Positions 1-64,000 of a stretch of DNA of 64,000 bases are shown one piece after another. Each line of letters starts with the position of its first letter. Within the stretch, counting starts at the first letter, position 1. Both the position numbers and the translations under genes were made by a program. The DNA is from Candidatus Beckwithbacteria bacterium (GTDB taxonomy: Bacteria > Patescibacteriota > Microgenomatia > UBA1400 > CG1-02-47-37), in the NCBI GenBank assembly GCA_026397255.1, contig JAPLVF010000013.1, positions 9,481 to 73,480 on the forward strand, read 5' to 3'. The notes under the pieces were generated by a model. It did not search any database. It was not told where the DNA came from and saw only the letters and a list, made by a program, of their open reading frames with translations.

Positions 1-66
1 TTTCTGATTCTTTCATGATAATACTGATGTTGCCATTTTTTCATATTGTGATAAATTTTTGTTTTA

Positions 67-1629
67 TCATATCTTATAGATCAAAAAATTCCTGTTTCTA
101 TAGACAAGTTGGAAATTAAGGGCGGGATGGTTACTGCTAACGATTAAATATTGGAAGGGGTATTGTTGCTGGATTTTGATGAAATCTGATTCACGAAATT
201 GAGTGGAGCTTTTTAAAGCTTCCATTTTATCTTGCCATAATTTGCTATATTCCCAACTATAAAAAACCGCACCCCCATCTTTGAAGTCACCCACAATACT
301 CCTTTCGGAGAAGTTCCTAAAACCGGAAATGTCCGGGGGAATCAAAAAAACCGCAGTTACCGGCGTATTGACCTTGGCCCATTTTTGCACATCCTGCCAA
401 GTATCATAATGGGCCAGACTAACCAAGGGGTTAGGGTAATAAAGATAGTCAGGCAGATTAACTTTGGGTTTAATTAAGAAAAGCATGACTAATAAATGAC
501 CGGTCAGAACCAAAATAATAAAAAGGGGCAGGTAAGAAAATTTCTTCGGCTTTAATCTAAGCAGTTGGGGTTTAACAATCAGCAGAAAGGGCAGAGACCA
601 GATGGCGGCAAAATGCCAAACAGTAAGATGATCTCCCCAAAAATAAACACCGCTAATAGCCAATAAGGTCAATAGTTTAACGAAAAACGGGCCGGTCGTG
701 ACCAGCCGGCAGCAGGCAGCGCTAAAGGCAATCAAGCTGATAATAAAAATAAAATTTATCGACCGCAAGAGTTGGAGTTGAATTAAATCTGCAACCGGAA
801 TGACGGCGCTAATAATAAAATGAAACAAGAACAACCCGGCACAGATTTTTAAAAATAATTTCATTACATAAGCGTATTTAGAAAAAAGTTTATCATTTAG
901 AACCAGCCAGGATGTACCTAACAATGATAAAAATAAACCAAAATTACCCCAACCGCTCCAACGCCAAAGATGAGGAAAACTATAAGTGCCGCGGGCACGT
1001 AAAGTCTCCAGCCAAGCTTGATTTTGCCCTAAATTTATAAAAGCAAAAAGAGGAAACTTTTTTTGTTTTTTTAGCATTAGCCACAACCACAGCAGGCCGA
1101 CGGGTATGGGAATTGACGGATTAGTGAAGGCCCCTAAAAGAATCAATAATAAACCGGAAATGAATTTCCGACGCAAAATAAAGCTTAAGGCCAGTAAAGA
1201 CAGCGCCAGACTAAGATCTCGGCTGACAAAATAAAAATGATGGGTCATGTAGCCGATTTGGGCGGCCCATTTGGGTAAAATAAATAAAAATACGGCTAAA
1301 AATCCAATCATCGATTGTCGATAGATGGTTTTGGCCAAATAAAAGACAGAGAGATAAAGCAACCATAAGCTTAACAAATAAAGAAGCAGGTGCGTCCAGG
1401 CTAAATTAAGACCGCTAATTTTGCTTAACAATACCGGAACGTAATTAAAAAGAGAATAGCTAGCATGGGGTTGGGAAAAATAATAGTCATTAGGATAAAG
1501 AGAGGGGTTGAGCAGCTTGTTTAAATAAGGCAGGTAGTGATCGTGATCCAAAACGCTAAAATAATAGCCGGTTAATAAGGGGCTGATAAGGGTGAGGACT
1601 GTGACCCAAATAATGTCTTTTGGTTTCAT
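67..1629 (-). CDS. polytopic integral membrane protein, candidate GT-C-type glycosyltransferase
   Basis: 520 aa ORF with many hydrophobic helices. Last gene of a co-directional, translationally coupled operon of glycosylation genes. No recognisable soluble catalytic motif. Confidence 0.55.
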   Translation of the reverse strand: MKPKDIIWVTVLTLISPLLTGYYFSVLDHDHYLPYLNKLLNPSLYPNDYYFSQPHASYSLFNYVPVLLSKISGLNLAWTHLLLYLLSLWLLYLSVFYLAKTIYRQSMIGFLAVFLFILPKWAAQIGYMTHHFYFVSRDLSLALSLLALSFILRRKFISGLLLILLGAFTNPSIPIPVGLLWLWLMLKKQKKFPLFAFINLGQNQAWLETLRARGTYSFPHLWRWSGWGNFGLFLSLLGTSWLVLNDKLFSKYAYVMKLFLKICAGLFLFHFIISAVIPVADLIQLQLLRSINFIFIISLIAFSAACCRLVTTGPFFVKLLTLLAISGVYFWGDHLTVWHFAAIWSLPFLLIVKPQLLRLKPKKFSYLPLFIILVLTGHLLVMLFLIKPKVNLPDYLYYPNPLVSLAHYDTWQDVQKWAKVNTPVTAVFLIPPDISGFRNFSERSIVGDFKDGGAVFYSWEYSKLWQDKMEALKSSTQFRESDFIKIQQQYPFQYLIVSSNHPALNFQLVYRNRNFLIYKI

Positions 1630-2723
1630 AATGATCTAAGTAAACTGATTTCTTTTTTAATGATGGTTTGATTATTAAATCGGTGAAGAACAGTCTGACG
1701 GGCTTGTAAGCTTATGTTTTTCGCTTTTTCTGGCTGATCAATTAAACTTTGAATTCCCTGTGTTAAACCTAAAATAGTATTTTCTACCAATAAACCATCT
1801 TTGTTGTTACTAATAATAAACTGGCTGTAAGGTTTGTCAGCGACCACGCAAGAAAGACCGCAAGCCATCGCCTCGAGCAAAGCCTTGGGGCTGCCTTCAT
1901 GAAGTGAGGCCATGATAAAAATATCACCGGACTGCAAAAGTTTTGCCACTTGATCGTGAGGCAAGGAGGGAATAATTCTCAAATTAACGGATAAATCTTT
2001 AGCCAGAGCCTTTAATTTTTCCTCTAACCTGCCGTTGCCGACAATTGTCAGCCGGATTGGTCGCTGGGTTTTTACCTGACTGACTGCCTTAATAACTGCT
2101 TCAAAGTTTTTCTGATAAACCAACCGGCCGACAGAGATGATTTCCAGATATTTTCCCGGTTTTTTCTTTTGCGGTTTAAAAAGAGCGGTATCCACCCCGT
2201 TGGGAAGCAAAACCAATTTATTTTTAGGGATTATCCGAGAGACTTTATCATACATTTCCGGGTTAGTGACAATAACCCGATCGCTAAATTTCAAGCCAAA
2301 ATATTCCGTCAATTTAATAAACGGAGGGATTAAATGATGATCTTCTTTTTTGGCAAAATAAGTATAATCATAACCGTAAGTACTGACTAAAATGGTCGGC
2401 CATAAAATTTTGGCAATTATTCCCGGCCAAATTCCTAATATTTGTTTAACTCTTAAAACCTGACACGATTTTAATTGCTTAAAGTAAATAAAAGGAATTA
2501 AAAAAGTATAAATAAATCTTGGTAGCCCGGTTTTATTAACAAATAGTTGAATATATTTGGGGAAGGGGTTAGGTTCGTCATCATAGGAAAAAACAAAGGG
2601 CCGGCCAAAGGCCGGTAAATAATATTTTAAATAATTGTTAAACCAATGAATGTCCCGACCGCTTTGACGATAGGTTTTAAAACTGTCTCCCAAGTTTAGT
2701 AGAATCCCCAACTGAGGTTTCAT
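1626..2723 (-). CDS. glycosyltransferase family 4 (GT-B, retaining)
   Basis: C-terminal EX7E-type motif HEGSPKALLEAMACGLSCVV typical of GT4. Start overlaps the upstream stop (ATGA). Confidence 0.8.
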   Translation of the reverse strand: MKPQLGILLNLGDSFKTYRQSGRDIHWFNNYLKYYLPAFGRPFVFSYDDEPNPFPKYIQLFVNKTGLPRFIYTFLIPFIYFKQLKSCQVLRVKQILGIWPGIIAKILWPTILVSTYGYDYTYFAKKEDHHLIPPFIKLTEYFGLKFSDRVIVTNPEMYDKVSRIIPKNKLVLLPNGVDTALFKPQKKKPGKYLEIISVGRLVYQKNFEAVIKAVSQVKTQRPIRLTIVGNGRLEEKLKALAKDLSVNLRIIPSLPHDQVAKLLQSGDIFIMASLHEGSPKALLEAMACGLSCVVADKPYSQFIISNNKDGLLVENTILGLTQGIQSLIDQPEKAKNISLQARQTVLHRFNNQTIIKKEISLLRSL

Positions 2724-2727
2724 AAGC

Positions 2728-3792
2728 TTATTTTAACCGCAAATGGCAACAACCGACACACTGAGTCCGGAATTTTCCCGCCTTAATCTGTTGCCGGAAC
2801 CTTCGGTAAACGGAATTATTCCACAACTTCATAAACGGAGTGTCTAAAACTGAGCCGATTTTTAAGTTAAAACAGGGGTAGACATCGCCGAAAGGAGAAA
2901 TCCTCGCCAAATGAAAGATTTTATTACAATAAAGACGGCTTAAATCGACTTTGCCGGAATAATAATCAACAACTTCTGGTAAAGACAGGCTGGGCGAGAA
3001 ACTTAATCTAACGCCAAGTTTTTCAGCGGTTATCATGGCCAACTGCAAGCTTTTTGCTAATTTTGTTTTGGGAAGTTTTAAAAGTTTCTGACAGTAATCT
3101 ATTTTTAAATGTCGTAAATTTGGATGTAAATCGTAGCCGGAACGATCTAAGGACGGGTCAAGCAGCTGAAAGTTAAGCCAGTCAACTTTTAAGTCTTTGG
3201 CCAATTTAACTGTTTGATCCAAGAGTGGATAGTTTTGCGGTAAAATTAAAGAATTCATTGTAATCGTCGGCGTTGGTTTATTCTGTTGTTGTTTTTCCAG
3301 CTGAATCAGCTTTAAACTATGCAGTGTTTTTTTAAAACTGCCTTTGCCCCGACCTTGGTCATGAATCGCCGCTGTCGGTCCGTCAAGGGAAAACATCAAG
3401 GTATCCAAATCGAAGCTAATCAAAGCTTTAATCTGCTCTTTAGTAGCGGCGGTTAAGTTGGAAATCATGCCGACACGGTGCTTTTTCTTAGCATAAGCAA
3501 CAATGGTTAAAATATCTTTATGAATTAACGGCTCACCACCAGTAAAAGACAAAGCAGTTTGAGCGGGAACCTGATCAATGACTTTTAAAATTTCCAGAGT
3601 TAATAACTGTTTCCGTCGGGTAATTTTTTTCACCACTTCTTCCTGACGCAGATAGCAAAAAGTGCAGTTTAAATTACAGCCATAAAGGATTTCAAAAACC
3701 ACATTGATGGGAAATGGCGACCAACCGTTAGGCCAAAAAGAGAAAAATTGCTCGTAAACCGGGGCTAACTTTCTTTTAATTACTTGGAGCAT
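2728..3792 (-). CDS. radical SAM enzyme with C-terminal SPASM/twitch-like Cys cluster
   Basis: CNLNCTFCY (CxxxCxxC) near the N-terminus. C-terminal cysteines YCNK...YPCF...CVGCCH suggest an auxiliary Fe-S domain. Confidence 0.8.
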   Translation of the reverse strand: MLQVIKRKLAPVYEQFFSFWPNGWSPFPINVVFEILYGCNLNCTFCYLRQEEVVKKITRRKQLLTLEILKVIDQVPAQTALSFTGGEPLIHKDILTIVAYAKKKHRVGMISNLTAATKEQIKALISFDLDTLMFSLDGPTAAIHDQGRGKGSFKKTLHSLKLIQLEKQQQNKPTPTITMNSLILPQNYPLLDQTVKLAKDLKVDWLNFQLLDPSLDRSGYDLHPNLRHLKIDYCQKLLKLPKTKLAKSLQLAMITAEKLGVRLSFSPSLSLPEVVDYYSGKVDLSRLYCNKIFHLARISPFGDVYPCFNLKIGSVLDTPFMKLWNNSVYRRFRQQIKAGKFRTQCVGCCHLRLK

Positions 3793-3881
3793 AAAGATGA
3801 ATATAAGTCTAAATGAGTCTCTAAAATTTGTCCACGCTCAAATGATTAAAGTGTCTCCCGGTGATAAAAATAAACCTAAAT

Positions 3882-4658
3882 TCATAAGGATTTTTTAATA
3901 ACTATTCTAAACCCGGTTGATTCATTAATATTTTGGCCGGCTTTGGCTTTTTTATATAAAGCAATTTTTGAGTATAAGCGCAAAGATAATCCGCCCAATA
4001 AATCAATAAAGCCGATCCAAGGTGAATCATAAGTCACCGCTCTGAGGCTGATAATGTCAAAACCGGCTCTTTTAAGGATATTTTTAGCCTGAGCTAAAGA
4101 ATACTCAATTTTATGGTCCGGGTCGGCAAACGGGTTTAAGCCGACTTTTTTTTGCAGCTGCTTCCAGGAAGTATTGAGATTAGGAATAGCAATAAAAGCC
4201 AAACCCCGGGGCTTTAATAACCGCCGAATTGAGGCTAATAACTGATTTCGTCTAATAATGTGCTCTAAAACATCCAAGCAAAGAATTTTGTCAAATGACT
4301 GGTCTTTAAATTTTAATTTTTGCTCTAAATTAAATTGTCTAAAAACAACATTGGTAATATGCTTATCAGCGGCGGAATTTCTAGCAATGGTGAGTTGTTT
4401 TCGGTCATAATCCAAACCGATAATTTTCCGGCATTTAACGGCAGTCTTTAAAGTGTGCTGACCGTTATGACAGCCAAGGTCCAAAACCACATCCTGCCGG
4501 TTAATATCCGCCAAATACCAGAGCGGCTCGATGTTAATCAAATGTTTTGGGTGAATGGCATATTTACTTTTACCGGTAAGCTGCACCAGTCTCATGGAAA
4601 CAGCGGACAGGACTTTAGTTTTTTTTATTAACCAAACAAAAGGATAAAGTAATTTCAT
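3882..4658 (-). CDS. class I SAM-dependent methyltransferase
   Basis: Motif I VLDLGCHNGQ and motif ILCLDVLEHI of Methyltransf_11/12-like proteins. Confidence 0.7.
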   Translation of the reverse strand: MKLLYPFVWLIKKTKVLSAVSMRLVQLTGKSKYAIHPKHLINIEPLWYLADINRQDVVLDLGCHNGQHTLKTAVKCRKIIGLDYDRKQLTIARNSAADKHITNVVFRQFNLEQKLKFKDQSFDKILCLDVLEHIIRRNQLLASIRRLLKPRGLAFIAIPNLNTSWKQLQKKVGLNPFADPDHKIEYSLAQAKNILKRAGFDIISLRAVTYDSPWIGFIDLLGGLSLRLYSKIALYKKAKAGQNINESTGFRIVIKKSL

Positions 4659-5836
4659 GTTAAGCGGCGATAAAGAGCTAAATACTGGTTAATAATTTGT
4701 TGGCGGTTAAAGCGTGTTTGTAATAATTCTAAACTTTTTTGGGAAAATTGTGTTGTATTTTTCATGGCCTTAACTAATGCCTCTGCCACCTGGTCAGGTT
4801 TTTCCGGATCAACTAAATAACCATTGTCTTTCACCAGCTCCTGGTTACCACCGCGATTGGAGGCGACGATCGGTAAGCCGAAACTTAACGCTTCCAAGCC
4901 GGCGCGGGACAACGGTTCCGGCCAGCGGGAAAGAATCGCAAAGGCACTTGCCTGTTCATATAATTTCAAAGTTTGCTCATGGCTTAACTTGCCTAAATAT
5001 TTACAGTTCTTGGGAAACTCGGACTTAAAACTGGGGTTAATGTTACCGCAAAAAATAAATTGGTATTGAGGTAATTGTTCGGCGGCCTTAATTAAACAAT
5101 CCGTACCTTTGCCAAAAGACAACTTTCCTACTGATAGAATCATCCTTTTATTCTGGCTATAGCCCTGAGTTTGTCGGGGGCCATGGCCCTGAGCTTGTCG
5201 AAGGGGAGGCAAATTGTAAATCCAACTAACTTTTTTTACTCCATTATCCTGGTAGATTTTAGCTAACTGGGGCGAAACCGCAATTACTTGCTGGCAGCGG
5301 TTTAAAAACCACTTCAGTTTATACTGCCATAACTTGGCCAGAACCAGTTTCCACTTGGCCGTTCCGCCGTATCTTGACTGATATTCAGGAATCTCTTTAT
5401 TAATGTAATAGCCAAAACCACATTTTTTTTGCTGTTGGGTAAAGCATAAGGCTAAAGGGCATAAAAACTTAAAGTCGCGCACCGTCGCTACCACCGGCTT
5501 ATGGGTCAGCCAGCCAGCTAAAACTGCTCCGGGTAAAATATACTTACCGTGAACATGAATTAAGTCAATCTTTTTTTGCCTGATAGTTTTAATAATAAAA
5601 TAAGCTGAATAAAACCAGAAAAAAGGATTATTAAACCAAAGCGGCGATAAAATCCGGCCGGGTTTAATTTTTTTAGGAAAGGGGAATTTTAAATCGGGTG
5701 ATCGACCGCCTAAGTCAGGCGACAAAATAACCACTTTAATCCTGCGGCGTAGGCCTTCGGCTAAAGCGTGCAGGCTGTATTCAGCGCCGGAAACAGCATG
5801 CGGATAAGCGTATTCACTTAAAAAAATAATATTCAT
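4655..5836 (-). CDS. glycosyltransferase family 4
   Basis: RWPEPLSRAGLEALSFGLPIVAS GT4 C-terminal motif. ATGA overlap with the neighbouring gene. Confidence 0.8.
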   Translation of the reverse strand: MNIIFLSEYAYPHAVSGAEYSLHALAEGLRRRIKVVILSPDLGGRSPDLKFPFPKKIKPGRILSPLWFNNPFFWFYSAYFIIKTIRQKKIDLIHVHGKYILPGAVLAGWLTHKPVVATVRDFKFLCPLALCFTQQQKKCGFGYYINKEIPEYQSRYGGTAKWKLVLAKLWQYKLKWFLNRCQQVIAVSPQLAKIYQDNGVKKVSWIYNLPPLRQAQGHGPRQTQGYSQNKRMILSVGKLSFGKGTDCLIKAAEQLPQYQFIFCGNINPSFKSEFPKNCKYLGKLSHEQTLKLYEQASAFAILSRWPEPLSRAGLEALSFGLPIVASNRGGNQELVKDNGYLVDPEKPDQVAEALVKAMKNTTQFSQKSLELLQTRFNRQQIINQYLALYRRLT

Positions 5837-6585
5837 TTTAAAAGAGTGATAAAATTTTGTCCGCCTTTAATTCTTCCAGAACCATCAGAAACATTTTTAT
5901 AAGATGTGCCTGTGGCTAAGATTTTAAAGCCAAGTTTGCGGCAAATTTGTTTCATTTTGGAAACACGAATGACTAGGCTGGTTTGATTGACAGGAGCGGT
6001 AGTAATTTCTTTATAGCCTTTAAGGAAAAAGCGGATTTGATCCAGGGGATTTAATTTTGAAAATTTACCAAAATACAATTGAGCCACTCCGCCAACTTTA
6101 AGACAACGACGGGTTTCTTTAAGATAACTAGTTAAATTCTCATAATTTGGCAAGTGTTGAAGGACAATAAATGAATAGATAAAATCAAGACTGTCGGAAG
6201 CAACAGCAATTGAACAACCGGAGGTGGTAAGAAGTTTAAAATTTGTTTTACCCTGAGAGGTTAAAAATTTAATAACGGTGTTTTTTTCTTCATGAATGTC
6301 AATACCAACCACTTGTTTAAAATAACTACAGGCAGCATTAAGAATTCTCCCCCCGCCATAGCCTATTTCTAAAGCAATTTTTTCTTCGGGATTGTTAAGA
6401 TGTCTACAGACCGTTTGAGTGAGAATATGAAAAGTTAAATCCCAATAACCTCTCTTGATTGATTCATTAATATCTTTTGATTTATCAAACCACGCCTGAA
6501 ATGCAGCCATGCCTTTTTTTTTACTGGCTTTAATGGCTTGGCTGTATTTTTTTCTATGCTTAATTAAATCTGAAGACTGACTCAT
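5833..6585 (-). CDS. class I SAM-dependent methyltransferase
   Basis: LEIGYGGGRILN glycine-rich motif I and acidic motif II (FIVLQHL). Confidence 0.65.
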   Translation of the reverse strand: MSQSSDLIKHRKKYSQAIKASKKKGMAAFQAWFDKSKDINESIKRGYWDLTFHILTQTVCRHLNNPEEKIALEIGYGGGRILNAACSYFKQVVGIDIHEEKNTVIKFLTSQGKTNFKLLTTSGCSIAVASDSLDFIYSFIVLQHLPNYENLTSYLKETRRCLKVGGVAQLYFGKFSKLNPLDQIRFFLKGYKEITTAPVNQTSLVIRVSKMKQICRKLGFKILATGTSYKNVSDGSGRIKGGQNFITLLK

Positions 6586-7682
6586 AATTGATTAAATATC
6601 TTTAGCTGAGTTTTAATATTTTTCCTCCAAGTGAATTTATTAATAACATATTTTAAGGCTATTTTGCCCATTTTTTGCCGTAAATCCGGTGATTTAATTA
6701 ATTGAAGTATTTTTTCCACCCAATCATTAACATCCCCTGGTTTAGCTAAAAATCCTGTTTGGCCATCTTGAATAATCTCTCTTATTGAAGAATTATTATT
6801 GCCAATCACCGGGATACCACAGGCGCCGGCTTCAGTCAAAGTCATACCAAAACCTTCTTTTGAAGAAGGTAAAACCAGAATGTCAGCTAAACGGTAAAGT
6901 AATACTTTGTCAGATTCCGGAACAAAACCGGTAAATTTGACTCTATCAGTTAAACCTAAATTCTGAACCTGTAATTTTAATGATTTTTCCAATGGGCCTG
7001 TGCCGGCATAAATTAAAACTGTGTTTTTGTTGCCAATTTTGTCTAAAACTGTTAGTAAAAATGCCGGATTCTTCCGCTGTTTTAACCCACCGACAAATAA
7101 AATCACGAAATTACCTGCCAAATCCCAGTGATCAATAAGTTTTTGGGGTTTTGGACCAGGCTGGAATTCCTTGCCAACGCCATCATAAATTACAGAAATT
7201 TTTTCTTCCGGATAGTTTAATCTTGTAATAATTTCGTTTTTAGTAAAATGGCTAACGGCAATAAGGTGATCAAAATTCCTGATGACGATTTTATCAATTA
7301 AGTGATTAATACCCTCTTCCAGGTGATGATAGGTAGCGATAACCGGTACCTGAGGATAAAGTTTTTTAAAAACGCTGGCAGCCGGACCGACAAAATAAGG
7401 GTTATGGACGCGTAAAATATCAAATTTTTCTGCTTTATAAGTTTTAATTAAATACGGCAGGACAAAAGCAGAAAATACATGGGGCGGAAACATGGGTTTA
7501 ATCGGGGCATATGCTACAGTTAAGTTTTTGTGTTTCAGATATGGCCGGTTTTTGGGCAGTAAGCTGAAAACTTTAACCCCTGCCTGGCAAAGCCGGTTAA
7601 TTACTTCCCGGTCATAAACTTCCCCGCCGGAATTACTTTCCGGACTTAATCCCAGCTCTGGTGAACAAATTTTTAAACCCAT
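6582..7682 (-). CDS. glycosyltransferase family 4
   Basis: SSKEGFGMTLTEAGACGIPVIG GT4 motif. Confidence 0.8.
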   Translation of the reverse strand: MGLKICSPELGLSPESNSGGEVYDREVINRLCQAGVKVFSLLPKNRPYLKHKNLTVAYAPIKPMFPPHVFSAFVLPYLIKTYKAEKFDILRVHNPYFVGPAASVFKKLYPQVPVIATYHHLEEGINHLIDKIVIRNFDHLIAVSHFTKNEIITRLNYPEEKISVIYDGVGKEFQPGPKPQKLIDHWDLAGNFVILFVGGLKQRKNPAFLLTVLDKIGNKNTVLIYAGTGPLEKSLKLQVQNLGLTDRVKFTGFVPESDKVLLYRLADILVLPSSKEGFGMTLTEAGACGIPVIGNNNSSIREIIQDGQTGFLAKPGDVNDWVEKILQLIKSPDLRQKMGKIALKYVINKFTWRKNIKTQLKIFNQL

Positions 7683-7705
7683 TCCCTTATTTTACTGTAC
7701 TTCTC

Positions 7706-8356
7706 TTAATCTTTAAATGTTGCGCTGGCATTACCGTACAAAACCTGGCTCTTATAATTACTCCAAAGCCAGCGGCTAACATATCTTCTCCGGTACGAAG
7801 CAGTAGCGCTAGTCATTTTTCGGTAATTTTTCAGCATCGCTTGCCTGGACCGATCCTGCGCTTGCCGGGCGGTTTGCCCTTTTATTAGAGTAGTAACCAC
7901 TAAGTTTGACGGTACAAGAAATAATTTAGCCATTGAATCAGTCAATGGCCTAGTGCGTTTATCGGAATCATAGCCTAAAATAAATTTTTGGTTATAACCG
8001 ATAAAGGCTTTAGCTCCCTCTTTGATTAATACTTTACCCAAAGTAATCCCGGCATCACAGCTCCGGGCATAAATGATTGTTCCGGCCACTGCCGATTTTT
8101 TGCCGGTTTCCAAAAGCGGTTCAAAATCCTGACCGGTAATGGTTGTGCTATTGCCATGACCGTTCAAAAACAGAATCGCGGGCTGGTTAGATTTAAGACA
8201 ACTGTCAAAATTCTTTTTATTGGCCTTCTTTCCGGCCAAGTCATAAACAGCGAATAATTTTTGTTTGGCGGCTTTGATTACCAAAGTTGACCAATAATAC
8301 AAATAGTTAGTTGCCTCATCATGATTGGATCTTGTTACCAGAAGTGATTTACTCAT
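7706..8356 (-). CDS. hypothetical protein with a possible caspase-fold (clan CD-like) His/Cys dyad
   Basis: Ordered LFLNGHGNS ... IYARSCDAG segments resemble the His then Cys catalytic dyad order of clan CD peptidases. Weak, motif-level only. Confidence 0.4.
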   Translation of the reverse strand: MSKSLLVTRSNHDEATNYLYYWSTLVIKAAKQKLFAVYDLAGKKANKKNFDSCLKSNQPAILFLNGHGNSTTITGQDFEPLLETGKKSAVAGTIIYARSCDAGITLGKVLIKEGAKAFIGYNQKFILGYDSDKRTRPLTDSMAKLFLVPSNLVVTTLIKGQTARQAQDRSRQAMLKNYRKMTSATASYRRRYVSRWLWSNYKSQVLYGNASATFKD

Positions 8357-8561
8357 TTTGGTAAATTGCCCCGGATACCAAATCTTTCAAATATTCGAGC
8401 TCTACCCGCATTATTGTTTTTCCGATTTCATCTTCTTGTTCAATGTGTTTAATTACCGCCTGCTTATTCAGCCTATTTCCGCCAATTGCCATATTAAGAT
8501 TTTCCGGCATTAATTTAGCCCGAGCCAAGGCAATTTTTTTTATTTCATCTTTCGCTCTCAT
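8349..8561 (-). CDS. small hypothetical protein (70 aa)
   Basis: Second gene of the operon. Overlaps both neighbours by 4-8 nt (translational coupling). No Cys, no recognisable domain. Confidence 0.4.
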   Translation of the reverse strand: MRAKDEIKKIALARAKLMPENLNMAIGGNRLNKQAVIKHIEQEDEIGKTIMRVELEYLKDLVSGAIYQNE

Positions 8562-8743
8562 TTGAGAATTTTTAGTTTAGTTAATATTTCTAAAATCTCT
8601 TTTCCGACCGGCGTGTTTTGTTCGACTTCCAAGTGGGCGGCATTCCAGGTTAACGGTTCGTTAGCAATAACAACGACTATTTCGTTTCTGATAGACAAGG
8701 GCAAATTAGCATAGATTTTCAAAAAATCTGTTCTCTTATCCAT
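8558..8743 (-). CDS. small hypothetical protein (61 aa)
   Basis: First gene downstream of a TATAAT-containing promoter-like sequence. No recognisable domain. Confidence 0.4.
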   Translation of the reverse strand: MDKRTDFLKIYANLPLSIRNEIVVVIANEPLTWNAAHLEVEQNTPVGKEILEILTKLKILK

Positions 8744-8744
8744 G

Positions 8745-8764
8745 TAAAAAATTATAGCACAAAA
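8745..8764 (-). promoter_or_regulatory. putative promoter of the long leftward operon
   Basis: On the minus strand, GTGCTATAATTTTTTACATGG with a perfect TATAAT lies just upstream of the ATG at 8743. It sits immediately 3' of a copy of the island boundary motif. Confidence 0.3.
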
Positions 8765-8794
8765 TTTTACTTTACTTCCCGGCTCTTTTCACTT
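8765..8794 (-). repeat. boundary motif copy 1 (plus strand TTTTACTTTACTTCCCGGCTCTTTTCACTT)
   Basis: Identical 30-mer recurs at 10662-10691 and in shortened form at 12894-12918. Each copy sits at the 3' end of a minus-strand gene. Confidence 0.7.
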
Positions 8795-9448
8795 ACTTAC
8801 AGTCACGGTTAAATTCTGGCCGTCAAAGTCAAAACTGAAAGTAATCGGCTGGTCCAGATTGTTAACAATATACAGATTTCCTAAGGGGTTGGGGCTTAAA
8901 ATTCCCACACCGTATTCTTTGGGGACTTCATTAATCTGGGCAAAATTATGGTCAGACGGGCTATGGGCAGTTAAACCGGCATCTTCAGCCGCCCAATACA
9001 TGAGCGAAGCTAAGTGGCAGACGCCGTCGCCGATCAGATGGCCGTCAGACTTAAACCCTTCTGCGCCGTTAAAATGGGCATTAGTGGTTTTAACTACATT
9101 GGCCGAATAATCGGGCAAAGTCTTCTCATGGAAAGCGAATTTTTCACCCGGTTTTAAAGTAAACTGGGTTTTAAACGGCTGGTTAATCCTGTCCCAATCG
9201 ATCTGACTTTTGTCAGTCACCTGATTATCCAGATAGTATAGGGTTAAGAGAATATTATCCTTAAACACTCCGCTCACAAACTCATTATCATATCTGTTTT
9301 CCAGGTTAATACTATGGGATGATAAAACCGCATTGGACGCCCCCAAAATTTGCGGTTGGGCCAAGGCTAAATGAAGCGACAGAATCAGTTCATAAAGCAT
9401 ATTTAAGGGGATATTATACCATATTATAGGATATTTGCCAAACCCCAC
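8789..9448 (-). CDS. VanW-like domain protein
   Basis: GDGVCHLASLMYWAA resembles the GGVCQ[VS]S[TS]LYNA core remembered for VanW/YoaR domains. Confidence 0.5.
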   Translation of the reverse strand: MGFGKYPIIWYNIPLNMLYELILSLHLALAQPQILGASNAVLSSHSINLENRYDNEFVSGVFKDNILLTLYYLDNQVTDKSQIDWDRINQPFKTQFTLKPGEKFAFHEKTLPDYSANVVKTTNAHFNGAEGFKSDGHLIGDGVCHLASLMYWAAEDAGLTAHSPSDHNFAQINEVPKEYGVGILSPNPLGNLYIVNNLDQPITFSFDFDGQNLTVTVSK

Positions 9449-9468
9449 AGAATGGTTTAATCTAAAAT

Positions 9469-10080
9469 ATGACCGGAAAACTAATTGGGTTGTTTTTATT
9501 GGTACTGGGGCTAACTATAGGAGGAATATTTGCTTTCAGGCCAAAAGAAGTTAAACCAAATTTTAGTCTAAAAGTCGAAAACGGGGTGATGGGAGTTTTC
9601 CACGGCCAAGAAGTGATGCCGCCGGCAATTGACTTGGCTGCGGTTGAGCCGGAGACTCAGGTTCTGGGCGACGCCGACCCAAATGCAGAAAAACATATTT
9701 ACATTGATTTAAGTACCCAAACCCTAACCGCCTATCAGGGAGACAGTTTGTTTATGCAGGTTTTGGTTTCCACCGGAAAATGGGGCCGGACGCCGACCGG
9801 TGAATTTACGATCTGGTCCAAATTCCGGGCGACCCGCATGTCCGGCGGCTCAGGGAGCGACTATTACGACCTACCCAATGTCCCCTACGTGATGTTTTTT
9901 TCCGGCTCCGGGGTTGCCGCCGCCAAGGGCTTTTCCATGCATGGTACTTATTGGCATAATAATTTTGGCCACCCAATGAGCCATGGTTGTGTCAATATGA
10001 GGACCGTTGACGCCCAAAAACTATTTAATTGGGCCGGTATTAATGAAAAAATAACGATCTATGGTCAAGCCCCAGGCTAA
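9469..10080 (+). CDS. L,D-transpeptidase (YkuD domain) with N-terminal membrane anchor
   Basis: Catalytic segment HGTYWHNNFGHPMSHGCVNM with the invariant His...SHGC(V/I) Cys motif of L,D-transpeptidases. Hydrophobic N-terminus. Confidence 0.85.
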   Translation: MTGKLIGLFLLVLGLTIGGIFAFRPKEVKPNFSLKVENGVMGVFHGQEVMPPAIDLAAVEPETQVLGDADPNAEKHIYIDLSTQTLTAYQGDSLFMQVLVSTGKWGRTPTGEFTIWSKFRATRMSGGSGSDYYDLPNVPYVMFFSGSGVAAAKGFSMHGTYWHNNFGHPMSHGCVNMRTVDAQKLFNWAGINEKITIYGQAPG

Positions 10081-10660
10081 ATCATCACTGTTAATCATTA
10101 TTTGCGTGGCCGTTATCGGCGGGCTCATGTTTTGGCGCCTTAATCCCCAATCAATCCCAATTAAGGTTATTACCGAGCCGAGTCCCGGCCCGGTGCTAAA
10201 TTTATCTGCCAACTCATCAGACGGGAAAATTTACCTGGAGATGAAGCAGAAAAAGGAAGCGAATACAATAACCTGGACCATGACAGCTAAGCAAGGTGAG
10301 GAAACGGCAAAAACAATCTGGTGGCAGACTTTGCCGGCTGATACCACTATCTCTATTCCGCTCAACTCTGTCTCCCCGGATAATAAATATATGTTTTTAA
10401 AGCAAACCGGGCCCGATAAAACCCGCTATATAGTGTTAACCACCAGCGGCAAGCCGCTGGGTTCAGGATCGCAAACAGTGGAATTTGCCGAGTTGTTCGA
10501 GCTAAAGCACCCGGAATATATTATTACCGAGGTGACAGGCTGGGGCGGAACCAACTTAATTGTGTTTAATACTGACAAAATCGCGGGCGTAATTGGCCCA
10601 TCTTTTTGGTTTGACTTGTCCGGCAAATCGTTTATTCAGCTCTCCCACCGCTTTGATTAG
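10061..10660 (+). CDS. hypothetical membrane-anchored exported protein
   Basis: N-terminal TM helix. Overlaps the L,D-transpeptidase 3' end by 20 nt and is likely co-transcribed. Confidence 0.5.
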   Translation: MVKPQAKSSLLIIICVAVIGGLMFWRLNPQSIPIKVITEPSPGPVLNLSANSSDGKIYLEMKQKKEANTITWTMTAKQGEETAKTIWWQTLPADTTISIPLNSVSPDNKYMFLKQTGPDKTRYIVLTTSGKPLGSGSQTVEFAELFELKHPEYIITEVTGWGGTNLIVFNTDKIAGVIGPSFWFDLSGKSFIQLSHRFD

Positions 10661-10661
10661 T

Positions 10662-10691
10662 TTTTACTTTACTTCCCGGCTCTTTTCACTT
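10662..10691 (-). repeat. boundary motif copy 2
   Basis: Exact 30-mer TTTTACTTTACTTCCCGGCTCTTTTCACTT in the 38 bp gap between convergent genes. Confidence 0.7.
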
Positions 10692-10698
10692 GTTCTCT

Positions 10699-11307
10699 TT
10701 AATTTTCAAATATCATTTTCTTGTAAATTTTCCGGGTAGTCTCGACATCTTTTTCGCAGTACTCACAGATTTCTTTAATCCGGCCAGCTTGATAAGCCTT
10801 AGCCACGTCTTTACCTTCGATTTCCCCTTCTTTAGGGCTGGGAATGCCTAAAACCTTAGACAGCGCGTGCAAAGAAATTTTACTTTGCAGATTCCATTTG
10901 CTCCACTCGCACATAATGTCAAAGATGGGAAAGTTACGGTAGCGGGCAAAGTTTAAGTCTTTGCTGGGCTTAACGCCTAAAATAACCGATCTTTGGTAAA
11001 TAAACCTTAAATCAAAGTCCATCAGATTAAAGCCAATAAATAAATCCGCATTTTTGGCAATAGCCCAAAAATCCGTCAGCATTTTCTTTTCGTCTCCGGA
11101 AAGAGTTTTCACCGCTTCGTCATTAACGGCATAAGAAATGCAGGCGATGCGGCCGTAAGACCCGTCCAGTCCGGTGCTTTCGACAAACTCTTCAAAAGTT
11201 CTTGGGGTATATTTACTTCTTCTTTTCCTCTTATAAATATCTTTGAGGATCTCCCTCATTTCTTCCCCTGACGGCAAAGTTTCAATATCTAAGTAGAGTT
11301 TAGTCAT
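10699..11307 (-). CDS. DnaQ-like 3'-5' exonuclease, PolB-exonuclease-domain-related
   Basis: Exo I YLDIET, Exo II-like GFNLMDFDL and Exo III-like YCEKDVETT motifs in a ~200 aa protein. Confidence 0.6.
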   Translation of the reverse strand: MTKLYLDIETLPSGEEMREILKDIYKRKRRSKYTPRTFEEFVESTGLDGSYGRIACISYAVNDEAVKTLSGDEKKMLTDFWAIAKNADLFIGFNLMDFDLRFIYQRSVILGVKPSKDLNFARYRNFPIFDIMCEWSKWNLQSKISLHALSKVLGIPSPKEGEIEGKDVAKAYQAGRIKEICEYCEKDVETTRKIYKKMIFEN

Positions 11308-11374
11308 ATTTAAATTTTACTACTAATTATTACCTTTAGTTGATCTTTAAACCACTATTCTATATATTCAAGTC

Positions 11375-11986
11375 ATGAAATATGATGAGATGTTTAATAA
11401 AGTAAGGAATTTGGAATTTGATACAGAAATGTCTGTTTGTAAATCTCATGATACGGAACTTTATTTGCTTAGACCATCTGTTCTCTCCAAGAGATTTTCC
11501 ACATATAACGTAAAAAAGAATTTTCAAATATGGCTTAGAACTGTTGCAAGAAATTTTAGACCTAATCATCTTAGGGTTTTTATTGATTTAAACTTAAGGG
11601 TAAGAAGCAGACCAGATTTAAAGGAAAAAATGTTAGTTGCCTTTGATGACATTTTCTACGGTAAAGATCCTAACGAGGTAATTCAGGGTTTGAAAAAAGA
11701 AAAATTTGAACATTTTTTGAACCCAATTGAAATAATTGCTAATTTGTCACAACTTTTCATAATTGAGCAGGCTTACTCATACAACAAAGAAAGCAATTTT
11801 GACCCTCCTACGCTTTTTTACCAAGGATGGATAAGGCAAGTTTTAGATGATATTAAAGAAATTGATAATTTGTGTATGAGTATTTCTAGGGGTCAACCTG
11901 CAGCAGCAAAATATACATCGAAAGAAAATAAAAAAAGTAATAAATTCCAGGCTAAATTAAGGCCCTTGTGGTATATTGAGGCATAG
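11375..11986 (+). CDS. hypothetical protein, candidate restriction endonuclease partner
   Basis: AT-rich ORF convergent with, and overlapping by 35 bp, the DPPY DNA methyltransferase. Possible PD-(D/E)xK-like FDD...E.K segment. No direct homology recognised. Confidence 0.35.
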   Translation: MKYDEMFNKVRNLEFDTEMSVCKSHDTELYLLRPSVLSKRFSTYNVKKNFQIWLRTVARNFRPNHLRVFIDLNLRVRSRPDLKEKMLVAFDDIFYGKDPNEVIQGLKKEKFEHFLNPIEIIANLSQLFIIEQAYSYNKESNFDPPTLFYQGWIRQVLDDIKEIDNLCMSISRGQPAAAKYTSKENKKSNKFQAKLRPLWYIEA

Positions 11987-12812
11987 AATAGTTTTCTTTC
12001 ACTAATCTAAGCTGTTTTTTCTCAAGATTGGATTTTAGCTCTTCAAATCTTTGTATTGATAAATCTAAATACTGTTTTTCAGTGTCAATTCCAATAAATT
12101 TTCTTCCATATAAATAAGCGGCTAACCCCGTAGTGGAACTGCCGGTAAAAGGATCAAGGATTAAATCACCCTTTCTAGTACTGGCTAAAACTATTCTTTT
12201 AAGCAAGTCTATAGGTTTTTGAGTCGGATGTTTTCCAAATTTTTTCTCAATCGGTTTAGGCGTATTAATTGACCAAACTGATCTCATTTGCAAGTTCGCT
12301 TTTTTTAATTGGTCTTCCGGCCAATTACCATCTTTCATCAATTTATAGTTAAAGATGTGTTTACCTTCTTTGTCTTTTCTGGCCCAAATTAGGGTTTCGT
12401 GGCTAGCGGTAAAAAAACGGCAGCTTAAATTTGGAGAGGCATTCGGCTTAAACCAAGCAATATCGTTTAATATGTGAAATTTATTAATTTCTAAGGCCAG
12501 ACCGCATTGATAAATGGAGTGATAAGTTCCACTTACCCAAATAGTTCCATTGGGTTTTAAAATCTTTTTACATAGCTTTAACCATTCTCTATGAAATTCA
12601 AAATTTTTCTTTGTTCCATTACTTAAATCCCAGTCTCCTTTTTTTACACTAACCATTTTCCCGTTTTGGCAGGTGAAACTGCCGCTGGAAAGAAAATAAG
12701 GCGGGTCGGCAAAAATCATATCCACGGAATTCTCCGGAAACTGACTCAAGAGTTTTAAAGAATTACCCAAGTAAAGCTCAAAGTTTAGTTTTTCGTAGTA
12801 AGGTTTTAACAT
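11952..12812 (-). CDS. DNA methyltransferase, N6-adenine/N4-cytosine, beta-class
   Basis: Motif IV IFADPPYFL precedes motif I ILDPFTGSSTTGLAA, the order typical of beta-class amino-MTases (N4/N6 methylase domain). Confidence 0.85.
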   Translation of the reverse strand: MLKPYYEKLNFELYLGNSLKLLSQFPENSVDMIFADPPYFLSSGSFTCQNGKMVSVKKGDWDLSNGTKKNFEFHREWLKLCKKILKPNGTIWVSGTYHSIYQCGLALEINKFHILNDIAWFKPNASPNLSCRFFTASHETLIWARKDKEGKHIFNYKLMKDGNWPEDQLKKANLQMRSVWSINTPKPIEKKFGKHPTQKPIDLLKRIVLASTRKGDLILDPFTGSSTTGLAAYLYGRKFIGIDTEKQYLDLSIQRFEELKSNLEKKQLRLVKENYSMPQYTTRALI

Positions 12813-12893
12813 ATCTTTATGGGATCGGGTTTTATTTGTATATCTTCATTAAGAACCCTTTGGCAAATTTTGTCAACAACTACGTACTTATTA

Positions 12894-12918
12894 TTTTACT
12901 TCCCTATTCTTTTCACTT
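12894..12918 (-). repeat. boundary motif copy 3 (degenerate: TTTTACTTCCCTATTCTTTTCACTT)
   Basis: Shares TTTTACTTCCC and TCTTTTCACTT with copies 1 and 2. Lies between the ImmA stop and the MTase start. Confidence 0.6.
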
Positions 12919-12926
12919 ATGATGGC

Positions 12927-13421
12927 TTAATTCCAATTAGCTAATTTATCGTATAGCTTGGTTTCTTTTAATCTCCACATCATCATATCTTTACTTACCC
13001 AGTAATTTTTTGCTAATTCACTCCAAGATAAAGAGATAAGCCGTTCCGCTTTTATCAATTGTAAAGGCACTAATAATTCGGCGGCAAATTTATTAGCGGC
13101 CACCTCATCGGGATTTTTATTTGAAAAGTCTATTGTTCTGAAACCAGAATTATGCCCCATTAAAATATGCCCCAATTCATGAGCGATCGTATACCTTATC
13201 CTTGTTTCAGGTTTTTTATTATTATATATAATCTGAGTCGTTCCAACACTAAAACCATCCTCATCACCTAAATCTTTGCCTTGAACGGAAATTTTAAAGT
13301 CTACTTGTTTTAAAATTAAGTTTAGTCGAATTGGGGGAATTTTTTGAACACTTTGCTTAATAAGATTTCTGGCAAGTTTTAAAGCAAATCCATTGTCATT
13401 TGGTTCATCTTGAAAATTCAT
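12927..13421 (-). CDS. ImmA/IrrE-family zinc metallopeptidase
   Basis: HELGHILMGH HEXXH motif in a ~160 aa protein immediately downstream of, and overlapping, an XRE HTH gene (COG2856-type arrangement). Confidence 0.8.
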   Translation of the reverse strand: MNFQDEPNDNGFALKLARNLIKQSVQKIPPIRLNLILKQVDFKISVQGKDLGDEDGFSVGTTQIIYNNKKPETRIRYTIAHELGHILMGHNSGFRTIDFSNKNPDEVAANKFAAELLVPLQLIKAERLISLSWSELAKNYWVSKDMMMWRLKETKLYDKLANWN

Positions 13422-13737
13422 CTTTTGAAAGCCTTATGGCTTCATTAATGGCTTTATTAAATTTTGGGTTTTTAAGGGCCTTTTTCGAAGCACGGAAAGA
13501 AATATGAATTGATGGAACGCTAAAACCTTCAATTAATTCTTTCAGACTAACCTGTAATTCTCTAGCAATCTTGGATAACGTTCCAAGATTATTGATTTCT
13601 CTCTCGCCACTTTCATAAAGAGCGATTAATGAGGTAGAAAGTCCAAGTTTATTCCCCAACTCCTGTTGTGACGCCCCGACAGCTTCCCTTGCTTCTTTTA
13701 TGTTTTTCCCAATTTTTTTGAAATTTAACTCCATCAT
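13405..13737 (-). CDS. HTH XRE-family transcriptional regulator
   Basis: IKEAREAVGASQQELGNKLGLSTSLIALYESGER helix-turn-helix segment. Confidence 0.85.
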   Translation of the reverse strand: MMELNFKKIGKNIKEAREAVGASQQELGNKLGLSTSLIALYESGEREINNLGTLSKIARELQVSLKELIEGFSVPSIHISFRASKKALKNPKFNKAINEAIRLSKDEFSR

Positions 13738-13759
13738 GCTAGAGTTTAAACCAAAGTTG

Positions 13760-13815
13760 AAAATTTGTCAAATCTGCTTGTTGACTTTGTAAATATTTTT
13801 GTTACAATACAGACA
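13760..13815. promoter_or_regulatory. divergent promoter/operator region between the XRE gene and the payload genes
   Basis: TTGACT -35, 16 nt spacer, TACAAT -10 on the plus strand. The -35 is overlapped by an inverted repeat TTGTCAA-N9-TTGAC. Confidence 0.4.
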
Positions 13816-13841
13816 TAGTTACTAATTATTTTAATTTAATT

Positions 13842-14207
13842 ATGGGTAAAAGTTCAGAATCTAGACGTAAAAATGAACCGGTCGTTAAATCTCGGGGGTC
13901 AACGGGAAGTTATGCCGCCAGTGGTGGTAATAATTCTATTAAACAAGACTGTCTGTTTAGTCTAAAATTTGAGCAAAAAGTCCCTACTCTCATGACTGTA
14001 ATAGTTGGTCAATACGCTGTTTTGTTGCCGGATAATTCCAATCTTTACCTAAACGTGATTATTGACGGTCAAAGTGCCGGAAGATATTCAGGTAAAATGA
14101 GCAAAAAAGTAATTAAGTGTATTAGCGAGGGCTTTGTTTACGAAGGTAAGGTCATCTCTATTAAGGATAGCTCCCTGGCAGTAATCGAAGTTAAGGGCCG
14201 TGGATGA
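13842..14207 (+). CDS. hypothetical protein (121 aa)
   Basis: First gene divergent from XRE/ImmA. Stop overlaps the next start (ATGGATGA). Confidence 0.55.
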   Translation: MGKSSESRRKNEPVVKSRGSTGSYAASGGNNSIKQDCLFSLKFEQKVPTLMTVIVGQYAVLLPDNSNLYLNVIIDGQSAGRYSGKMSKKVIKCISEGFVYEGKVISIKDSSLAVIEVKGRG

Positions 14208-15186
14208 AAAAATTACAGATCAGTTAGAATTTTGGGGTCTCAATGGTTTATCAACAGCGCGCATATCCGGTTGTCCAGTCGTTGATTATTTAGATGATTG
14301 CGACAGCGCTTGTTATCCAACAAAACCTTCAAAGTACGAAGCGCTGACGTGTGGCAGCAAAAAAGGGGCTCAATTTTTGGGAGACGCAAGGGGGGCGACA
14401 TTAAACAACATTAAAGCGTTGAGGGTAAAAATTCCAAAACTGCCAATTTTCATCCCGGAATTACAACATGGTAGCAAGTACTTAGTTAATAATACTAAAT
14501 TAGATTGGGTGGCAGTCAAAATTGACGAAGTTGTGTCAAAACATGATTTAAAAGTTGCCGCTGATATTCGTAAAAGAATAGGAATCGATTCAAAAACAAA
14601 AGTACTATTACTTGGTTACGGATCCGACCGGTTTTTAGAGAATTTATGGACAAACAGGAAGAAAATCTTTCCTCAAATCGCCAGCTTGAAAGCGGATCTT
14701 TACACGGCCATTGACTATTCAGTTTTTCTCGTTCACCCACACCTCGAGAGAGTTCTTAACGTTAAAAGAAGTTTGGTGACTTTTGATATTTTACAAAGGC
14801 TAGGAGTTCCGGTCGTGCCGCATATTTATTGGAGCGGGGAAAAAGACATGAAAAGATGGGCGTTCTGGCTGAACCAAAATTCTGGAGTAAATTTAGTGTC
14901 CATGTATTTAGGTTGGATTAGAAAAAGCGAATGGGTGAAAATATTTTCAGAGCTTAAGTGTCTAAATAAATCGCTTGAGAGAAAAATAAATTACTTGATA
15001 AGCGGGCCGGGCAATTTAACAGAAATAAAACCGTTAAAAGAAATTCTCGGAAACGTAATTTTAACAGACGCAGAATGTGCCTTGAATGCGGCACATCATA
15101 AATTAAGTCAAAATAAATTAAAAGTTACTTACTATCCATTCAAGGAAAATTTAGATTACCATACAGAATTAGTAAAAGCCGCATAA
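14200..15186 (+). CDS. hypothetical protein (328 aa)
   Basis: Translationally coupled to the 121 aa ORF. No motif I can assign with confidence. Confidence 0.55.
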   Translation: MDEKITDQLEFWGLNGLSTARISGCPVVDYLDDCDSACYPTKPSKYEALTCGSKKGAQFLGDARGATLNNIKALRVKIPKLPIFIPELQHGSKYLVNNTKLDWVAVKIDEVVSKHDLKVAADIRKRIGIDSKTKVLLLGYGSDRFLENLWTNRKKIFPQIASLKADLYTAIDYSVFLVHPHLERVLNVKRSLVTFDILQRLGVPVVPHIYWSGEKDMKRWAFWLNQNSGVNLVSMYLGWIRKSEWVKIFSELKCLNKSLERKINYLISGPGNLTEIKPLKEILGNVILTDAECALNAAHHKLSQNKLKVTYYPFKENLDYHTELVKAA

Positions 15187-15201
15187 GGGGTGAGCAACCT
15201 G

Positions 15202-15267
15202 TGATAAGATAAATTTATGAAAAAAGTGATGGTGACGGGGAGCGGAGGGTTCATTGGAAGACAGCTG
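15202..15267 (+). pseudogene. duplicated epimerase promoter/5' end, copy A (MKKVMVTGSGGFIGRQL then stop)
   Basis: TGATAAGATAAATTTATGAAAAAAGTGATGGTGACGGGGAG... nearly identical to the true epimerase start at 17987-18045. Reading frame terminates after 17 codons. Confidence 0.7.
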
Positions 15268-15280
15268 TAGGACGGAAGCA

Positions 15281-15735
15281 CTATTTATAACTAGCAGGAC
15301 AGTTTTTTGCCTTGGTAAAACCGGCTTTACGGGCTTCGGCTTCGGTGCAGAACCAACTATCGCCGTTGTGCAATTGAACATCAACCTTGTTGTAGTAACC
15401 GCAGCCAGGAAAATAATAGGTCATTTCGCCGCTGTTCTGACTGATATCAGCAGAATTTAGTTTAATGTTGCCTTTTATTTGACAATCCGAATTTTCCGGG
15501 TTAAACCTTTGAGTGCAGAGTTCGCTAAAGACCCCCAGTTTGGCCGCCCTGGCTTTTTTGGTGGCCGGCAATTAAAGCCGCCTTATTCCCGCCATATTGA
15601 CTATGAACTTCCGACCAACCAGATGCCAGCATGTTTTCATCGACAGAACCGTCTTCAGTATAAACAAGAGAGATTAATCGGCTAGAATCGCGATAAACGA
15701 CCTTGAGATAAATGTCTTTATTTGGATTTTTTGGC
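15281..15735 (-). pseudogene. thermonuclease (SNase-like) remnant with Cys-rich C-terminal domain, frameshifted and N-terminally truncated
   Basis: Upstream frame encodes LISLVYTEDGSVDENMLASGWSEV, like the SNase C-terminal half. The 96 aa ORF in another frame encodes CQIKGNI...YYFPGCGYY...WFCTEAEARKAGF. A T6 run lies at the frame junction. Confidence 0.5.
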
Positions 15736-15777
15736 TCTTGCGGCAGGCATTACTTAATTGTAACTCAAGTGCAGAAA

Positions 15778-15808
15778 TCAAGTTGTGTTAAGATAAGGAG
15801 TGTTGATG
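15778..15808 (+). repeat. partial copy A' of the epimerase upstream sequence
   Basis: ATCAAGTTGTGTTAAGATAAGGAGTGTTGATGAA versus ATCAGTTGTGTGATAAGATAAGTTTATGAA at 17971-18000. Confidence 0.5.
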
Positions 15809-15812
15809 AAGG

Positions 15813-16277
15813 TTATTTTCTCTTACTTAATGACTTAACGATTAAATTTTGAGCCACAGCCGGATCTATGTGATCGGCTTTAATGAAAAGAATTTGGCGT
15901 TCAGGAAGATATTTCTCAGGCAAAAACCGCCAAATCATAGCAGGATCAATTTTAAACTCTGCTTTGGTATCAATAGGGATAATCGAATCGCCTTGCTGCG
16001 AAAGCCCGAGATCGCCTAATATAGTGTGAAATCCTAAACTCAGGTCATTGATTAATGAACGCCAGTTTTCCCGCTCTTGAAACGTAACCGGACTAACCAG
16101 AAAATAATATCCGGGGCGGGCTTTTATTTTCTGAGCGTCTTCAGGTTTACTCAGATCACAAAAACTAATTTGTTTTTCGCCAATTGCACCAATTTCCATA
16201 ATTGAAAGAACGGTGGTTACTCGCGAGGTTTTTCTGCCTGGATGGAATAATTTATCCCAAGTTTCTTTAAAAGACAT
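15813..16277 (-). CDS. hypothetical protein (154 aa)
   Basis: Second gene of a two-gene unit bounded by epimerase-5' repeat copies. No recognisable domain. Confidence 0.55.
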   Translation of the reverse strand: MSFKETWDKLFHPGRKTSRVTTVLSIMEIGAIGEKQISFCDLSKPEDAQKIKARPGYYFLVSPVTFQERENWRSLINDLSLGFHTILGDLGLSQQGDSIIPIDTKAEFKIDPAMIWRFLPEKYLPERQILFIKADHIDPAVAQNLIVKSLSKRK

Positions 16278-16298
16278 AGATTTCGGGCAGACGGGGAA

Positions 16299-17090
16299 TT
16301 ATACCAGGTTGGGGAAGAGAAAGCCTTTGATATCTAAAAAGTCAATTTTTTTATCCTTGACAAAAATCCTGTCTTTACCACTGATATCAATTTGCCTGGG
16401 AACATAAATTAAGCCGTTAATTTCCCTTAAATCATCCGGTAATACTTGTTTCTTTCGGGAAAAAGCTGAAAGTTTATCGGTAAAATCCTTCAGCGGACTC
16501 ATCCTTTGTCGATGTAAAGCATAACTCGATTCTTTTGGTTTAACAAACAACTTTAAGATGCTTAATTTTGTTTGCTTATTTTGCTTCTCTACTAATGCCT
16601 CTAAGCGAGCTTGAGTATCATCCTTTTCCAACATTGGATTGGCGCCGCTTAAAATTAATAAACCTTCGTTATCCCCAATCACTGTTTTAACGCCGGTAAA
16701 AAATTTCCTTAATTTGAGAACGGCTTGTTTCATTGAATGAAATCTGCCTTCTCTAAATTCAATCGGCTGGTGAAGGCCAACAGCATTACCATGGTTATCT
16801 TTGGCCAACATCAGGGCGCAAAAACTGGCACCATGTATAAAAATTACGGCCGGATCTGTTTCAGTGGAAATAATATTCTCAGAATCTTTGATTTTTTCAA
16901 ATCCGGGCGTGGTTTCATAGACAGTCGGATCTGCCGAGCGAACCTTAAAGCCACTTTTAGGCAAAGATTGCTGTAAATTTTCCGGAGAGGCGTAAGCAAT
17001 TGTGGTATCAAATTTTTTTAGGACATCAAGTATAGGAGAAGGTTCAAGCGTTTGGGGTAAACCCCGGTTAATTTCAAAAAAATCCTGCAT
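16299..17090 (-). CDS. hypothetical protein (263 aa)
   Basis: First gene of the two-gene unit. No recognisable domain. Confidence 0.55.
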   Translation of the reverse strand: MQDFFEINRGLPQTLEPSPILDVLKKFDTTIAYASPENLQQSLPKSGFKVRSADPTVYETTPGFEKIKDSENIISTETDPAVIFIHGASFCALMLAKDNHGNAVGLHQPIEFREGRFHSMKQAVLKLRKFFTGVKTVIGDNEGLLILSGANPMLEKDDTQARLEALVEKQNKQTKLSILKLFVKPKESSYALHRQRMSPLKDFTDKLSAFSRKKQVLPDDLREINGLIYVPRQIDISGKDRIFVKDKKIDFLDIKGFLFPNLV

Positions 17091-17100
17091 ATTTATTATA

Positions 17101-17157
17101 TGATAAGATAAGTTTATGAAAAAAGCGATGGTGACGGGGAGCTCGGGGTTTATCTAA
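17101..17157 (+). pseudogene. duplicated epimerase promoter/5' end, copy B (MKKAMVTGSSGFI then stop)
   Basis: 53 nt almost identical to 17981-18033, then divergence and a TAA stop. Confidence 0.7.
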
Positions 17158-17243
17158 AGACACCTGATAGAAAGACTGAAAAAGGAAAAGTTTAAGAAAT
17201 TTGTCAATAGCCGCTTGACAACGTGCTATAATGAAATTACATA

Positions 17244-17311
17244 GACCCTGTTTCTGAATTGTCACCGTAAGGTGCGCGTTCTCAACTAACGTTGAGATAG
17301 GAACCAGGGTC
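17244..17311. other. structured RNA-like element (long closing stem with two internal hairpins, one with a GNRA loop)
   Basis: GACCCTGTTTCT pairs with AGGAACCAGGGTC, enclosing CACC-GTAA-GGTG and TCTCAAC-TAAC-GTTGAGA hairpins. Lies 3 nt beyond the DUF3800 stop on the minus strand. Confidence 0.3.
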
Positions 17312-17314
17312 GCT

Positions 17315-17938
17315 TTATTTAAACGGCCAAATATCTTCAATTCTTCTTGACCTTTTAAGCATAGTTAAATAATCAGAATCTTTTTTTGTAAAGTCAGAGA
17401 ACACTGCCCCAGCTACCATATCAGCCAGTTGAATCAGCGTGTTTTGTCTTGAATCCACAAACTTTAAATCTTTAAAGATTTTACTGTTCTTATTGTCTAA
17501 ACGCCTGGATAAATAAACTCTTAACTGATTCCTTAGGGTTCTCTCTCCTCTTTTATCAACTTTCAATTTTGCGTTTTTTATTGATCCGCCGCTTTGTTTC
17601 AAAACCTGCATGATTACATAGTTATAAAAATCTTCTTTATTGCTTCTTAATCTTTGGCTGCGAATTAATGCTTTGTTAACCATAATGGCTCTAACCCTAA
17701 ACTTAAATGATCTGATAGCGTTGAAAAAGGCTTTGCGAAATTTTCTGTTGGTTTTATTGAACTTAAATTCGTATTTATCTTGTAATTTCAGTTTTCTCCT
17801 TAGTTCTTTAATTGCCACCGAGGTCTTTTCTGCTTCCAGGTTGTCATTGAAAATAACTAAGGCCAACACAAAAATATCGCTTGAGCCTTTTTGGAGCTTA
17901 AAACCTGGATCTCCGGATTCGTCAATAAAAACTATCAT
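17315..17938 (-). CDS. DUF3800 family protein
   Basis: N-terminal MIVFIDESGDPGF matches the conserved iY/F-IDESG start remembered for DUF3800 proteins. Confidence 0.65.
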   Translation of the reverse strand: MIVFIDESGDPGFKLQKGSSDIFVLALVIFNDNLEAEKTSVAIKELRRKLKLQDKYEFKFNKTNRKFRKAFFNAIRSFKFRVRAIMVNKALIRSQRLRSNKEDFYNYVIMQVLKQSGGSIKNAKLKVDKRGERTLRNQLRVYLSRRLDNKNSKIFKDLKFVDSRQNTLIQLADMVAGAVFSDFTKKDSDYLTMLKRSRRIEDIWPFK

Positions 17939-17995
17939 TAAATTATTTTATCACCTAAGGCCTGAAAAATATCAGTTGTGTGATAAGATAAGTTT

Positions 17996-18856
17996 ATGAA
18001 AAAAGCGATGGTGACGGGGAGTTCGGGGTTTATTGGGAGAAAACTGATCAAGAGATTACAAAAAGACGGGGTGGAGGTAGTGGGGTTTTCTAGAAAAGAG
18101 GGGAAAAATATCACCAAAAAGGAAGATTTTGCGGGGTTGGGAAAGGTGGACACGGTGTTTCATCTGGCGGCAGTGTCGGGGTATAAGGACTGTGCGGAAA
18201 ACACCGGTTTGGCGTATGAGGTGAATGTGGGCGGAACAACTAATGTTTTAGAATATTGCCGGAAAAGCAAGGCAAAATTAATTTTTCCCAGCACGTATGT
18301 TTATGACCAGCCTTATTCAGAGGTGAAAACGGAAACGAGTGCGACGAAGCCGACGACGCATTATTCTTTCACGAAATTCTTAGGCGAAGAACTCTGTCGT
18401 TTTTACACGCGGGTATTTAAAGTGAACAGTTTGATTTTACGAACAGCCAATGTGTTCGGATTTGGCCAAGAAGACAAGTATTTGGTGCCGATTATCTTTA
18501 ATAATATTCTGGCAGGCCGAGAGTTTGAGCTGACCAAGCCGGAAATTGAACGGAGTTTTATTTATATTGCTGATTTGGTGGAGGCTTATGTCCGTCTGGC
18601 AGAAGCGAATAGCGAAAGCGGAGAAACATATAATATCGGACCGGAGAAGCCAACAACTTTGCAGGAATTGGTGCAGGCGATGGAGAAGGTAACCGGAAAG
18701 AAAGCCCGGGTAAAATATTCCGGCCAAGAGCGGCCAAATGAAGTGAATTTAAACCGGGTGGATACAGGTAAGATGAAAGCAAAACTTAACTGGCAGCCGG
18801 AAATCAGTTTAGAGCAGGGATTAAAACAATATCTGGAAAAACTTCATGAAGTTTAA
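17996..18856 (+). CDS. NAD-dependent epimerase/dehydratase (extended SDR)
   Basis: GSSGFIGRKL Rossmann motif and YxxxK (YSFTK). This is the intact copy of the repeated 5' end. Confidence 0.85.
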   Translation: MKKAMVTGSSGFIGRKLIKRLQKDGVEVVGFSRKEGKNITKKEDFAGLGKVDTVFHLAAVSGYKDCAENTGLAYEVNVGGTTNVLEYCRKSKAKLIFPSTYVYDQPYSEVKTETSATKPTTHYSFTKFLGEELCRFYTRVFKVNSLILRTANVFGFGQEDKYLVPIIFNNILAGREFELTKPEIERSFIYIADLVEAYVRLAEANSESGETYNIGPEKPTTLQELVQAMEKVTGKKARVKYSGQERPNEVNLNRVDTGKMKAKLNWQPEISLEQGLKQYLEKLHEV

Positions 18857-19607
18857 AAAAACAGCATTGTCCGGTTACTATACTGACCAATATTTTAAAT
18901 CCCGGGTAAACAAGCAAAAAACTTTACGCCAAGCAGACCCGGCAATTTTCCAAAAGGTCGCTCAATTTATCAACTTAACCGGCCCGGTTGGCGATATTGG
19001 CTCTGGGGCAGGAAATTTTCTTAAAGCCTGCGAGACAAGAGGCATTAAAGCAATTGGAATTGAGGGCTGCAAAGCCGCCGTGCTCTGGGCCAATAAAAAT
19101 TCTAATAACAAAACTATCCGGCATGATTTAACTAAAAAACTGCCTTTTAAAGACAATTTTTTCCAGCTGGTGCAAAGCAATTCAGTCGTGGAACACTTAA
19201 AACCAGCCGCGGCCGACCAGGTGATCGCTGAAGCTTACCGAATTCTTAGGCCGCAGGGCCTTTTTGTTTGCAGCTGCCCGAATTATTTTGACTGGGCAGA
19301 AAGATTCCCGGAACATATTAACCTCTATACGCCGACAAGATTAAGGCAAGCGCTGAAAAAGCATAAATTCCAAATAGTTTATGAGCATTTCAGCTTCAAT
19401 TTGTCATTACTCACTCCCTGGGAGAGATTTAAAGAGAATGTGCCGACCGGAAAGTGGCGCCTGATGACGAAAAAAAACTCAAGGTTAATTAATTTAATTT
19501 TGGCGCCAATCTGGCTGCCGGTAAGACTCATTAATAAATATATTTTAAACTGGGAAACATTAGATATTGTGGCAGGAGAATGTTATTTTATCGGCCGGAA
19601 AAATTAA
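18846..19607 (+). CDS. class I SAM-dependent methyltransferase
   Basis: DIGSGAGNFL motif I. Overlaps the epimerase stop. Confidence 0.65.
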   Translation: MKFKKTALSGYYTDQYFKSRVNKQKTLRQADPAIFQKVAQFINLTGPVGDIGSGAGNFLKACETRGIKAIGIEGCKAAVLWANKNSNNKTIRHDLTKKLPFKDNFFQLVQSNSVVEHLKPAAADQVIAEAYRILRPQGLFVCSCPNYFDWAERFPEHINLYTPTRLRQALKKHKFQIVYEHFSFNLSLLTPWERFKENVPTGKWRLMTKKNSRLINLILAPIWLPVRLINKYILNWETLDIVAGECYFIGRKN

Positions 19608-20974
19608 AAGAATTCCAAAGATGCGGCAATCTGTAAACAAATGTCTTTATATTGGTTGCGGACGTCCTGGGCGGTGCCATTCCAGGTAAGGTTAAGAATA
19701 TAATCGTTGTGGTCAATAAAGATGGAAAAGATGTCATTCCCCTCGCCCAGACTGCTGAAAAACAGACCGGCGGAGTTAGCGATCACTAACTGACGGGATT
19801 CACGGCCCTGATCGGTTAAGGCCGTAACTGCCGGAAAATTGGCTAAAGCGTAGTTACCTTTCTTGGCGGCAGTCGCAATAAAAATGACGTGGGGAGCAGA
19901 CAATTTGTCTTCAGCAACATTACTGAAAGTAACGACTCCCGGATTCTGGTTTTGATTAATGACGGACCAATCAAAGGGGTGGCGGAGTTTATAACGAAAA
20001 GTTTCATTGGAATAATATTTCCAGTTGGTATAAGTGGGTTTAGTCACGGCTGAAGTAGTCGCAACAGGCGAAGCAATTCCGGCGGCTGACGGAGAAGCTG
20101 AAGGTTCGTTGATTACTGGCTGAGGAGCAGCTGATTGACAGCCGCTGAAAACCAGCAGGCTGAAAATTAAACAGCCGGACCAGAAAAACTGACGATACAC
20201 AGCTTTTTTTATACCAACTGGGACTAAAAAAGACAAGAGGGGTTTTATCAGCTTCCAAACCTCGCTTTTGGGATAATGGTATTTGGTTAAAGCTAACCAA
20301 CGGGCTTTTAAGGCTAATTTTTCCTGGGTTTTTAAATTTTTTAAAGAAATGGCCGAAGCAGTATTCACCCGGTAATAAAGCAGAGGTTCGGATAGGTTGG
20401 CGGTCTGGTATTTGGCAACAATTCTTAAAGCTAATTCATAATCCTGAGCAAAAGGGAAGGTGTCGTCATAACCATCCAGGTCAAAAATAATTTCCCGCCG
20501 GACCAGCCAGGTGGGGTGAATAAAGGGACAGTATTTAAGAATATTGGCCCGGATATGCTGATGATCCTGAGGATTTGTCTTGAGGCCAACTTGTTTACCC
20601 TGACTATCAATTAAATAAGCGGCTGTGCCTAACAAGACGATGTCCGAATGGCTGGTCATATACTGCAGCTGTTTGGCCAGACGGGTCGGGAAACTGATGT
20701 CGTCGGCGTCCATGCGGCTAATCAGCGGGGTTTTGACCTGCCTTAAGGCTTTATTTAAGGATTTAGTTAAACCAAGGTGGTGCTGATTGGTAATGATTTT
20801 GATGCGATTGTCTTTTTTGGCAAATTTAGCCAAAATCCGGGGAGATTCATCACTGGAACAGTCGTCAACAATATAAAAAACAAAGTCGGAAAAAGTTTGA
20901 GATAAAATACTAGTGATGGCTTGGGCTAAAGTGGTTTCGTTGTTATAAACGGTCATCAAGACGCTTAACTGCAT
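19604..20974 (-). CDS. glycosyltransferase family 2 with TM segment and C-terminal extracytoplasmic domain
   Basis: N-terminal LSVLMTVYNNE...VDDCSSDES...RMDADD GT2 (DxD) core. Later hydrophobic segment with SGCQS and a Pro/Ser-rich linker. Confidence 0.8.
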   Translation of the reverse strand: MQLSVLMTVYNNETTLAQAITSILSQTFSDFVFYIVDDCSSDESPRILAKFAKKDNRIKIITNQHHLGLTKSLNKALRQVKTPLISRMDADDISFPTRLAKQLQYMTSHSDIVLLGTAAYLIDSQGKQVGLKTNPQDHQHIRANILKYCPFIHPTWLVRREIIFDLDGYDDTFPFAQDYELALRIVAKYQTANLSEPLLYYRVNTASAISLKNLKTQEKLALKARWLALTKYHYPKSEVWKLIKPLLSFLVPVGIKKAVYRQFFWSGCLIFSLLVFSGCQSAAPQPVINEPSASPSAAGIASPVATTSAVTKPTYTNWKYYSNETFRYKLRHPFDWSVINQNQNPGVVTFSNVAEDKLSAPHVIFIATAAKKGNYALANFPAVTALTDQGRESRQLVIANSAGLFFSSLGEGNDIFSIFIDHNDYILNLTWNGTAQDVRNQYKDICLQIAASLEFF

Positions 20975-20998
20975 ATATATTCATAGTATACTATCCTC

Positions 20999-21880
20999 AT
21001 GAAAGCGTTTATAACCGGCATTTCCGGGTTTTCCGGCTCCCATCTTAAACAACTATTGGAAAAAGAAAAAATTCAGGTCAGCGGCTTGTATAGTGATTTA
21101 AGGGGTAAAACCGGCTTAAAAAAAATTGTTGAAAAAGTTAAGCCTGATTGGGTGTTTCATTTAGCCAGCCCGGTAATAAGAAGCAAGCAAATGATTGATG
21201 AGGGTTTGGCGAAAAATCTGGAAGTGGATTTATTCGGGACAGTGAATTTAATCGAAGCCCTGGCCGAATTAAAAACCATGCCGAAACTGCTGATTACCGG
21301 TACGGCGGCGGAGTATGACCCGGAAATTAAGGCGGCGAGGCAAGAAACCGATGCCTTAATCCCCAATTCCAGCTACGGCTTGAGTAAAATGACCCAGGAG
21401 TTAGTCAGCCGGAAGTTATGCCAAAGCTATGACATCCCTTTGATTTACGCCCGGTCGTTTTTATTAATCGGGCCGGGCCAGAAACCGGGCTTTGTGATTA
21501 ACGACTGGTGCCGGCAATTAGCACAAAGTCAAAAAAAGTTAATCACCGGCAATTTAAGCATCAGGCGGGATTTTACGGATGTGCGTGACGGAGTCGCGGC
21601 CTACTTATTACTCATGAAAAAAGGCAAGCCGGGAGAAGTTTATAATGTTTGTTCGGGCCAAAGCCGGGAATTAAAAGAAGTTATTCTGGCATTAAAACAG
21701 GTGGTGAAAAATGATTTTATCGTTGATGAAGATAAAAATAGATTTAAGAATAATGATCCACTGGAATTATTCGGCGATAATACGAAATTAAAGGCTTTGG
21801 GGTGGAAACAGAAATTTTCTTTGGAAGATAGTTTGAGAGAGACACTGGATTATTGGTCCAGTAAGGTCCGACCTTTTTGA
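20999..21880 (+). CDS. NAD-dependent epimerase/dehydratase family (GDP-sugar reductase/epimerase-like)
   Basis: MKAFITGISGFSGSHL N-terminus and YGLSK catalytic YxxxK. Confidence 0.8.
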   Translation: MKAFITGISGFSGSHLKQLLEKEKIQVSGLYSDLRGKTGLKKIVEKVKPDWVFHLASPVIRSKQMIDEGLAKNLEVDLFGTVNLIEALAELKTMPKLLITGTAAEYDPEIKAARQETDALIPNSSYGLSKMTQELVSRKLCQSYDIPLIYARSFLLIGPGQKPGFVINDWCRQLAQSQKKLITGNLSIRRDFTDVRDGVAAYLLLMKKGKPGEVYNVCSGQSRELKEVILALKQVVKNDFIVDEDKNRFKNNDPLELFGDNTKLKALGWKQKFSLEDSLRETLDYWSSKVRPF

Positions 21881-21938
21881 AATCTAAGATCCGTTAAGGT
21901 CGGACCTTAGAAAATCAAGGAGTCACCTTCTACATTCC

Positions 21939-21974
21939 AAAAAGGTCAGACCTTGTAAGGTCTGACCTTTTTAA
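21939..21974. terminator. bidirectional intrinsic terminator
   Basis: AAAAAGGTCAGACC-TTGTAA-GGTCTGACCTTTTT is a perfect 14 bp stem flanked by A5 and T5, between convergent genes. It overlaps the last codons of the GT4 gene. Confidence 0.7.
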
Positions 21975-22962
21975 ACGCTTGATAGTAGCGGGAAGCGGTT
22001 TTGGACCAGGAATAATTTTTCGAAACTAACTGATAACCATTTTCACCCATCACAGCTAAAGACGGGTTTTGCAGAGCTAACTTCATGGTACGGGCTAAGG
22101 CTGGAGCGTCTCCGGCAGGAACTAAGTAACCGTTAGCCTGATTAACAAATTTAGCGACACTGCCGACTTGAGTGGCAATTACCGGCAACTGATGCGCCCA
22201 GGCCTCAAATAAAATCAAGGGGTGGCCTTCGGCTAAAGACGGCAAAACCAGACAGTGGGCCCGGAATAATTCTTTGTCTAAATCCGCTTGGCTCAACACT
22301 TTAAAACCAGGACCAAATAAGTGCAGTTTTGTTTGGGGAAACTGTTTTTGCACGAGTGAAAAAGCTTCTTGTAAAACCGGAATCCCCTTCCGCGGCTCGT
22401 TGCGGGCGACGGTTAAAAAAGTAAAATTACCCCACTTCGCCCCCACTTCGCCAGAGGCTACGCGGGGCAAGCTGACTCCGTTGGGGATAAATTTGGCATC
22501 TTTTAAGGTCAGGTCGTCGGTTATAACCAAATTATATTTGAATTTTTGGGTGATTAATCTTTCTAACCACTGGAGGCGGCTGCCGAAACCAATCGCCACT
22601 AAAACCACCGGAGTTTTTTTCACTAATTTAATTAATTGAAGGGTAATTGCCGGCAGCCAGGTAGAAGCGAGGAAAATATCCGGCTTGAACTTTAAACAAT
22701 AAAAGAAAGACTGAATTATAAACCAAAAACGACCAAGAGGATTAAAAAAAGGCAAAGCTGGTCCGAGGCGGATAATTTTCAAACGATTATTAAAATAAGT
22801 TTCGTTGTTAGCAAAAATTTTACCCTCGTAACGCAAGGTCCGGGTGACAACGGTAATTTGGCAATGATGGTCTTTAACCAAACGGCTGGTTAATTCCCAA
22901 AATAACTTCTGGCCGCCGCCGATAAGCGGCTGCCAGGCATCGCAAATAAAAACAAGGTTCAT
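21946..22962 (-). CDS. glycosyltransferase family 4
   Basis: SLAEGHPLILFEAWAHQLPVIATQVG motif. Confidence 0.8.
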   Translation of the reverse strand: MNLVFICDAWQPLIGGGQKLFWELTSRLVKDHHCQITVVTRTLRYEGKIFANNETYFNNRLKIIRLGPALPFFNPLGRFWFIIQSFFYCLKFKPDIFLASTWLPAITLQLIKLVKKTPVVLVAIGFGSRLQWLERLITQKFKYNLVITDDLTLKDAKFIPNGVSLPRVASGEVGAKWGNFTFLTVARNEPRKGIPVLQEAFSLVQKQFPQTKLHLFGPGFKVLSQADLDKELFRAHCLVLPSLAEGHPLILFEAWAHQLPVIATQVGSVAKFVNQANGYLVPAGDAPALARTMKLALQNPSLAVMGENGYQLVSKNYSWSKTASRYYQAFKKVRPYKV

Positions 22963-22963
22963 G

Positions 22964-23659
22964 TTAATCGTTGACTAAGCGATATTTGATAATCGTAAAC
23001 ACCAAGTCCAGGCCGTCGCGAAAACGGATTTTCTTTCCCTGAAGACGGGTGCGCGGGTGGAAACTCACGGGAACTTCAGCAATTTTAAAACCTAATTTTA
23101 AGGCTTTGACCGTAAACTCGGCGTCAAACTCAAACTGAACAGAACGGAGGTTAATTTTGGTTAAAACCTCTTTGGTAAAGGCTTTATAGGCAGTATTAAT
23201 ATCGCTGACCCAGTGGCCGAAAAGAAGCCCGGTTAAGGTGCTGGTAATCTTGGTCGCCAACCAACTTTTAAAAGGGATTTTGGTTTGGGAATTTAGAATT
23301 CTTGAACCGTAAACAATTTTGGCTTGGTTGCTAAGGATCGGCTCTAAAAGCAGGTGAAATTCCTGCGGATCAAGCTCCAGATCAGCATCCTGAATAATCA
23401 CAATGTCGCCGGTAGACTGTTTTAAACCTAAGCGGATAGCCGCCCCCTTACCTAAATTAATCGGCAGTGATAAAACTTTAAGGTTCGGAATTTTTTGAAG
23501 TTTGGCGTTGATTTGCTGACGGCTATCATCAGTGGAGCCATCATCAACCACAATAATTTCTTTGGTAATATTTTTAAGTTTTACCGCCCTAACTTTTTCA
23601 ATTAAAGCGGCAATTGTCGCCTGTTCGTTGTAAACCGGAATGATTACGGACAATTTCAT
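22964..23659 (-). CDS. GT2 polyprenol-phosphate sugar synthase (DPM1/GtrB/ArnC-like)
   Basis: MKLSVIIPVYNE...VDDGSTDDS...IQDADLE in a ~230 aa soluble GT2. Confidence 0.8.
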   Translation of the reverse strand: MKLSVIIPVYNEQATIAALIEKVRAVKLKNITKEIIVVDDGSTDDSRQQINAKLQKIPNLKVLSLPINLGKGAAIRLGLKQSTGDIVIIQDADLELDPQEFHLLLEPILSNQAKIVYGSRILNSQTKIPFKSWLATKITSTLTGLLFGHWVSDINTAYKAFTKEVLTKINLRSVQFEFDAEFTVKALKLGFKIAEVPVSFHPRTRLQGKKIRFRDGLDLVFTIIKYRLVND

Positions 23660-24741
23660 AACTGTTTACTTATTACAGACAAATAAACTTTCTTGGTTTC
23701 ATTGTAAATTTTTTGCCAAGTGTAGTGATTAGATAACTTTAAGGCTTCCAGTTGTTTTTGACGATAAAGTTCTTTGTCAGTTAAAAGACGTTCAATTTGC
23801 TTAGCCAAATCACTTTCGTTCCCCGGCTTAAAGAAAAGCGTCCCCTGGCCAAAATTGGTAATTTCCTGATTAACCGGAATACTGGCTAAAACGCAGGGTA
23901 GGCCGCAGGCCATGGCTTCAATCGTCGCCAAACCAAAGCCTTCCACAACCGACGGCAGGCAAAAAATCCGGGAGCGGGACAATGTATCAATTAGTTCATG
24001 ACGGGAGAGATAGTCAACAATTTTGGCTTTATCTGTTAAACGGAATTCCTGAATAAGTTTAAGTAAATGTTTCTTTTGCGGGCCGCGGCCGATGATCAAT
24101 AAACGTAACGGCAGATTATCCAATAAAGACATTGCCTTAATTAAAACATCAATCCGTTTGGTTTTAACCAAACGCGCCAGGCAAATAATTGTGGTTTTAG
24201 TAAACTTTTCCGGGGAAGAAGTGAAGCTAAACTCTTTCGGGTCAATGCCGCCGTGAACGACAACTAAATGATCAGTTTTAACTTTGGCTTTTAACAGCTT
24301 GGTTTTGGTGGAATCGCTTAGGGCAATCACCCCGTCCCAGGACAGTTTTAAATAAAGTTTTTCCATCAGCCAGCCGGTGATGCCGACAAACCAACCAAAA
24401 TCCAGCCAGTTTTTTCCTAAAACATCCGGCACCCAGATTATTACCGGCTTGGTTTTAAGCCGAGCCGCCAAAAACGCCGGCAAGTAAGTGACGACATTGG
24501 AAGCTTCGACTAAATCAAATTTGGTAAACAGGGCTTTAATTAAAGATCTAAATAAATAACCGGTCCGGCTGAACACGGATAAAGGCGTAGCCGGCACCTG
24601 CCGGGAAGAAGAAGCAATCACTTTAACTAAAAAATCTTTTTTAGCCTGTTTAATGATGTAGTATGCCCGGGCCTCAACTCCACCGGTAAATATCAATTCG
24701 TCGTTTTTAGGGAAAAACTCGGTTAAAAACAACAATTTCAT
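23656..24741 (-). CDS. glycosyltransferase family 4
   Basis: VVEGFGLATIEAMACGLPCVLA motif. Confidence 0.75.
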   Translation of the reverse strand: MKLLFLTEFFPKNDELIFTGGVEARAYYIIKQAKKDFLVKVIASSSRQVPATPLSVFSRTGYLFRSLIKALFTKFDLVEASNVVTYLPAFLAARLKTKPVIIWVPDVLGKNWLDFGWFVGITGWLMEKLYLKLSWDGVIALSDSTKTKLLKAKVKTDHLVVVHGGIDPKEFSFTSSPEKFTKTTIICLARLVKTKRIDVLIKAMSLLDNLPLRLLIIGRGPQKKHLLKLIQEFRLTDKAKIVDYLSRHELIDTLSRSRIFCLPSVVEGFGLATIEAMACGLPCVLASIPVNQEITNFGQGTLFFKPGNESDLAKQIERLLTDKELYRQKQLEALKLSNHYTWQKIYNETKKVYLSVISKQL

Positions 24742-25076
24742 TTCTTTTTTTCCTGATTCAAGGCAATCATCCGGACCAGTTTAGTCAAATCGTGGCGCAG
24801 GTTTTCCAGCAAAACATTAGTCCGAAAAATAAGATAAAACAGTAAAATAATGGAGGCATAAATAACGGCGTCACTGCCCCGGTTAATACCTAATTGCTTA
24901 GCAACAATCGAGGTTAATTCCGGTTCAAAGACGCCCAGTAAAGCCACAATAAACAAACCAAACCAAAAACTGCCGCTAGCTAAAGTTAAACTGCCGTCTT
25001 TTAATCTTAAGAAAACCCGGGAAGCGGCAAAAAGCAGAAAAACACTGAAAATAATCTGAACCGGCAAAAAGGACAT
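24738..25076 (-). CDS. DUF2304-like small membrane protein (GT2-associated)
   Basis: 112 aa, two hydrophobic helices, then RGSDAVIYASIILLFYLIFR and a charged tail. Sits directly upstream of a DPM1-like GT2, as is typical for DUF2304. Confidence 0.5.
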   Translation of the reverse strand: MSFLPVQIIFSVFLLFAASRVFLRLKDGSLTLASGSFWFGLFIVALLGVFEPELTSIVAKQLGINRGSDAVIYASIILLFYLIFRTNVLLENLRHDLTKLVRMIALNQEKKK

Positions 25077-25080
25077 AAGT

Positions 25081-25767
25081 TTACCTTAATAATCTTAGCA
25101 CCAGGCGGAACAAAATGGCAAATACATTACCGGGCTTGACGCCTTTACTCAATGAATAATCAGTATAAATAACTTTTATCGGCACTTCGGTAAATTTCAG
25201 CTGATGGTATTTGATTTCCCGGAAAAATTCGTTGCTGACTTCCATCCGTTCGGTCTTTAATTCAATTAATTGAATCGCTTTCTTATTAAAGCCGCGAAAC
25301 CCGGATAAAGAATCCGTAGTGCTAACGCCGAAAAAAACTTTGGTTAATAAATTAAAGGCCTGATTGTTAATTTTTCTTAAAAACGGCATTTTGCCGATTT
25401 GACTTAGAAGACGGCTGCCGATAACCACATCGGCCTGGTGATTCAGTAGTGGATTTAATAGTTTAATTAAATCAGCCGGGTCGTGCTGGCCGTCCGAATC
25501 CATGGTGATGGCAAAGTCCGCGTTAATTTTTTCGGCATAGTTAAGACCGGTGGCTAAAGACGCACCTAAACCCCGGTTAATCACGTGAGTTAAAACCGTG
25601 ACGCCGGCAGTCTTGGCGACTGGAGCGGTTTTATCGGTCGAACCATCATTAACCACGCAAATTTCTGATTCGAGCGGAAAGGCAACCACGGTTTTTTTCA
25701 CTTCCCGTAAAACCTGATCAAGAACCTTGGCTTCATTTAAGGCAGGCAGAATAATTAAAAGTTTCAT
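25081..25767 (-). CDS. GT2 polyprenol-phosphate sugar synthase (DPM1-like)
   Basis: LLIILPALNE...VNDGSTDKT...TMDSDGQHDP. Confidence 0.8.
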   Translation of the reverse strand: MKLLIILPALNEAKVLDQVLREVKKTVVAFPLESEICVVNDGSTDKTAPVAKTAGVTVLTHVINRGLGASLATGLNYAEKINADFAITMDSDGQHDPADLIKLLNPLLNHQADVVIGSRLLSQIGKMPFLRKINNQAFNLLTKVFFGVSTTDSLSGFRGFNKKAIQLIELKTERMEVSNEFFREIKYHQLKFTEVPIKVIYTDYSLSKGVKPGNVFAILFRLVLRLLR

Positions 25768-26645
25768 AAACTTAATAAACCATCGGCTAATTTTACTTTT
25801 GGCTGCCAGTGAAGATTTTTGACGGCTAAATGGTTTGCCAAAACACTCCGGACAATATCCCGGCCGCGGGCCGGAACCAATTTGGCTTTCAGCTTAGTTT
25901 TACCATTCCCGCATAACTTTAATAATTGATTAATGGTCGTTTCCTGACCGGTGCTGATATTAAAAATCCCCGATTGGGAAAACGATAAAGCCCGAATCAT
26001 GGCGGTAACGACATCGGATACATGAATAAAATCCCGTGTCTGTTGACCATTGCCGTAGATTAGCGGCGTGATCCCACGTTGAATTTGATTTAAGAAAATT
26101 GGGACAACCCCGCCTTCGGCCGAACTGTTCTGAAACGGACCGTAAACATTAGCCAAACGGAAAATCACTGTCGGGAAAAATTTTTTAAATTGACGGCAAT
26201 AAAGCTCACCGGTCAACTTAGATAAACCATAAAGAGAAATTGGTTTTAACGCGGAAGTTTCCTGAATCGGAAAGTTCCGGACTTCACCATAAACCGCGGC
26301 TGAAGAAGTAAATATTAATTGTTTGACTTGAGCGGCTTTGGCCGCCTCTAAAACATTATAGGTACCGATAATATTATTATGGATAATTTTGTCCAGCGTG
26401 CCGCTGACGCGGCTTTCCGCAGCCAAATGATAAATTACTGCCGGTTTAATTTTTTGAATCGTGTCAACCAGTTTTGAATCAGCAATATCCTGCCGGATGA
26501 CGCTAATAGAACCGGGCAAGCGGTTAGAGCTGGGAGAAGAAAAATTATCAATTACAAAAATTTGATAATTTAAATTAGTTAACTTTTTCACCAGATGAGA
26601 GCCGATAAACCCCAAACCGCCGGTGACGATAATTTTTCTGGTCAT
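25764..26645 (-). CDS. NAD-dependent epimerase/dehydratase (GalE-like)
   Basis: VTGGLGFIGSHLV and YGLSK motifs. Confidence 0.8.
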   Translation of the reverse strand: MTRKIIVTGGLGFIGSHLVKKLTNLNYQIFVIDNFSSPSSNRLPGSISVIRQDIADSKLVDTIQKIKPAVIYHLAAESRVSGTLDKIIHNNIIGTYNVLEAAKAAQVKQLIFTSSAAVYGEVRNFPIQETSALKPISLYGLSKLTGELYCRQFKKFFPTVIFRLANVYGPFQNSSAEGGVVPIFLNQIQRGITPLIYGNGQQTRDFIHVSDVVTAMIRALSFSQSGIFNISTGQETTINQLLKLCGNGKTKLKAKLVPARGRDIVRSVLANHLAVKNLHWQPKVKLADGLLSL

Positions 26646-27784
26646 GATATCCAGTACCCCCGGGAAAACCTAATAAACGCCCAGCTTAACAGCAGAACTG
26701 AGGCTATCAACCAAAGTATTTTCACTAATTTAGACTTAGTTGCCGCCACGAAATAAAACAAAGGGAAGGCGGTTAAGACATAACGCGGCATTGAGGCAAA
26801 ACTGCCGGTCAAAGTCGGCAGCAAATAGGCAGGAATAAGAAACAACAGATAACTTGTCCGGAATTTTTTCAATAAAGCAGAGATAATTAAAACCAGAAAA
26901 ATCAGGGAAATTAAAAATTCAAAAACCAGAACCGGGTAAATCTCATTTTGCGGACTGACCCCGAAAAACATTTTTAGGTAGCGAAAAATAACCTGATAAA
27001 TCATGACAAAAGTGTCTACCTGGCGGCCGGAACCAAAGCCCGGCTGCGCCGTGACAAAAATTAAGAAATTATGGAAACGGTGCTGTAAATAAGCCAAGTA
27101 CAAAAGTAAGCCGGAAGCGCTTAAAAAAGAGATTTTGAATAATGCCAGGAGATGATTTTTTTTATTTACCTGATAATACTCCCACAAAATCAGCGGCAGC
27201 AAAAAAATGCCGACCAAGCGGGTAGCCGAGGCCAGACCGGCAATTATGGCGGCAGGGATAAACCGCCGGGTCCGGGCTGAATAAAGGCAAAGAGCGACTA
27301 AAAAAAGGAACAAAGATTCAGTATAGACGCTGAAAAAGAAAAAGCTGGCCGGAAACAATAGCAATAGTAACAACGACCAACGGAGAGTTTTGACGGAATA
27401 ATCCAAGCGGCCCAGCTTAATAAAATAATAAATAAAACCAATCAGGCTTAAATGGGAAATAATCAGGCCGGAAAGCAAGTGGTTATGGGTAAGCAGGCTT
27501 AAAAATTTAATTAAATTTGGGTAGAGCGGAAAAAAGACCTGGGTTAAACCATAAAGATAACCTTCCTGGGCAATACTAAGGTAATGGACGCCGTCAAAAT
27601 TACCCCACAACCACAGCCAATCCGGCCCCTTGGGCTGCAAAAAAAGGTCCCAGTAAGGAAAACTACCCTTAAAGGGAACAAATTTTATCGCCAAACCGGC
27701 CACTAATTGTAAAAACAGACGGACGATTAAGGCTAAACCTAAAGCCTGGACAAATAATTTATTGTTGGTTAAGAATTTTTTCAT
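26642..27784 (-). CDS. polytopic membrane protein, candidate GT-C glycosyltransferase
   Basis: About 10 predicted TM helices. FDGVHYLSIAQEGY loop motif with conserved acidic/aromatic residues. Confidence 0.5.
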   Translation of the reverse strand: MKKFLTNNKLFVQALGLALIVRLFLQLVAGLAIKFVPFKGSFPYWDLFLQPKGPDWLWLWGNFDGVHYLSIAQEGYLYGLTQVFFPLYPNLIKFLSLLTHNHLLSGLIISHLSLIGFIYYFIKLGRLDYSVKTLRWSLLLLLLFPASFFFFSVYTESLFLFLVALCLYSARTRRFIPAAIIAGLASATRLVGIFLLPLILWEYYQVNKKNHLLALFKISFLSASGLLLYLAYLQHRFHNFLIFVTAQPGFGSGRQVDTFVMIYQVIFRYLKMFFGVSPQNEIYPVLVFEFLISLIFLVLIISALLKKFRTSYLLFLIPAYLLPTLTGSFASMPRYVLTAFPLFYFVAATKSKLVKILWLIASVLLLSWAFIRFSRGYWIS

Positions 27785-28784
27785 AAACTTTTAAGGTGGC
27801 GTGAGCAGTTGCAGCCCAAGAGAATTTAGCTGATTGAGTTAATCCTAACTGACGGTATTTTTCCCGTAAAGCGGAGTTTAGCCAAAAATTATTTAAGGCT
27901 TCGGCTAATTCAGATGGATTGGCAGGATTAATTAAAATTGCCGCCGAACCGCTGATCTCCGCCAAAGATGTGTCTTTAGAAGTAATTACCGGACAACCAC
28001 AGGCCATGGCTTCCAAAACCGGCAGGCCAAAGCCTTCGGCCAAACTGGGCTGACAATAAACTGTGGCTAAATTATAAACTGACACTAACTCATCTGTTTT
28101 AACAAAACCCAGGGTAATAATCTTATGGGGATTGGCTTTGGCTAATTCCTGAAATCTTACCAAGGCTTGGTTTTCCGGGTGATGCTTAGCAAAATCATGA
28201 CTGACAGCCTGTTGGCCGACTACCACTAAGGGAAAATTTAATTTAAGGCAAGTTTTGGCTAAAAATGGTAAATTTTTATTGAAATTAACATCACCAACAT
28301 AAAGAATAAATTTTCCCGGCAACCCAAAATTGTTGCTTGGTTTTATCGGCTTAAAAACCGGGTCGGGAGCTAAATAAACCACATTAACTTTGTCAGCGGA
28401 AATGCCGGTAAATTTGACAATGTCTTTTTTAGAAATTTGAGAGTCAGTGACAATTGCCGAGGCTGATCGTAATTGATTTTTTTGGATTAACCATCTGAGC
28501 TTGCCTTTAATTCCCGGTGGGAACTGGTCTGGAAATTTTAAGGGAGTTAAGTCATGAACCGTAATGACATAAGGGAAACGATTAATCAAAGGCAGGCTGA
28601 AATGGAAGGGATTAAAGCCCGGATAATGAACTAAATCAGCCAGCGAAGGCGCCTTTTTCTCAAATTTAATTAATTGAAGTGAAGGGATTTTTTCCAGTCC
28701 GGCGATTAAACGACGGGTATAAAAACCAATGCCCCGGAAGGAACTGGCAGAATTAAAACAACTGATATCAATGCCGATTTTCAT
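27759..28784 (-). CDS. glycosyltransferase family 4
   Basis: SLAEGFGLPVLEAMACGCPVITS motif. Confidence 0.8.
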   Translation of the reverse strand: MKIGIDISCFNSASSFRGIGFYTRRLIAGLEKIPSLQLIKFEKKAPSLADLVHYPGFNPFHFSLPLINRFPYVITVHDLTPLKFPDQFPPGIKGKLRWLIQKNQLRSASAIVTDSQISKKDIVKFTGISADKVNVVYLAPDPVFKPIKPSNNFGLPGKFILYVGDVNFNKNLPFLAKTCLKLNFPLVVVGQQAVSHDFAKHHPENQALVRFQELAKANPHKIITLGFVKTDELVSVYNLATVYCQPSLAEGFGLPVLEAMACGCPVITSKDTSLAEISGSAAILINPANPSELAEALNNFWLNSALREKYRQLGLTQSAKFSWAATAHATLKVYEKILNQQ

Positions 28785-29601
28785 GATTAAGCTCCCAAAA
28801 TTTAAGATAAATTACCGGAAAACGCAAAGCCGACATTAAAGAAAAAATAAAACCGGGCAGGCCATCGACAAAACCTTTATGGCGAAAGTAGGTAGAAAAA
28901 AACCAAACCTTAGGTTTAATAATAAAATACTGAAAACACAGCCAAAGGCTTGGTTTAAAATTCTCTTGTTTAAGTTTAGCGGCAGCCAAAGAGGTGTAGC
29001 GATTAAAGCGGGTGAGATAACGACTAAAATGGCGGTCAGAGTAATGAATGATAGGATTGGTAAGATAACCGACCGGACCGTCAATGATAATCTGCTCATG
29101 AACAGTTTCACAGGGAAAACTCCCCTTACCGTTAAGAAAAAGACGGATAATATAATCAGGATATTGGCCGCCTTTAGTTAAAAACCTGGTCAGAAAAAAA
29201 TTTTTTCTGGGAAGATAATAGCCATTAAATTGAGGGTGTGGTTGGTTGATTATTTTTTTAATTTCCCGAGCCAATTCCGGACTGACTCTTTCATCGGCAT
29301 CCAGCTGTAAAATCCATTTACCGCTAGCTTTATCCACTGCCAACTGTTTATTAATATGAAAAATCGGCTTATTGGTCACCTGAAAAACTTTGGCGGAAAA
29401 AGTTTTAGCAATCTCTCTGGTTTTATCCTGTGAACTACCGTCAACAATAATAATTTCGTCAGCTAAAGTTTTAACTGATAATAAGCAGTCTTTAATATTA
29501 GCCGCCTCGTTATAGGTGGCTAAAACTACACTAAGCGATATTTGCATAATAAGTAAAACGCCTGCAGGCCGTCTACCCAGGTAATTTTTTTTCCTTCGCA
29601 A
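28768..29601 (-). CDS. glycosyltransferase family 2
   Basis: LSVVLATYNEAANI...VDGSSQDKT...LQLDADE. Confidence 0.75.
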   Translation of the reverse strand: MRRKKNYLGRRPAGVLLIMQISLSVVLATYNEAANIKDCLLSVKTLADEIIIVDGSSQDKTREIAKTFSAKVFQVTNKPIFHINKQLAVDKASGKWILQLDADERVSPELAREIKKIINQPHPQFNGYYLPRKNFFLTRFLTKGGQYPDYIIRLFLNGKGSFPCETVHEQIIIDGPVGYLTNPIIHYSDRHFSRYLTRFNRYTSLAAAKLKQENFKPSLWLCFQYFIIKPKVWFFSTYFRHKGFVDGLPGFIFSLMSALRFPVIYLKFWELNHENRH

Positions 29602-30197
29602 AATTCGCGGCCGGAATAAGAAATCGGCACTTCGTAAATTCGGATTCCCTGTTTTAAAATTTTACTGGTAACTTCCGGCTCAAAACCGAAACGGTTCTCT
29701 TTCAAATCCAGGGAAAGTAATAGTTTTTTAGGAAACAATTTATAGCCGACTTCCATGTCAGAAATAGTGGTGTTGTAAAAAAGATTTGTCAGAAAAGATA
29801 AAAATCTGTTTCCGGCTAAGTGCCAAAAAAGCATATTCCGATGCGGCCCCAAAAACCTAGAGCCATAAACAACTGCCGCCTGGTTATTTAAAACCGGGGT
29901 AAGTAATAACTTAATATCCTCCGGATCATATTCCAAGTCCGCATCCTGGATTAAGACATAGTCGCCGGTGACTTGTTTAAGGCCGGCCCGAATCGCTGCC
30001 CCTTTACCTTGATTTTTGGATAAATTAATCGTTTTAATTCCGGAAATTCCGGCAATAATTTTTTTGGTCGTATCAGTCGAACCATCGTTAACGACAATAA
30101 TTTCCGGGGAAATTTTGGTTAATTTCTTAACCTTAGTAATAATCTGACGAATTGTCCCGGCTTCGTTAAAACTGGGAATAATAACTGATAATTTCAT
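29526..30197 (-). CDS. GT2 polyprenol-phosphate sugar synthase (DPM1-like)
   Basis: MKLSVIIPSFNEAGTI...NDGSTDTT...IQDADLEYDP. Confidence 0.8.
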   Translation of the reverse strand: MKLSVIIPSFNEAGTIRQIITKVKKLTKISPEIIVVNDGSTDTTKKIIAGISGIKTINLSKNQGKGAAIRAGLKQVTGDYVLIQDADLEYDPEDIKLLLTPVLNNQAAVVYGSRFLGPHRNMLFWHLAGNRFLSFLTNLFYNTTISDMEVGYKLFPKKLLLSLDLKENRFGFEPEVTSKILKQGIRIYEVPISYSGREFCEGKKITWVDGLQAFYLLCKYRLV

Positions 30198-30730
30198 AGA
30201 CGCTGTAAATCGGGTTTAGTGGCCGAATATAACCACTGTTTGCCGTCACTGCCGGCAAACTGCATTTGTTGGGTGGAAGGATAATAAGCTTTAAAAATTA
30301 AGTCTGTCTGATGATTTAGCTTTAATCTGATAAGCTGGATTAATTCCCCGCGCCCGTCGATAACGTAAAAAGTCGGCTCCGGCGCTTTGTCCTGATAACC
30401 GATTAAGTTCTTGTCCGAGTCAAAAAACTGAAGGGTTAAATCAGACAACCGTCCGTTAGGATCAATTTCCACCCGGGCCGGAATGGTTTTGTCTTTTAAC
30501 TTAAACTGGCAAAAATCCCGGCAGTCAACCTTAATCAATAAAGGATCAATTGAGGCAAGCGGTGTTCCTAATTCCGACGCCTCATATTTTAAACTAGTAA
30601 AAGCGTGAACAAACCGGCTAAGACTAATCCGCCGGTAGCCAGAATCGACAAAAACCTGATAAAATACAAGCAGTAGAAGCCAAAGCAAGGAAAGACAAAG
30701 AAATAACCAATGGCCAACAAGTTTATTCAT
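30194..30730 (-). CDS. hypothetical membrane-anchored protein
   Basis: N-terminal TM helix then a soluble domain. No recognised motif. Confidence 0.45.
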   Translation of the reverse strand: MNKLVGHWLFLCLSLLWLLLLVFYQVFVDSGYRRISLSRFVHAFTSLKYEASELGTPLASIDPLLIKVDCRDFCQFKLKDKTIPARVEIDPNGRLSDLTLQFFDSDKNLIGYQDKAPEPTFYVIDGRGELIQLIRLKLNHQTDLIFKAYYPSTQQMQFAGSDGKQWLYSATKPDLQRL

Positions 30731-32086
30731 AAAATTATCCGATCCAAGAGAATTATATCATTAATTATCGTTTGGGCCCTGATAATTTTAGGGGTAACTT
30801 TAAGGGGATTTAAGGCCGATATTTATCCAACCGATAACAACGACGACGGCTTGTTTTATGCTTGGGCCGGAATTTCTTTCTGGGATAACCCACTTAGACC
30901 GATCACCCATTCAATTTTTGACAATAACAATCCGGCGCTTGTCTGGCGGTCACAATTTAGAGATTTTATTCCGTTAGAAAGATTTGGTCTGAAGCTGGTT
31001 GAGCCTTGGCTGGACCATCCGCCGTTAGGCGCGGCAATTATCGGCCTGCCGGCCCGATTATTGGGCTACCGGGGCTTTGAACCGATTCCCCAGATGATTG
31101 TCCGCTTGCCGGCCTTAATTGCCAGCATCTTTACTTTATTTTTAACTTATCTTTTAGGGAAAAAACTATTCGGGGAAAAAGTCGGACGATTGTCATTATT
31201 ATTTCTCGCTACCGTTCCTTATTATGTCATCAGTCAGCGGCAATCCTTCTTAGAAAATATTTTAACGCCGGTGGTTTTAGCCGCCTTAATTTTCTTACAC
31301 GAAAGCAAACTATTACCAGCGCTAATTTTGGCCTTCTTTTGCGGCTGGATTAAAGTGCCGGGTTTTGCCGTCCCTCTGATGATCGCTGTCTGGCTACTGC
31401 AGAAAAAACAACTAAAAGCGGCGATGGCTTTTGTCGGAACAGGAATTTTATCCGTAGTCACTTATCTTATTTACGGTTTTGCGGCCGACAGAAATGCGTT
31501 TTTATTTATTTTGACCAATCAAGCTGACCGAGGCGCTTTTGTTAATTCAGTCTTTGATGCAATTACTAAGCCTCATTTTTACGGCGGGTTTAACGACGGC
31601 TGGTATGTTTTAGGCTTTATCTTCAGTTTTTTAATGCTGACAAAATTTAAAAAAGAATCTTTTAAGTTTTTTAATTGGTTTTTAAGTATGTGGCTGTTGC
31701 TGCTTTTTTTAATTGCCGGCCGCTATAATAATTCGCCCTGGTACTGGTTTCCTTTGATTCCTTTTTTCTCCATTTCCTTAGGTTATTTTGCTAATCTTCT
31801 CTTAAAAAAACACCATTTGTTTTTGGTTTTACCTTTTTGGCTCTTAGGTTTAACCGGTTTTGATTTGTTAAAAATTAACCTCAACCCGAATTATTTGCGT
31901 TTGGCAACGATATTTTTCTTTATTCCATTTGGACTGAATTTAAAAAAAATTACTGTTTGGCTGACGCGATTATTGCTAATTGCTTTGGTTTGCCTAAATA
32001 TTTATGTAATCTTACGTTACCCGACGATTCACTGCCGGGAAGAAGAGTGCCTGGCGCCGACAAAAATAATTCTAAATTATGAATAA
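30710..32086 (+). CDS. polytopic membrane protein, candidate GT-C
   Basis: 458 aa with multiple TM helices. First loop contains DNNDDGLFYAWAG, an acidic cluster. Confidence 0.5.
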   Translation: MANKFIHKIIRSKRIISLIIVWALIILGVTLRGFKADIYPTDNNDDGLFYAWAGISFWDNPLRPITHSIFDNNNPALVWRSQFRDFIPLERFGLKLVEPWLDHPPLGAAIIGLPARLLGYRGFEPIPQMIVRLPALIASIFTLFLTYLLGKKLFGEKVGRLSLLFLATVPYYVISQRQSFLENILTPVVLAALIFLHESKLLPALILAFFCGWIKVPGFAVPLMIAVWLLQKKQLKAAMAFVGTGILSVVTYLIYGFAADRNAFLFILTNQADRGAFVNSVFDAITKPHFYGGFNDGWYVLGFIFSFLMLTKFKKESFKFFNWFLSMWLLLLFLIAGRYNNSPWYWFPLIPFFSISLGYFANLLLKKHHLFLVLPFWLLGLTGFDLLKINLNPNYLRLATIFFFIPFGLNLKKITVWLTRLLLIALVCLNIYVILRYPTIHCREEECLAPTKIILNYE

Positions 32087-33557
32087 GCAAAGAATTTTTC
32101 ATTTGGTGGTTTTGGGAATAGTTATGCTGGTGTCTTTCCGGATTGCCCAAGCAAGAAGCCTATCAATGCATTTCGTGGATGAAGAAGATCATATGACGAT
32201 TGGTCGACTGACCAACAGAGGATTCAAACTTTACCAGGATATCCAGTCAAACCATCAACCGATTGTCTATTTTACTTCGGCTAAACTGCAACAATTACTT
32301 AATCCGCCGAATATTTTTATGCTGGTCCGCCGCCACCGGCAGGCAATGTTTGTTTACGGAGCAATCTGGAGTTTACTGATTGTCTGGCGTTTTAAAACCG
32401 TCGGTTTAATTTTCGTAATCTTTTTTGAATTTTTAAAGTATTATCTCTTCGGCAATCTTTGGTTAATGGAGGCGTTTGCCGCATATCCGGCAGTGTATTT
32501 ATTCGGAACAATGCTGCAGGTTTGGTTTAAAAATCAAAATATTAAAAAATCCGAACTTGTCTTTTTAGGCATATGTTCGTTTTTAGTTTTGTTTAATTTG
32601 GTGCCTTTGTGGCCATGCTTAGCTTTTATGTGGCTGCTCTTTTTATTAAAAATTAAAAAGAAAATTTTTTGGATGGTAGCGGCATTATTAACATCAACGC
32701 TAATTTTTTTCACACTGTCCCGGTATTCCGTCGCTGATTGGTTTATCAGAACAGTCTATAACAACTTTGTTTATGCCGTCCCGACCATGTCACCATTGCA
32801 TGGACCCGGTGACTGGTTAAAAATGATTTTTTTCCCGTTTTTGGCCTACTTTACCCCCAACTCTTTGCAGGCGCAATTTATTAGTTTATTTTTCAGCGTC
32901 TATCTGTTGGCCGTGGTCTTTAAACGAAAATTGTTAATAATTTACCCCTTACTGCTTCTGGCTAATAACCGGGTACTATCGCCCGGCACGGTTTATTATG
33001 AAGGTTTTCATTTACTCCCCTGGCTGGGATTAATGATTTTTACTTTCAGTTTCTGCTTAAAAACAATTAAATTTAAATTTTGGCCGGTTTGGTTAATTTG
33101 GGCGATGATTTTACTGACTAATAAAAACATGGCCTATTTTTGGAAAACTGACCCAAATTATGAATACTATGTAAATTATTCCACTTTTGACGATTTAAAT
33201 TTTGCCATAAAAATAATCAACCAGGAAGGCCAAAAAATGGCGGTTTCTGTTTTAACTAATGAGGTTTTAGTCCAATGGAAAACTTTAACCAGCCCAGCGA
33301 CTAAACAAGTGGTTAGTTACGCCTGGGAGCGGAAAATTCCGGCATTAAAAGAAGAGTATAGTCGGGTTTTTAATATCAATAATCCTAATCCGCCGGAATT
33401 TATTTACGGCGAAATGGAACGTGAGTTAGTTCAAGCTAAATACCATTCTCTTTCCCGGGACGGAAAATCGACGGGATTATTTATCAGAAAAGATATTTAT
33501 GGAAAAATTACTCCTGAGCAATGGGAAGCGTTAGCGACCAGAAGATTTAGTCGCTGA
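32079..33557 (+). CDS. polytopic membrane protein with C-terminal soluble domain
   Basis: 492 aa, about 12 TM helices then a ~120 aa hydrophilic tail. Confidence 0.5.
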   Translation: MNKQRIFHLVVLGIVMLVSFRIAQARSLSMHFVDEEDHMTIGRLTNRGFKLYQDIQSNHQPIVYFTSAKLQQLLNPPNIFMLVRRHRQAMFVYGAIWSLLIVWRFKTVGLIFVIFFEFLKYYLFGNLWLMEAFAAYPAVYLFGTMLQVWFKNQNIKKSELVFLGICSFLVLFNLVPLWPCLAFMWLLFLLKIKKKIFWMVAALLTSTLIFFTLSRYSVADWFIRTVYNNFVYAVPTMSPLHGPGDWLKMIFFPFLAYFTPNSLQAQFISLFFSVYLLAVVFKRKLLIIYPLLLLANNRVLSPGTVYYEGFHLLPWLGLMIFTFSFCLKTIKFKFWPVWLIWAMILLTNKNMAYFWKTDPNYEYYVNYSTFDDLNFAIKIINQEGQKMAVSVLTNEVLVQWKTLTSPATKQVVSYAWERKIPALKEEYSRVFNINNPNPPEFIYGEMERELVQAKYHSLSRDGKSTGLFIRKDIYGKITPEQWEALATRRFSR

Positions 33558-34905
33558 TGGTGACATTGGCAAACTGATAGGCATTAGTCAGGCCGGCGGT
33601 ATCCGGAGGAGTCCAGAGTGCAGTCTGCTGAAATAAGACCGGATCAATCTTTAAATATATTAACGGGTAAAGATAGGTAGAATCATGAACTCCGGATAAA
33701 TTTATTGGCTCAGAATCTTCAGAATTTTTAGTTAATTTTAATAAATTTTCTTTTAAGCCAATCGGCAGACTGGAGGTAACTTTAACAGGATAAACTTGGA
33801 GATATTGATAGCCGGCATAAGCAACATTAATAAAATAGATTACAGCAATTATGGGTAAGAATTTTTTAATTTTAGTTAGTCCGACAGAAGCTAAAATTAA
33901 GATAATCGGCAATAAAAATAATGCCCGGGTGGAATGAGGCGCATCAATCGTTATTGCCGAGGTTAGGGGGGCTAACAGCAACCAGCTGATAAATAATAAT
34001 TTAGGCTTGGTTAATTTAAGCAAGCCGATAACCGCTAAAATAATTTCGATGGCGTAGAAATTGCCCACTCCGGGAATTTGATGCCACGGATGATTGTCTC
34101 CTTTAAAAATTAAAAATTGAGGGGAAAAAGTGTTTAAATAATTCCTGGCAGTTATTTTACCGAAATAAATATATTTATTGAAAAATAATTTGGTTTTCAG
34201 AGGATTTTGTTGATATTGAATTGTCCGCTCGCGATTATAGGTGTCGATTAAATAAGGATCGGAAAAAACCGTAATTGCCTGCTTTTGCTGGGAAACCCGC
34301 CAGATACCGGCAAAAACTCCTAGGAAACAACAAATAAACAAAACAGAGGCAATTATTCCCGGACGGTAACGCCAAAAGAAAACCAGGGAAAACAAGGGGA
34401 TAAAAATTAATGCCGAAGAATAAGCCAGACAGGCTAACAGCCAAAAGAAAAAGCCAAGGGTTTTTTTCTTTAATAACAGCCAAAGACCGACGAGAAATAA
34501 GGCCAAAGCTAAGTTTGCCTCAAAAGCAATCCGGGAATAAAAAACTGCCCAGGGATTTAATGCCAAAAAGAAACTGGCCCATATATTTTTTGAGATAAAG
34601 TAAATAGCGATAACACTAATTACTCCGGAAAGAGCTGACCAGAAACGGATGGAAAAATCATTAAGGCCGAAAAGTTTAACCGGTAAAACCGTGGCATAGA
34701 TATATAAAGGCATTTTATAATCACCGATAGATTTAAAAGCTAGCGGCCAAGAGACACCATGTTCGTCTTTCCCGGTTTTTAAAATCGAGTAGGCATTATA
34801 ACCAATGGCGGCTTCATCACGGTTTAATGCCGGCGGCAAACTATCCAAGCCGGCAAACCGGATTAAGGCAGCCATTAAAACTATTACTAAAAAGAATTTA
34901 GACAA
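33547..34905 (-). CDS. PMT/ArnT-like GT-C glycosyltransferase (GT39/GT83-like, PMT_2)
   Basis: First-loop motif NRDEAAIGYNAYSILKTGKDEHGVSWPLAFKSIGDYKMPLYIY. A DE dyad in loop 1 as in PMT/ArnT families. Confidence 0.65.
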   Translation of the reverse strand: MSKFFLVIVLMAALIRFAGLDSLPPALNRDEAAIGYNAYSILKTGKDEHGVSWPLAFKSIGDYKMPLYIYATVLPVKLFGLNDFSIRFWSALSGVISVIAIYFISKNIWASFFLALNPWAVFYSRIAFEANLALALFLVGLWLLLKKKTLGFFFWLLACLAYSSALIFIPLFSLVFFWRYRPGIIASVLFICCFLGVFAGIWRVSQQKQAITVFSDPYLIDTYNRERTIQYQQNPLKTKLFFNKYIYFGKITARNYLNTFSPQFLIFKGDNHPWHQIPGVGNFYAIEIILAVIGLLKLTKPKLLFISWLLLAPLTSAITIDAPHSTRALFLLPIILILASVGLTKIKKFLPIIAVIYFINVAYAGYQYLQVYPVKVTSSLPIGLKENLLKLTKNSEDSEPINLSGVHDSTYLYPLIYLKIDPVLFQQTALWTPPDTAGLTNAYQFANVTISD

Positions 34906-36209
34906 ATAGCCTCCTGAGGACAGACTGACGGCAGATAATAATAAAATTTTTGATTGGCTGGGAATAAACTTAAATCATTTAAATAGAAAGCAAAATATAA
35001 TTCCGGCTGGTATAACCGATTGCTAATATAAACCGGCTGAACCGGCAGTCTGTCTTTAAATTGCAGGGCTGCTTGTTTATACGGCAAAATCCAGGCAGCG
35101 GCTGACCGACCGGGATAATGAATAAAATAGTCATGTAAATAAAAAGATAAATTTAAAATTAAAGCCAGGCTAAAAATAATGCTAATAATGGTCTTAAACC
35201 GGCTCCAGCCTAAGCCAATCAGCCAGGCTAAAGGAATCATCAGATAAATTGCCCGGGAAGCATGCGGAGTTTCGTTTACTAAGGCGGCGATTGTCGGGCT
35301 TAATAATAACCAAGCCAATATCAGCCAAACTTCTTTCCGACGGTAATTTAATAAAGCCACGAGGCCGCTGACCAATAAAATTCCCTGTACCAGTAGCAGT
35401 TCACCGCCAAAGCCGGAATGATGGCGAAGATTGGGGTCGCCGCTGACTAATAAGAACTGCGGATCAAAATAAGATGAGTAATTAAGCAGAAATTTTTTAA
35501 TTCTTTCCGGCTTTCTTTCAGTTGAAGTAATTAAATTATCATTGGAAAGACGGTACTGCTGACTGGCCGCATAATAAGGCGATTTAATTAAAATAATCAG
35601 GCTGACAATAATTAAGAGCAAGCCTAAAAAAAACTGTGTTAATTTAGTCCGGCTGTAAAGCAAAAAAGCCAAGACAAACAAAACCGGGGCTAAAATTCTC
35701 AAACTAAAATAGGTGTAAATGCCTAAAATAACGGCAAGGCTGGATAAAAATACCCTTTTTTTGATAATTAAATAAACGGCTAAGACTAACCAAAATAAAG
35801 ACAGGTGCGATTCCATGCCGATGCGGCTGAAATGAATGCTCCAGGGCATAATTAAAAAGCTCACCGCTACATATGGACCAAGCCATTTAAATAACAGCCA
35901 GGCGATTCCCAATGAGGCTAATAGCGACGGCAGTCGGATGGTTAACTCGGAAATATTAATGACTTTACCCAAAATCGTTACCAGCCAAATATAAACCGGG
36001 GCCTTGTAGTCGCCGTAAGAAATAAAAATCGGCTGAAGCCAGGAATGACCGTTAAGGTCTTTACCTGTTTGCAACAACGAACGGGCATCTAAGCCAATGG
36101 CAACTTCATCCCAATAAAGGCTGACAGGAATTTTCCCAAACTGATAAAAACGGGCAAACAATCCCAGAAGCCCTAATCCAAATAAAAGAACTAACAGACC
36201 TTTTTTCAT
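34887..36209 (-). CDS. PMT/ArnT-like GT-C glycosyltransferase
   Basis: WDEVAIGLDARSLLQTGKDLNGHSWLQPIFISYGDYKAPVYIW is the paralogous motif. Confidence 0.65.
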   Translation of the reverse strand: MKKGLLVLLFGLGLLGLFARFYQFGKIPVSLYWDEVAIGLDARSLLQTGKDLNGHSWLQPIFISYGDYKAPVYIWLVTILGKVINISELTIRLPSLLASLGIAWLLFKWLGPYVAVSFLIMPWSIHFSRIGMESHLSLFWLVLAVYLIIKKRVFLSSLAVILGIYTYFSLRILAPVLFVLAFLLYSRTKLTQFFLGLLLIIVSLIILIKSPYYAASQQYRLSNDNLITSTERKPERIKKFLLNYSSYFDPQFLLVSGDPNLRHHSGFGGELLLVQGILLVSGLVALLNYRRKEVWLILAWLLLSPTIAALVNETPHASRAIYLMIPLAWLIGLGWSRFKTIISIIFSLALILNLSFYLHDYFIHYPGRSAAAWILPYKQAALQFKDRLPVQPVYISNRLYQPELYFAFYLNDLSLFPANQKFYYYLPSVCPQEAICLNSF

Positions 36210-36227
36210 TTATACTATTATTATAGT

Positions 36228-37643
36228 ATGTTAATATTTTTATTGCTTTTTGCTTTGGCGACCCGCCTGCCTCACATTTGGGGCTATAACATCCCTTTTA
36301 GTTATGACCACGGCCGGGATGCCTTGGCGGTTTTAGATTTGATAAAAAACTTTTCTTTAAAATTCATCGGGCCGTGGACCAGCATTCAGGGGGTCTTTTT
36401 CGGACCGGGCTGGTATTATTTGCTGGCTCCGCTGTATTGGCTGCTAAACGGGAATCCTTTAGCCGGACCGCTGACCATGCAGATAATCGGCCTAGTAATT
36501 ATTTGGCTGGCTTATAAACAATTCGGCATTTATGAAGCGGTTATTTTCGCCTCGGCGCCGATTTTTACCATGATCAGCGTCAGCGCTGCCAATCCTTTTC
36601 CAATGGCTTTAATCGGACTACTGATACTTATTTGCTTAAAAACCCCCAGCCGGCACCCAATAAGTTTAGGCTTATTAGTCGGTTTAGGCTTTCATTTTTC
36701 TTCAGCCTTGGCAATTTTTTATTTACTGATAATTCCGTTAATTTTATTATTCAGAAAAATTAAGTTAAATCTAATAAAATTAATGATCGGGTTGATTATT
36801 CCTTTTATCCCGCAAATACTGTTTGAAATTAAATATAATTTTTTAGAAGTTAGGTCACTAATCAGTTATTTTGCCGCCGGGGAAAGCCAGCATATTAATC
36901 CGGGGAAAATAGAAATTGTGACTAAGTCTGTTTTCCATGAATTAAGTCTGGCAGTGTTACCGGATGGCAGTTGGTTAAAATATTTAGCTTTGGGATTACT
37001 GATAACCGGAATAGTTTATTTAATTGCCAAAAGAAAAATTAATACTTTCTGGCCGGATATTGTTTTATTTATTTTAATTCCCACCATTGGTTTTTGGTGG
37101 CTTCATTACAATGTCTGGTATGTCTACGGTTTGTTACCGGTGGCGGTCGTGGCTATCGGCCGGATTTTACACTCAGTACCAAAAATTATTACTTATAGTT
37201 ATTTAGGGTTGTTAATTATCGGCGGTGTTAAAATTCCTGTGCGTCAAATCGGGAATGGCTTTTTACCGATTAAGCTTCAGGTTTTAAATTACATCTATGA
37301 TCAGGCTCAAGGTAAATTGTTCAGTTCCTACCAGTACTTACCCAATATTTACGACTATCCTTACCAGTATTTGTATTTCTGGCAGGCATTTAAGGGCAAA
37401 CCCTTACCGGTGGAATTTGCTTATAAGCCGGGAGAGATAAGTTATGTGAGCGAAAAGCCAAAATTACTAAAATTATTTCCTAAAAATAATCAACCACCTG
37501 ATATTATTTTTTTGATAATCGAAAGGCCGGAAAATATCTGGCACTACCCATTCCAATCATGGCTTAATAACATTAAATATTCAGAAATTATCAGTAAAAA
37601 AGAGTTCGGCCCGGAACTGGAAGTTTGGCAGGTAAAGCCCTGA
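36228..37643 (+). CDS. polytopic membrane protein, ArnT-like DxGR loop motif
   Basis: YDHGRDALAVLDL...GPWTSIQGVFFGPGWYY. Paralog of the 48831-50333 gene. Confidence 0.5.
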   Translation: MLIFLLLFALATRLPHIWGYNIPFSYDHGRDALAVLDLIKNFSLKFIGPWTSIQGVFFGPGWYYLLAPLYWLLNGNPLAGPLTMQIIGLVIIWLAYKQFGIYEAVIFASAPIFTMISVSAANPFPMALIGLLILICLKTPSRHPISLGLLVGLGFHFSSALAIFYLLIIPLILLFRKIKLNLIKLMIGLIIPFIPQILFEIKYNFLEVRSLISYFAAGESQHINPGKIEIVTKSVFHELSLAVLPDGSWLKYLALGLLITGIVYLIAKRKINTFWPDIVLFILIPTIGFWWLHYNVWYVYGLLPVAVVAIGRILHSVPKIITYSYLGLLIIGGVKIPVRQIGNGFLPIKLQVLNYIYDQAQGKLFSSYQYLPNIYDYPYQYLYFWQAFKGKPLPVEFAYKPGEISYVSEKPKLLKLFPKNNQPPDIIFLIIERPENIWHYPFQSWLNNIKYSEIISKKEFGPELEVWQVKP

Positions 37644-39044
37644 CTATTTTATCCTTTTCAAAAGCACCCCGGCGTAACTTAAATATAGTTTTTTATAATT
37701 ATTGTCGTTTAATAAACTGTTTTTTAAACTCTCCATGTCTTCATAGGTCATTGGATAGAAACTTTCAGTAAAGGTTAAAACTATATAATCAGCTTCTTGA
37801 TAGTTATTCGGAAATTTATAAATTTGATTCCGATTAATTAAGTGGGCCAGCAGGGGAACTTGGGCAGAGACTGAAGCATTTTCCGGAATTAATTGCATCA
37901 TTTTATAGTAATCATCATTTCGCGGCGGTAAAACATAAAAAGATCTTTTAAAAATTAAAGCAAGCGGAGGAGCGGGATAATAAGGATCAAGACCGGGCCG
38001 GTTAGTATAAAACGTTCCCACGATGGCCATCAATATTGACAGATAAATTAAAGGCTTGAATTTGATTTTTTGTAAAACCTGAACTGCGCTAAAGGCCAAT
38101 ATCGGCGTCAAGGTGGCAGCATAATGTCTTTGGAGGCTATATCTGACCGCATCATTGGCAAAATGCCTTAAAAAGGTAAACGGAGCCATCAGCCAATATA
38201 AAGGTGAAAAAAAAGGCAAAAATCCAAAAGAGAATGAAGTCAGTAAGATATTTCTCAGCTTAACTAGCGGATAAATAAAATCCTTTAAAAATTCTAGGGG
38301 TGAAGTTAAAAAAGTTTTAATAATCATATTAGGAGTGCCTTTTGTTCCGAAAGAGTTGCGGGCAAAGACAGCTTCACCGTTAAATAGGGGAAGAAAAAAA
38401 TTGTAAATTAAGTAATAGTAGGTAATGGATATAATTGCCGTGATTAAACTAACTTTTCTTTCTTTTTTAATAAAAAATCCATAAAGACTTAAGCCAAATA
38501 AATAAATTGCCACATCCTCCCGACTAAATAAAGCCAAAATAAAAGTCGGCCAATAATATTTCCATTTTTTGGTTTCGAAAAAGTAAATTGCCAGGCCAAG
38601 AAAAGTGGCAGAAATAGTAGCAGAATGATAATCAGAAGAAATCGCTGATTGGATGCCGATAAAATATAAATATAAAAAAGAAATACATAACGGAATGAAT
38701 TTGCCTTTTATTTTTCTGGTTGAGTATAAATAAACCGGAATTACACCTAAAACAACAATTATCTGTTGAAAGATTATCAAAACTCTCGCGTCAGGCCAGA
38801 GTCGATAAAAAGGAGCGAATAATAAAAGAATCGGGTCAAAATGGTCGTTAAAACTAAGGCTTTGGAGTACTGAACTATAGGGTGCTTCCAATCTTGAAAG
38901 GTGCCAAACCGGTTGAGCAGAATGCGCCAAATCCTCACCAGTTTCAAAACGGTTATATTTTTGAATGCCAATTGTTAAATAGGCAACTAAAAAAAATCCA
39001 ACTAAAAACACCCAAAGTTTATTATGTTTATAAACTTTTTTCAT
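37644..39044 (-). CDS. DUF2079-like polytopic membrane protein
   Basis: N-terminal TM then FETGEDLAHSAQPVWHLSRLEAP segment as in DUF2079 proteins. Confidence 0.5.
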   Translation of the reverse strand: MKKVYKHNKLWVFLVGFFLVAYLTIGIQKYNRFETGEDLAHSAQPVWHLSRLEAPYSSVLQSLSFNDHFDPILLLFAPFYRLWPDARVLIIFQQIIVVLGVIPVYLYSTRKIKGKFIPLCISFLYLYFIGIQSAISSDYHSATISATFLGLAIYFFETKKWKYYWPTFILALFSREDVAIYLFGLSLYGFFIKKERKVSLITAIISITYYYLIYNFFLPLFNGEAVFARNSFGTKGTPNMIIKTFLTSPLEFLKDFIYPLVKLRNILLTSFSFGFLPFFSPLYWLMAPFTFLRHFANDAVRYSLQRHYAATLTPILAFSAVQVLQKIKFKPLIYLSILMAIVGTFYTNRPGLDPYYPAPPLALIFKRSFYVLPPRNDDYYKMMQLIPENASVSAQVPLLAHLINRNQIYKFPNNYQEADYIVLTFTESFYPMTYEDMESLKNSLLNDNNYKKLYLSYAGVLLKRIK

Positions 39045-41361
39045 ATCTGTATTTTATCTTAAAATAGATCGCCAGTAAGATTAAACTTAAACTAATCAGA
39101 GAAATCTTAGCTCCAAGATAGAAAGATTGTGGCTGAAAATTAAAAATTACCCGGCTATTATCTTCGTTGATGACTACCGAGCGAAAGATATTTTCATACG
39201 GACTAATAGCGGCTGGTTGATTATTAACCGTCGCCGTCCAGCCGGGATAATAAGTATCATAGACGACCAATCTACCCTTATTCTTGACCTGAAGTTCCAG
39301 CTTATTGGGATCTTTTTGAATAATCGATGGTGTATCAATAATTTTTTGCTGATTATCTAGTAAAACAGCCCGAGGGAGGGCTTTATCATTTTGGTAAATT
39401 GAAACATCCCCATCGCTAAAAACTAACTGATTCTTAGGTAAACCCAAATCCCGATTGGTAACAAAATACTTAACGGCTAATTGTTTAAAAATATCATCAT
39501 CAAGGCTGATCCTGCCAAAATCGATTTTACTCAAAGCCAAATCGCTCCGTCTTTGAGAAATAAAAGGGTTGAATTGTACCATCTCTTCATAAAGAGGGTT
39601 TATTGCGGAATTCTTTTGAAACAAATCATTGTATCTTTTAATCACAAACGAGGTGTAGCCATTAACCGTCGCTAAACCGTAAAAGGCGCTGAAGTTGGGT
39701 GGAATCAACCTCAACTCGTCCGAAAGTTTTTTACCAATTGCCGCCGCGGATAATCGCTGATTTTCCTTAGTAAAGGGCGACTGTAAATCTAACATACCGT
39801 AGAAATCGTTTAGGCCGCTGTAAGGTACCGCTTCGGAAGAAGAAAGAAAACGGCTATCGCCTAAATTATCAGCCAAATAAGCCGCAACCGGATTAGTTTG
39901 GGTAAAATACTTATAATCAATAGTGTAAAGATTGCTGCGAGTAAAAAAGAATAAGTCAATTACTGTCATAATAATAATGATTCTCTTCCGTTTGAACCAA
40001 AACGTTAAACTGCCGAATAACCCGATAATAAGAAAGTTTTTTAGGATAAAATCGGCAATTACCCAATCAACCGAAAGATTATGAAAAGTGGAAAGAGATT
40101 TATGTATTAGGTCCGCAGTTTTAAGAAGAATAAAATGCGGCAAGGCGTGGTTAATAAAAACTGCCAATAAGGCGACAGCAGAAACAACGGTGACTGAAAA
40201 AAAGCCAAAAAACAGCCATCCTTTTTTTGGCTTAAATTTAAAAAAATCAAAGCTGTAGCCTGCCAAAAGCGACATAAAAAAAGTGTACAACGACAGAAAA
40301 ACCATCGGATTACGGAAAAGCCTGAAAATAGGGATATAAGTGGTAAAAATCTTAAAAAAAGGCAAATACGTTCCAAAAGAAATAATCAAAGCCGTTACCG
40401 CGATAATTAAAAAACTTAAAGTAATTTTCCCCCGTAAAATTTTTTTTAGATTTAAAACCACCAACAGTAAAGGCAGAAAACCAATATAACCGATTGTGGT
40501 TGTATCCATCGTTCCCCAGCCGCTGCCCTGATTTTTAATACCCCAGAAATGAGCGAAAAAAAACCGGACTAAAGAAATGGGGTTAAGCGAATAGTTTTGG
40601 AAAATTGATAAATCTTTATAAGCTTCCTGCCTGGTTGTATAAGGAATTAATTCTAGTGCTGGAATAAGGGAAATACTGGAAAAAAGCAGGGCTAAAAGCA
40701 CAACTGCCATCAAAATTACCAGACGGGTAAAAATTTCTTTTCTGGTCCGGGATAAAAAGATAATCACCGGAGAAACCAATAATTCAATAAAAACATACTG
40801 GACGTGACCGGCGAAAATCTGTAAAGATAAAGCCAAGCTGCTCAAAATTATCCCGGAAATTTTTTTAACCTCAAAGGCCCTAAAAAGGCTGTAAAAGAAA
40901 AGCGGAAACAAAGCAATAACGAAAAATCTTTGCGGATCAGCCGTATAATTAACCAAAATCCCGGAAAAAGAATAAACAATGCTGATAAAAAACGAGGCTG
41001 GCGAAGAAAGTTTCAACAGTCGCCCTAATCGGTACATAAAAAATCCCGCCAGAAAAAAATGACCAACTAACAACCAACTGACACTTCTGATTGATGTCTC
41101 TAAAAATAAAATAAAAGCGGGTAGATAATAGTTGCTCAGAGTCATGTCGGCAAAAAAAGGGTAACCGGAATAAACATGAGGATTCCACAAAGGGAAAATT
41201 CCCTTTCTGAAGTTATCAAAAAAGAATTTTCTAAACGGCAGAAAAATGGAAACAGTATCACCATAATAAAAAACCTGATTTTGAAAAATTACCGGGAAAA
41301 AATATAAAACAATTAACAAGCCTATCAGAAAATATTGAGAAAAAATTATCCGTTTGACCAT
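39028..41361 (-). CDS. YfhO-family GT-C membrane protein (~780 aa)
   Basis: YYGDTVSIFLPFRKFFFDNFRKGIFPLWNPHVYSGYPFFAD matches the YfhO N-terminal region. Start set at the internal Met to avoid a 56 bp overlap (longest ORF reaches 41418). Confidence 0.6.
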   Translation of the reverse strand: MVKRIIFSQYFLIGLLIVLYFFPVIFQNQVFYYGDTVSIFLPFRKFFFDNFRKGIFPLWNPHVYSGYPFFADMTLSNYYLPAFILFLETSIRSVSWLLVGHFFLAGFFMYRLGRLLKLSSPASFFISIVYSFSGILVNYTADPQRFFVIALFPLFFYSLFRAFEVKKISGIILSSLALSLQIFAGHVQYVFIELLVSPVIIFLSRTRKEIFTRLVILMAVVLLALLFSSISLIPALELIPYTTRQEAYKDLSIFQNYSLNPISLVRFFFAHFWGIKNQGSGWGTMDTTTIGYIGFLPLLLVVLNLKKILRGKITLSFLIIAVTALIISFGTYLPFFKIFTTYIPIFRLFRNPMVFLSLYTFFMSLLAGYSFDFFKFKPKKGWLFFGFFSVTVVSAVALLAVFINHALPHFILLKTADLIHKSLSTFHNLSVDWVIADFILKNFLIIGLFGSLTFWFKRKRIIIIMTVIDLFFFTRSNLYTIDYKYFTQTNPVAAYLADNLGDSRFLSSSEAVPYSGLNDFYGMLDLQSPFTKENQRLSAAAIGKKLSDELRLIPPNFSAFYGLATVNGYTSFVIKRYNDLFQKNSAINPLYEEMVQFNPFISQRRSDLALSKIDFGRISLDDDIFKQLAVKYFVTNRDLGLPKNQLVFSDGDVSIYQNDKALPRAVLLDNQQKIIDTPSIIQKDPNKLELQVKNKGRLVVYDTYYPGWTATVNNQPAAISPYENIFRSVVINEDNSRVIFNFQPQSFYLGAKISLISLSLILLAIYFKIKYRYEKSL

Positions 41362-41362
41362 A

Positions 41363-43015
41363 TTATTGAATGAGATTTTCTTTCTCAAATAAGACAAATG
41401 CCGGCTGGCCGTCGTCAAATAAAATCATATCCTTAAACTGAGTAAAGCCAATTTTTGGTCTGTCTTCTTCAATAGCAATATTGCAAACGTATAAGACTTT
41501 ATCTTCCGCGATTTTAGTGGGACATCTTTCGCCGATAAAATATAAATTGTCAACTTTATTAATTGTGGAGAAGCCGAATTTATCCGGAGCGGTAATTGAT
41601 TCATTGGCTTGGGCTTGCCATTTAACCGGATCATATTGATTGTAAAACAGAAAATAAATATAAGCCGTGCCGCGCGAATCGGTAATCAGAGCTTTGTCGT
41701 AATTGGGCATCATTTCATTGACTCTTTTCACTAATTCTTTATAGCCACCCTGCCACTCATAAGGCTGGTGGATCGGGGCATGAACAAAATAAGCATCAAG
41801 ATAAGAGAAAAAATTAAAGCCAAAAATTAACAATAAAAGAAAACGCAAGTAAGGAAATCGTTTAATCGTTTCACTGGCTCCTAAAGCAATTGCTAAAGAT
41901 AAAGGAATGATCATCAGAATCGCCCTGATGGCGCTGGGAGTTTCAAAAGTAATTGCCGCCGGTAAGGGTGCCAATAATAACCAAACTAAAATCGGCCAAT
42001 GTTTGTTTTTGACTAAAAAATATAAACCGAGAAAAAAGAAAGGTAAAGTAAACCAGAGGGCTTGACCGGTATCCGGTACCCGGTAACGCGGCCGAATCGG
42101 GTCGCCATTAAAAAATAAAAAATTTGAATCAAAATGAGAAGCGTACCGCCGAATAAAATCAACCGTGAACTCAACCGGTTTATTATGAAAGGCCCGGGTC
42201 AACCACAATGGCTGATTTCTGGTTTCTATAAATTTTTGCTGCAAACGCTGGCTAACCCCGGATTGAGCGTTAAAAATACTAATGCCGGCACTTCTGGTTA
42301 AACTGGCTTTTGAAAAATTTAGAATGAGCCAAGGAATAAAAACAATTATTAATGTGTGAATAATTGTTTTCTTTATCGGCAGTTGGCGACGATATTGCCA
42401 AATCAAATAAATCAACCAAACCGGAATAAAAAGTCTGGGGGCGTGGTAGGAAAAAACGGACAAAGTCAGGGCAGTCAGACTGACAATGAGTTGTCCGGCT
42501 TTAGATGATTTAACAAAACGAAAGAAAAATATACTGCCTAAAACAAGCCAAAATAGACCGACATTAGCTTCAAAAGCTGCCCGGGAAAAATGAATATGCC
42601 AAGGCATGGTGGCCAGCACTAAACTGGCAATTAGGGCGAAGGGCGAGGGGTGCCGGGCGAAATTTTTAGCCAAGAAATAAACTAATAAAACCGTCAAGCT
42701 GCCAAATAAAGCCGAAGGAAAACGAACGGCAAACTCAGTTAAACCAAAAATTAAGACTGAAGGAATAGTCAGGTAAAAGTAAACCGGCATTTTACCGTCG
42801 CCAAAGGATTGAAAAATCAAAGGCCAACTTTTACCAAATTCGTCTTTGCCGGTTTTGATTAATGAATAAGCATTATAGCCAAAATCAGCCTCGTCGTTAA
42901 CAAAGCCTGAAGGAACTTTACCTAGTTTATAAAAACGTAAGGCTATCCCTAAGATAAAGATTAACCACAGCCAAAATTTTTCAGATTTGATAAACTGAAG
43001 TTGTTTCATCGCCAT
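41363..43015 (-). CDS. PMT/ArnT-like GT-C glycosyltransferase
   Basis: VNDEADFGYNAYSLIKTGKDEFGKSWPLIFQSFGDGKMPVYFY. Confidence 0.65.
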   Translation of the reverse strand: MAMKQLQFIKSEKFWLWLIFILGIALRFYKLGKVPSGFVNDEADFGYNAYSLIKTGKDEFGKSWPLIFQSFGDGKMPVYFYLTIPSVLIFGLTEFAVRFPSALFGSLTVLLVYFLAKNFARHPSPFALIASLVLATMPWHIHFSRAAFEANVGLFWLVLGSIFFFRFVKSSKAGQLIVSLTALTLSVFSYHAPRLFIPVWLIYLIWQYRRQLPIKKTIIHTLIIVFIPWLILNFSKASLTRSAGISIFNAQSGVSQRLQQKFIETRNQPLWLTRAFHNKPVEFTVDFIRRYASHFDSNFLFFNGDPIRPRYRVPDTGQALWFTLPFFFLGLYFLVKNKHWPILVWLLLAPLPAAITFETPSAIRAILMIIPLSLAIALGASETIKRFPYLRFLLLLIFGFNFFSYLDAYFVHAPIHQPYEWQGGYKELVKRVNEMMPNYDKALITDSRGTAYIYFLFYNQYDPVKWQAQANESITAPDKFGFSTINKVDNLYFIGERCPTKIAEDKVLYVCNIAIEEDRPKIGFTQFKDMILFDDGQPAFVLFEKENLIQ

Positions 43016-44651
43016 AAACTTTAATAAACTGCTGACTATTCCTTATTGTTTCAAGAGTCGCCTTTAAAGGCAAGGCTTCTTTGTCTTTTTGATAAAGCGT
43101 TAACATTTCTTGTTCGTGAATAATAATCAGTTTTACCTGTAAAACTTTAAGTTGACTAATTGCTTCTTCAATGGGTAACGTTCGCAGAATCGAAATCGTC
43201 TTAGTCCATTCCGGTGGTTCAAAACCAGAATAACCGTTAATGAAAACGTGACGGGCGGGGAGCAAAAATGAATGATAATAGAGCCGTTCGATTTCTAAAT
43301 CGTGTAAAGGCATCACCCAAGTCTGAATCGGCAGTTCTAAAACAATGCTGGGCTGCTGAGAAAGCAGCCAGGGATAAACCGGAGGAATCTGGGTAAGAGT
43401 CGGGACTGATTTGACGAACAGCGGCAAACGAATTTCCGTTACTATTAAGATGATAATTAACAAAGAGAATAATTTTACCCACATTGGTTTTATTTTTTTA
43501 AAAACGCCTGCCAGCCAAAGTCCGATTAAAAGCGATAAGCCTAATAAAGCTAAATGGGACCAACGTTGGGGCACACGCATGCTTTTAAAACCCGGAATCA
43601 AGTAGTAACTCAGCCAGTAAGGCAAAGGTAAAGGCAGACTTAATTTTTGTTTAATGATTTGGAAATACGGACCAAAACTCATAACTAACCCGGTTAAAAA
43701 AACCAAAAAAGTGGTTTTAGTTTTAGTTGAGCGGAAAGCAGTCATTAAACTTAAGGCACCTAAAATTGAAACCACTGCCCCAAGATAAGCAGGCCAAGGG
43801 TGTTTGACAATAATTGCTTGCGCCAAAGTTTCCAGGCGTGAAGAATGTGTCGGATAGAAATATTCCAAAAAATAAGCCGAGCCGGCGAAGACATCTTTTA
43901 AAGATCGGCCAGCTTGCCAAGTCCGGGCGACCCGCAAATAGGGCTGAAAAACCAAAAATAAGACAACAAATGCCAGCAGAAAGTATTGCCCCAAGAGTAA
44001 AAAATGGGCCCGCTTAATCTGCCGTTTAATAAAAGCGATAAGGGTAAAAATACTCAAGGTAAAAATAAAAACATAACCAAGAAAAATCGTATTTAAAATT
44101 TGGCACAAGAAACAGCTTGTCACTAAAAGAGCGTATCGATGAGAAGGCTGACGGAAAAATTTTATTAAAAAATAAATTCCCAGAGGAATCCAGTACATGG
44201 TTAAAACCTGAAGATGTTCAATGGTGTCAATCTGACCAATCGAAAAAGCAAATAACGCTCCACTTATTAAACTTGCCCACCAATGTTTAGTTAACAAATA
44301 AACAACTAAGTAAACGCTAAAACCATTAAGAACAAAACTTAAAAACAGATTAAAACTGTAGGCTAAAAACGGTTGATGAAATATTTTAACGAAAGGCAGG
44401 GCTAAAATGGCGCTGGTCAGCAATGGGTCAGAAAATGCCAAAGTGTCTTTCAGCGGATAAAAAAAAGGAACTTGGAAAATTGTTCCGGGTTTAGTAGTTA
44501 AGGCTTGAATATCCCAGTTCATTAAATAACTTAAAAGGAATTCTTCTCTACCGGCAGCCGTTAAAGCGGCGGGATGTAAAACCAAGGGCCAAGTTATTAA
44601 AACCGTTAAGACAATAAAAATTAACAAACTCCAACCATGCTTAAATTTCAT
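42981..44651 (-). CDS. polytopic membrane protein, candidate GT-C
   Basis: 556 aa, about 13 TM helices, in the middle of the GT-C array. No soluble-enzyme motif. Confidence 0.5.
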   Translation of the reverse strand: MKFKHGWSLLIFIVLTVLITWPLVLHPAALTAAGREEFLLSYLMNWDIQALTTKPGTIFQVPFFYPLKDTLAFSDPLLTSAILALPFVKIFHQPFLAYSFNLFLSFVLNGFSVYLVVYLLTKHWWASLISGALFAFSIGQIDTIEHLQVLTMYWIPLGIYFLIKFFRQPSHRYALLVTSCFLCQILNTIFLGYVFIFTLSIFTLIAFIKRQIKRAHFLLLGQYFLLAFVVLFLVFQPYLRVARTWQAGRSLKDVFAGSAYFLEYFYPTHSSRLETLAQAIIVKHPWPAYLGAVVSILGALSLMTAFRSTKTKTTFLVFLTGLVMSFGPYFQIIKQKLSLPLPLPYWLSYYLIPGFKSMRVPQRWSHLALLGLSLLIGLWLAGVFKKIKPMWVKLFSLLIIILIVTEIRLPLFVKSVPTLTQIPPVYPWLLSQQPSIVLELPIQTWVMPLHDLEIERLYYHSFLLPARHVFINGYSGFEPPEWTKTISILRTLPIEEAISQLKVLQVKLIIIHEQEMLTLYQKDKEALPLKATLETIRNSQQFIKVYGDETTSVYQI

Positions 44652-46173
44652 AAAATTTAAAAATAACCTGACCGTTAAAATCGTCGATTTCCTTTACCAG
44701 TCTGGCTTTTGCGGGAGAGGCCTCTTGCGCAGCGGTCACCACCAGACTCTTCGCGGCAGGTTCGCCTTCGGGCAAAGAAAAGTTAATTTTCCCAAATTCC
44801 AAATATTCCCCCTGATCTTTTTTTACTTTTGTATTAGCCGCCTGAACTAACTGCGGATCAGTTTTAGTATAAAACCAGTAATAGATTGACGGCCGGCCCA
44901 GGCTGCGGGTGATGTAAATATGATCATATTTACCCTCATTATCAGCCACATACCCAACCATTTCCTGATAACCATACTGCCACTCTCCTGCCCATTGCCG
45001 CGGATAGATTTGATAATAGGCCTTTAAATAACGACCGGTCTCTAATATTAAAATTAAGATTGCACCGTAAATTAATAGTTTTCTGGAATTAATTAATCCG
45101 CGGGCGGTAAAAATCGTTAAAGGCACAAGCAGAGCCAAGCTTCTTAAAGCGTGCGGTGCGGCTAAAGTTAAAGCGGCCGGAACCGGCGCTAAAAACAACC
45201 AAGACAGCAGTACTAAATCTTCTGTTGTCCGTTTTTTGAGGCTCAACAATACCCCATAAAGCAAAAACGGGAGCTGGATCAGATACAATCCGCCGACTGT
45301 TTGAATCGAATGCCGCGGATTGGCATCACCGGAAATAAATAAATAGTTAAAATTAAAGTGGCTAAAATAATTGGTTAAGAAAATCCGGCCATACTGCCAG
45401 TAACGGTGGTGAATAATTCTGGGAAGCAGACCCCCGCCGTCGGCGGCAATTAATTGATTGGACTTAATAATTGGTTCAAGGGTAGAAAAAGCGCTGGTTT
45501 CATTAAAACGCTGACGGATTTGGGGAGAATTTAGTTTAACAGCAAGCGGCAGGGCTAATAAAATTACCAAAACTCCGGTGAAGAAAACTTTTTTTTGGCG
45601 AAAAATAAAAAATAGAACAATTAATAAGAGCGGCACAAAAATCCGATCGGCATGATAGGAATACAGACAAGCAGCAAAACTAATCGCTCCAGCAAGTATT
45701 TTATTTTTCAATAATAACCACACCCCTAAGACAACCAAAAATAAACCTAAATTGGCTTCAAAGCCGGCGCGGGAAAACTGCAAATGCCACGGCGAAACTG
45801 CTAAAAGTAAAGCGACCAGTAAACCCACCCGCCGATCTTTAACTAAGAAATAGACTAATAAAACTGTCAGTGTGCCGAATAAGGCCGAGGGAAAACGGAC
45901 CGCAAAAGTATTTAAACCAAAAACAGCAATCGAGGGAACGGTCGCATAAAAATAAAGACTGGGTTTGTAATCGCCAAAAGATTCAAAAGCCACCAAAGGC
46001 CAGGCATTACCATGAAAATCTTTGCCGGTTTTAAGAACTGAATAGGCATCATAGCCGATAGCGGCTTCTTCCCAATAAGGAGAGGGTGGATTAGACCCAA
46101 GATGATAAAATCTTAAAATTGCCGCCAGAATTAAAACGGCAACTATTTGTTTGACAGTTTTGTTGACAACCAT
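44641..46173 (-). CDS. PMT/ArnT-like GT-C glycosyltransferase
   Basis: YWEEAAIGYDAYSVLKTGKDFHGNAWPLVAFESFGDYKPSLYFY. Confidence 0.65.
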   Translation of the reverse strand: MVVNKTVKQIVAVLILAAILRFYHLGSNPPSPYWEEAAIGYDAYSVLKTGKDFHGNAWPLVAFESFGDYKPSLYFYATVPSIAVFGLNTFAVRFPSALFGTLTVLLVYFLVKDRRVGLLVALLLAVSPWHLQFSRAGFEANLGLFLVVLGVWLLLKNKILAGAISFAACLYSYHADRIFVPLLLIVLFFIFRQKKVFFTGVLVILLALPLAVKLNSPQIRQRFNETSAFSTLEPIIKSNQLIAADGGGLLPRIIHHRYWQYGRIFLTNYFSHFNFNYLFISGDANPRHSIQTVGGLYLIQLPFLLYGVLLSLKKRTTEDLVLLSWLFLAPVPAALTLAAPHALRSLALLVPLTIFTARGLINSRKLLIYGAILILILETGRYLKAYYQIYPRQWAGEWQYGYQEMVGYVADNEGKYDHIYITRSLGRPSIYYWFYTKTDPQLVQAANTKVKKDQGEYLEFGKINFSLPEGEPAAKSLVVTAAQEASPAKARLVKEIDDFNGQVIFKFYEI

Positions 46174-47297
46174 AATAAACCGGCCATGGGCAGGTAGCGC
46201 AAAAATAAGTAACTAAAGAATTTTAACGGCAAAGGAGAAATAATCATTAATCCCTCATTTGGTTTAATCCAAGGGGTCGTATCCACAATCAATAAAATCA
46301 AACTAAGCATCATAAAAGCTAACTGTTGTTTGATTGATTTAAACGGAAATAAAACTATTAAAGGAATCAGCCATAAATGGAACGGTTGGGAAAAAATTTT
46401 GGCGGTAAAGAAAATCGTCAGGAAAAAAATTAAGCTGATTTTGATGCTGCCGGCATAAGTATTAAGTTTATTTTTTCTGGCATAAAGTAAGACTAATAAG
46501 ATAGAGAGAGGAAAGATTACCGAGACTGCTTTTTCCGCCGCTTGGGAAACCGGTCCCTGTAACTCAAAATCCGGCGGCTGGTCGCGCCGGACTTCACTAT
46601 GAGTGAAATAATTAACCGTCTCGACGACAAAACCGGGAAAAGAAGCATACTTAATCCCCCGTTCATTGTTGTAAACAAACATCACCCCCAAAGAAGAACG
46701 AAAAATTAAAAGCGGTAAACCCCAAACTAAAATAAACCCCAATATTATCATTTTCCAGTCTTTTTTTAAGAAAATCAGTGCCAGCGGCGCGGTTAGTAAT
46801 TTAAGTGCGGTTGACAACCAAAATAAAATCCAAAAGAGTAACCGTTTAGTCATAAAAATTATTGCCAAAGCTAAACTAGCCGTAAATACCCAGTCAATCC
46901 CTTCGTAAAAAAAGTCTTTGGCAATCATCGGCGCAATCAGATAAAAACCTATACTTAAGTATTTTGACAAAGGTTTTGTTTTAAGTTTCTGAATCGTTTT
47001 AAGAATAAAGAAAAATAAAACCGTATCGAAAAGAAAAATCTGCCAACGGTAATTTTGATAATAATGACCGATGTTTAAACGGTTTAAAATCTGAGGCACA
47101 TAAAGTAAAGGAATTGTCGCCGGCGGATATTCATAAAGATGCTTGAAGTAAGGAATAATGCCGCTTTGCCACATTTCCGCATAGCGGCGGTAGTCATGAA
47201 AAACATCGGAGTAAAATGGCGGCGGAAATTTTAAAATATAAAGCCGGCTTAAAAAGAAAAGGATAAATGCCAAGATTAATAAACGATTTTGTTTCAT
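46143..47297 (-). CDS. polytopic membrane protein, DUF2029/GT87-like candidate
   Basis: SDVFHDYRRYAEMWQSGIIPYFKHLYEYPPATIPLLYVP loop with a YPP motif. Weak assignment. Confidence 0.4.
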   Translation of the reverse strand: MKQNRLLILAFILFFLSRLYILKFPPPFYSDVFHDYRRYAEMWQSGIIPYFKHLYEYPPATIPLLYVPQILNRLNIGHYYQNYRWQIFLFDTVLFFFILKTIQKLKTKPLSKYLSIGFYLIAPMIAKDFFYEGIDWVFTASLALAIIFMTKRLLFWILFWLSTALKLLTAPLALIFLKKDWKMIILGFILVWGLPLLIFRSSLGVMFVYNNERGIKYASFPGFVVETVNYFTHSEVRRDQPPDFELQGPVSQAAEKAVSVIFPLSILLVLLYARKNKLNTYAGSIKISLIFFLTIFFTAKIFSQPFHLWLIPLIVLFPFKSIKQQLAFMMLSLILLIVDTTPWIKPNEGLMIISPLPLKFFSYLFLRYLPMAGLLWLSTKLSNK

Positions 47298-48850
47298 AAT
47301 GGCGTTTTAACAATCCGGAAGGCCGGTTGACCATCAGGGAAATTAATTACTTTAATTATACCAACGGCATCAGCGGGAATTTCCTCAGGAGAACCGATAA
47401 TTAAAACGTTGCTTTTCTGGCTATCCTCTGGCCAATTAATGTTGCGAAAAAGATATTTGCTCATCGCTCCCCAGAAAACACTGGCGGCCTTTCTGTCTTG
47501 ATAGAAATAGGTAAAAATATACGGTTGTCCATAAGTGCTGGTAATAATAATTTTATTAACCTGATTTTCTTGCTGGCGGGCAAAATCTGCTGCTAACTGA
47601 TAGCCATATTGCCAAACCGGAGCAGAATAAACCGGATAAACGACAAAATAGTGATAAAGAAAATAAGCTAGATTAACGATAAATAAAATAACCACTAAGG
47701 TTCTTAATTGGGATTTTAACAAACGTAAAAAATAAACTAAACCAATAGCGGTAATGATAATTAATGCCGGTAAAACATTGTCAGAACGAAGCGGGTGAGG
47801 TACATCCCGACCAATCATGGCCGGAATCGGGCCGACAATTAACCACCAAAAAAGTAATTTTGACCAAGTTGCGGATCTTTTTTTCAGCAAATAAATTAAT
47901 CCCATCAGTAAAAACGGCGCTTCAATTAATAACAGCGGGCCGACTGTTTTAAGTTGTAACTGAGGCATAAGGCTGCTGCCGGAAAAAAGATAGGCGGGAG
48001 AGTAATGAATAATATAGTTTTTAAAGGCTTGGTTAATTAAGGAAAATTTCAACGGTAACGGTTGATCTTTTTCGTAAAAAATCGAAGTACTCTCAAACCG
48101 ATTGGCCCCTTTTTGGAAAACTATTTCCTTAATTAAGGGGATAAGTAACAATAATCCCAGGGTGACTGAACCAATCAGCCAATAACTATTTTTTTTGACA
48201 AAAATCTGCCGCCGGAAAATAAAAATTATTCCCAATAAAAATACCGGCACAAAAATTTTGGGACTGTGATAAGTATAGAAAGACAATACAAAACTTAAAA
48301 CAGAAAACAGGTAATATTTAGGTTTGGTTAAAGACTTTAAAAACAGATAAGTTCCCGATAAAACAAACATTAAGGCTAAATTAGCTTCAAAGGCCGGCCG
48401 GGATAAAATTACCTGCCAGGGAGTAATCGCCATCAGTAAAGCTGCTAATGGTGCGGTGTACGGTGTACGGAGTCCGGAGTTTAACAATAATGCATTAGTA
48501 ATCAAGTAAATCAAATAAACACTGGCAATGCCGGCGAGAACGGAAACCAGGCGGACAGAAATAGGGTTAGCTCCCAATAAACCAACAAAGGGGGCGGTTA
48601 AATAAATATAGACCGGCGCTTTATAATCACCGAAAGATTTAAAACTCCAGGGTAAATGAGTACCATATTCGTCCAGCCGCGTCTCCCAAATAGTTTTAGC
48701 ATTCCAGCCAATCGCCGCTTCATCCCAGTTTAAAGAGGCTGGATCAGAGCCTAAATGATAAAACCGCAGAACCCCGGCTAATAAAATTATCAGCAGCAAT
48801 AAAAAATTACGCTTGAATAAAAATCTCATATTAAAATTGGTATTTTTCAA
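47294..48850 (-). CDS. PMT/ArnT-like GT-C glycosyltransferase
   Basis: NWDEAAIGWNAKTIWETRLDEYGTHLPWSFKSFGDYKAPVYIY. Confidence 0.65.
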   Translation of the reverse strand: MKNTNFNMRFLFKRNFLLLLIILLAGVLRFYHLGSDPASLNWDEAAIGWNAKTIWETRLDEYGTHLPWSFKSFGDYKAPVYIYLTAPFVGLLGANPISVRLVSVLAGIASVYLIYLITNALLLNSGLRTPYTAPLAALLMAITPWQVILSRPAFEANLALMFVLSGTYLFLKSLTKPKYYLFSVLSFVLSFYTYHSPKIFVPVFLLGIIFIFRRQIFVKKNSYWLIGSVTLGLLLLIPLIKEIVFQKGANRFESTSIFYEKDQPLPLKFSLINQAFKNYIIHYSPAYLFSGSSLMPQLQLKTVGPLLLIEAPFLLMGLIYLLKKRSATWSKLLFWWLIVGPIPAMIGRDVPHPLRSDNVLPALIIITAIGLVYFLRLLKSQLRTLVVILFIVNLAYFLYHYFVVYPVYSAPVWQYGYQLAADFARQQENQVNKIIITSTYGQPYIFTYFYQDRKAASVFWGAMSKYLFRNINWPEDSQKSNVLIIGSPEEIPADAVGIIKVINFPDGQPAFRIVKTPL

Positions 48851-50333
48851 CTATGATTATGCCGAAATTAGTTTTATCAATTAATTTTTTCCCTTCAGTA
48901 AGAGGGCGATACCAATCTAAAAACCAAGGCTTGAGTTCAGCTTGATTATTTTTCATCCAGGTATCCGGCTCATAAATCACAAAATATTCCTGGGTAAATT
49001 CAGTGAAGCGCAAGTTTTTAATACCTTGTTTTTGCGCTTCCCTTTTTAATAAATATTCATAAGTGGCCGGGCGGCCATCCGGAGGCCTTGCCCAGATTGC
49101 CTGACCGTTATAATTTTTCAAAACATAGTTAACCGTTTTATTAAGCTGCATTAATGAATATCCGAGACTGTTTGGAAACAAAAATGTATCCGCCTGAGAA
49201 ACATTGGAAAAAATTATTATTGATAAAACAGCAACTTTTAAAACACGGCCGTGTTTAATAAACTTTGTTAAAGAAACCAATGAATAACTGGCAAGAAGAA
49301 GCAAGGGTAAGAATTGAGAAACTATATAATAGTCGAAAAAGAAGCCAAAATTTCCGGTATAAAAAAGATAGCAAACGATCGGGAATAATAACCATAATAA
49401 CAATAAAATTATTCCTTTTCTATCTTTGACTGAAACTTTTTTAAAGAAGTAAACAGGCAGAAAAATTATACCTAATAATAAGGCTGAGCTGACAAGAGGA
49501 AAAAACATTTTGTTTAAAATACTCGGAGTTAAAGAGTTAATAAACCATTGATTAAAAAAACCCGGCCGGGAGTGCCAAACAACTGCAAGGCTGGTTTTAT
49601 TAACGTCACTGATAAAGTTTCCCAGCAAAGACTTTGAGAGAAGATGCTCATGACGAAAATTGAAAAGTAGCTGCGGGAAAAAGGTGCTTAAAAATAACCC
49701 CAGACCTAAGAATAAATTAATCAATCCGATTTTCTTCCAAGACGGCAGCAAATAAAGAAAAATCGCTAAGGTTAAAAAGAAAGCATTGGCTAACTGCGTT
49801 TGAAGACTGAGACCCATAACTAAACCTAAAAGCGGAAAGTATTTCTTGTTGTCTTGTTTGATTTTGTAGGCTAACCAAAACATTAATAAAGAAATAAACA
49901 TCAGCGGGGAGGGATTTGACAACATTCTGGAAAAGTAAATGCCCTGACTGGAAAAACATAATAAAGCGGCAGCGAGTAAACCAACTTTTTTACCAAATAG
50001 GTCTTTCCCCAGTAAATAAATTAAATAAATACTTAATGTTCCCAATAAAACCATTTCTGTTGCCGGCCAAACAGGATTCCCCTGTCCTAAAAAATAAAAA
50101 GGTAAAATTAAATAATAAAAAAACGGCCCGAGAAAGACTCCTTCAATACCGGTAGTCGGGCCAATTAGTACGGGTTTATGATTTTTAATTATTGACTCAA
50201 CTACCAGAGCATCACGACCTTGATCGTAACCAAAATGAAGATTTAGATGTAAATTCCAAATCCGCAAAAGAAAACCAATACTTAACAAAAATATTAAAAT
50301 TGAATTTTTCTTTACGAAAATCTTAAAAGGCAT
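48831..50333 (-). CDS. polytopic membrane protein, paralog of the 36228-37643 gene
   Basis: GYDQGRDALVVESIIKNHKPVLIGPTTGIEGVFLGPFFYY parallels YDHGRDALAVLDL...GPWTSIQGVFFGPGWYY. Confidence 0.5.
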   Translation of the reverse strand: MPFKIFVKKNSILIFLLSIGFLLRIWNLHLNLHFGYDQGRDALVVESIIKNHKPVLIGPTTGIEGVFLGPFFYYLILPFYFLGQGNPVWPATEMVLLGTLSIYLIYLLGKDLFGKKVGLLAAALLCFSSQGIYFSRMLSNPSPLMFISLLMFWLAYKIKQDNKKYFPLLGLVMGLSLQTQLANAFFLTLAIFLYLLPSWKKIGLINLFLGLGLFLSTFFPQLLFNFRHEHLLSKSLLGNFISDVNKTSLAVVWHSRPGFFNQWFINSLTPSILNKMFFPLVSSALLLGIIFLPVYFFKKVSVKDRKGIILLLLWLLFPIVCYLFYTGNFGFFFDYYIVSQFLPLLLLASYSLVSLTKFIKHGRVLKVAVLSIIIFSNVSQADTFLFPNSLGYSLMQLNKTVNYVLKNYNGQAIWARPPDGRPATYEYLLKREAQKQGIKNLRFTEFTQEYFVIYEPDTWMKNNQAELKPWFLDWYRPLTEGKKLIDKTNFGIIIVEKYQF

Positions 50334-50337
50334 AATA

Positions 50338-51081
50338 CTAATTATATCTTCCTAAAGAAGATACCAATTTAAAACAAATAAAAACAGGCTCAAAAAAATC
50401 TGTCCAGGAAAGTTTAGACACACCTGCCCGGCGGTCTTTAAAAACAATCGGAATTTCTTTAACTTTATAACCATTTTTTAAAACCCGAAAGACCGCTTCC
50501 ATAGAAATAGCCAGGCCTTTTCGGGAAAAAAGGCTAGCTGGGTTAATTGATTCCAGGGCTTTTCTCTTATATGCCTTAAAACCTGAACCCATGTCTGTTA
50601 AATGAATTCCCAAAATGAAGCGGAAAATAATTCCGGAAAGCCGACTAATTAAGGTGCGGAAAGGAGAACGATTGACCTCACTTCCACCTGGTAAAAACCG
50701 AGAACCCAAAACTACATCGATTTCTGGTTTTGATAGCTGCCGAAGCATTAGAGGAATATATTGCGGATCATGAGAAAAATCCGCATCCATTTCTATAATG
50801 GCATCTGCCTTTTGTTTTAAACAATACCTGAAGGCATCTTTGCCGGCCAAAGCCCGGCCACGCGGCGGTTGGCGGTGTAAAACACTAATTTCCTTGGGAA
50901 ATTTGACGGTTAATTTATCGGCAATTTCTCCGGTTCTGTCAGTGGAATTATCATCGATAATCGCAATATGTAAATTGGGAATTTTAAGCTGAAGAATAGT
51001 GGCAACTAAATCGGCAAGATTCCCTTCTTCATTATGGCAGGGTAAAAACAACCAAATGTTTTTAAAAAGAAATTTTGCCAT
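50338..51081 (-). CDS. GT2 polyprenol-phosphate sugar synthase (DPM1-like)
   Basis: WLFLPCHNEEGNL...IDDNSTDRT...EMDADFSHDP. Confidence 0.8.
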   Translation of the reverse strand: MAKFLFKNIWLFLPCHNEEGNLADLVATILQLKIPNLHIAIIDDNSTDRTGEIADKLTVKFPKEISVLHRQPPRGRALAGKDAFRYCLKQKADAIIEMDADFSHDPQYIPLMLRQLSKPEIDVVLGSRFLPGGSEVNRSPFRTLISRLSGIIFRFILGIHLTDMGSGFKAYKRKALESINPASLFSRKGLAISMEAVFRVLKNGYKVKEIPIVFKDRRAGVSKLSWTDFFEPVFICFKLVSSLGRYN

Positions 51082-51781
51082 TTTGATAGTCCTTGGTAAC
51101 TTGCGTTAATCTTTCCGGCGTACCCATATCCTTAGAATAACAGTCGGAATAATAGGCGTAAAGTCTTTGACCGCGGGCTAACAAACCGGGAATTAACTGC
51201 TCTTCTAAAGAAAATTCAGTTTTTCCGGGAATAAAGTCCAAAACTTGCGGTGTAAAGATATGAGTGCCGGTTTTAGCCAGCGGCTTAAATTTATCTCCCT
51301 GGTGGGGCCGGAAAAAACGTTTAATCAAAAAATTGTGATCAGACTCAACCAAATCTGAGTCAAACGGATGATCGGTCGGGTGCACTAAAAAAGTTCCCAA
51401 ACCCGCCTTTAACTGATGAAATTTAGCCATAGCGGTTAAATCAACATTGGTCATGACGTCACCGTTAAGAACAAAAAAACTGTCGTTTTTCAATAATTTT
51501 TCCGCCAGTTTTAAGGCACCGGCGCCGCCCATGATTTGGTTAATTTCACGCGAGTAATTAATGTGAACACCAAACTTATTTCCATCTTGAAAATAATCAG
51601 TAATGACTTTTGGAAAATAATGAAGATTAATAATAATGTCTTTAAAGCCGTGAAAAGAACAAAGATTAATTAAGTGTTCGAGAATTGGTTTGTCTCCGAT
51701 TTTAACCATTACCTTGGGCTGATGGTTAGTTAAGGGTTTTAATCTGGTCCCCAAGCCGGCGGCTAAAATAAAAACTTTCAT
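51062..51781 (-). CDS. sugar-1-phosphate nucleotidyltransferase, HddC/GmhD-like
   Basis: MKVFILAAGLGTRLKPLT nucleotidyltransferase signature. Placed immediately after the heptose kinase/phosphatase and isomerase genes. Confidence 0.7.
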   Translation of the reverse strand: MKVFILAAGLGTRLKPLTNHQPKVMVKIGDKPILEHLINLCSFHGFKDIIINLHYFPKVITDYFQDGNKFGVHINYSREINQIMGGAGALKLAEKLLKNDSFFVLNGDVMTNVDLTAMAKFHQLKAGLGTFLVHPTDHPFDSDLVESDHNFLIKRFFRPHQGDKFKPLAKTGTHIFTPQVLDFIPGKTEFSLEEQLIPGLLARGQRLYAYYSDCYSKDMGTPERLTQVTKDYQNGKISF

Positions 51782-53394
51782 TTATGTTTGAGAATAAACT
51801 TCACCGCCGCCAATAAATCCTGACAAGTTTCATCGGGGTGGCCGGGATAAAGAGGATCCTTGCCGGCATGACCGGTTTTAACTAAAATTGTAAAAACATT
51901 TTCTTTTTTACCCATGAGAATATCCCGGCCATTATCGCCGACCACATAAGATTTGTTTAAATCTAAATTAAACATTTCTGAAGCTCTGACAATCATACCC
52001 GAATCCGGCTTTCTCCAGGAGCATTGGCTGATGTAGTCGGGATTAAAGGCCGTCGGATGATGAGGGCAGTAAAAGAGGGCATCAATATAAGCGCTTTTTT
52101 CCCCGAGTTTTTCCAGCATATAACGATGCAGTTTCTGGACTTGGTCCTCATCACATAATCCCCGGGCAACAACAGAGGCGTTATGGTAAACAATCACCGG
52201 AATATCAGCCATGTTTAATAACTTAATTGCCTGGATTGAACCGGGAATAAACTCAAAATCTTTTAATTGGTAAAGTAAATGAGTTTCCTTATTAATCACT
52301 CCATCGCGATCCAAAAAAACAGCCCAATTTTTCTTGGGGGTAAATTTTTCTCTGATGAGAACCGGATGAAAATTATTTTCATGCTCAATTTTGGTGACCT
52401 GTAAACCTACTTCATCAAGATTAAAATTAATTATTTGAACCCCTTCGGCTTCCAGAGCGCTGATTAACTGCTTCTGTTTTTCCGGCGGGCAGAAAAAAAA
52501 CATATGACCTTCACCGCCGGCGCCCATCACCTTGCCGCCGAGCGCCCCCTGTTGGCGGGCCAAATCATAAAGAGAGTCTAACCGGTTATTGGTCGCCGCC
52601 GGGTTGGAACGTTTTTTATTCTGCCAAGACTTATTTAAAATCCCACCCAGTTTCAGCCATTTTTTCTGGAGCAAAAAACGGTGAAATTCCGCAGTGGCTG
52701 ATTTTAGGTCTAATAAGGCTTTAATTTTATTTTTTTCGGACATGCCTTTTTTCAGCTGTTTTTGCATTTCGCTGGAATGACGGGAACCGCCGGTAAAACA
52801 AAGCACTAACCAACGGTTTAGCTCGAGTTTGACTTGAGCGTTTAAGTTAATTCCCTTAACCGAAAAATTATTGTTTTTCCCGAAAGTCATCAGATTGACG
52901 CCCCCGAAAACAGCGGCAAGCTGATCTTGCTTGCCGGAAATCCATTTCAGCTCTTTTGTTTCCATTTCCCAGGCAAGAAGGGCAATTTCCTTTTTAGTTA
53001 AATTTAAAGCTAGCCATTGGTTAAAAGCACCGATAATGGCTACGGCAGCCGCTCCGGAGCTGCCTAAGCCGGCCGAATGGTTGCCCTCAAAACGGTCATA
53101 AAGATTAAAGCCGGTCGGGAGATGCTTTTTAAAATTATTTAAAATCGCATAAACTAAATCAAACTTTTTATCCTCGCCGTAACCGGGGAAAGGCTTATCA
53201 AGACTAAGTTGGCGGACTTCGCCTAAATTCTCAATAAAAATATTCCGGTCTTCCCGGGGAACTAAGGTTACCCGATGATACAAAGAAATCGCCAGGCTAA
53301 TCACTTCCCCGCCATATTGGGAAGCAAAGGGATCAACATCGGTCCCTCCCCCGATTAGACCAATCCGGGTAGGGGCCTGGGAGATAATTTTCAT
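51778..53394 (-). CDS. bifunctional D-glycero-D-manno-heptose 7-phosphate kinase (HddA-like GHMP) / D,D-heptose 1,7-bisphosphate phosphatase (GmhB)
   Basis: N-terminal half has the GHMP motif HSAGLGSSGAAAVAI. C-terminal half has VFLDRDGVIN plus CPHHP...C.WRKP zinc loop and VGD, the GmhB (HAD IIIA) signatures. Confidence 0.75.
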   Translation of the reverse strand: MKIISQAPTRIGLIGGGTDVDPFASQYGGEVISLAISLYHRVTLVPREDRNIFIENLGEVRQLSLDKPFPGYGEDKKFDLVYAILNNFKKHLPTGFNLYDRFEGNHSAGLGSSGAAAVAIIGAFNQWLALNLTKKEIALLAWEMETKELKWISGKQDQLAAVFGGVNLMTFGKNNNFSVKGINLNAQVKLELNRWLVLCFTGGSRHSSEMQKQLKKGMSEKNKIKALLDLKSATAEFHRFLLQKKWLKLGGILNKSWQNKKRSNPAATNNRLDSLYDLARQQGALGGKVMGAGGEGHMFFFCPPEKQKQLISALEAEGVQIINFNLDEVGLQVTKIEHENNFHPVLIREKFTPKKNWAVFLDRDGVINKETHLLYQLKDFEFIPGSIQAIKLLNMADIPVIVYHNASVVARGLCDEDQVQKLHRYMLEKLGEKSAYIDALFYCPHHPTAFNPDYISQCSWRKPDSGMIVRASEMFNLDLNKSYVVGDNGRDILMGKKENVFTILVKTGHAGKDPLYPGHPDETCQDLLAAVKFILKHK

Positions 53395-53996
53395 AAATTT
53401 ATTTTGGGAAAAATGGCCTGTTCAACTAAATCACAAATTATATGTAAAGCCAAAAGCTGGCCTTCTTGAATCCGCGGTGTATCCGAAGAAGGAATTTTGA
53501 CAGCGGCATCGAGCAATGGTAAGGCAATTTTGGTTTTATCACTGACTAAGCCAATTGTTTTTAGGCCGATTTTTCTGGCTGATTCCAGGGCCAAACCTAA
53601 GTTTCTCGAGTGAAAATTAGCCTCATTCAGGGAAACATCGCTGGTAGTAATAATGATTAAAACATCACCTTTTTTCCCTAAGGCTTCAACTTGTTTAGAA
53701 AAAACATAGCTAAAACCAAAGTCATTGCTGATTGAAGTTAAGTTGGAGGTATCGGTGGTCAAGGCGATTGCCGCTAAAGGACTTCTGTCCAAACGGAATT
53801 TATTAATCATTTCCGCGGCAATGTGCTGCGCCTGGGAAGCACTGCCGCCATTACCGCAAAGCAATACTTTCCCGGCTTGCTTAAATGTTTTGATAATCAT
53901 CTGCGCCGCTTGTAAAATGCCTGCTTGACAATTTTTAATCATGGCGGCGGAGACAACTGAAGCGGTTTGCAACTGATCAATTATTATTTTTGTCAT
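53391..53996 (-). CDS. gmhA: phosphoheptose isomerase (SIS domain)
   Basis: LLCGNGGSASQAQHIAAEM matches the GmhA signature GNGGSA.DAQHFAAE. Confidence 0.8.
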   Translation of the reverse strand: MTKIIIDQLQTASVVSAAMIKNCQAGILQAAQMIIKTFKQAGKVLLCGNGGSASQAQHIAAEMINKFRLDRSPLAAIALTTDTSNLTSISNDFGFSYVFSKQVEALGKKGDVLIIITTSDVSLNEANFHSRNLGLALESARKIGLKTIGLVSDKTKIALPLLDAAVKIPSSDTPRIQEGQLLALHIICDLVEQAIFPKINL

Positions 53997-53999
53997 AAT

Positions 54000-54875
54000 T
54001 TATATTTTACCAAAAGGTTGGACCTTTTTGAATGATAACCACAAATAGATGGCTTGGAAAAAAGCAAGAATAAATAAGCCATGAGTTCTAATTGAGGTAA
54101 ATATAAAATGGTATGGCAGCCAGAGGAAATGCTCCAAAAGCCGGCGGCCGTGAATGTTTTTCCAAACAAATAAAATCTGGTTACGTAAAGCCATCAACTC
54201 CATTTTTCTTTTGCCAAAGACACTGACATTAGTCGTTTCGTGATGGTGATAAACTACGGCTTTCGGTTCAAATAAAATTTTCCAGTGGAATTTTTCTCTG
54301 GCTGTCCAGGATAAATCAATATCTTCCCAATAGGCCGGTTTGTATAAAGGATCCATACCACCAATCTGTAAATATTTTTTGCGGTCAAAGGCGCTCGAGC
54401 CACCGGTGGCCCAGCAGTTAGTTACCTTCCTTTTCAAATTCCCGATGGGGACGGCTGAATGGACCAAAAATCCGCGCTGAAATCGGCATTGGTTCCGGCC
54501 GGAAAATGCCTCTTTATTCTCATGACTTTGAATTTCCAAACAGGAAACGGCAAAAACACTATCGTCACGGAAATGAGCCAGCAACGGCGCCAGAAAATTT
54601 GGTTTCGGAGCGACATCAGAGTTTAGCAATACCACAACGTCACCATGAGCGGCTTTAACGCCATTATTACAGGAAACGGCAAAACGCTGATTGATTTTAT
54701 TAACCACCACTTTTACCTGAGGAAAATTTTGTTTTAGAAAATCTCTCGTGTCGTCCGGAGAAGCGTCGTCAACGACAATAATTTCTGCACCCGGGCAAGC
54801 CTTAATCACTAGCGGTAAGTATTTGATTAAGGGTAGTTTTTTCCAGTTGGGAATAACGACGGAAACTGTTTTCAT
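54000..54875 (-). CDS. glycosyltransferase family 2
   Basis: VSVVIPNWKK...IIVVDDASPDDT, a GT2 N-terminal fold. Confidence 0.75.
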   Translation of the reverse strand: MKTVSVVIPNWKKLPLIKYLPLVIKACPGAEIIVVDDASPDDTRDFLKQNFPQVKVVVNKINQRFAVSCNNGVKAAHGDVVVLLNSDVAPKPNFLAPLLAHFRDDSVFAVSCLEIQSHENKEAFSGRNQCRFQRGFLVHSAVPIGNLKRKVTNCWATGGSSAFDRKKYLQIGGMDPLYKPAYWEDIDLSWTAREKFHWKILFEPKAVVYHHHETTNVSVFGKRKMELMALRNQILFVWKNIHGRRLLEHFLWLPYHFIFTSIRTHGLFILAFFQAIYLWLSFKKVQPFGKI

Positions 54876-55969
54876 AAGTTAAAAATTTTCCTGGTGGTTT
54901 GGCAAAACTTGATTAAAGAAAAATCTTTGGCCCGTTTTTGGGCTTGAGTCGATAATTTCTGCCATAGTTTTTGATCGTCAATCAATTCCCCGGTTTGCTG
55001 AATCAACTGCGGTTGTGTCTGCCAGAGAAGGCCGTCGACCGCGTGGTTAACGATTTCCGTTTGCCCGCCTTTTTTAATTACCACCGGTACGGCAGCGGCG
55101 GCCATGGCTTCAATCGTCGAGATGCCGAAATGCTCCGCCGCCTGCGGATTGGTTTGTTCATCAATCCTATAGCCGGTCGCGTGCCAATAGATTTTTGCTT
55201 GGCCGTAAGCCTGAAGCAAGGAATCAAAACTGGTCTTTGACGGTAAATCAATCGGATAACCCTGAGCCAAACTTTTAACGCGGTTAAAATAATTAAGATT
55301 GTCCTTACCTTTATCAACCGGGCCGATTAGTTTCAGGCGCCAACCAACTAAACCCTGATCGCACATTTTCCGGAAAGTTTTAACCAAAAAATCCTGGCGT
55401 TTGCAGTGTTTGTTAAGCGATGGTGAAAACCAGCGGCCGACGCTAACGATCAGATTCTGTTTTGGCTGCGGTACAAAAATTTCGGTATCAACCGCCCCCC
55501 AGTGAACAAAATTAATTTTAATTTTCCAGATTCGCTCCAGTGCCTGTTTACAAAAAAATGAGTGGGTGGTTTTGACCTGCCAGGTGTTTAATTTTAACCG
55601 CTGTATTAAACCGGGCGGCCGGTTAAAGGGAATCATAAAGTGAGCGATGTTTCTTTTGGCTCCGGAGACAAAAAAACTAGCATCGGTCATGTAGTAAAAA
55701 ACATCATAACCACCGGTAAATTGCCACCGTCCCCAAGCGGAACTACCCGGACCGAACGGCCCGGGAATAACATTTAAACCATCAAGCTTTAAGTGAAAAT
55801 TGTCAGTAAATTTTTGTTTCAAGCCGGAAATCAGTTTGATTTTATTCCGGGGAATAATTAAATCCACCCGGTGCTTTGGCAATAAACATTCAGCCACGGT
55901 TAATAAATAGCGTTCGCCGCCGCCGATGTTATCTGCCAAAAATGGACTATATAAACCGATCCGGCTCAT
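54872..55969 (-). CDS. glycosyltransferase family 4
   Basis: EHFGISTIEAMAAAAVPVVIKKGG motif. Confidence 0.7.
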   Translation of the reverse strand: MSRIGLYSPFLADNIGGGERYLLTVAECLLPKHRVDLIIPRNKIKLISGLKQKFTDNFHLKLDGLNVIPGPFGPGSSAWGRWQFTGGYDVFYYMTDASFFVSGAKRNIAHFMIPFNRPPGLIQRLKLNTWQVKTTHSFFCKQALERIWKIKINFVHWGAVDTEIFVPQPKQNLIVSVGRWFSPSLNKHCKRQDFLVKTFRKMCDQGLVGWRLKLIGPVDKGKDNLNYFNRVKSLAQGYPIDLPSKTSFDSLLQAYGQAKIYWHATGYRIDEQTNPQAAEHFGISTIEAMAAAAVPVVIKKGGQTEIVNHAVDGLLWQTQPQLIQQTGELIDDQKLWQKLSTQAQKRAKDFSLIKFCQTTRKIFNL

Positions 55970-56751
55970 TTTGGTTTTCTGGCAACGCAGACCACACAGG
56001 CGCTGTATAGCCAGTTTAAATGGAATAAATTATAAAATCTTTTAAGCCTCTGGCCAAAAATGGTCAAACGGAAATCCGGATTGTTAATCTCTTGTCTTAA
56101 ACCAGGCCAATCAAGCCACAAGCCGATGCTTTTTTGGGGATTAAGGTCATCTTTAGGGAAAAACTTCGCTTCAACAAAACCGGCCTGCGTCATAAACTTT
56201 TTAAGTTCGTCTTTAGTGTAATGATATTCGTAAAATTCTCGGGCAAATTTTGCTGGCTTTCTTGGTTTTATAAAGCGTAACCAGCGGCGCGATCGTCTAA
56301 TCAGGTTATCAAACGGCACTTCGACAATTGCCAGGCCGCCAGGCTTTAGCACCCGAAAAGCTGCAACCAGGACTGCTTGCGGCCCGTCAATAAAATGTTC
56401 GACTACGCCCAAAGAAAGGTAAACAGCAAAACTATTTGGCTTAAACGGCAGCTGACGGACATCGCCCAACTTAATCCGGGCCGCCGGATAATAACCGGTA
56501 AGTTTTTTTAAAGCTAAAAGGTTGTTGTCGACACCGACAATATTATAGCCTCTTTTGCCAAAATAAATTATCCACTTGCCGGCGCAGCAGCCGGCCTCAA
56601 TGATGGCTGGTTTTTTAGTTAAATACTTTCTAAAAATCGGTAAGAGACCATCGCTTTGACACAATTCCATTTCCCGTTGGTAATTGGTTTTTTGCCAATA
56701 AGAATCCCATTGGGTGGCACTGGTTTTGGGAACAAAGACTTTATCGGCCAT
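55966..56751 (-). CDS. class I SAM-dependent methyltransferase
   Basis: IIEAGCCAGKW motif I and VLKPGG. Start set at the internal MADKVFV Met because the longest ORF (to 56889) overlaps the upstream GT2 by 149 bp. Confidence 0.65.
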   Translation of the reverse strand: MADKVFVPKTSATQWDSYWQKTNYQREMELCQSDGLLPIFRKYLTKKPAIIEAGCCAGKWIIYFGKRGYNIVGVDNNLLALKKLTGYYPAARIKLGDVRQLPFKPNSFAVYLSLGVVEHFIDGPQAVLVAAFRVLKPGGLAIVEVPFDNLIRRSRRWLRFIKPRKPAKFAREFYEYHYTKDELKKFMTQAGFVEAKFFPKDDLNPQKSIGLWLDWPGLRQEINNPDFRLTIFGQRLKRFYNLFHLNWLYSACVVCVARKPK

Positions 56752-57526
56752 CGAGTTTTTGATATTTTTTCGCCATGGACTCCGACTGCTGTTTTTCCCA
56801 AAGTTTGGCGTAAGTGATAAACGTATCAAAGGTTTGGTACAAAACGGTAATAAACCCCTCCATGCCTTCAAATAAGCCGCCTTTGGCAATTCCCCGCTGC
56901 CAAAACTGCCTCATTGGCGCAGTCAGTGAATGCCACCAGCGGCAGCGGAAAGTGTGTGCCTCCGCCATCAGCTCGGCCACATGATCGGTGTAGTCAATAG
57001 TTTTCCTAAGATTCCAGTTTATCCCCCGGTGGGTCAGGTGAATAAACGGTTGATTAAGACGGCCTGTTTCCCCAGTCAGCTGCGGATACTCGTGGATCCG
57101 GCCCACCCATTTTTTAAATTTGGTTTTATTAATCAGCCGGGTCTGCCAATCGGGATACCAACCGCCTTTTTTCAGCCACTTACCCAAAATAAAGTTTTTC
57201 CGCTTAACTTGAAAGCCCGCCTCCGGCGATGAGGCAGACAAATGATTGATTTCCTGTTTTAATTCCTCGGTCATCCGCTCGTCGGCGTCCAAATAAAACA
57301 TCCAGTCATTTAAAACCTTTTGCGCTCCTAAAGTCCGTTGCCGGCTAAAACCCAACCAGGGCTGGTTAAAAATCCGGCAGCCGAATTTTTTGGCAATCTC
57401 CAAAGTTTTATCAGTACTCCCGGCATCAACCACCACAATTTCTTTGGCCCAACCGCTGACTGATTCCAGACATTTAGCAATAAAGTCCTGATTATTCTGG
57501 GTTAAGATAATGACGCTGACTTTCAT
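56741..57526 (-). CDS. glycosyltransferase family 2
   Basis: MKVSVIILTQNN...VDAGSTDKT...YLDADE. Confidence 0.75.
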   Translation of the reverse strand: MKVSVIILTQNNQDFIAKCLESVSGWAKEIVVVDAGSTDKTLEIAKKFGCRIFNQPWLGFSRQRTLGAQKVLNDWMFYLDADERMTEELKQEINHLSASSPEAGFQVKRKNFILGKWLKKGGWYPDWQTRLINKTKFKKWVGRIHEYPQLTGETGRLNQPFIHLTHRGINWNLRKTIDYTDHVAELMAEAHTFRCRWWHSLTAPMRQFWQRGIAKGGLFEGMEGFITVLYQTFDTFITYAKLWEKQQSESMAKKYQKLDGR

Positions 57527-58431
57527 AGAACGCTACCTTTCCCTAAACGGTGTAAATAAAAATCAAGGACGCCTTTTTTTTCACCGGGCCGGCCGTTTAA
57601 TAATTGTTTAAGACTTTGCCTAAGAAGGGCAAATTTTGTCCTTAAGCTGGCGTACTTAAAGCCGAACACCAGTCGATTCCGGGTAATGTAATAGTCGTGT
57701 AACTGTGAACCGGAGCCGGAACTGCCGGAGCTTTTGTGCCAAATCCGGCTTTGAGGGACAAATACTTGCCTGAAACCGGCAAGTTGCGCCCGGTGGGAAA
57801 AATCGGCATCCTCCCAATAAAGAAAGTAGGCCGGGTCGAGCAAGCCGATCTTAACAAACACCTCTTTTTTGATTAAGACACAGCAAAAATTAACAAAGTC
57901 GACTATTTTAGCTTGGTTATACTGGCCGGTATCGACTTTATCAACACCCAAATGACGGCCGAAAACTTCGTTCCAGTCAAATCGGCCGCCGGCATACCAA
58001 ATTACTTTCCCCAGCTCATCCGGCTGATAACGGTCTTTATGATACTCATAACCTTTGGCAAAGTAGACTTTGGATACGGCTAAGTCTGCTCCGCCTTGGG
58101 CGGCTTTAAATAACTGAACCAGAAATTGCCGGTCAACAATAATATCGTTATTGATCAGTAAAAAGTATTTTGCCCCCCATTTTAGGCCGCGCTGGATACC
58201 AAGGTTATTGCCGTCGGCAAAGCCGGTGTTCTGTAAGGCAGTAATCAATTTAACGTCTTTATATTTTTTCAAGGCTTTTTTTAAGGAACCGTCGGGCACC
58301 GGACTGTTATCGACCACCACAATCAGTTGCTTAACGCTTTTGGGAAGAACCGCTTGCCTGAGCGAGTCGATCGTTTCCAAAGTCATCTGGGGATTCTGGT
58401 ATTCCAAAATCACCGTGCAAAGTTTAGTCAT
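57523..58431 (-). CDS. glycosyltransferase family 2
   Basis: LCTVILEYQNPQMT...VVVDNSP GT2-like N-terminus, and a DxD-type segment WEDADFSHRAQ. Confidence 0.7.
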   Translation of the reverse strand: MTKLCTVILEYQNPQMTLETIDSLRQAVLPKSVKQLIVVVDNSPVPDGSLKKALKKYKDVKLITALQNTGFADGNNLGIQRGLKWGAKYFLLINNDIIVDRQFLVQLFKAAQGGADLAVSKVYFAKGYEYHKDRYQPDELGKVIWYAGGRFDWNEVFGRHLGVDKVDTGQYNQAKIVDFVNFCCVLIKKEVFVKIGLLDPAYFLYWEDADFSHRAQLAGFRQVFVPQSRIWHKSSGSSGSGSQLHDYYITRNRLVFGFKYASLRTKFALLRQSLKQLLNGRPGEKKGVLDFYLHRLGKGSVL

Positions 58432-59885
58432 GAATGCTTAATTATACTCCACAGCCAGTTAATATCGACGTTTAAGCGTCTCCTGTCAAAAGCAAATAAA
58501 AAGACTAAATAAATCAAGCCGCCAGAAATTCCCACCAGGAATAAACTGATTAAATTAGTGGCCAAAAAGCTTAGCTTAAACGCCAGCAGTCCGGCTATGG
58601 CGCTGGCTAAAAATGCCGGCCAAGAATGGCGGATTACTTCAACTTTGACGATTTTTCTGATGTAGTACCAAGTCAGCGGTAAAGAAACGTACAACACAAT
58701 CACCGAGCCGATCATCGCTCCGTTAAAACCAAAAAGATAAACCAAGGGAATACTGGCGCCCCAATTAACCAAAGTATAAATAATTAACAGTTTGACGGCG
58801 ATTTTGGTTCTGCCTAAAGCCCAGAAAGCATCCATAAAGGTATTGGTAATGCCGACGATAATAATCCCCAAAAGATGGATGTAAAATGCCGGCAGGGCCG
58901 GCAGCCACTTGTCAGTAAAAATAATCGTCACAATCGGCCGGGCCAAAGCCGCCAGTAAAAAGCTGGTCGGAAATAAAAATAAATTGGTAAAGCGGATGGT
59001 TTTTTCGATGGCTTTTTTTAACACTTCTTTGTTTCCCTGAATCCGTGAATAAGTGGGAAAAGTCACCCGGAAAATATCACTCATAAAAAGAATCGGCAGT
59101 TTGCTAAAAGTGAGCGCCCAGTTTAAGTAGCCGACAGCCGCCGCGCCGGAAACAGCGCCGACGAAAATCGGCATGACGGCATCTTTAATCGTGGCAATAA
59201 AACCGTTCAAGTTGTAAGGAATACCAAAACTAACCAAACGCCTGGCAATCGCTTTATCCCAGGCAAAACTGATCCGCCAAGGTGACAGCCAGAATAAAAC
59301 GATTGCCCCCAAAAAACTTCTGACCAATAAGGCCAAAATAAAACTCCAAACACCTAAACCCATATAAGCCAGAGTGACGGCAATGATTTGAAACGAGATG
59401 ACTTCGACTACTTCCGGCCAGATTAAGCGTTTAAATTGGAGTTTGCGTTCCAAGAGGATCGAGGGAATGGTTTTTAGGGAAGTCAAAAACAAGGACAGGG
59501 AAAACACCCGAAATAACCAAATTCCCTGCATCCCCAGCTGGTATTTATTGGCAAAAAACGGCGCCGTCAACCAAATTAAAGCAGTCACCGTCACTACCAG
59601 AATTTGCTGTAAAGTAAAAGTAACACTTAAGTCTTTCGGGCTTAACTTGTCTTTTTTTTGAATCAAGGCCGCACCCAAGCCCACGTCCGAGAAAAAACCA
59701 AAAAAAGTAATGATAAAACTGACGATGGCAAAAATGCCGAAAATCTCCGGCATTAAAAGCCGGGCCAAAATAATGCTGCCCAAATAGCTGATTGCTTTAA
59801 GCAAAAATTTTCTGATGGTCAGGACCATCACCCCGGAAACGGCGCGCTGACTGATTTCGTCTAAATTAAGGTCTGGTTCGAACAT
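58428..59885 (-). CDS. Wzx-like oligosaccharide flippase (MOP superfamily polysaccharide biosynthesis protein)
   Basis: 485 aa, about 12-14 TM helices. Its architecture and position at the head of a GT2/GT4 run are typical of Wzx. Confidence 0.65.
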   Translation of the reverse strand: MFEPDLNLDEISQRAVSGVMVLTIRKFLLKAISYLGSIILARLLMPEIFGIFAIVSFIITFFGFFSDVGLGAALIQKKDKLSPKDLSVTFTLQQILVVTVTALIWLTAPFFANKYQLGMQGIWLFRVFSLSLFLTSLKTIPSILLERKLQFKRLIWPEVVEVISFQIIAVTLAYMGLGVWSFILALLVRSFLGAIVLFWLSPWRISFAWDKAIARRLVSFGIPYNLNGFIATIKDAVMPIFVGAVSGAAAVGYLNWALTFSKLPILFMSDIFRVTFPTYSRIQGNKEVLKKAIEKTIRFTNLFLFPTSFLLAALARPIVTIIFTDKWLPALPAFYIHLLGIIIVGITNTFMDAFWALGRTKIAVKLLIIYTLVNWGASIPLVYLFGFNGAMIGSVIVLYVSLPLTWYYIRKIVKVEVIRHSWPAFLASAIAGLLAFKLSFLATNLISLFLVGISGGLIYLVFLFAFDRRRLNVDINWLWSIIKHS

Positions 59886-61317
59886 AAAAAATGAGTCCTA
59901 TCCAACTTAATAAACTGATTATATCTGACCAGAACTGGAGGGGTGTTTTAGTTAGTTTAATTTCTGCTCCGGCGCCGGCGATCAGCCCGGTTTCTGCATC
60001 CAATTGGGCAGCAACCCATTGACCAGCCGTTTTCACTTGCCAACCGGGGAAGTAGAACTGATTGAAAGGACCATTAATATCCCGTGGCTGGGTTGGTTTT
60101 TTAGCGGTTTTAGGTAAATAATCGGCTAAAATGTCGCTCATTTGCAAAGCAATCAACTGCCGGTCGGTATAGTAATAGTCATTAACCGGAGAGAATTTTT
60201 CCGGCCGGAAATACTGCCAATTTAAGGCGATAATTAAGACAATCAACACCAGCGCGGCAAATTTATTTTTAATCCAGTAAAACAGGGAGCCGGAGAAAAA
60301 CGCCACAAAAGTCGCGGCAAAAGCTAACAGCCGCCACGGGAATTGGGCCAGGGCCAAAATCGGCAGCCGATCCCAAATAAACTGGCTATGAAACGTCATC
60401 ATAAAAACTGCCAGGCCCAAACCGACAAAAACGTAAAGCAAGCGGCGCCACAGAAACACGGCCGGTAAAATTAACAATAGCTGCGGCCAACCCAGCTGAA
60501 AAGAAATATTGTCTTCCAAACCAAAGATCGAGCCGCCATACCCCCAGGATCTCTCCCATAATTGCCTGAGATAAATAAAATGCAAAGAATAATGCGAATA
60601 ACCGCCGGTCAGGCTGTTAACCACAGTTAAATCTTTTTCAAAAAAGGCCGGGATAATGAACCAGGCGGTTAAAACCAGGGTCAAACCAGAGACTATCAGC
60701 CAGCGGCGCCAGTATTTTAAATTAAACAGGAAATACAGCCCAAAAAAACCTAAAGAAAATAAGGCAATAACATTGTGAGATAAAAATATTGCCGACCAAG
60801 CTAACGACGCCAGCACGACTTTTTTCTTTTGGCTAGCATAAAAAAATAAAGGGATAAAGGTCATGGCCGTTAATTCTGCCAGCGAACCGCGGACATAAAA
60901 CTGAACTGCCCGGTAGGGCAGATAAACAAAAGCGGCGGCGCTAACCAGACCACCCAGTTTTCCCCACCGGTCTTTGGCCCAAAGATACATAAAATAAAAC
61001 CCCAATAGATAATTCAAGGCAAAAACAGCTTTAATCGCCCAAACTGCCGGCAGTTTAATTAAATAAAGTAATTCGGCTAAATAGTATGGTAAAGGGCCGT
61101 AAAAATGAAATAAAGGCATGCCGTAACCCCAACCGAAATCGATCGCCCAGCGGGACGGAAATTGGCCGGCTTTTAAAGCTAAGTCCAGTTCGACCAAGCG
61201 GGCCACGTGGGTAAAATCGTGCATCTGGAAAAAATCAGAACGGAATAACGGCCAAAGAGTCGGTAAAACCAAGATCAAGCCGATGAATAAAAGCCAATGA
61301 TTTTTAATGAACTTCAT
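59866..61317 (-). CDS. polytopic membrane protein, candidate GT-C (archaeal-type membrane-protein family with FxMHD loop)
   Basis: LFRSDFFQMHDFTHVARLVELDLALKAGQFPSRWAIDFGWGYGMPLFHFYGPLPYY first loop. Confidence 0.45.
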   Translation of the reverse strand: MKFIKNHWLLFIGLILVLPTLWPLFRSDFFQMHDFTHVARLVELDLALKAGQFPSRWAIDFGWGYGMPLFHFYGPLPYYLAELLYLIKLPAVWAIKAVFALNYLLGFYFMYLWAKDRWGKLGGLVSAAAFVYLPYRAVQFYVRGSLAELTAMTFIPLFFYASQKKKVVLASLAWSAIFLSHNVIALFSLGFFGLYFLFNLKYWRRWLIVSGLTLVLTAWFIIPAFFEKDLTVVNSLTGGYSHYSLHFIYLRQLWERSWGYGGSIFGLEDNISFQLGWPQLLLILPAVFLWRRLLYVFVGLGLAVFMMTFHSQFIWDRLPILALAQFPWRLLAFAATFVAFFSGSLFYWIKNKFAALVLIVLIIALNWQYFRPEKFSPVNDYYYTDRQLIALQMSDILADYLPKTAKKPTQPRDINGPFNQFYFPGWQVKTAGQWVAAQLDAETGLIAGAGAEIKLTKTPLQFWSDIISLLSWIGLIFYVRTRP

Positions 61318-62722
61318 AGAACATTAGTTTCTCTCCCCCTGGTCTTGGATATTCACTAATTAATTTCAGTCTTTGAATATCACTTAGATTATATCGGTGG
61401 AAATTAACTACAAGATAAACTTTTTTCCCGGCAGCTAAAGCTTGCTCCATTCCCGGACTGACGGTTTTACTAGGGAAACCGACCCCTAAAATCTGAACAT
61501 TGGAAGAGTGATTAAAATATATTTCCAAACCGTTAGGCAAGGTGCCGAAAGAACCTTCGGTGGCGACAACGACAGATTGATCTTTAGGCAGATTATTTAA
61601 ATAGTTTCTGATTTCTTTCAAACCATAACCCGATGACCATTCTTCTAAATATTGCCCTCTTTCCCAAGGATCAAGCGGCGCTTTAATCGGATTAGTTAAT
61701 AATAACCAATCAAATCTTAACCAGTAAAAAAGAAATAGAATTCCTAACAGCCAAACAAATTTATTAAATTTAGTAATTCCCCAACTGCAGATAATTAAAA
61801 GAAACGGAACAATCGGCAGCAAATAACGGGGGTAAATAATTTTGCCGATACTAATTTGGACTAAAACCGGAAGCAGCGACCAAACAAATAGGATAACGGT
61901 TATTTTTGTTTTATTTTTGATCGCCAAAAGCAGACTAATAATTATCAAAACAAGGGCTGGCCAGGAGAAATAACTCACCAGCCAGGAGAAAAAAACCTGA
62001 GCCGTCGGTAAAAAATATTGAAATAAGTGCTGAAGAATCTCCTGACGGCTGCGTAAATAATCAGCGCTGCGGGAACTGATTAAAGGAAAGGAACCGGACA
62101 AACGGAGACAGTTGTATAAACCGAGAGAAATCAGAATAGCAAGGATACCCGGTTTAATAAACGATTTGATTTTTTTAAACGGGAAAAGCAGGACTAAAGC
62201 AACGTTGAGAAGCAAAAATAATAAACCGGAGGGTTTGGTTAATAAAACCATCCCGGCCAATAAACCCAAAATTGCTCCTAGTTTGAGCGAAGGCCGGTTA
62301 AATAACTGATAAGTAACATAAAACGACCAAAGCGTTAAAGCCGTTAATAAACTATCGGTCAGACTGATTCGGTCGTAAAAAAGCAAAAAGGGGCTAATAA
62401 TTACCAGAAGACTGCTGATGACGGCGATTTTAAGGGAAAACAATTTTTTGGCTAAAAAATAAACGCCCAGTAAAGTGGCTAAACCGGAAGCAACGGACAG
62501 TAAACGGCCGGCGAGCAACGGATCTTTAATAACCCACAAAAGCGGCGCCAACAGCCACATAAATAAAGGGGTTTTGCCGTCGGAAAGCGGAACAAAAAGA
62601 TGTCCTTGATTAATCAGCTGTGTCCACCGGATATAAATTGCCTCGTCGGCAAAGATGGGCAAAAGCGTTAAATTAACCAGCCGGCTAATCAAGAAAACAA
62701 CAATCAGGATTCCTAAAGCCAT
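61304..62722 (-). CDS. ArnT/PMT_2-like GT-C glycosyltransferase
   Basis: PIFADEAIYIRWTQLINQGHLFVPLSDGKTPLFMW, the ArnT-like DE(A/G)xY loop motif. Confidence 0.6.
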   Translation of the reverse strand: MALGILIVVFLISRLVNLTLLPIFADEAIYIRWTQLINQGHLFVPLSDGKTPLFMWLLAPLLWVIKDPLLAGRLLSVASGLATLLGVYFLAKKLFSLKIAVISSLLVIISPFLLFYDRISLTDSLLTALTLWSFYVTYQLFNRPSLKLGAILGLLAGMVLLTKPSGLLFLLLNVALVLLFPFKKIKSFIKPGILAILISLGLYNCLRLSGSFPLISSRSADYLRSRQEILQHLFQYFLPTAQVFFSWLVSYFSWPALVLIIISLLLAIKNKTKITVILFVWSLLPVLVQISIGKIIYPRYLLPIVPFLLIICSWGITKFNKFVWLLGILFLFYWLRFDWLLLTNPIKAPLDPWERGQYLEEWSSGYGLKEIRNYLNNLPKDQSVVVATEGSFGTLPNGLEIYFNHSSNVQILGVGFPSKTVSPGMEQALAAGKKVYLVVNFHRYNLSDIQRLKLISEYPRPGGEKLMFYEVH

Positions 62723-62726
62723 TCTC

Positions 62727-63827
62727 TTATTTTACCATTTTCCGCTTGATGAATGGGGTAAAAAAGATTGAGCCAAGCCAAATCAGGTTTCTGAGTAAAT
62801 ATACCGGCGGATCCCAGTGGCCGAAATAAAGATAAGGAGCGTAGCGCAGGAGCGCACCGATGGTCAAAGCCGTAAAAATACTGATTACCCATTTGGATTT
62901 AGCGAGAACTGCAAAAGAAAAAGCCCAAATCAAATACCAGGAATGAAGCTGACCCGGCCGCGTCAGCATCACCCCGAGCAAGATTACAGAAAAAAGTGTT
63001 GGTAAATCAATCCGTTTTGCCTTCAAGGAGAGAACCTGTAGGTAATAAAACGGCAGCAGTAAAATCGTGACGTATTTTATCGAAGCGGAAAAAATTAACA
63101 ATATAATTGATTTAAACTTGTTTGAGTTTAAGAAAAACCAGTAGCTTAACAAGGCCGAAAACATCATCACGACGTCATTATGTCCGACGATTAAAGTTTC
63201 GATTAAGACTAAGGGGCAGAAAGCAAATAAACTCCAACGCCATGGCTCATGAGGAAAAAGCCGATTGACTAATTTCTTTAAAATCCATAACTGCCCGAGC
63301 CAAAACAAAGCAACAAATAATTTCATTGTCCAAAAAGTCAAAGTAAAATTGTGGCTAAACCAAACTAGACCCGGCAAGAGGGAAATCCCCGTCCAGCCAT
63401 AGGCATAAGGCGCCGGCGTCTGAACGTTGTGCATGAAGCGAAGCAGCGGATCAAAGGCAAATTCAATCGCAGTTTTAATATGAGGGTTAACATGATAAAT
63501 AATCACCATTTTGGCATTAAAAAGATAATTGAAAACATCATAGGAAAAAAGCGGATAGGCTAAAACGCCAGAAAGAGTTAAAAATATTAAAACATTCCAC
63601 TCCGGAGTGGAATGTTTTTTACGAATATAATTAAGATAAATAATAATTAACAATAGGCTTAAAACTAAAAAAATTACCGTGTTTAAAGGCCGTTGATAAA
63701 ATCCTAAATGTTGTATCCAAATCCTAATCGGGTTCCACCAAGAAAAATTATAAAGCGTTAAATTTAAATCCTGCTGGCTGAAAGAAAACAAGCAAAGCAA
63801 TATCCAAACAAACAAAAATTTAATCAT
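62727..63827 (-). CDS. polytopic membrane protein
   Basis: 366 aa, about 10 TM helices. Start overlaps the stop of the partial GT2 upstream by 8 nt. Confidence 0.5.
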   Translation of the reverse strand: MIKFLFVWILLCLFSFSQQDLNLTLYNFSWWNPIRIWIQHLGFYQRPLNTVIFLVLSLLLIIIYLNYIRKKHSTPEWNVLIFLTLSGVLAYPLFSYDVFNYLFNAKMVIIYHVNPHIKTAIEFAFDPLLRFMHNVQTPAPYAYGWTGISLLPGLVWFSHNFTLTFWTMKLFVALFWLGQLWILKKLVNRLFPHEPWRWSLFAFCPLVLIETLIVGHNDVVMMFSALLSYWFFLNSNKFKSIILLIFSASIKYVTILLLPFYYLQVLSLKAKRIDLPTLFSVILLGVMLTRPGQLHSWYLIWAFSFAVLAKSKWVISIFTALTIGALLRYAPYLYFGHWDPPVYLLRNLIWLGSIFFTPFIKRKMVK

Positions 63828-64000
63828 ATAATCTAATTTTTAAGACATGCCAAAACATTCTGATCGAATCACGGAAAGGACTGACTCTGGTAGTGGCGGC
63901 GTGTGTCCAAACAATCGGGACTTCGGCAATTTTAATACCACTTTTCCCGGCCAAATATAAAAGTTCGACATCAAAAGCACCGGTGAAAGCATATTTTTCC
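63820..64000 (-). CDS. partial (C-terminal 60 aa) GT2 polyprenol-phosphate sugar synthase, truncated by the window edge
   Basis: Minus-strand translation EKYAFTGAFDVELLYLAGKSGIKIAEVPIVWTHAATTRVSPFRDSIRMFWHVLKI resembles the C-terminal region of DPM1/GtrB-like enzymes. Confidence 0.5.
   Translation of the reverse strand, partial: EKYAFTGAFDVELLYLAGKSGIKIAEVPIVWTHAATTRVSPFRDSIRMFWHVLKIRLYD

Follow-up and report, generated by a model that had tools for sequence, protein, structure and literature searches.

A predicted Cys-His hydrolase and a small neighbouring protein in a block bounded by copies of an epimerase 5' end within a variable island of Candidatus Beckwithbacteria

Composite SCC and pseudo-SCC elements at orfX consist of tandem blocks with direct repeats derived from one target gene end, and some of these blocks have no recombinase of their own. 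In SCC, Ccr recombinases generate these repeats as precise att cores, at the 3' end of the gene. Serial displacement by anchored illegitimate recombination is another route with precedent, as proposed for Vibrio T6SS and Rhs loci (PMC5361080). On the enzymatic side, the catalytic triads of the structurally related cysteine hydrolases CheD (C27/H44/T21) and NTAN1 (C75/H92/S69) have been described, and the third triad residue varies in the superfamily, with CNF1 using a backbone carbonyl (PMC7022378).

Here, two adjacent genes, A and B, from a metagenome-assembled genome (MAG) of Candidatus Beckwithbacteria (CPR) are compared with these systems. They lie in the window, the whole stretch of 64,000 nt that was analysed, which belongs to a contig of 358,919 bp. 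What is new is a rare family of predicted Cys-His hydrolases, the small protein B, and an example of stepwise island growth. As a joint reading, we hold it on the whole probable that A and B are real and functionally independent genes, that both arrived as one block, along with a since decayed nuclease gene, by insertion at an epimerase gene's 5' end, that A is a Cys-His amidohydrolase, and that the bounding repeats are pseudogenised epimerase copies.

Genes A and B and their predicted products

Gene A (16299..17090, minus strand; NTZ93_02620) and gene B (15813..16277, minus strand; NTZ93_02615) start with ATG and encode hypothetical proteins of 263 and 154 aa, respectively. The spacer between them (16278..16298, minus strand) is 21 nt long and contains no terminator-like site, and re-derivation of the coordinates returned both open reading frames exactly as a preliminary description of this DNA had given them. 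A and B are real genes, since both have conserved homologues, with N-termini in the family alignments that agree with the called starts. The tight spacing and the lack of an intervening terminator make co-transcription of A and B in the Beckwithbacteria MAG probable. A promoter-like site ahead of A (17095..17122, minus strand; TTTTCA-16-TATAAT, 10 of 12 consensus positions) ends 4 nt before the ATG and has its -35 element within the second repeat copy described below; it is a consensus match only, and such sites are no more numerous in the region than expected from shuffled sequence.

Neither protein matched a family in Pfam, NCBIfam, PADLOC or PHROGs. The earlier statement that no motif could be assigned thus stands at the sequence level, but it missed a Cys-His catalytic signature in A and a predicted fold of the CheD/NTAN1/CNF1 kind. 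When 5.8 billion protein clusters were searched with a word filter, the A family came to 12 members with 47–60% identity to A, a count that is a lower bound given the word filter. The alignment of these 12 sequences displayed the motif STExDPAV..GASxCxLMLAKDxxGNAVGxHQP, in which C91, H107, D79, S89, K97, D98 and N102 were invariant (12/12). H107 is the only invariant His of the family, as H162 is nearly invariant and is replaced by Arg in A itself. C91 and H107 are located on consecutive predicted strands, 90–97 and 103–110.

The structure of A was modelled with moderate confidence (pLDDT 76, built on the 12 sequences), and the predicted fold corresponds to the alpha-beta-beta sandwich common to CheD, NTAN1, YfiH, CNF1 and BLF1. 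Its best fold matches were CheD and NTAN1, both scoring 8.9, followed by YlmD (7.5), YfiH (6.5), CNFy/CNF1 (5.3–5.6) and BLF1 (4.7), with the next unrelated match at 4.0. In an hhalign comparison with the CheD chain (2F9Z), DPAVIFIHGASFC of A was placed on NPGVIVTLGLGSC of CheD, C91 on the catalytic C27, D98 on D34, and SGANP on AGGASM, all in a weak alignment (E 0.03–0.06); global alignment of the A core with CheD was unsuccessful, and the usable part is local, around the Cys strand. The Cys and His are 16 residues apart in A vs 17 in both CheD and NTAN1. Searching the 12 family members against Pfam at E values up to 10 detected neither CheD nor Cu-oxidase_4 and returned scattered noise only, and the PDB sequence matches of the A profile were discarded as chance matches.

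[quoted passage not shown] The nucleophile would be Cys91, with His107 from the adjacent beta-strand serving as general base. The bond hydrolysed would be an amide, for which the side chain of a Gln or Asn residue of some protein or peptide is the likeliest candidate; our leading guess is a protein or peptide Gln/Asn deamidase. The position equivalent to T21 of CheD is I85 in A and is occupied by I, L or M across the family, and the invariant S89, two residues before the Cys, may replace the missing Ser/Thr of the triad.

A different assignment within the same superfamily would make A a hydrolase of small molecules or cell-wall precursors of the YfiH/PgeF/YlmD type, with a housekeeping role in editing nucleosides or peptidoglycan precursors. 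In the fold comparison, YlmD and YfiH, which act on small molecules or peptidoglycan precursors, come close to the scores of the protein deamidases, and this keeps the assignment in consideration as an unlikely one. The active site of YfiH and YlmD is a His-Cys-His triad. YfiH coordinates a zinc ion in its active site (PMC7022378). The single invariant His of the A family, with the second candidate replaced by Arg in A, argues against a metal site of the YfiH type (PF02578). The failure to detect Cu-oxidase_4 even at E 10 points in the same direction. Judged by the composition of its predicted active site, A is not of the YfiH type, and the Cys-His amidohydrolase reading is retained.

Protein B is of another kind. 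A word-filtered search recovered only B itself, and an exhaustive phmmer search of 1.84 billion representatives gave 28 matches with 27–49% identity, mostly of 140–170 aa with a few shorter fragments. One of them, P0017 (3501 aa, with 19 stretches matching B), was rejected as a repeat-protein artefact, leaving 27 distant relatives. G56 is the sole invariant residue of the family alignment. Hydrophobic residues, Gly and Pro account for most of the conserved positions, and among polar residues D41 alone is well conserved. This shortage of conserved polar residues suitable for catalysis argues against an enzyme, and B is most likely a binding or structural protein. It was confidently modelled as a small alpha/beta protein, and no structural match was found for the model, so that B may be taken as a candidate for a new fold family.

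The repeats and the insertion history of the island

A and B lie between two repeat copies, as the preliminary description had noted; the repeat is direct and present three times. Copy 1 (15190-15287, plus strand, with the decayed epimerase stretch at 15200..15267) and copy 2 (17089-17186, plus strand) each hold a decayed epimerase promoter and 5' end, translated as MKKVMVTGSGGFIGRQL* and MKKAMVTGSSGFI*RHLIERLKKE, respectively (asterisk, stop codon). Copy 3 (17969-18066, plus strand) runs into an intact NAD-dependent epimerase gene (17996-18856, plus strand; Pfam Epimerase, E 1e-42). The repeat is highly significant against shuffled sequence: allowing one mismatch, a 26-nt core is present three times vs none expected (100 shuffles), and self-BLAST of the repeat gave 96, 77 and 74 bits, whereas 30 shuffles that preserved composition reached no more than 31.6 bits.

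The intact epimerase gene is the source of the repeat, which comprises 16–19 nt before the epimerase ATG and the first 17–24 codons. Its upstream part holds TGATAAGAT, resembling an extended -10 element. The left edge is alike in all three copies, at about -17 to -19 nt from the ATG, and the right ends are unequal, since similarity to the intact gene stops past codon 17 in copy 1 and continues through codon 24 in copy 2, where the intact gene reads MKKAMVTGSSGFIGRKLIKRLQKD. Copy 2 contains an in-frame stop as codon 14. Compared with the intact gene, it differs at 5, 1 and 9 sites in codon positions 1, 2 and 3, and half of its codon changes are synonymous. This third-position bias, together with the synonymous half, identifies copy 2 as a once-functional, diverged allele rather than an att arm. 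On these sequence comparisons, copies 1 and 2 are the pseudogenised 5' ends of epimerase alleles, and the DNA between the copies would represent two successively inserted blocks.

Block 1 (about 15268-17088, 1.8 kb) contains a nuclease-like remnant, B and A, all on the minus strand. The remnant, as the third element of the A/B block (15281..15760, minus strand), is composed of a 96-aa sunset-domain open reading frame (15281-15571; NCBIfam sunset domain, E 2.7e-9) preceded by an SNase-like sequence that frame translations showed to be frameshifted and N-terminally truncated, and that matched Pfam SNase weakly after repair (E 0.061). Together they are probably a decayed nuclease gene. An SNase gene near the A homologue in locus L001 was considered as a counterpart and rejected, as the two have no similarity.

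Block 2 (about 17187-17968), between copies 2 and 3, contains a DUF3800 gene (17315-17938, minus strand; Pfam DUF3800, E 4.9e-19) and, on the opposite strand, a full-length DUF3800-IX RNA (17244-17315, plus strand; Rfam RF02968, 64.1 bits vs a gathering score of 36.8). The DUF3800-IX motif class is a known but unexplained association of gene and RNA (PMC5737381). The variable island around A and B further carries restriction-modification (R-M), XRE/ImmA and DUF4417 genes. Among the neighbours named earlier, the N6_N4 methylase, XRE, ImmA/M78 and DUF3800 genes were confirmed, but the open reading frame beside the methylase, presumed to encode the restriction enzyme, matched no family in family-profile scans.

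How such blocks came to be stacked may be explained in two ways. In the first, an incoming fragment would recombine homologously within the 5' end of the epimerase gene, and its other end would join illegitimately, as in homology-facilitated illegitimate recombination. Each insertion would leave behind a pseudogenised epimerase promoter with the first 17–24 codons, and at least two insertions would be needed, with the block of nuclease, B and A entering first and that of DUF3800 and its RNA second. The mechanism is reconstructed from the arrangement of the repeats, and the history from one locus.

In the second, the blocks would be mobile cassettes lacking a recombinase, integrated site-specifically at an att site over the epimerase promoter and start by a recombinase acting in trans, so that the three repeats would be attL, an internal att and attR, as in pseudo-SCC elements accreted in tandem at orfX. 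Several observations agree with it: the three direct repeats share a near-identical 42-nt core (38–41 of 42 positions identical between copies) with divergent, decaying flanks; their left edge is common to all; and the intervals contain compact units, in one case the recognised pair of DUF3800 and DUF3800-IX. A trans-acting recombinase could be encoded elsewhere in the 359-kb contig. The direct repeats derived from a target gene end, three epimerase copies, are indeed what an att-flanked island would present, but no cognate recombinase was found among the island open reading frames, and the extents of the repeats are not identical. No recombinase or integrase was found among the island genes between 10.7 and 18 kb, nor any tRNA within the window. 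Beyond the core, the changes fall on third positions along the codon structure, as in diverged gene copies and not in att arms, and the core itself spans a promoter and a GxxGxxG N-terminus that selection would conserve anyway. The repeat core was looked for in the genome and metagenome collections and had no match there, nor did a related genome turn up whose site is empty or carries other cargo. An integron cassette fits no better, as the boundaries are direct copies of a gene 5' end, not attC-like palindromes, and no integrase was found in the island.

On these grounds site-specific integration of cassettes is distinctly unlikely. We favour one-sided homologous recombination over precise site-specific integration because of the missing recombinase and tRNA, the unequal right ends and the codon-structured divergence. 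Of the earlier description as a repeat-bounded cassette, the inserted block bounded by repeats in a variable island remains, but the repeats are copies of an epimerase 5' end and no cassette signal.

Association of A with B and the defence reading

The preliminary description regarded A and B as a two-gene module and proposed looking for the pair across metagenomes. Homologue loci were compared for this pairing, comprising 11 contigs with A homologues in five distinct contexts (L001; L002, L003 and L018; L004-L006; L014; L015-L017) and seven loci with B homologues (L007-L013). None of the five A contexts contained a B-family gene, and none of the seven B loci an A-family gene. Family HMMs run on six-frame translations of loci L001-L013 found A and B together only in the window. 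Since most of the homologue contigs span 1–4 kb, these counts may overlook a partner lying beyond 2 kb. An all-against-all comparison of the open reading frames within 2.5 kb showed no neighbour common to the B loci; extended to L014, L015 and L018, it again gave A loci without a B-family gene and with neighbours specific to each subclade.

Among the closest relatives of A (58–60% identity), the gene order transketolase, A, TspO, GreA occurs in two independent assemblies (L002, L018), with overlapping stop and start codons. No transketolase, TspO or GreA gene was found within the window, so that A here has a displaced position when compared with its nearest relatives. In an N-terminally extended clade (L001, L004, L015), A follows a conserved glycine-rich membrane protein of 91–93 aa. 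A conserved convergent gene downstream of A was considered and rejected, as the 161–185 aa neighbours in L004, L014 and L015 lack homology among themselves. The B homologue in L012 lies after ftsA-ftsZ and before an SLT gene, and that in L011 between genes with RibD_C and Cas4 domains. The A profile detected one locus in the metagenome contig collection and nothing in the genome and viral contig collections, and neither A nor B gave a tblastn match in phages or plasmids.

These counts do not support A and B as a module, and the two are probably functionally independent genes rather than a conserved pair. Widespread singletons in conserved housekeeping contexts had been named beforehand as the pattern that would speak against the module. 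The homologues are largely of this nature, being singletons that in one clade belong to the transketolase-A-TspO-GreA block, but they are rare and not widespread. The co-orientation, tight spacing and absence of a terminator at the present locus are compatible with a lineage-specific functional pairing.

A role in defence or toxin immunity, proposed from the position in the island, found no support either. A and B gave no match in PADLOC-DB 2.0 at E values up to 0.1. Of six island proteins searched against the same database, only the DUF3800 protein matched well (candidate PDC-M04A, E 1.6e-17), and a 121-aa protein matched candidate PDC-M21C marginally (E 0.0058). That A is a deamidase toxin like CNF1 or BLF1 and B its cognate neutralising protein, in an island for defence or competition, is improbable and is not supported: the predicted fold of A, which includes the deamidase toxins CNF1, CNFy and BLF1, keeps the toxin reading from being absurd, B is small, downstream at 21 nt, co-oriented without a terminator between and free of a catalytic signature as is typical of immunity proteins, and the island carries R-M, XRE/ImmA and DUF3800 genes, yet the conserved adjacency that such a pair calls for is absent from every A context and every B locus compared. 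Still less probable is a reading in which the epimerase promoter and 5' end would be a dedicated CPR capture site stacking recombinase-less modules, such as DUF3800 with its structured RNA, each bringing a fresh epimerase promoter and start, and A and B would be a newly assembled pair of deamidase and modulator like CheD and CheC.

Comparison with described systems

If the assignment of A is true, the family would form a previously unrecognised bacterial branch of the Cys-His deamidases represented by CheD, NTAN1, CNF1 and BLF1. A deamidase-like protein in an organism, and at homologue loci, where no chemotaxis genes were seen would then prompt one to ask which amide, on a protein or peptide, undergoes editing in genomes reduced like these. 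The repeats, for their part, point to a variable island of a CPR bacterium growing as one-sided recombination recurs at the start of one gene, and they caution that a repeat-bounded segment need not be a mobile cassette. Current understanding is not overturned by these results, and their main practical consequence is that the proposed module for defence or toxin immunity is unsupported.

On its predicted model, A is structurally related to CheD and NTAN1 and a member of neither family. Compared with CheD (PDB 2F9Z; PF03975), A is 100 residues longer, with a conserved N-terminal extension of about 70 aa and a low-confidence insert at 195–214, has a hydrophobic residue in place of Thr21, and shows no Pfam CheD match at E 10; chemotaxis genes (cheA/W/C, MCPs) were found neither at the loci of A homologues nor in the examined region of the window. 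NTAN1 (PDB 6A0E) is eukaryotic and has no sequence-level match to A, in which the equivalent of Ser69 is not conserved. With the glutamine-deamidase toxins CNF1/CNFy and BLF1, A would share the predicted fold and the Cys-His chemistry (PMC7022378, PMC8960835).

For the island, the closest likeness is to the serial displacement arrays of T6SS effector-immunity genes in V. cholerae and of Rhs orphan strings, where a conserved gene end serves as the recombination anchor, and insertions displace older material and leave behind direct repeats, which are truncated and diverged anchor copies (PMC5361080). The anchor here differs in being the promoter and 5' end of a sugar epimerase gene instead of a toxin gene, and the cargo is heterogeneous, consisting of a predicted hydrolase, a small protein, a nuclease remnant, and DUF3800 with its RNA. 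In contrast to SCC and pseudo-SCC elements, the island shows no recombinase, and its repeats end at unequal points. The bounding repeats are closer in kind to the orphaned copies of gene ends found in serial displacement arrays than to integron attC or precise att sites.

A candidate partner of the A family

In the subclade of the A family (homologues of A, the 263-aa predicted Cys-His amidohydrolase) that carries an N-terminal extension, a glycine-rich protein of 91-93 aa always precedes A, as found in three contigs with A homologues (L001, 4329-4610; L004, 2051-2332; L015, 2217-2492). This protein, conserved at 70-87% identity, matches no Pfam family and probably spans the membrane. If the A family has a functional partner, this protein is a better candidate for that role than B, the 154-aa gene beside A in the window.

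Composition and repeats of the island

The island (window 10699-18000) splits a glycosylation and cell-envelope gene cluster, both flanks of which contain glycosyltransferases, methyltransferases, epimerases, and a probable radical-SAM-type enzyme. GC content is 31-35% in parts of the island, namely in the genes for ImmA, DUF3800, the methylase, and the presumed restriction enzyme, compared with 40% across the window. The composition of A and B (38-39%) is ordinary.

There is a second direct repeat of 55 nt, whose two copies (10658-10712 and 12885-12939) share 71% identity; their alignment scores 37.9 bits, where 30 shuffles reached no more than 31.6. Between them lie a PolB-exo-like gene, a 203-aa ORF without a family, and an N6_N4 methylase gene, next to which the 203-aa ORF is presumed to encode the restriction enzyme. 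This second repeat pair around a set of genes suggests that the island may be made up of several repeat-bounded blocks.

Directly left of repeat copy 1 and adjoining the divergent XRE/ImmA pair, a 121-aa ORF and a gene for a 328-aa protein (13842-15186, plus strand), whose start the ORF overlaps by 8 nt, form a possible two-gene unit, the larger product of which gave a sub-threshold match to DUF4417 (E 4e-6, 26.9 bits, cut-off 28.9). Downstream of B, the segment 15281-15760 (minus strand) looks like a decaying nuclease gene, in which a 96-aa ORF with a sunset domain (NF051437, E 2.7e-9) follows an SNase-like remnant bearing a frameshift and an N-terminal truncation; the hand-repaired remnant sequence matched Pfam SNase with an E of 0.061.

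Promoter-like sequence and the DUF3800 block

Within 17979-17998, and at equivalent positions in the other repeat copies, the sequence TGATAAGAT is similar to an extended -10 element. Only about 6 nt separate it from the epimerase ATG downstream, and the epimerase start lacks a Shine-Dalgarno sequence, which together suggest a leaderless transcript. A similar arrangement precedes A, where TATAAT ends 4 nt ahead of the ATG, and leaderless expression may be common across the Beckwithbacteria genome.

The space from repeat copy 2 to copy 3 is filled exactly by the DUF3800 gene (17315-17938, minus strand) and the adjoining, convergently oriented DUF3800-IX RNA (17244-17315, plus strand). DUF3800-associated RNAs have been reported without a known function (PMC5737381), and the RNA in this block matches Rfam RF02968 over its full length with an E of 2e-12 and a score of 64.1 bits, against a gathering score of 36.8.

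Follow-up and report, generated by a model that had tools for sequence, protein, structure and literature searches.

Five divergent GT2 genes in a 64-kb Beckwithbacteria stretch as putative polyprenyl-phosphate sugar synthases

Our analysis of a 64,000-nucleotide stretch of a Candidatus Beckwithbacteria bacterium genome, referred to here as the window, revealed five GT2 genes that, with a probability of roughly 0.7, encode polyprenyl-phosphate sugar synthases for probably different sugars, feeding GT-C enzymes outside the cell. As judged from sequence comparison, these genes fall into at least four subfamilies, each with its own gene context.

22964-23659, minus strand: GT2_A, 231 aa, putative polyprenyl-phosphate sugar synthase
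25081-25767, minus strand: GT2_B, 228 aa, putative polyprenyl-phosphate HexNAc synthase (GacI/PpgS/AglK-like)
29526-30197, minus strand: GT2_C, 223 aa, putative polyprenyl-phosphate sugar synthase
50338-51081, minus strand: GT2_D, 247 aa, polyprenol-phosphate mannose synthase (DPM1/Ppm1-like) family
63820-63999, minus strand: GT2_E, last 59 codons of a fifth synthase-like gene that runs off the edge of the window

Gene set and catalytic domains

The earlier note had listed three synthase-like genes and a DUF2304 gene within 7 kb, a further copy at 50338-51081, and a partial one at 63820. Open reading frames (ORFs) and Pfam agree with this inventory, the ORFs sitting precisely at the coordinates given, all on the minus strand. 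PF00535 (Glycos_transf_2) was matched by A (E-value 3.3e-33), B (3e-26), C (5.6e-35), and D (1.7e-26) in a Pfam search, and the minus-strand frame of GT2_E runs from 63999 through 59 codons, with its stop at 63820-63822. The concern that near-identical recent duplicates would mean no donor diversity fails because the copies share only 25-48% amino acid identity (A/C 48%, other pairs 25-35%); pairwise comparison found no meaningful DNA similarity between them. Their DXD-region motifs also differ (DADFSH, DSDGQH, DADLE[LY], and DFDQAT).

In a PDB sequence search, the closest solved structure for A to D was P. furiosus DPMS (PfDPMS, 5mlz), followed by ArnC and, for A to C, GtrB; no GtrB match to GT2_D was obtained at E<=0.001. 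The alignments of A to D and of an E ortholog cover the whole catalytic domain, and E12, the DXD motif, and R117 (PfDPMS numbering) are kept in A to D, R117 being a ligand of the phosphate of dolichyl-phosphate in PfDPMS (PMC5526996). GtrB and ArnC (undecaprenyl-phosphate glucose and Ara4FN transferases) were thus second-best in sequence and gave the best structural matches to the C model, sharing with the copies the GT-A fold, DXD motif, and interface helices. However, they are tetramers whose chains end in two C-terminal transmembrane helices, whereas A to E have no predicted transmembrane segment and end right after the catalytic domain. No copy reached a curated NCBIfam equivalog cut-off, and the database names of homologs cited below (JGI, UniRef, etc.) are automated annotations. 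Full catalytic-domain alignments, the retained lipid-phosphate arginine, and adjoining GT-C-type genes support the reading as lipid-phosphate-sugar synthases; the label "DPM1-like", in its strict sense, fits D only.

GT2_D in a heptose operon

48831-50333, minus strand: PMT_2-type GT-C membrane glycosyltransferase (PF13231 2.3e-13), immediately downstream of GT2_D
51062-51781, minus strand: sugar-1-phosphate nucleotidyltransferase (PF00483 2.2e-34)
51778-53394, minus strand: HddA-GmhB fusion (NCBIfam HddA 229.6 bits, residues 3-333; GmhB 141.5 bits, residues 357-536)
53391-53996, minus strand: GmhA, sedoheptulose 7-phosphate isomerase (PF13580 8.7e-20; NCBIfam phosphoheptose isomerase 168 bits, gmhA 163 bits)

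GT2_D matched 5mlz at 4.9e-23 over residues 8-241, and annotations of its homologs read polyprenol monophosphomannose synthase or dolichyl-phosphate mannosyltransferase. Its closest known counterparts are the polyprenol/dolichol phosphate mannose synthases PfDPMS, mycobacterial Ppm1 domain D2 (MSMEG3859), and human DPM1. GT2_D aligns along the whole catalytic domain and keeps E12, D39, DADFSH, H94, R117, R131, S135, R202, and K208 (PfDPMS numbering), thereby possessing, like PPM/DPM synthases, the guanine-binding Asp, DADxxH, the R117, R131, and S135 set for the lipid phosphate, and the acceptor-loop R202 and K208. Like Ppm1 domain D2, D has no anchor, in contrast to the four C-terminal transmembrane helices of PfDPMS, and it shares Q93S and K178A relative to PfDPMS with its bacterial homologs. 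Ppm1 works with domain D1 or Ppm2 as its partner in the membrane, no such protein is evident next to D, and the position of D inside a GDP-heptose operon is a setting not described for polyprenol/dolichol phosphate mannose synthases.

HddA is the D-glycero-D-manno-heptose 7-phosphate kinase, and GmhB is the heptose bisphosphate phosphatase. The best NCBIfam matches of 53391-53996 and of both halves of 51778-53394 belong to the GDP-D-glycero-alpha-D-manno-heptose pathway (GmhA, HddA, GmhB, HddC), although all scores lie below curated cut-offs and HddA and GmhB are fused here (they are separate genes in loci L003 and L005). The sole nucleotidyltransferase gene of the window (tblastn), which overlaps the GT2_D start by 20 nt, also departs from that pathway in scoring higher as mannose-1-P guanylyltransferase (135 bits) than as HddC (83 bits). 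The order GmhA, HddA, GmhB, nucleotidyltransferase, D is kept in all eight related (Beckwithbacteria-clade) loci that include upstream DNA. A Pfam-annotated GT-C comes next after D in L003-L005, with a PMT/PMT_2 gene at the equivalent place in L003 and L005.

GT2_B, DUF2304, and a 4-epimerase

24738-25076, minus strand: DUF2304 small membrane protein, 112 aa, 3 predicted transmembrane segments
25764-26645, minus strand: NAD-dependent sugar 4-epimerase/dehydratase (PF01370 1.1e-56; best NCBIfam match GalE, 148.5 bits)
26642-27784, minus strand: GT-C-like membrane protein (PIG-V/Mannosyl_trans2-like; PF04188 8.9e-05, at threshold)

GT2_B keeps the DSD motif, R117, and R131, and its homologs are named UDP-GlcNAc--dolichyl-phosphate GlcNAc-transferase, EC 2.4.1.153-type, by JGI. 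The DUF2304 gene (PF10066 7.7e-19; 68.4 bits, cut-off 25.5) begins 4 nt past the GT2_B stop and the 4-epimerase gene lies immediately upstream of GT2_B, both arrangements recurring in loci L087 and L088; the GT-C-like protein of the same operon has eight predicted transmembrane segments and an ortholog in L087. This cluster resembles GacI/GacJ/GacL of Streptococcus pyogenes and PpgS (Rv3631)/Rv3632/Rv3779 of M. tuberculosis, in which, as here, an anchorless GT2 of ~230 aa is directly followed by a DUF2304 protein of ~112 aa with three transmembrane segments, and a GT-C enzyme occurs within the same cluster. The candidate GT-C beside B, unlike GacL and Rv3779, is PIG-V-like. B differs from PpgS, its best NCBIfam match, in scoring 143.7 bits (end to end) under the 370-bit equivalog cut-off and in belonging to a CPR host. 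[quoted passage not shown]

GT2_A, GT2_C, and GT2_E

28768-29601, minus strand: another GT2 (PF00535 7.6e-19, N-terminal half only)
30194-30730, minus strand: 178 aa protein of no known family, one N-terminal transmembrane segment

The top PDB match of GT2_A was 5mlz (1.6e-18, residues 1-209), with the DAD motif and equivalents of R117, R202, and K208 kept; these three residues are kept in GT2_C too (R202 and K208 lie in the acceptor loop), and equivalents of R131 and S135 are missing from both in the alignment. The best 120 database matches of GT2_C are 67-86% identical, and the family, by these comparisons, is highly conserved across Patescibacteria. For the AlphaFold model of GT2_C (pLDDT 86.9), the top 22 Foldseek matches in the PDB were ArnC, GtrB, and DPMS structures (TM-score about 0.8), with the soluble glucosyl-3-phosphoglycerate synthase nearly as close (0.78). 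The gene for the 178 aa protein shares 4 nt with the start of GT2_C; in L087 and L088, genes for proteins of 170 and 193 aa occupy the corresponding place just upstream of GT2_C. Kept after GT2_C in both loci is the other GT2, whose true start is likely the ATG at 29547; it was rejected as a DPM1/GtrB-type enzyme, its best NCBIfam match being TIGR04283/SunS-like.

Full-length GT2_E orthologs of 240-252 aa were found in metagenome loci L089, L090, L092, and L095. They are 73-88% identical across the fragment and carry DFD and HDTQCGFK motifs; the top PDB match of an ortholog was 5mlz (3.3e-17), followed by ArnC, and one is named dolichyl-phosphate beta-glucosyltransferase by UniRef.

Membrane proteins of the window

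30710-48850: 13 polytopic membrane proteins in an array, most of them GT-C-like (Pfam, transmembrane counts, paralogy)
58428-59885, minus strand: Wzx/MurJ-type (MOP) flippase (PF13440 9.2e-63, PF03023 3.5e-12)
59866-63827, minus strand: three more polytopic membrane proteins (a weak PTPS_related match, a PMT_2 member, and one unassigned)

Transmembrane prediction identified 18 polytopic ORFs, matching in number the "about 18 GT-C-like membrane proteins" claimed earlier, but only 13 could be tied to GT-C. Eleven have GT-C-type Pfam matches (six to PMT_2/PMT, the others to DUF2079, YfhO, PTPS_related, Mannosyl_trans2, and EpsG), of which some are weak or fall short of the Pfam cut-off, and 34887-36209 and 36228-37643 were added by paralogy; the other five received no GT-C assignment by Pfam or paralogy. 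The array includes DUF2079 and YfhO members and five proteins that form one paralog family (33547, 34887, 41363, 44641, and 47294), with 28-37% identity and acidic first-loop motifs. The MOP-type protein is the only flippase candidate in the window, and a search of the window for a GtrA-type flippase gene found none. Of the synthase copies, B alone comes with a candidate partner in the membrane.

Proposed pathway and alternatives

We propose that the anchorless synthases face the cytoplasm, each transferring one sugar from a nucleotide sugar to polyprenyl phosphate at the inner membrane face in an inverting, metal-dependent reaction via the DXD motif. D would load mannose, or less likely manno-heptose, from a GDP-sugar that the product of the overlapping nucleotidyltransferase gene supplies. 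B would load a HexNAc, GlcNAc or GalNAc because the epimerase gene adjoins, and would be bound and stimulated by the DUF2304 protein, as GacI is by GacJ and PpgS by Rv3632. E would probably load glucose, and A and C may each load a sugar onto the lipid carrier. The lipid-linked sugars would then be flipped across the membrane and used outside the cell by the GT-C transferases of the island, decorating surface polymers or proteins, with protein, a teichoic-like polymer, or the S-layer as possible acceptors. The idea of several lipid-linked sugars, put forward in the earlier note, accords with the differing sugar-nucleotide contexts of the subfamilies (a GDP-sugar module for D, 4-epimerase and DUF2304 for B, and a glucose-type label for E).

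It is quite unlikely, in our estimation, that D is instead a polyprenyl-phosphate heptose synthase whose adjacent GT-C transfers heptose outside the cell. D would take its heptose from GDP-D-glycero-alpha-D-manno-heptose, made from sedoheptulose 7-phosphate by GmhA, HddA-GmhB, and the nucleotidyltransferase, and the gene order, common to the eight clade loci, follows the pathway with overlapping start and stop codons. The window's only nucleotidyltransferase overlaps D, the HddC-like gene of relatives is shortened in some of them and missing here, and a similar nucleotidyltransferase occurs at only 2 of 76 distant D-homolog loci (within the flanks examined). Heptose genes also lie directly beside D homologs in Dehalococcoidia locus L019 (HddA, GmhA, GmhB, GT2, GT-C; no nucleotidyltransferase intervenes) and in Micrarchaeota locus L079 (nucleotidyltransferase, HddA, GT2). 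However, the donor-pocket residues of D and its heptose-linked relatives are the same as in 72 homologs without heptose genes, and a neighbour-joining tree does not place the linked homologs in one clade of their own. Among seven related genomes, five have a separate HddC-like gene, so the D-adjacent nucleotidyltransferase scores higher as mannose-1-P guanylyltransferase (135-161 bits) than as HddC (80-98 bits). GDP-heptose may instead go to cytoplasmic GT2 and GT4 enzymes encoded immediately upstream, and a literature search found no lipid-monophosphate heptose.

Part of the short GT2 set, chiefly A, C, and E, might instead consist of ordinary cytoplasmic transferases that extend a lipid-diphosphate-linked oligosaccharide, exported as a finished unit by the Wzx-type flippase, or that glycosylate a soluble or protein acceptor. 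A non-lipid acceptor is possible for A and C because the GT2_C fold nearly matches glucosyl-3-phosphoglycerate synthase, and the lack of transmembrane segments, the absence of R131 and S135 equivalents from A and C, the setting among GT4 genes with a Wzx-like flippase, and the dispensability of A (found in L088, missing from L087) point the same way. This alternative appears unlikely, given that the full-length best sequence and structure matches are exclusively polyprenyl-phosphate transferases, that A and C retain R117 and the acceptor-loop residues, that anchorless chains of 223-252 aa are as in the proven GacI, PpgS, and Ppm1 domain D2, and that the GT-C excess needs lipid-monophosphate donors. 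Redundancy, with several synthases producing one and the same lipid-linked sugar, each for its own GT-C partner, is very unlikely; sequence does not reveal the sugar specificity of A, C, and E, and A and C are the closest pair, but the low identity between subfamilies, the differing DXD-region motifs, best family matches, and neighbouring sugar-nucleotide genes, and the inability of PpgS to replace Ppm1 in vivo in mycobacteria (PMC3485146) argue for donor diversity.

The polyprenyl-phosphate synthase reading shares its logic with actinobacterial Ppm1 and Pmt protein O-mannosylation and with streptococcal PgfS, which acts with a GT-C on Ser/Thr-rich regions (PMC5982138, PMC12041528): a lipid-monophosphate sugar synthase feeds a PMT/PMT_2-type GT-C outside the membrane. 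In contrast to those systems, about 18 GT-C-like genes and five synthases are gathered here within 64 kb of a genome of ~1 Mb. The enzyme kinds are already known; their assembly here points to an elaborate sugar decoration of the outer surface in a CPR bacterium with a tiny genome.

RESULTS

Five synthase-like genes and their divergence

The window contains four complete short GT2 genes (GT2_A to GT2_D, hereafter A to D) and the 3' part of a fifth (GT2_E, hereafter E) that is cut by the window end; all five fall in the lipid-phosphate sugar synthase superfamily and are divergent. Frame checks and Pfam searches confirmed the four complete and one partial synthase-like genes that an earlier note on this DNA had described, three of them together with the DUF2304 gene in a 7-kb cluster:

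22964-23659, minus strand: GT2_A, 231 aa, PF00535 (3.3e-33)
24738-25076, minus strand: DUF2304 gene, 112 aa, DUF2304 match (7.7e-19)
25081-25767, minus strand: GT2_B, 228 aa, PF00535 (3e-26)
29526-30197, minus strand: GT2_C, 223 aa, PF00535 (5.6e-35)
50338-51081, minus strand: GT2_D, 247 aa, PF00535 (1.7e-26)
63820-63999, minus strand: GT2_E fragment, 59 codons read from base 63999 to a stop codon at 63820-63822

A metagenome scan with the 59-aa fragment returned full-length E orthologs of 240-252 aa, which were 73-88% identical across it. The earlier note had raised the prospect that the copies are near-identical duplicates. At the protein level, A and C were 48% identical and every other pair 25-35%, and the DNA-level comparison among the copies found no meaningful similarity; on these identities of 25-48%, a recent duplication was rejected. 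A further GT2 gene lies inside the 7-kb span at 28768-29601, where the PF00535 match is limited to the N-terminal half, and judged from its sequence it is of another GT2 type than A to E. Its listed TTG start at 29601 results in a 76-nt overlap with C; translation more likely begins in frame at 29547, with an ATG (MQISLSVVLATYNE...).

Relation to polyprenyl-phosphate glycosyltransferases

Among solved structures, the top match by sequence for A, B, C, D, and one E ortholog was the dolichyl-phosphate mannose synthase of P. furiosus (PfDPMS; 5mlz), with E-values of 4.9e-23 for D, 1.6e-18 for A, 3.3e-17 for the E ortholog, 1.3e-15 for C, and 6e-13 for B. ArnC came next for all five proteins, as did GtrB for all except D. 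The matches to these lipid-phosphate transferases cover the full domain, interface helices included. With 85 bits to DPMS versus 30 bits to ArnC, D was distinct from the other copies, and A, C, and E were nearly equally distant from DPMS, ArnC, and GtrB. Placement relative to the characterized references Ppm1, ALG5, PpgS, GacI, AglK, and CsbB uses NCBIfam scores, PDB scores, and database names as proxies for a full tree.

Residue roles were taken from the DPMS structure paper, in which R117 is a ligand of the lipid phosphate and of mannose-O6, and R131 and S135 also bind the lipid phosphate (PMC5526996), and were mapped on an alignment with 200 homologs (PfDPMS numbering). E12, the DXD motif, and R117 were present in all four window proteins A to D, the motif reading DAD in A, C, and D, DSD in B, and DFD in the E orthologs. 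A (DADLEL) and C (DADLEY) retained R202 and K208, with R131 and S135 replaced (S/T and H/N), and B (DSDGQH) retained R131 with N at the S135 position. D carried the full signature (D39, DADFSH, R117, R131, S135, R202, and K208), the exceptions being Q93S and K178A, two positions likewise changed in all bacterial D homologs examined. The AlphaFold model of C (pLDDT 86.9, pTM 0.86) found ArnC, GtrB, and DPMS as its best 22 matches in the PDB (Foldseek; TM-score ~0.8), with glucosyl-3-phosphoglycerate synthase (GpgS) close behind (TM-score ~0.78). No transmembrane segments were predicted in A to D, whereas DPMS, GtrB, and ArnC have a C-terminal transmembrane anchor. This anchor is not universal, being lacking in GacI, PpgS, Ppm1 domain D2, and human DPM1 (bioRxiv 10.1101/180810; PMC3485146), and A to D share the anchorless form with the proven lipid-phosphate sugar synthases GacI, PpgS, and Ppm1 domain D2.

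The A/B/C operon and the B-DUF2304 pair

The operon runs in the order small transmembrane protein, C, the other GT2, GT4, PIG-V-like GT-C, epimerase, B, DUF2304, GT4, A, and GT4, and it recurs in two relatives represented by metagenome loci L087 and L088. Since A (22964-23659) is absent from L087, where the operon is otherwise syntenic and GT4 directly abuts GT4 (L087 14478-16518), and present in L088, which has one additional GT-C, A is an accessory member of the cluster. The best 120 matches of the C family were 67-86% identical, some of them in genomes labelled Parcubacteria, which on these sequences is an unusually high conservation. The small transmembrane protein (30194-30730; 178 aa), which matched no Pfam family, has a single transmembrane segment at its N terminus. 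Its gene overlaps the start of C by 4 nt, and its syntenic counterparts in L087 and L088 are 170 and 193 aa long; by position, it is a possible partner of C in the membrane.

The best NCBIfam match of B was the polyprenyl-phospho-GalNAc synthase PpgS, aligned end to end at 143.7 bits. This score is below the 370-bit equivalog cut-off, and B is therefore a relative of PpgS rather than a PpgS equivalog. Several B homologs are named UDP-GlcNAc--dolichyl-phosphate GlcNAc-transferase (JGI). A GalE-like epimerase gene immediately upstream of B suggests a 4-epimerized donor such as UDP-GalNAc, with a HexNAc as the putative sugar of B. The DUF2304 gene begins 4 nt past the B stop codon and encodes three predicted transmembrane segments, and the adjacency is kept in both L087 and L088. 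The arrangement is the same as that of gacI-gacJ in S. pyogenes and of Rv3631-Rv3632. GacJ, a DUF2304 protein of 113 aa with three transmembrane segments, co-purifies with GacI, reduces its Km for Und-P (18.7 uM alone, 1.1 uM with GacJ), and increases its Vmax more than a hundredfold, and the GT-C enzyme GacL carries out the next step, GlcNAc transfer (bioRxiv 10.1101/180810). PpgS is similarly stimulated by Rv3632 (bioRxiv 10.1101/180810; PMC3485146). The B/DUF2304 pair would carry the GacI/GacJ-type two-component synthase into the CPR as its first example there.

Sugar specificity of D

D homologs are named polyprenol monophosphomannose synthase or dolichyl-phosphate mannosyltransferase (NCBI, JGI), and on sequence evidence, the most probable role of D is polyprenyl-phosphate mannose synthesis. 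Upstream of D, with overlapping start and stop codons, lie the genes of a putative heptose pathway:

51062-51781, upstream of D: nucleotidyltransferase, mannose-1-P guanylyltransferase 135 bits, HddC 83 bits (cut-off 300)
51778-53394, upstream of D: HddA-GmhB fusion, HddA 230 bits (cut-off 600), GmhB 141.5 bits (cut-off 178)
53391-53996, upstream of D: GmhA, 163-168 bits (gmhA 163, cut-off 209)

GmhA, HddA, and GmhB had the right families as best NCBIfam matches, with every score below the curated cut-off, and the nucleotidyltransferase scored higher as mannose-1-P guanylyltransferase than as HddC. A PMT_2 GT-C gene lies directly downstream of D, and the gene order therefore matches the order of a pathway from sedoheptulose-7-P through GDP-heptose and lipid transfer to a GT-C. 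The heptose-gene order up to D was kept in all eight Beckwithbacteria-clade loci with upstream DNA (L001-L005, L007-L009; D 66-78% identical). In L003-L005, the gene immediately after D is annotated as PMT/PMT_2 by Pfam, and in L001 and L002 such a gene lies some kilobases farther downstream. The order was not found in a Kaiserbacteria locus (D homolog 51% identical), and heptose genes were absent from 72 of the 76 more distant D-homolog loci. HddA-type genes beside a polyprenyl-phosphate mannose synthase-like GT2 recur independently in a Dehalococcoidia locus (L019, 2271-7625: HddA at 272 bits, GmhA, GmhB, the D homolog, then a GT-C of 804 aa) and a Micrarchaeota locus (L079, 6201-8696: nucleotidyltransferase, HddA at 241 bits, and the D homolog).

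This context raises the alternative that D and its Beckwithbacteria orthologs make polyprenyl-phosphate D-glycero-D-manno-heptose from GDP-heptose, as perhaps do the Dehalococcoidia and Micrarchaeota homologs beside HddA. The 64 kb contain no nucleotidyltransferase gene other than the one adjacent to D, the extra HddC-like gene being missing from the window and from L001 and L002, which speaks for a heptose substrate. However, the donor-pocket columns defined by the PfDPMS structure paper were identical in heptose-linked and unlinked homologs, so they do not separate mannose from heptose use, and in a neighbour-joining tree of D homologs, the linked sequences did not form one clade, the Beckwithbacteria clade alone being coherent. 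Furthermore, a second nucleotidyltransferase, more HddC-like and encoded upstream of GmhA, is present in five of seven related genomes, and in these five the D-adjacent enzyme resembles, at the sequence level, part of a separate mannose-type module. This extra gene weakens the heptose reading, which still stands, and we regard it as unlikely next to a mannose synthase. A literature search on lipid-linked heptose returned no report of such a donor class. If the reading were true, D would supply GT-C enzymes with heptose on a lipid monophosphate as donor; the conserved heptose-operon context points to a possible new lipid-linked sugar donor that biochemistry could test cheaply.

HddA and GmhB form one fused 538-aa protein in the window and in L001 and L002 and are separate genes in L003 (4693-6316) and L005 (4756-6307), the fused form occurring where GmhA has no HddC-like nucleotidyltransferase gene upstream of it. 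In L003 and L007, this nucleotidyltransferase gene has its full length; in L005, L008, and L009, it is shortened to ~195 aa. Although titled 'uncultured Pseudomonadales', the records of L007 and L009 (CAYICL010000004.1 and CAZYUF010000012.1) contain a heptose/GT2_D operon of the Beckwithbacteria type (67-78% protein identity), and their taxonomic label is probably wrong.

The E fragment

The E orthologs, besides DFD in place of DAD, share an HDTQCGFK motif, within which DTQCGFK is a putative ALG5 motif. A literature search on this motif yielded nothing useful. One E ortholog is named dolichyl-phosphate beta-glucosyltransferase in UniRef, and 59 residues of E lie within the window. Since the assignment comes from one UniRef name, and the NCBIfam search gave no specific assignment, glucose as the sugar of E is a lead only.

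GT-C genes, flippases, and other genes in the window

The earlier note had counted about 18 GT-C-like membrane proteins. The window does contain 18 polytopic membrane ORFs, and a GT-C assignment could be proposed for 13 of them, 11 through GT-C-type Pfam matches, some weak, and two through paralogy, leaving five with no assignment. PMT_2/PMT matches accounted for six ORFs, and the others were DUF2079, YfhO, PTPS_related (weak), Mannosyl_trans2 (at threshold), and EpsG (below threshold). Several of the 18 proteins have a first outer loop containing DE or RD. Five GT-C-like paralogs (33547, 34887, 41363, 44641, and 47294) are 28-37% identical and have in common an acidic motif in the first loop, for example (R/N/W)DE(A/V)A, and 36228 and 48831 form a further group of two GT-C-like paralogs. 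A tblastn search of the orthologous related loci at 1e-8 gave no match to the GT-C adjoining D, which suggests fast turnover or diversification of the GT-C complement. A Wzx/MurJ-type protein at 58428-59885 is the sole flippase candidate in the window, and no GtrA-type small flippase was found among its small ORFs, despite the five putative synthases.

The island is interrupted at 8789-17938 by genes unrelated to glycosylation. Encoded there are a VanW-like protein, a YkuD L,D-transpeptidase, a PolB-type 3'-5' exonuclease, an N6/N4 DNA methylase, an ImmA/IrrE peptidase and an HTH regulator with it, as well as DUF4417 and DUF3800. The GC content of this stretch falls to 0.34 at 12-14 kb, and it is a possible mobile or defence insert. 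Near the left window end, a radical SAM/SPASM protein (2728-3792) lies amid three GT4 and two methyltransferase genes and may modify a sugar or peptide substrate. No tRNA genes were found in 1-64000.

DISCUSSION

The earlier note had proposed that several lipid-linked sugar donors feed glycosylation by GT-C enzymes, and this interpretation is supported in outline by the divergence of the genes, their conserved catalytic residues, the modelled fold of C, the DUF2304 pairing, and conserved operons that combine sugar-nucleotide enzymes with GT-C genes. We infer that each of A to E would load one sugar onto polyprenyl phosphate at the cytoplasmic membrane face, with B activated by the DUF2304 protein, and that the lipid-linked products would be flipped and then consumed by GT-C enzymes outside the membrane. 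The loaded sugars would differ, with mannose or heptose, HexNAc, glucose, and a further one as candidates. A to E belong to known enzyme kinds, here in a CPR bacterium, and do not constitute a new system. A literature search for GT-C or DPM1-like expansions in CPR/Patescibacteria/Microgenomates returned nothing useful.

CPR bacteria (Patescibacteria) have genomes of ~1 Mb and live attached to other cells. Despite such a genome size, surface glycosylation takes up most of the 64 kb, with dense and diverse machinery. If the five synthases supply at least four different lipid-linked sugars to ~18 GT-C proteins, the surface glycosylation of these uncultivated episymbionts would go far beyond what their reduced metabolism suggests, and such elaborate glycosylation, if true, would be relevant to host recognition, phage resistance, and envelope architecture.

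Follow-up and report, generated by a model that had tools for sequence, protein, structure and literature searches.

An array of 13 predicted GT-C-type glycosyltransferase genes in Candidatus Beckwithbacteria that probably serves one extracytoplasmic glycosylation pathway

In a tiny-genome groundwater Candidatus Beckwithbacteria (Patescibacteria, Microgenomates group; MAG), we found 13 contiguous membrane-protein genes spanning 19.6 kb, at 30710..50333 of the 64-kb stretch of DNA analysed here (the window). Judged by family, paralogy or fold, all 13 proteins are predicted to be GT-C-type glycosyltransferase-like, and a comparison with related genomes indicates that Candidatus Beckwithbacteria inherit the block vertically as a syntenic gene set. 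The most likely role of the array is to build or decorate a complex surface glycan. Its 13 predicted GT-C-fold membrane glycosyltransferases probably represent non-redundant steps or specificities of one extracytoplasmic pathway that uses polyprenyl-phosphate sugar donors. The preliminary description of this DNA had proposed a large substrate repertoire, which is compatible with our data but is better described as non-redundant enzymes, drawn from at least eight families, that each perform a distinct step.

The uninterrupted array of 13 polytopic membrane proteins given in that description was borne out, with every ORF exactly in its place; genes are named below by their lower window coordinate. 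The ORFs encode proteins of 384–796 aa and are separated by gaps of −56 to +18 nt, and 30710–50333 contains no further ORF of at least 100 aa. Hydropathy analysis showed about 7–15 membrane segments in each of the 13 proteins, with the first segment (TM1) at residues 1–35 followed by a hydrophilic loop of 40–60 residues, whose orientation was assigned from the positive-inside rule only. Seven of the 13 (30710, 37644, 39028, 41363, 44641, 47294, and 48831) matched PMT/PMT_2, YfhO or DUF2079 directly above the Pfam cut-offs. Three more (33547, 34887, and 36228) were assigned by full-length or N-terminal paralogy in BLASTP, 46143 was tied to GT87/PIG-M via its homologs, and 42981 and 32079, both of which lack a Pfam match, were assigned from confident AlphaFold models. 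The block thus comprises at least eight sequence families: group A (five members), group B (two), one more PMT_2 protein, YfhO, DUF6311-like, DUF2079, GT87/PIG-M-like and the orphan 32079.

Group A consists of 33547..34905 (452 aa), 34887..36209 (440 aa), 41363..43015 (550 aa), 44641..46173 (510 aa), and 47294..48850 (518 aa), all on the reverse strand. These proteins are 28–37% identical over their full length, with pairwise BLASTP E-values of 1e-32 to 1e-78, confirming them as the true paralog group that had been proposed; 33547, a GT39/PMT-ArnT-like GT-C, and 34887 are 36% (E 7e-65) and 31% (E 6e-52) identical to 44641, respectively. Pfam PMT (PF02366, cut-off 22.7 bits) matched 41363 at 42.3 bits (8e-11) and 44641 at 32.7 bits (7e-8), and the same search gave no match for 33547, 34887, or 47294. 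PMT_2 matched 41363 (6e-13), 44641 (6e-6) and 47294 (1.5e-9), the last of which has PMT_2 only. An NCBI entry 100% identical to the 44641 protein, derived from a Candidatus Beckwithbacteria MAG, is labelled 'glycosyltransferase family 39 protein'. The loop-1 motif that had been written for group A matched none of the five members as a strict regular expression, since the spacing between its first two blocks falls short by one residue and single positions deviate in some members, but a slightly relaxed version matched all five, 34887 included, in the same loop (DEAAIGYNAYS...GDYK in 33547). One member has EE in place of DE and one has GDGK in place of GDYK. In the numbering of 44641, E36, G40, T49, D52, G55, F63, S65, G67, D68, K70, and Y74 are invariant in the group, and E36 and D68 are invariant across 32 group-A sequences. 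Among solved structures the group-A family profile matched ArnT (5ezm) with a marginal E-value of 5e-4, and K70, the lysine of GDYK, aligned with the KPP lysine in Cupriavidus metallidurans ArnT.

The proposed pairing of 36228 and 48831 as group B was likewise confirmed, as YD[HQ]GRDAL.V occurs exactly in both proteins, which share 35% identity over the N-terminal 250 aa (E 1e-24). The gene at 36228..37643 (forward strand, 471 aa) carries YDHGRDALAV at residue 26 and is related to PMT_2 via 48831, while that at 48831..50333 (reverse strand, 500 aa) is of PMT_2 type (2.3e-13) with YDQGRDALVV at residue 36. The further PMT_2-type GT-C-like protein, of 458 aa with about 12 TM segments, is encoded on the forward strand at 30710..32086 (1e-9; 39.2 bits against a cut-off of 26.1).

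The remaining members, on the reverse strand except for 32079, are more diverse. The YfhO-like GT-C at 39028..41418 (796 aa; Pfam YfhO 1.1e-7) has a large C-terminal external domain; its YfhO match, at 31.2 bits against a cut-off of 28.5, is confined to the C-terminal 100 residues and covers only positions 735–835 of the 835 in PF09586. By hhalign its membrane domain aligned with the 42981/DUF6311 family over 290 columns (probability 98.2%, E 3.5e-14). That family includes the DUF6311/YfhO-related GT-C-fold protein at 42981..44651 (556 aa; AF2 pLDDT 93.3), which itself has no Pfam match, PF19830 included; many of its homologs carry a precomputed PF19830 match, and some family members also have PF09586. 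The DUF2079 label of the protein at 37644..39044 (466 aa) is secure (PF09852, 4.3e-43; 148.5 bits against a cut-off of 28.2; profile positions 11–422 of 459), and its single sequence matched the 42981 family weakly by hhalign (probability 13%); we take DUF2079 to be a member of the GT-C clan in Pfam. The protein at 46143..47297 (384 aa), which had been called DUF2029-like, has no direct Pfam match even at E ≤ 1, but 32 of its 53 homologs match PF09594 (GT87, formerly DUF2029), and its family profile matches GPI mannosyltransferase 1 / PIG-M (PDB 9wno) at 2.3e-12, suggesting that it acts like GT87/GT50 enzymes and is a distant relative of them rather than a detectable member. The gene at 32079..33557 (forward strand, 492 aa) belongs to an orphan GT-C-fold family with no Pfam model, in which Asp34, located in FVDEED after TM1, is invariant in 41 sequences and is a candidate catalytic residue.

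Genes for sugar activation and donor loading flank the array. Directly upstream lies a small soluble GT2, a candidate polyprenyl-phosphate sugar synthase (50338..51081), whose best solved relatives are DPMS (5mlz, 4.9e-23) and ArnC and whose NCBIfam matches to AglJ, PpgS and dolichyl-P-hexose transferase are all below their cut-offs. It is adjoined by NDP-heptose-like sugar activation genes (51062..53996; Pfam and NCBIfam) encoding a nucleotidyltransferase (51062..51781; ManC 2.5e-39, HddC 1.7e-23), an HddA-like kinase fused to a GmhB-like phosphatase (51778..53394; 6.5e-68 and 2e-41) and a GmhA-like isomerase (53391..53996; NCBIfam GmhA 1.5e-49); the NCBIfam assignments of the GT2 and sugar-pathway proteins are all below equivalog cut-offs. 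At the other end of the array lies another small soluble GT2, from the DPMS/ArnC/GtrB class (29526..30197), with PDB matches to DPMS (1.3e-15), ArnC (2.6e-12) and GtrB (7.7e-12) and a below-cut-off NCBIfam match to AglJ (9e-36). A GacI/GacJ-like pair (24738..25767) consists of a GT2 (25081..25767; best solved relatives DPMS and ArnC) and a 3-TM DUF2304 protein (24738..25076; 7.7e-19), like these genes on the reverse strand. GacJ (DUF2304) stimulates the GlcNAc-P-undecaprenol synthase GacI, as Rv3632 does PpgS (10.1101/180810). In total, four soluble GT2 proteins in the window find their best solved relatives in DPMS/ArnC/GtrB; all four lack the membrane helices that GtrB, ArnC and archaeal DPMS have, so that a lipid-phosphate acceptor is suggested by similarity only. 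A candidate flippase of the Wzx/MurJ superfamily (58428..59885, reverse strand; Pfam Polysacc_synt_3 9e-63) is also present and may serve a separate repeat-unit pathway. No GtrA-type flippase was detected among the window ORFs scanned against Pfam, nor were a priming phosphoglycosyltransferase, an LCP ligase or an obvious acceptor protein found in the window. At least five more polytopic genes that are GT-C-like or possibly so lie elsewhere in the window (26642, 59866, 61304, 62727, 67), which contains about 18 GT-C-type genes, and most of the 64 kb is given over to glycan synthesis.

What has been observed for the array is its gene layout, the families and folds assigned to its members, their conserved motifs, and their orthology and synteny; the donor identity, flipping, acceptor and activity of every array member are inferred as follows. 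Cytoplasmic enzymes would supply nucleotide sugars, among them one resembling GDP-heptose or GDP-mannose, and the four DPMS/ArnC/GacI-like GT2 proteins, one of them with the GacJ-like DUF2304 protein, would place single sugars on polyprenyl phosphate. The lipid-linked sugars would then be flipped across the membrane, possibly by the Wzx-like protein encoded nearby. On the outer side of the membrane, each GT-C would use the conserved acidic residue of external loop 1 to transfer its sugar onto one particular site in a surface glycopolymer or glycoprotein.

The array was compared with stretches fetched from five Beckwithbacteria-type genomes (L002, L004, L005, L006, and L007), in all of which its gene order is kept. 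Group-A paralogs have one-to-one orthologs of 39–73% identity in these relatives, against 28–37% between paralogs, and a tree resolved five clean group-A orthogroups in which no genome has more than one member, 33547, 34887, 41363, and 47294 each falling in its own. Together with the shared gene order, these values indicate that the duplications are ancient. Orthologs were also found for 46143 in all five relatives (48–61% identity), for 36228 in L002, L004, L006 and L007 (44–69%), and for 30710 in L002, L005 and L007 (52–64%). The 50338 GT2 occurs at the same position in L002, L004, L005 and L007 (70–72% identity), and in five genomes it has the sugar-activation genes on one side and the array on the other; in L006, both this GT2 and the GDP-heptose-like pathway are missing at the corresponding position. 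Other genes vary: 39028 has an ortholog in L002 (69% identity), 42981 has one in L007 only among the five relatives, and none was detected for 48831 within the stretches fetched from the five or for 37644 in those of L002 or L004–L007, so that part of the set is accessory. These differences, with an extra group-A gene in L002 and the presence of so many paralogous surface-glycan enzymes side by side, are consistent with a diversification device, in which recently duplicated paralogs undergo on/off switching or recombination that varies the surface glycans. The preliminary description had indeed considered an extreme local expansion and antigenic or phase diversification, but a recent amplification is not supported, the paralogs being old and each having a one-to-one ortholog in the same order. 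Between paralogs, BLASTN detected only 70–72% similarity over 133–224 nt, confined to the motif-coding region (best matches 72% over 224 nt and 71% over 133 nt). The array has no homopolymer longer than 8 nt and no G/C tract of 7 or more, (AG)4 is its sole simple repeat, and no convincing inverted repeats were found in it, those present being imperfect, at most 38 nt long and 71–89% complementary. Phase or antigenic variation is thus not supported, as near-identical cassettes, simple repeats and long homopolymers are missing, and because the genes overlap or abut there is no room for individual switchable promoters. We regard a diversification device as highly improbable. It is exceedingly improbable that we are dealing with transporters, flippases or scaffolds without catalytic activity. 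Structure predictions cover two of the 13, 42981 and 32079, and in fold searches the best PDB matches of both were all GT-C enzymes, with transporters at TM-scores of 0.1–0.14. For 42981, the top 31 Foldseek matches in the PDB were all GT-C, among them STT3 (2.7e-8), DPY19, AftD, AglB, PglB, ArnT, Pmt4, and AftA, and transporters had a probability of at most 0.25. Every family aligned has a conserved acidic residue in its first external loop, as had been anticipated: E36/D68 in group A, D34 in the 32079 family, YD.GRD in group B, and D75, nearly invariant, in the 42981 family. This acidic residue and the Lys/Arg that matches the phosphate-binding region of ArnT are invariant within each family, which also argues for enzymes.

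The acceptor admits other readings. The PMT-like members might be protein O-mannosyltransferases, as in Actinobacteria, their multiplicity reflecting classes of secreted or surface proteins such as pilins, S-layer proteins and adhesins. Consistent with this, 41363 and 44641 match Pfam PMT above threshold and others match PMT_2, four of the five group-A members have the DE dyad in loop 1, and a DPMS-like GT2 and a ManC-like nucleotidyltransferase are encoded directly upstream. PMT_2, however, is a broad family that also takes in the polymer-modifying GacL, GtlB, and ArnT (PMC8035078), and the group-A profile matched ArnT and no Pmt chain at the sequence level. In addition, other array members are GT87/PIG-M-like and YfhO proteins, both known for lipid or polymer acceptors, or DUF2079 and DUF6311-like proteins, and the block encodes no acceptor proteins. 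The O-mannosyltransferase reading therefore appears unlikely, although it may hold for a subset of array members. Distinctly unlikely, in our judgement, is a mycobacteria-like extracytoplasmic polymer made from polyprenyl-phosphate-heptose (or -mannose), with the donor produced by the 50338 GT2 and the array including the sequence-novel GT-C family 32079. To our knowledge, such a donor has not been described so far.

With genomes of about 1 Mb, Patescibacteria (CPR) lack many biosynthetic pathways, and most cultivated members live physically attached to other microbes, which makes the cell surface central to their biology. That a genome of this kind spends about 20 kb on 13 GT-C genes, with most of the 64 kb devoted to glycan synthesis and a core conserved in the lineage, suggests an elaborate, uncharacterised surface glycan. 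For studies of the CPR envelope, the array provides a defined list of candidate enzymes, including the orphan GT-C family of 32079, and the 50338 GT2 may be an enzyme that makes a heptose- or mannose-lipid donor. A further lesson is that orthology should be checked before paralog arrays are called variation devices.

The proposed pathway of non-redundant GT-C steps can be set against known systems. Group A shares the acidic loop-1 dyad with ArnT (GT83) and with bacterial and eukaryotic PMT (GT39), and its members 41363, 44641 and 47294 also share PMT/PMT_2 Pfam domains with them. The group nevertheless stands apart as a five-fold paralogous clade whose loop 1 bears a distinctive 40-residue signature and whose C-terminal external domain is short; as far as we know, lipid A synthesis is not expected in this organism. 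The envelope GT-C set of mycobacteria and corynebacteria comprises Pmt, PimE/GT87, MptA-C, AftA-D, and EmbA-C, with Ppm1 and PpgS making donors. By analogy, the array appears to resemble the series of GT-C enzymes that build mycobacterial arabinogalactan and lipomannan: both have many differing GT-C enzymes, polyprenyl-P-monosaccharide donors and a polymer outside the membrane, the last being proposed here, and the array has GT39-like and GT87-like members with DPMS/Ppm1-like and PpgS/Rv3632-like donor modules in the window. Unlike the mycobacterial genes, which are scattered, those of Beckwithbacteria are contiguous, and they show no orthology to Emb or Aft enzymes at the sequence level; the sugar likely differs as well, given the heptose-like pathway.

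In the known Gram-positive systems, CsbB/GtcA/YfhO, GtlA/GtlB, and GacI/GacJ/GacK/GacL, one GT-A and one GT-C add a single side-chain sugar (PMC8035078; 10.1101/180810), and the mechanism of such multi-component transmembrane glycosylation systems has been described (PMC8035078). The window likewise encodes together a GT-A-type GT2 akin to C55-P-sugar synthases, a flippase candidate of the Wzx type and GT-C proteins, as judged from sequence similarity and gene context, along with a small DUF2304 helper, and the array has YfhO-like and PMT_2-type GT-C proteins whose external loop carries an acidic motif. In contrast to those systems, it has 13 contiguous GT-C genes of at least eight families, about 18 in 64 kb, and only four candidate donor synthases; its GT2 proteins are soluble, and its host comes from a lineage of Patescibacteria whose genome is very small. 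[quoted passage not shown]

The array between 30710 and 50333 consists of exactly 13 ORFs of 384–796 aa, and no further ORF of at least 100 aa was present in the ORF listing within these limits. Adjacent ORFs, designated here by their start coordinates, overlap by no more than 56 nt or are separated by no more than 18 nt; the larger overlaps are probably due to over-extended starts, because each ORF was called from its earliest possible start codon. Four strand blocks can be distinguished: a plus-strand pair (30710 and 32079), a minus-strand pair (33547 and 34887), a single plus-strand ORF (36228), and a minus-strand block from 37644 to 48831 that extends unbroken through 63827 as a 26-kb co-directional run. 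Hydropathy analysis revealed about 7–15 membrane segments in every one of the 13 proteins and a pattern common to all of them, in which TM1 at the extreme N-terminus is followed by a hydrophilic loop of 40–60 residues and then by a helix bundle. These results confirm the uninterrupted array of 13 polytopic proteins that the preliminary description had recognized. At the array edge, a 178-aa single-pass protein without a family match is encoded divergently (30194..30730, minus strand), and a 370-aa relative with 30% identity is located inside the array of Beckwithbacteria RBG_13_42_9 (L005:17927-19039).

Direct Pfam matches above the gathering score were obtained for PMT_2 in 30710, 47294, and 48831, for both PMT and PMT_2 in 41363 and 44641, for DUF2079 in 37644 (4e-43), and for YfhO, at the C-terminal end only, in 39028. 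In all-against-all BLASTP, 33547 and 34887 were full-length paralogs of the PMT-positive proteins and, as had been proposed, formed group A together with 41363, 44641, and 47294 (28–37% identity over the full length, E 1e-32 to 1e-78); the proposed group B was likewise recovered, 36228 being 35% identical to 48831 across the N-terminal 250 residues (E 1e-24). While 46143 had no direct Pfam match, GT87 (former DUF2029) was matched by 32 of its 53 homologs in an exhaustive HMMER search, and its family profile matched GPI mannosyltransferase I (PIG-M, PDB 9wno) at 2.3e-12. No direct Pfam match was found for 42981 either, and DUF6311 was often present in its homologs. An AlphaFold model of 42981 built from 39 sequences (pLDDT 93) was searched against the PDB with Foldseek, and the top 31 matches were all GT-C enzymes: STT3 (2.7e-8), DPY19, AftD, AglB, PglB, ArnT, Pmt4, and AftA. 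The first transporters in this list appeared with a probability of at most 0.25 and a TM-score of 0.14. The YfhO-like 39028 was connected to the 42981 family by hhalign (probability 98.2%, E 3.5e-14), and a single DUF2079 sequence matched the same family weakly (probability 13%). An EpsG match of 33547 (25.7 bits, below the cut-off of 30.1) and Agl23 and STT3 NCBIfam matches far below their cut-offs were set aside for assignment. A transporter fold had been named beforehand as the outcome that would speak against GT-C enzymes; since this was not borne out, all 13 members are still read as GT-C enzymes, with 37644 included by way of DUF2079, which we take to belong to the GT-C clan.

A five-way alignment of group A identified E36, G40, T49, D52, G55, F63, S65, G67, D68, K70, and Y74 as invariant in loop 1, and E36, D52, D68, and K70 were still invariant after the addition of 27 homologs from other genomes. 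The loop-1 signature previously assigned to group A is real in a slightly relaxed form, which fits all five members, and not in the motif string as written, whose regular expression fits none of the five; the spacing of its first two blocks lacks one residue, and single-position deviations occur in some members. The group B motif, by comparison, matched exactly as written in both members. When profiles of group A were compared with PDB sequences, the five-sequence profile had TetR as its sole match, which was judged spurious, and the 32-sequence profile returned ArnT together with TetR 6el2, which matched the C-terminal domain (E 1.3e-3) and was treated as chance. The most unusual array member is 32079, an orphan GT-C-fold protein. 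Just 85 homologs were found, none of which carried a Pfam domain, and their named sources were all Beckwithbacteria or unclassified Patescibacteria bacterium. Profile–profile comparison by hhalign detected no match of this family to group A or to the 42981 family. Its model was confident (pLDDT 91), and Asp34 of the FVDEED motif, right after TM1, was invariant in 41 sequences of the family.

An NCBI entry named 'glycosyltransferase family 39 protein', encoded on a 359-kb contig of a Candidatus Beckwithbacteria MAG, is 100% identical to the 44641 protein; this lineage belongs to the Microgenomates group within the Patescibacteria group. A search for related loci with the YfhO-like protein returned only two loci, and synteny was taken from long contigs encoding homologs: Patescibacteria MAG JBBTRT01 (L002), a 777-kb JGI contig (L004), Beckwithbacteria RBG_13_42_9 (L005), a 589-kb ENA contig (L006), and a Rifle groundwater contig matching a protein of Beckwithbacteria GW2011_GWB1_47 (L007). 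The core order GT2(50338) - A(47294) - 46143 - A(44641) - A(41363) ... B(36228) - A(34887) - A(33547) - 32079 - 30710 was kept in all five relatives, with one or more core elements missing or replaced in individual ones and with ortholog identities of 39–73%. The fetched stretch of L005 contained no clear ortholog of 33547 or 32079, and L006 lacked the GT2 and a clear 41363 ortholog. Within the fetched stretches four members were accessory: 48831 and 37644 were found in none of the five relatives, 42981 had an ortholog in L007 only, and 39028 in L002 only, the variable positions being filled by other polytopic genes. In L005, the 47294 ortholog is split into ORFs of 245 and 221 aa (L005:7496-8925), representing either a pseudogene or an assembly/frameshift error. 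An extra 361-aa polytopic ORF lies between the 33547 and 32079 orthologs of L002 (L002:18018-19103); its N-terminus, judged by eye only, resembles acyltransferase-3-type sequence and could indicate O-acylation of the glycan.

In a neighbor-joining tree, group A separated cleanly into five orthogroups, none with more than one member from any genome, and L002 contributed one additional paralog that stood alone; this indicates that the duplications are older than the divergence of these genomes and that each copy was kept. The 'extreme local expansion' suggested earlier is not supported in the sense of a recent amplification. Antigenic or phase diversification, also suggested, found no support in BLASTN and repeat scans, which showed no evidence of gene conversion or cassette exchange and none of slipped-strand switches or invertible promoters. 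At the DNA level, the paralogs matched each other in BLASTN only at the motif-coding region, with 72% identity along 224 nt and 71% along 133 nt. The longest homopolymer in the array is 8 nt, no G/C tract of at least 7 nt occurs there, (AG)4 is its sole simple repeat, and its inverted repeats are short and imperfect.

The window as a whole (64 kb) is a glycan island. The array is directly preceded on the same strand by a 247-aa soluble GT2 (50338), a sugar-1-phosphate nucleotidyltransferase (51062), a 538-aa fusion of an HddA-like kinase and a GmhB-like phosphatase (51778..53394, minus strand), and a GmhA-like isomerase (53391); these four genes resemble a GDP-D-glycero-D-manno-heptose route set, with all NCBIfam scores below the equivalog cut-off. 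The HddA/GmhB fusion is common to the window and L005; separate adjacent genes are found in L002:1523-3074, L004:4405-5956, and L007:2592-4194, and these three loci have a second nucleotidyltransferase ahead of the isomerase. In L006:4973-7197, the usual place before the array, the heptose-pathway genes and DPMS-like GT2 are missing and a Y1 transposase, a short-chain dehydrogenase, and a metallo-beta-lactamase-fold protein are present; a second Y1 transposase follows that array. The best solved relatives of the 50338 GT2 were archaeal dolichol-phosphate mannose synthase (5mlz, 4.9e-23) and ArnC, and the same was true of three more small soluble GT2s, 29526 at the other array edge, 25081, and 22964. 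The 228-aa 25081 overlaps by 4 nt a 112-aa DUF2304 protein with three helices (7.7e-19), forming a putative GacI/GacJ-like or PpgS/Rv3632-like pair (24738..25767, minus strand). The DUF2304 family proteins GacJ and Rv3632 stimulate the GlcNAc-P-undecaprenol synthase GacI and PpgS, respectively (10.1101/180810).

Outside the array, five polytopic proteins are encoded on the minus strand, with Pfam matches to PMT_2 and PMT (61304..62722), weakly to PTPS_related (59866..61317), to PIG-V (GT76) at the borderline (26642..27784), and to DUF6798 (67..1629), and with no Pfam match for 62727..63827, giving about 18 GT-C-like membrane proteins in the 64 kb. A 59866-type gene is located inside the array in L005. 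The window also contains a Wzx/MurJ-type protein (58428), GT4 and GT2 enzymes, methyltransferases, three epimerase/dehydratases, and, among GT4 glycosyltransferases and SAM methyltransferases, a radical SAM/SPASM protein (2728..3792, minus strand) that may be a sugar- or peptide-modifying enzyme. No GtrA-type flippase, priming phosphoglycosyltransferase, or LCP ligase was detected among the window ORFs scanned against Pfam. Two peptidoglycan-related proteins, one VanW-like and the other a YkuD L,D-transpeptidase, adjoin the glycan genes (8789..10080). The island is interrupted at 10699..17938 by a non-glycan stretch that encodes a PolB-like 3'-5' exonuclease, an N6/N4 DNA methylase, DUF4417, DUF3800, and an XRE-type HTH protein adjoining an M78/ImmA-like peptidase, includes the lowest GC of the window (0.34 at 12–14 kb), and resembles an insert of the mobile or defence type.

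The array genes are already deposited, mostly under generic names ('glycosyltransferase family 39 protein', 'hypothetical protein'), and our limited literature search, in which absence is no proof, found no publication describing the array. All components are within the known framework of GT-C enzymes and polyprenyl-phosphate sugars, and the interest lies in three points: the GT-C gene density, given a genome size of about 1 Mb; the orphan 32079 family; and the conserved linkage of heptose-pathway genes, DPMS-like GT2, and GT-C genes, a hint that the lipid-linked donor may carry heptose or mannose. The flanking GT2s would make the donors, which would be flipped and used by the array members, each presumably active, to build or decorate a surface glycopolymer, a glycoprotein, or both as acceptor. 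A live alternative for some of the members is that the PMT-like subset O-mannosylates proteins.

In multi-component transmembrane glycosylation systems, a GT-A enzyme, sometimes with a small membrane helper, makes a C55-P-sugar, which a flippase of the GtrA or Wzx type carries to the outside, and a GT-C enzyme of YfhO, PMT_2, or unassigned type puts the sugar on a wall polymer via an acidic motif in an external loop (PMC8035078). The array locus has corresponding parts, whereas its scale and arrangement differ, with 13 contiguous GT-Cs of at least eight families and about four candidate donor synthases. In the mycobacterial envelope, many GT-Cs (Pmt, PimE, Mpt, Aft, and Emb) build polymers outside the membrane from polyprenyl-P-mannose or -arabinose. 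On the strength of its match with the multi-component systems and of this mycobacterial set, which appears to be its closest functional analogy, we interpret the array members as non-redundant steps, probably linkage- or acceptor-specific.
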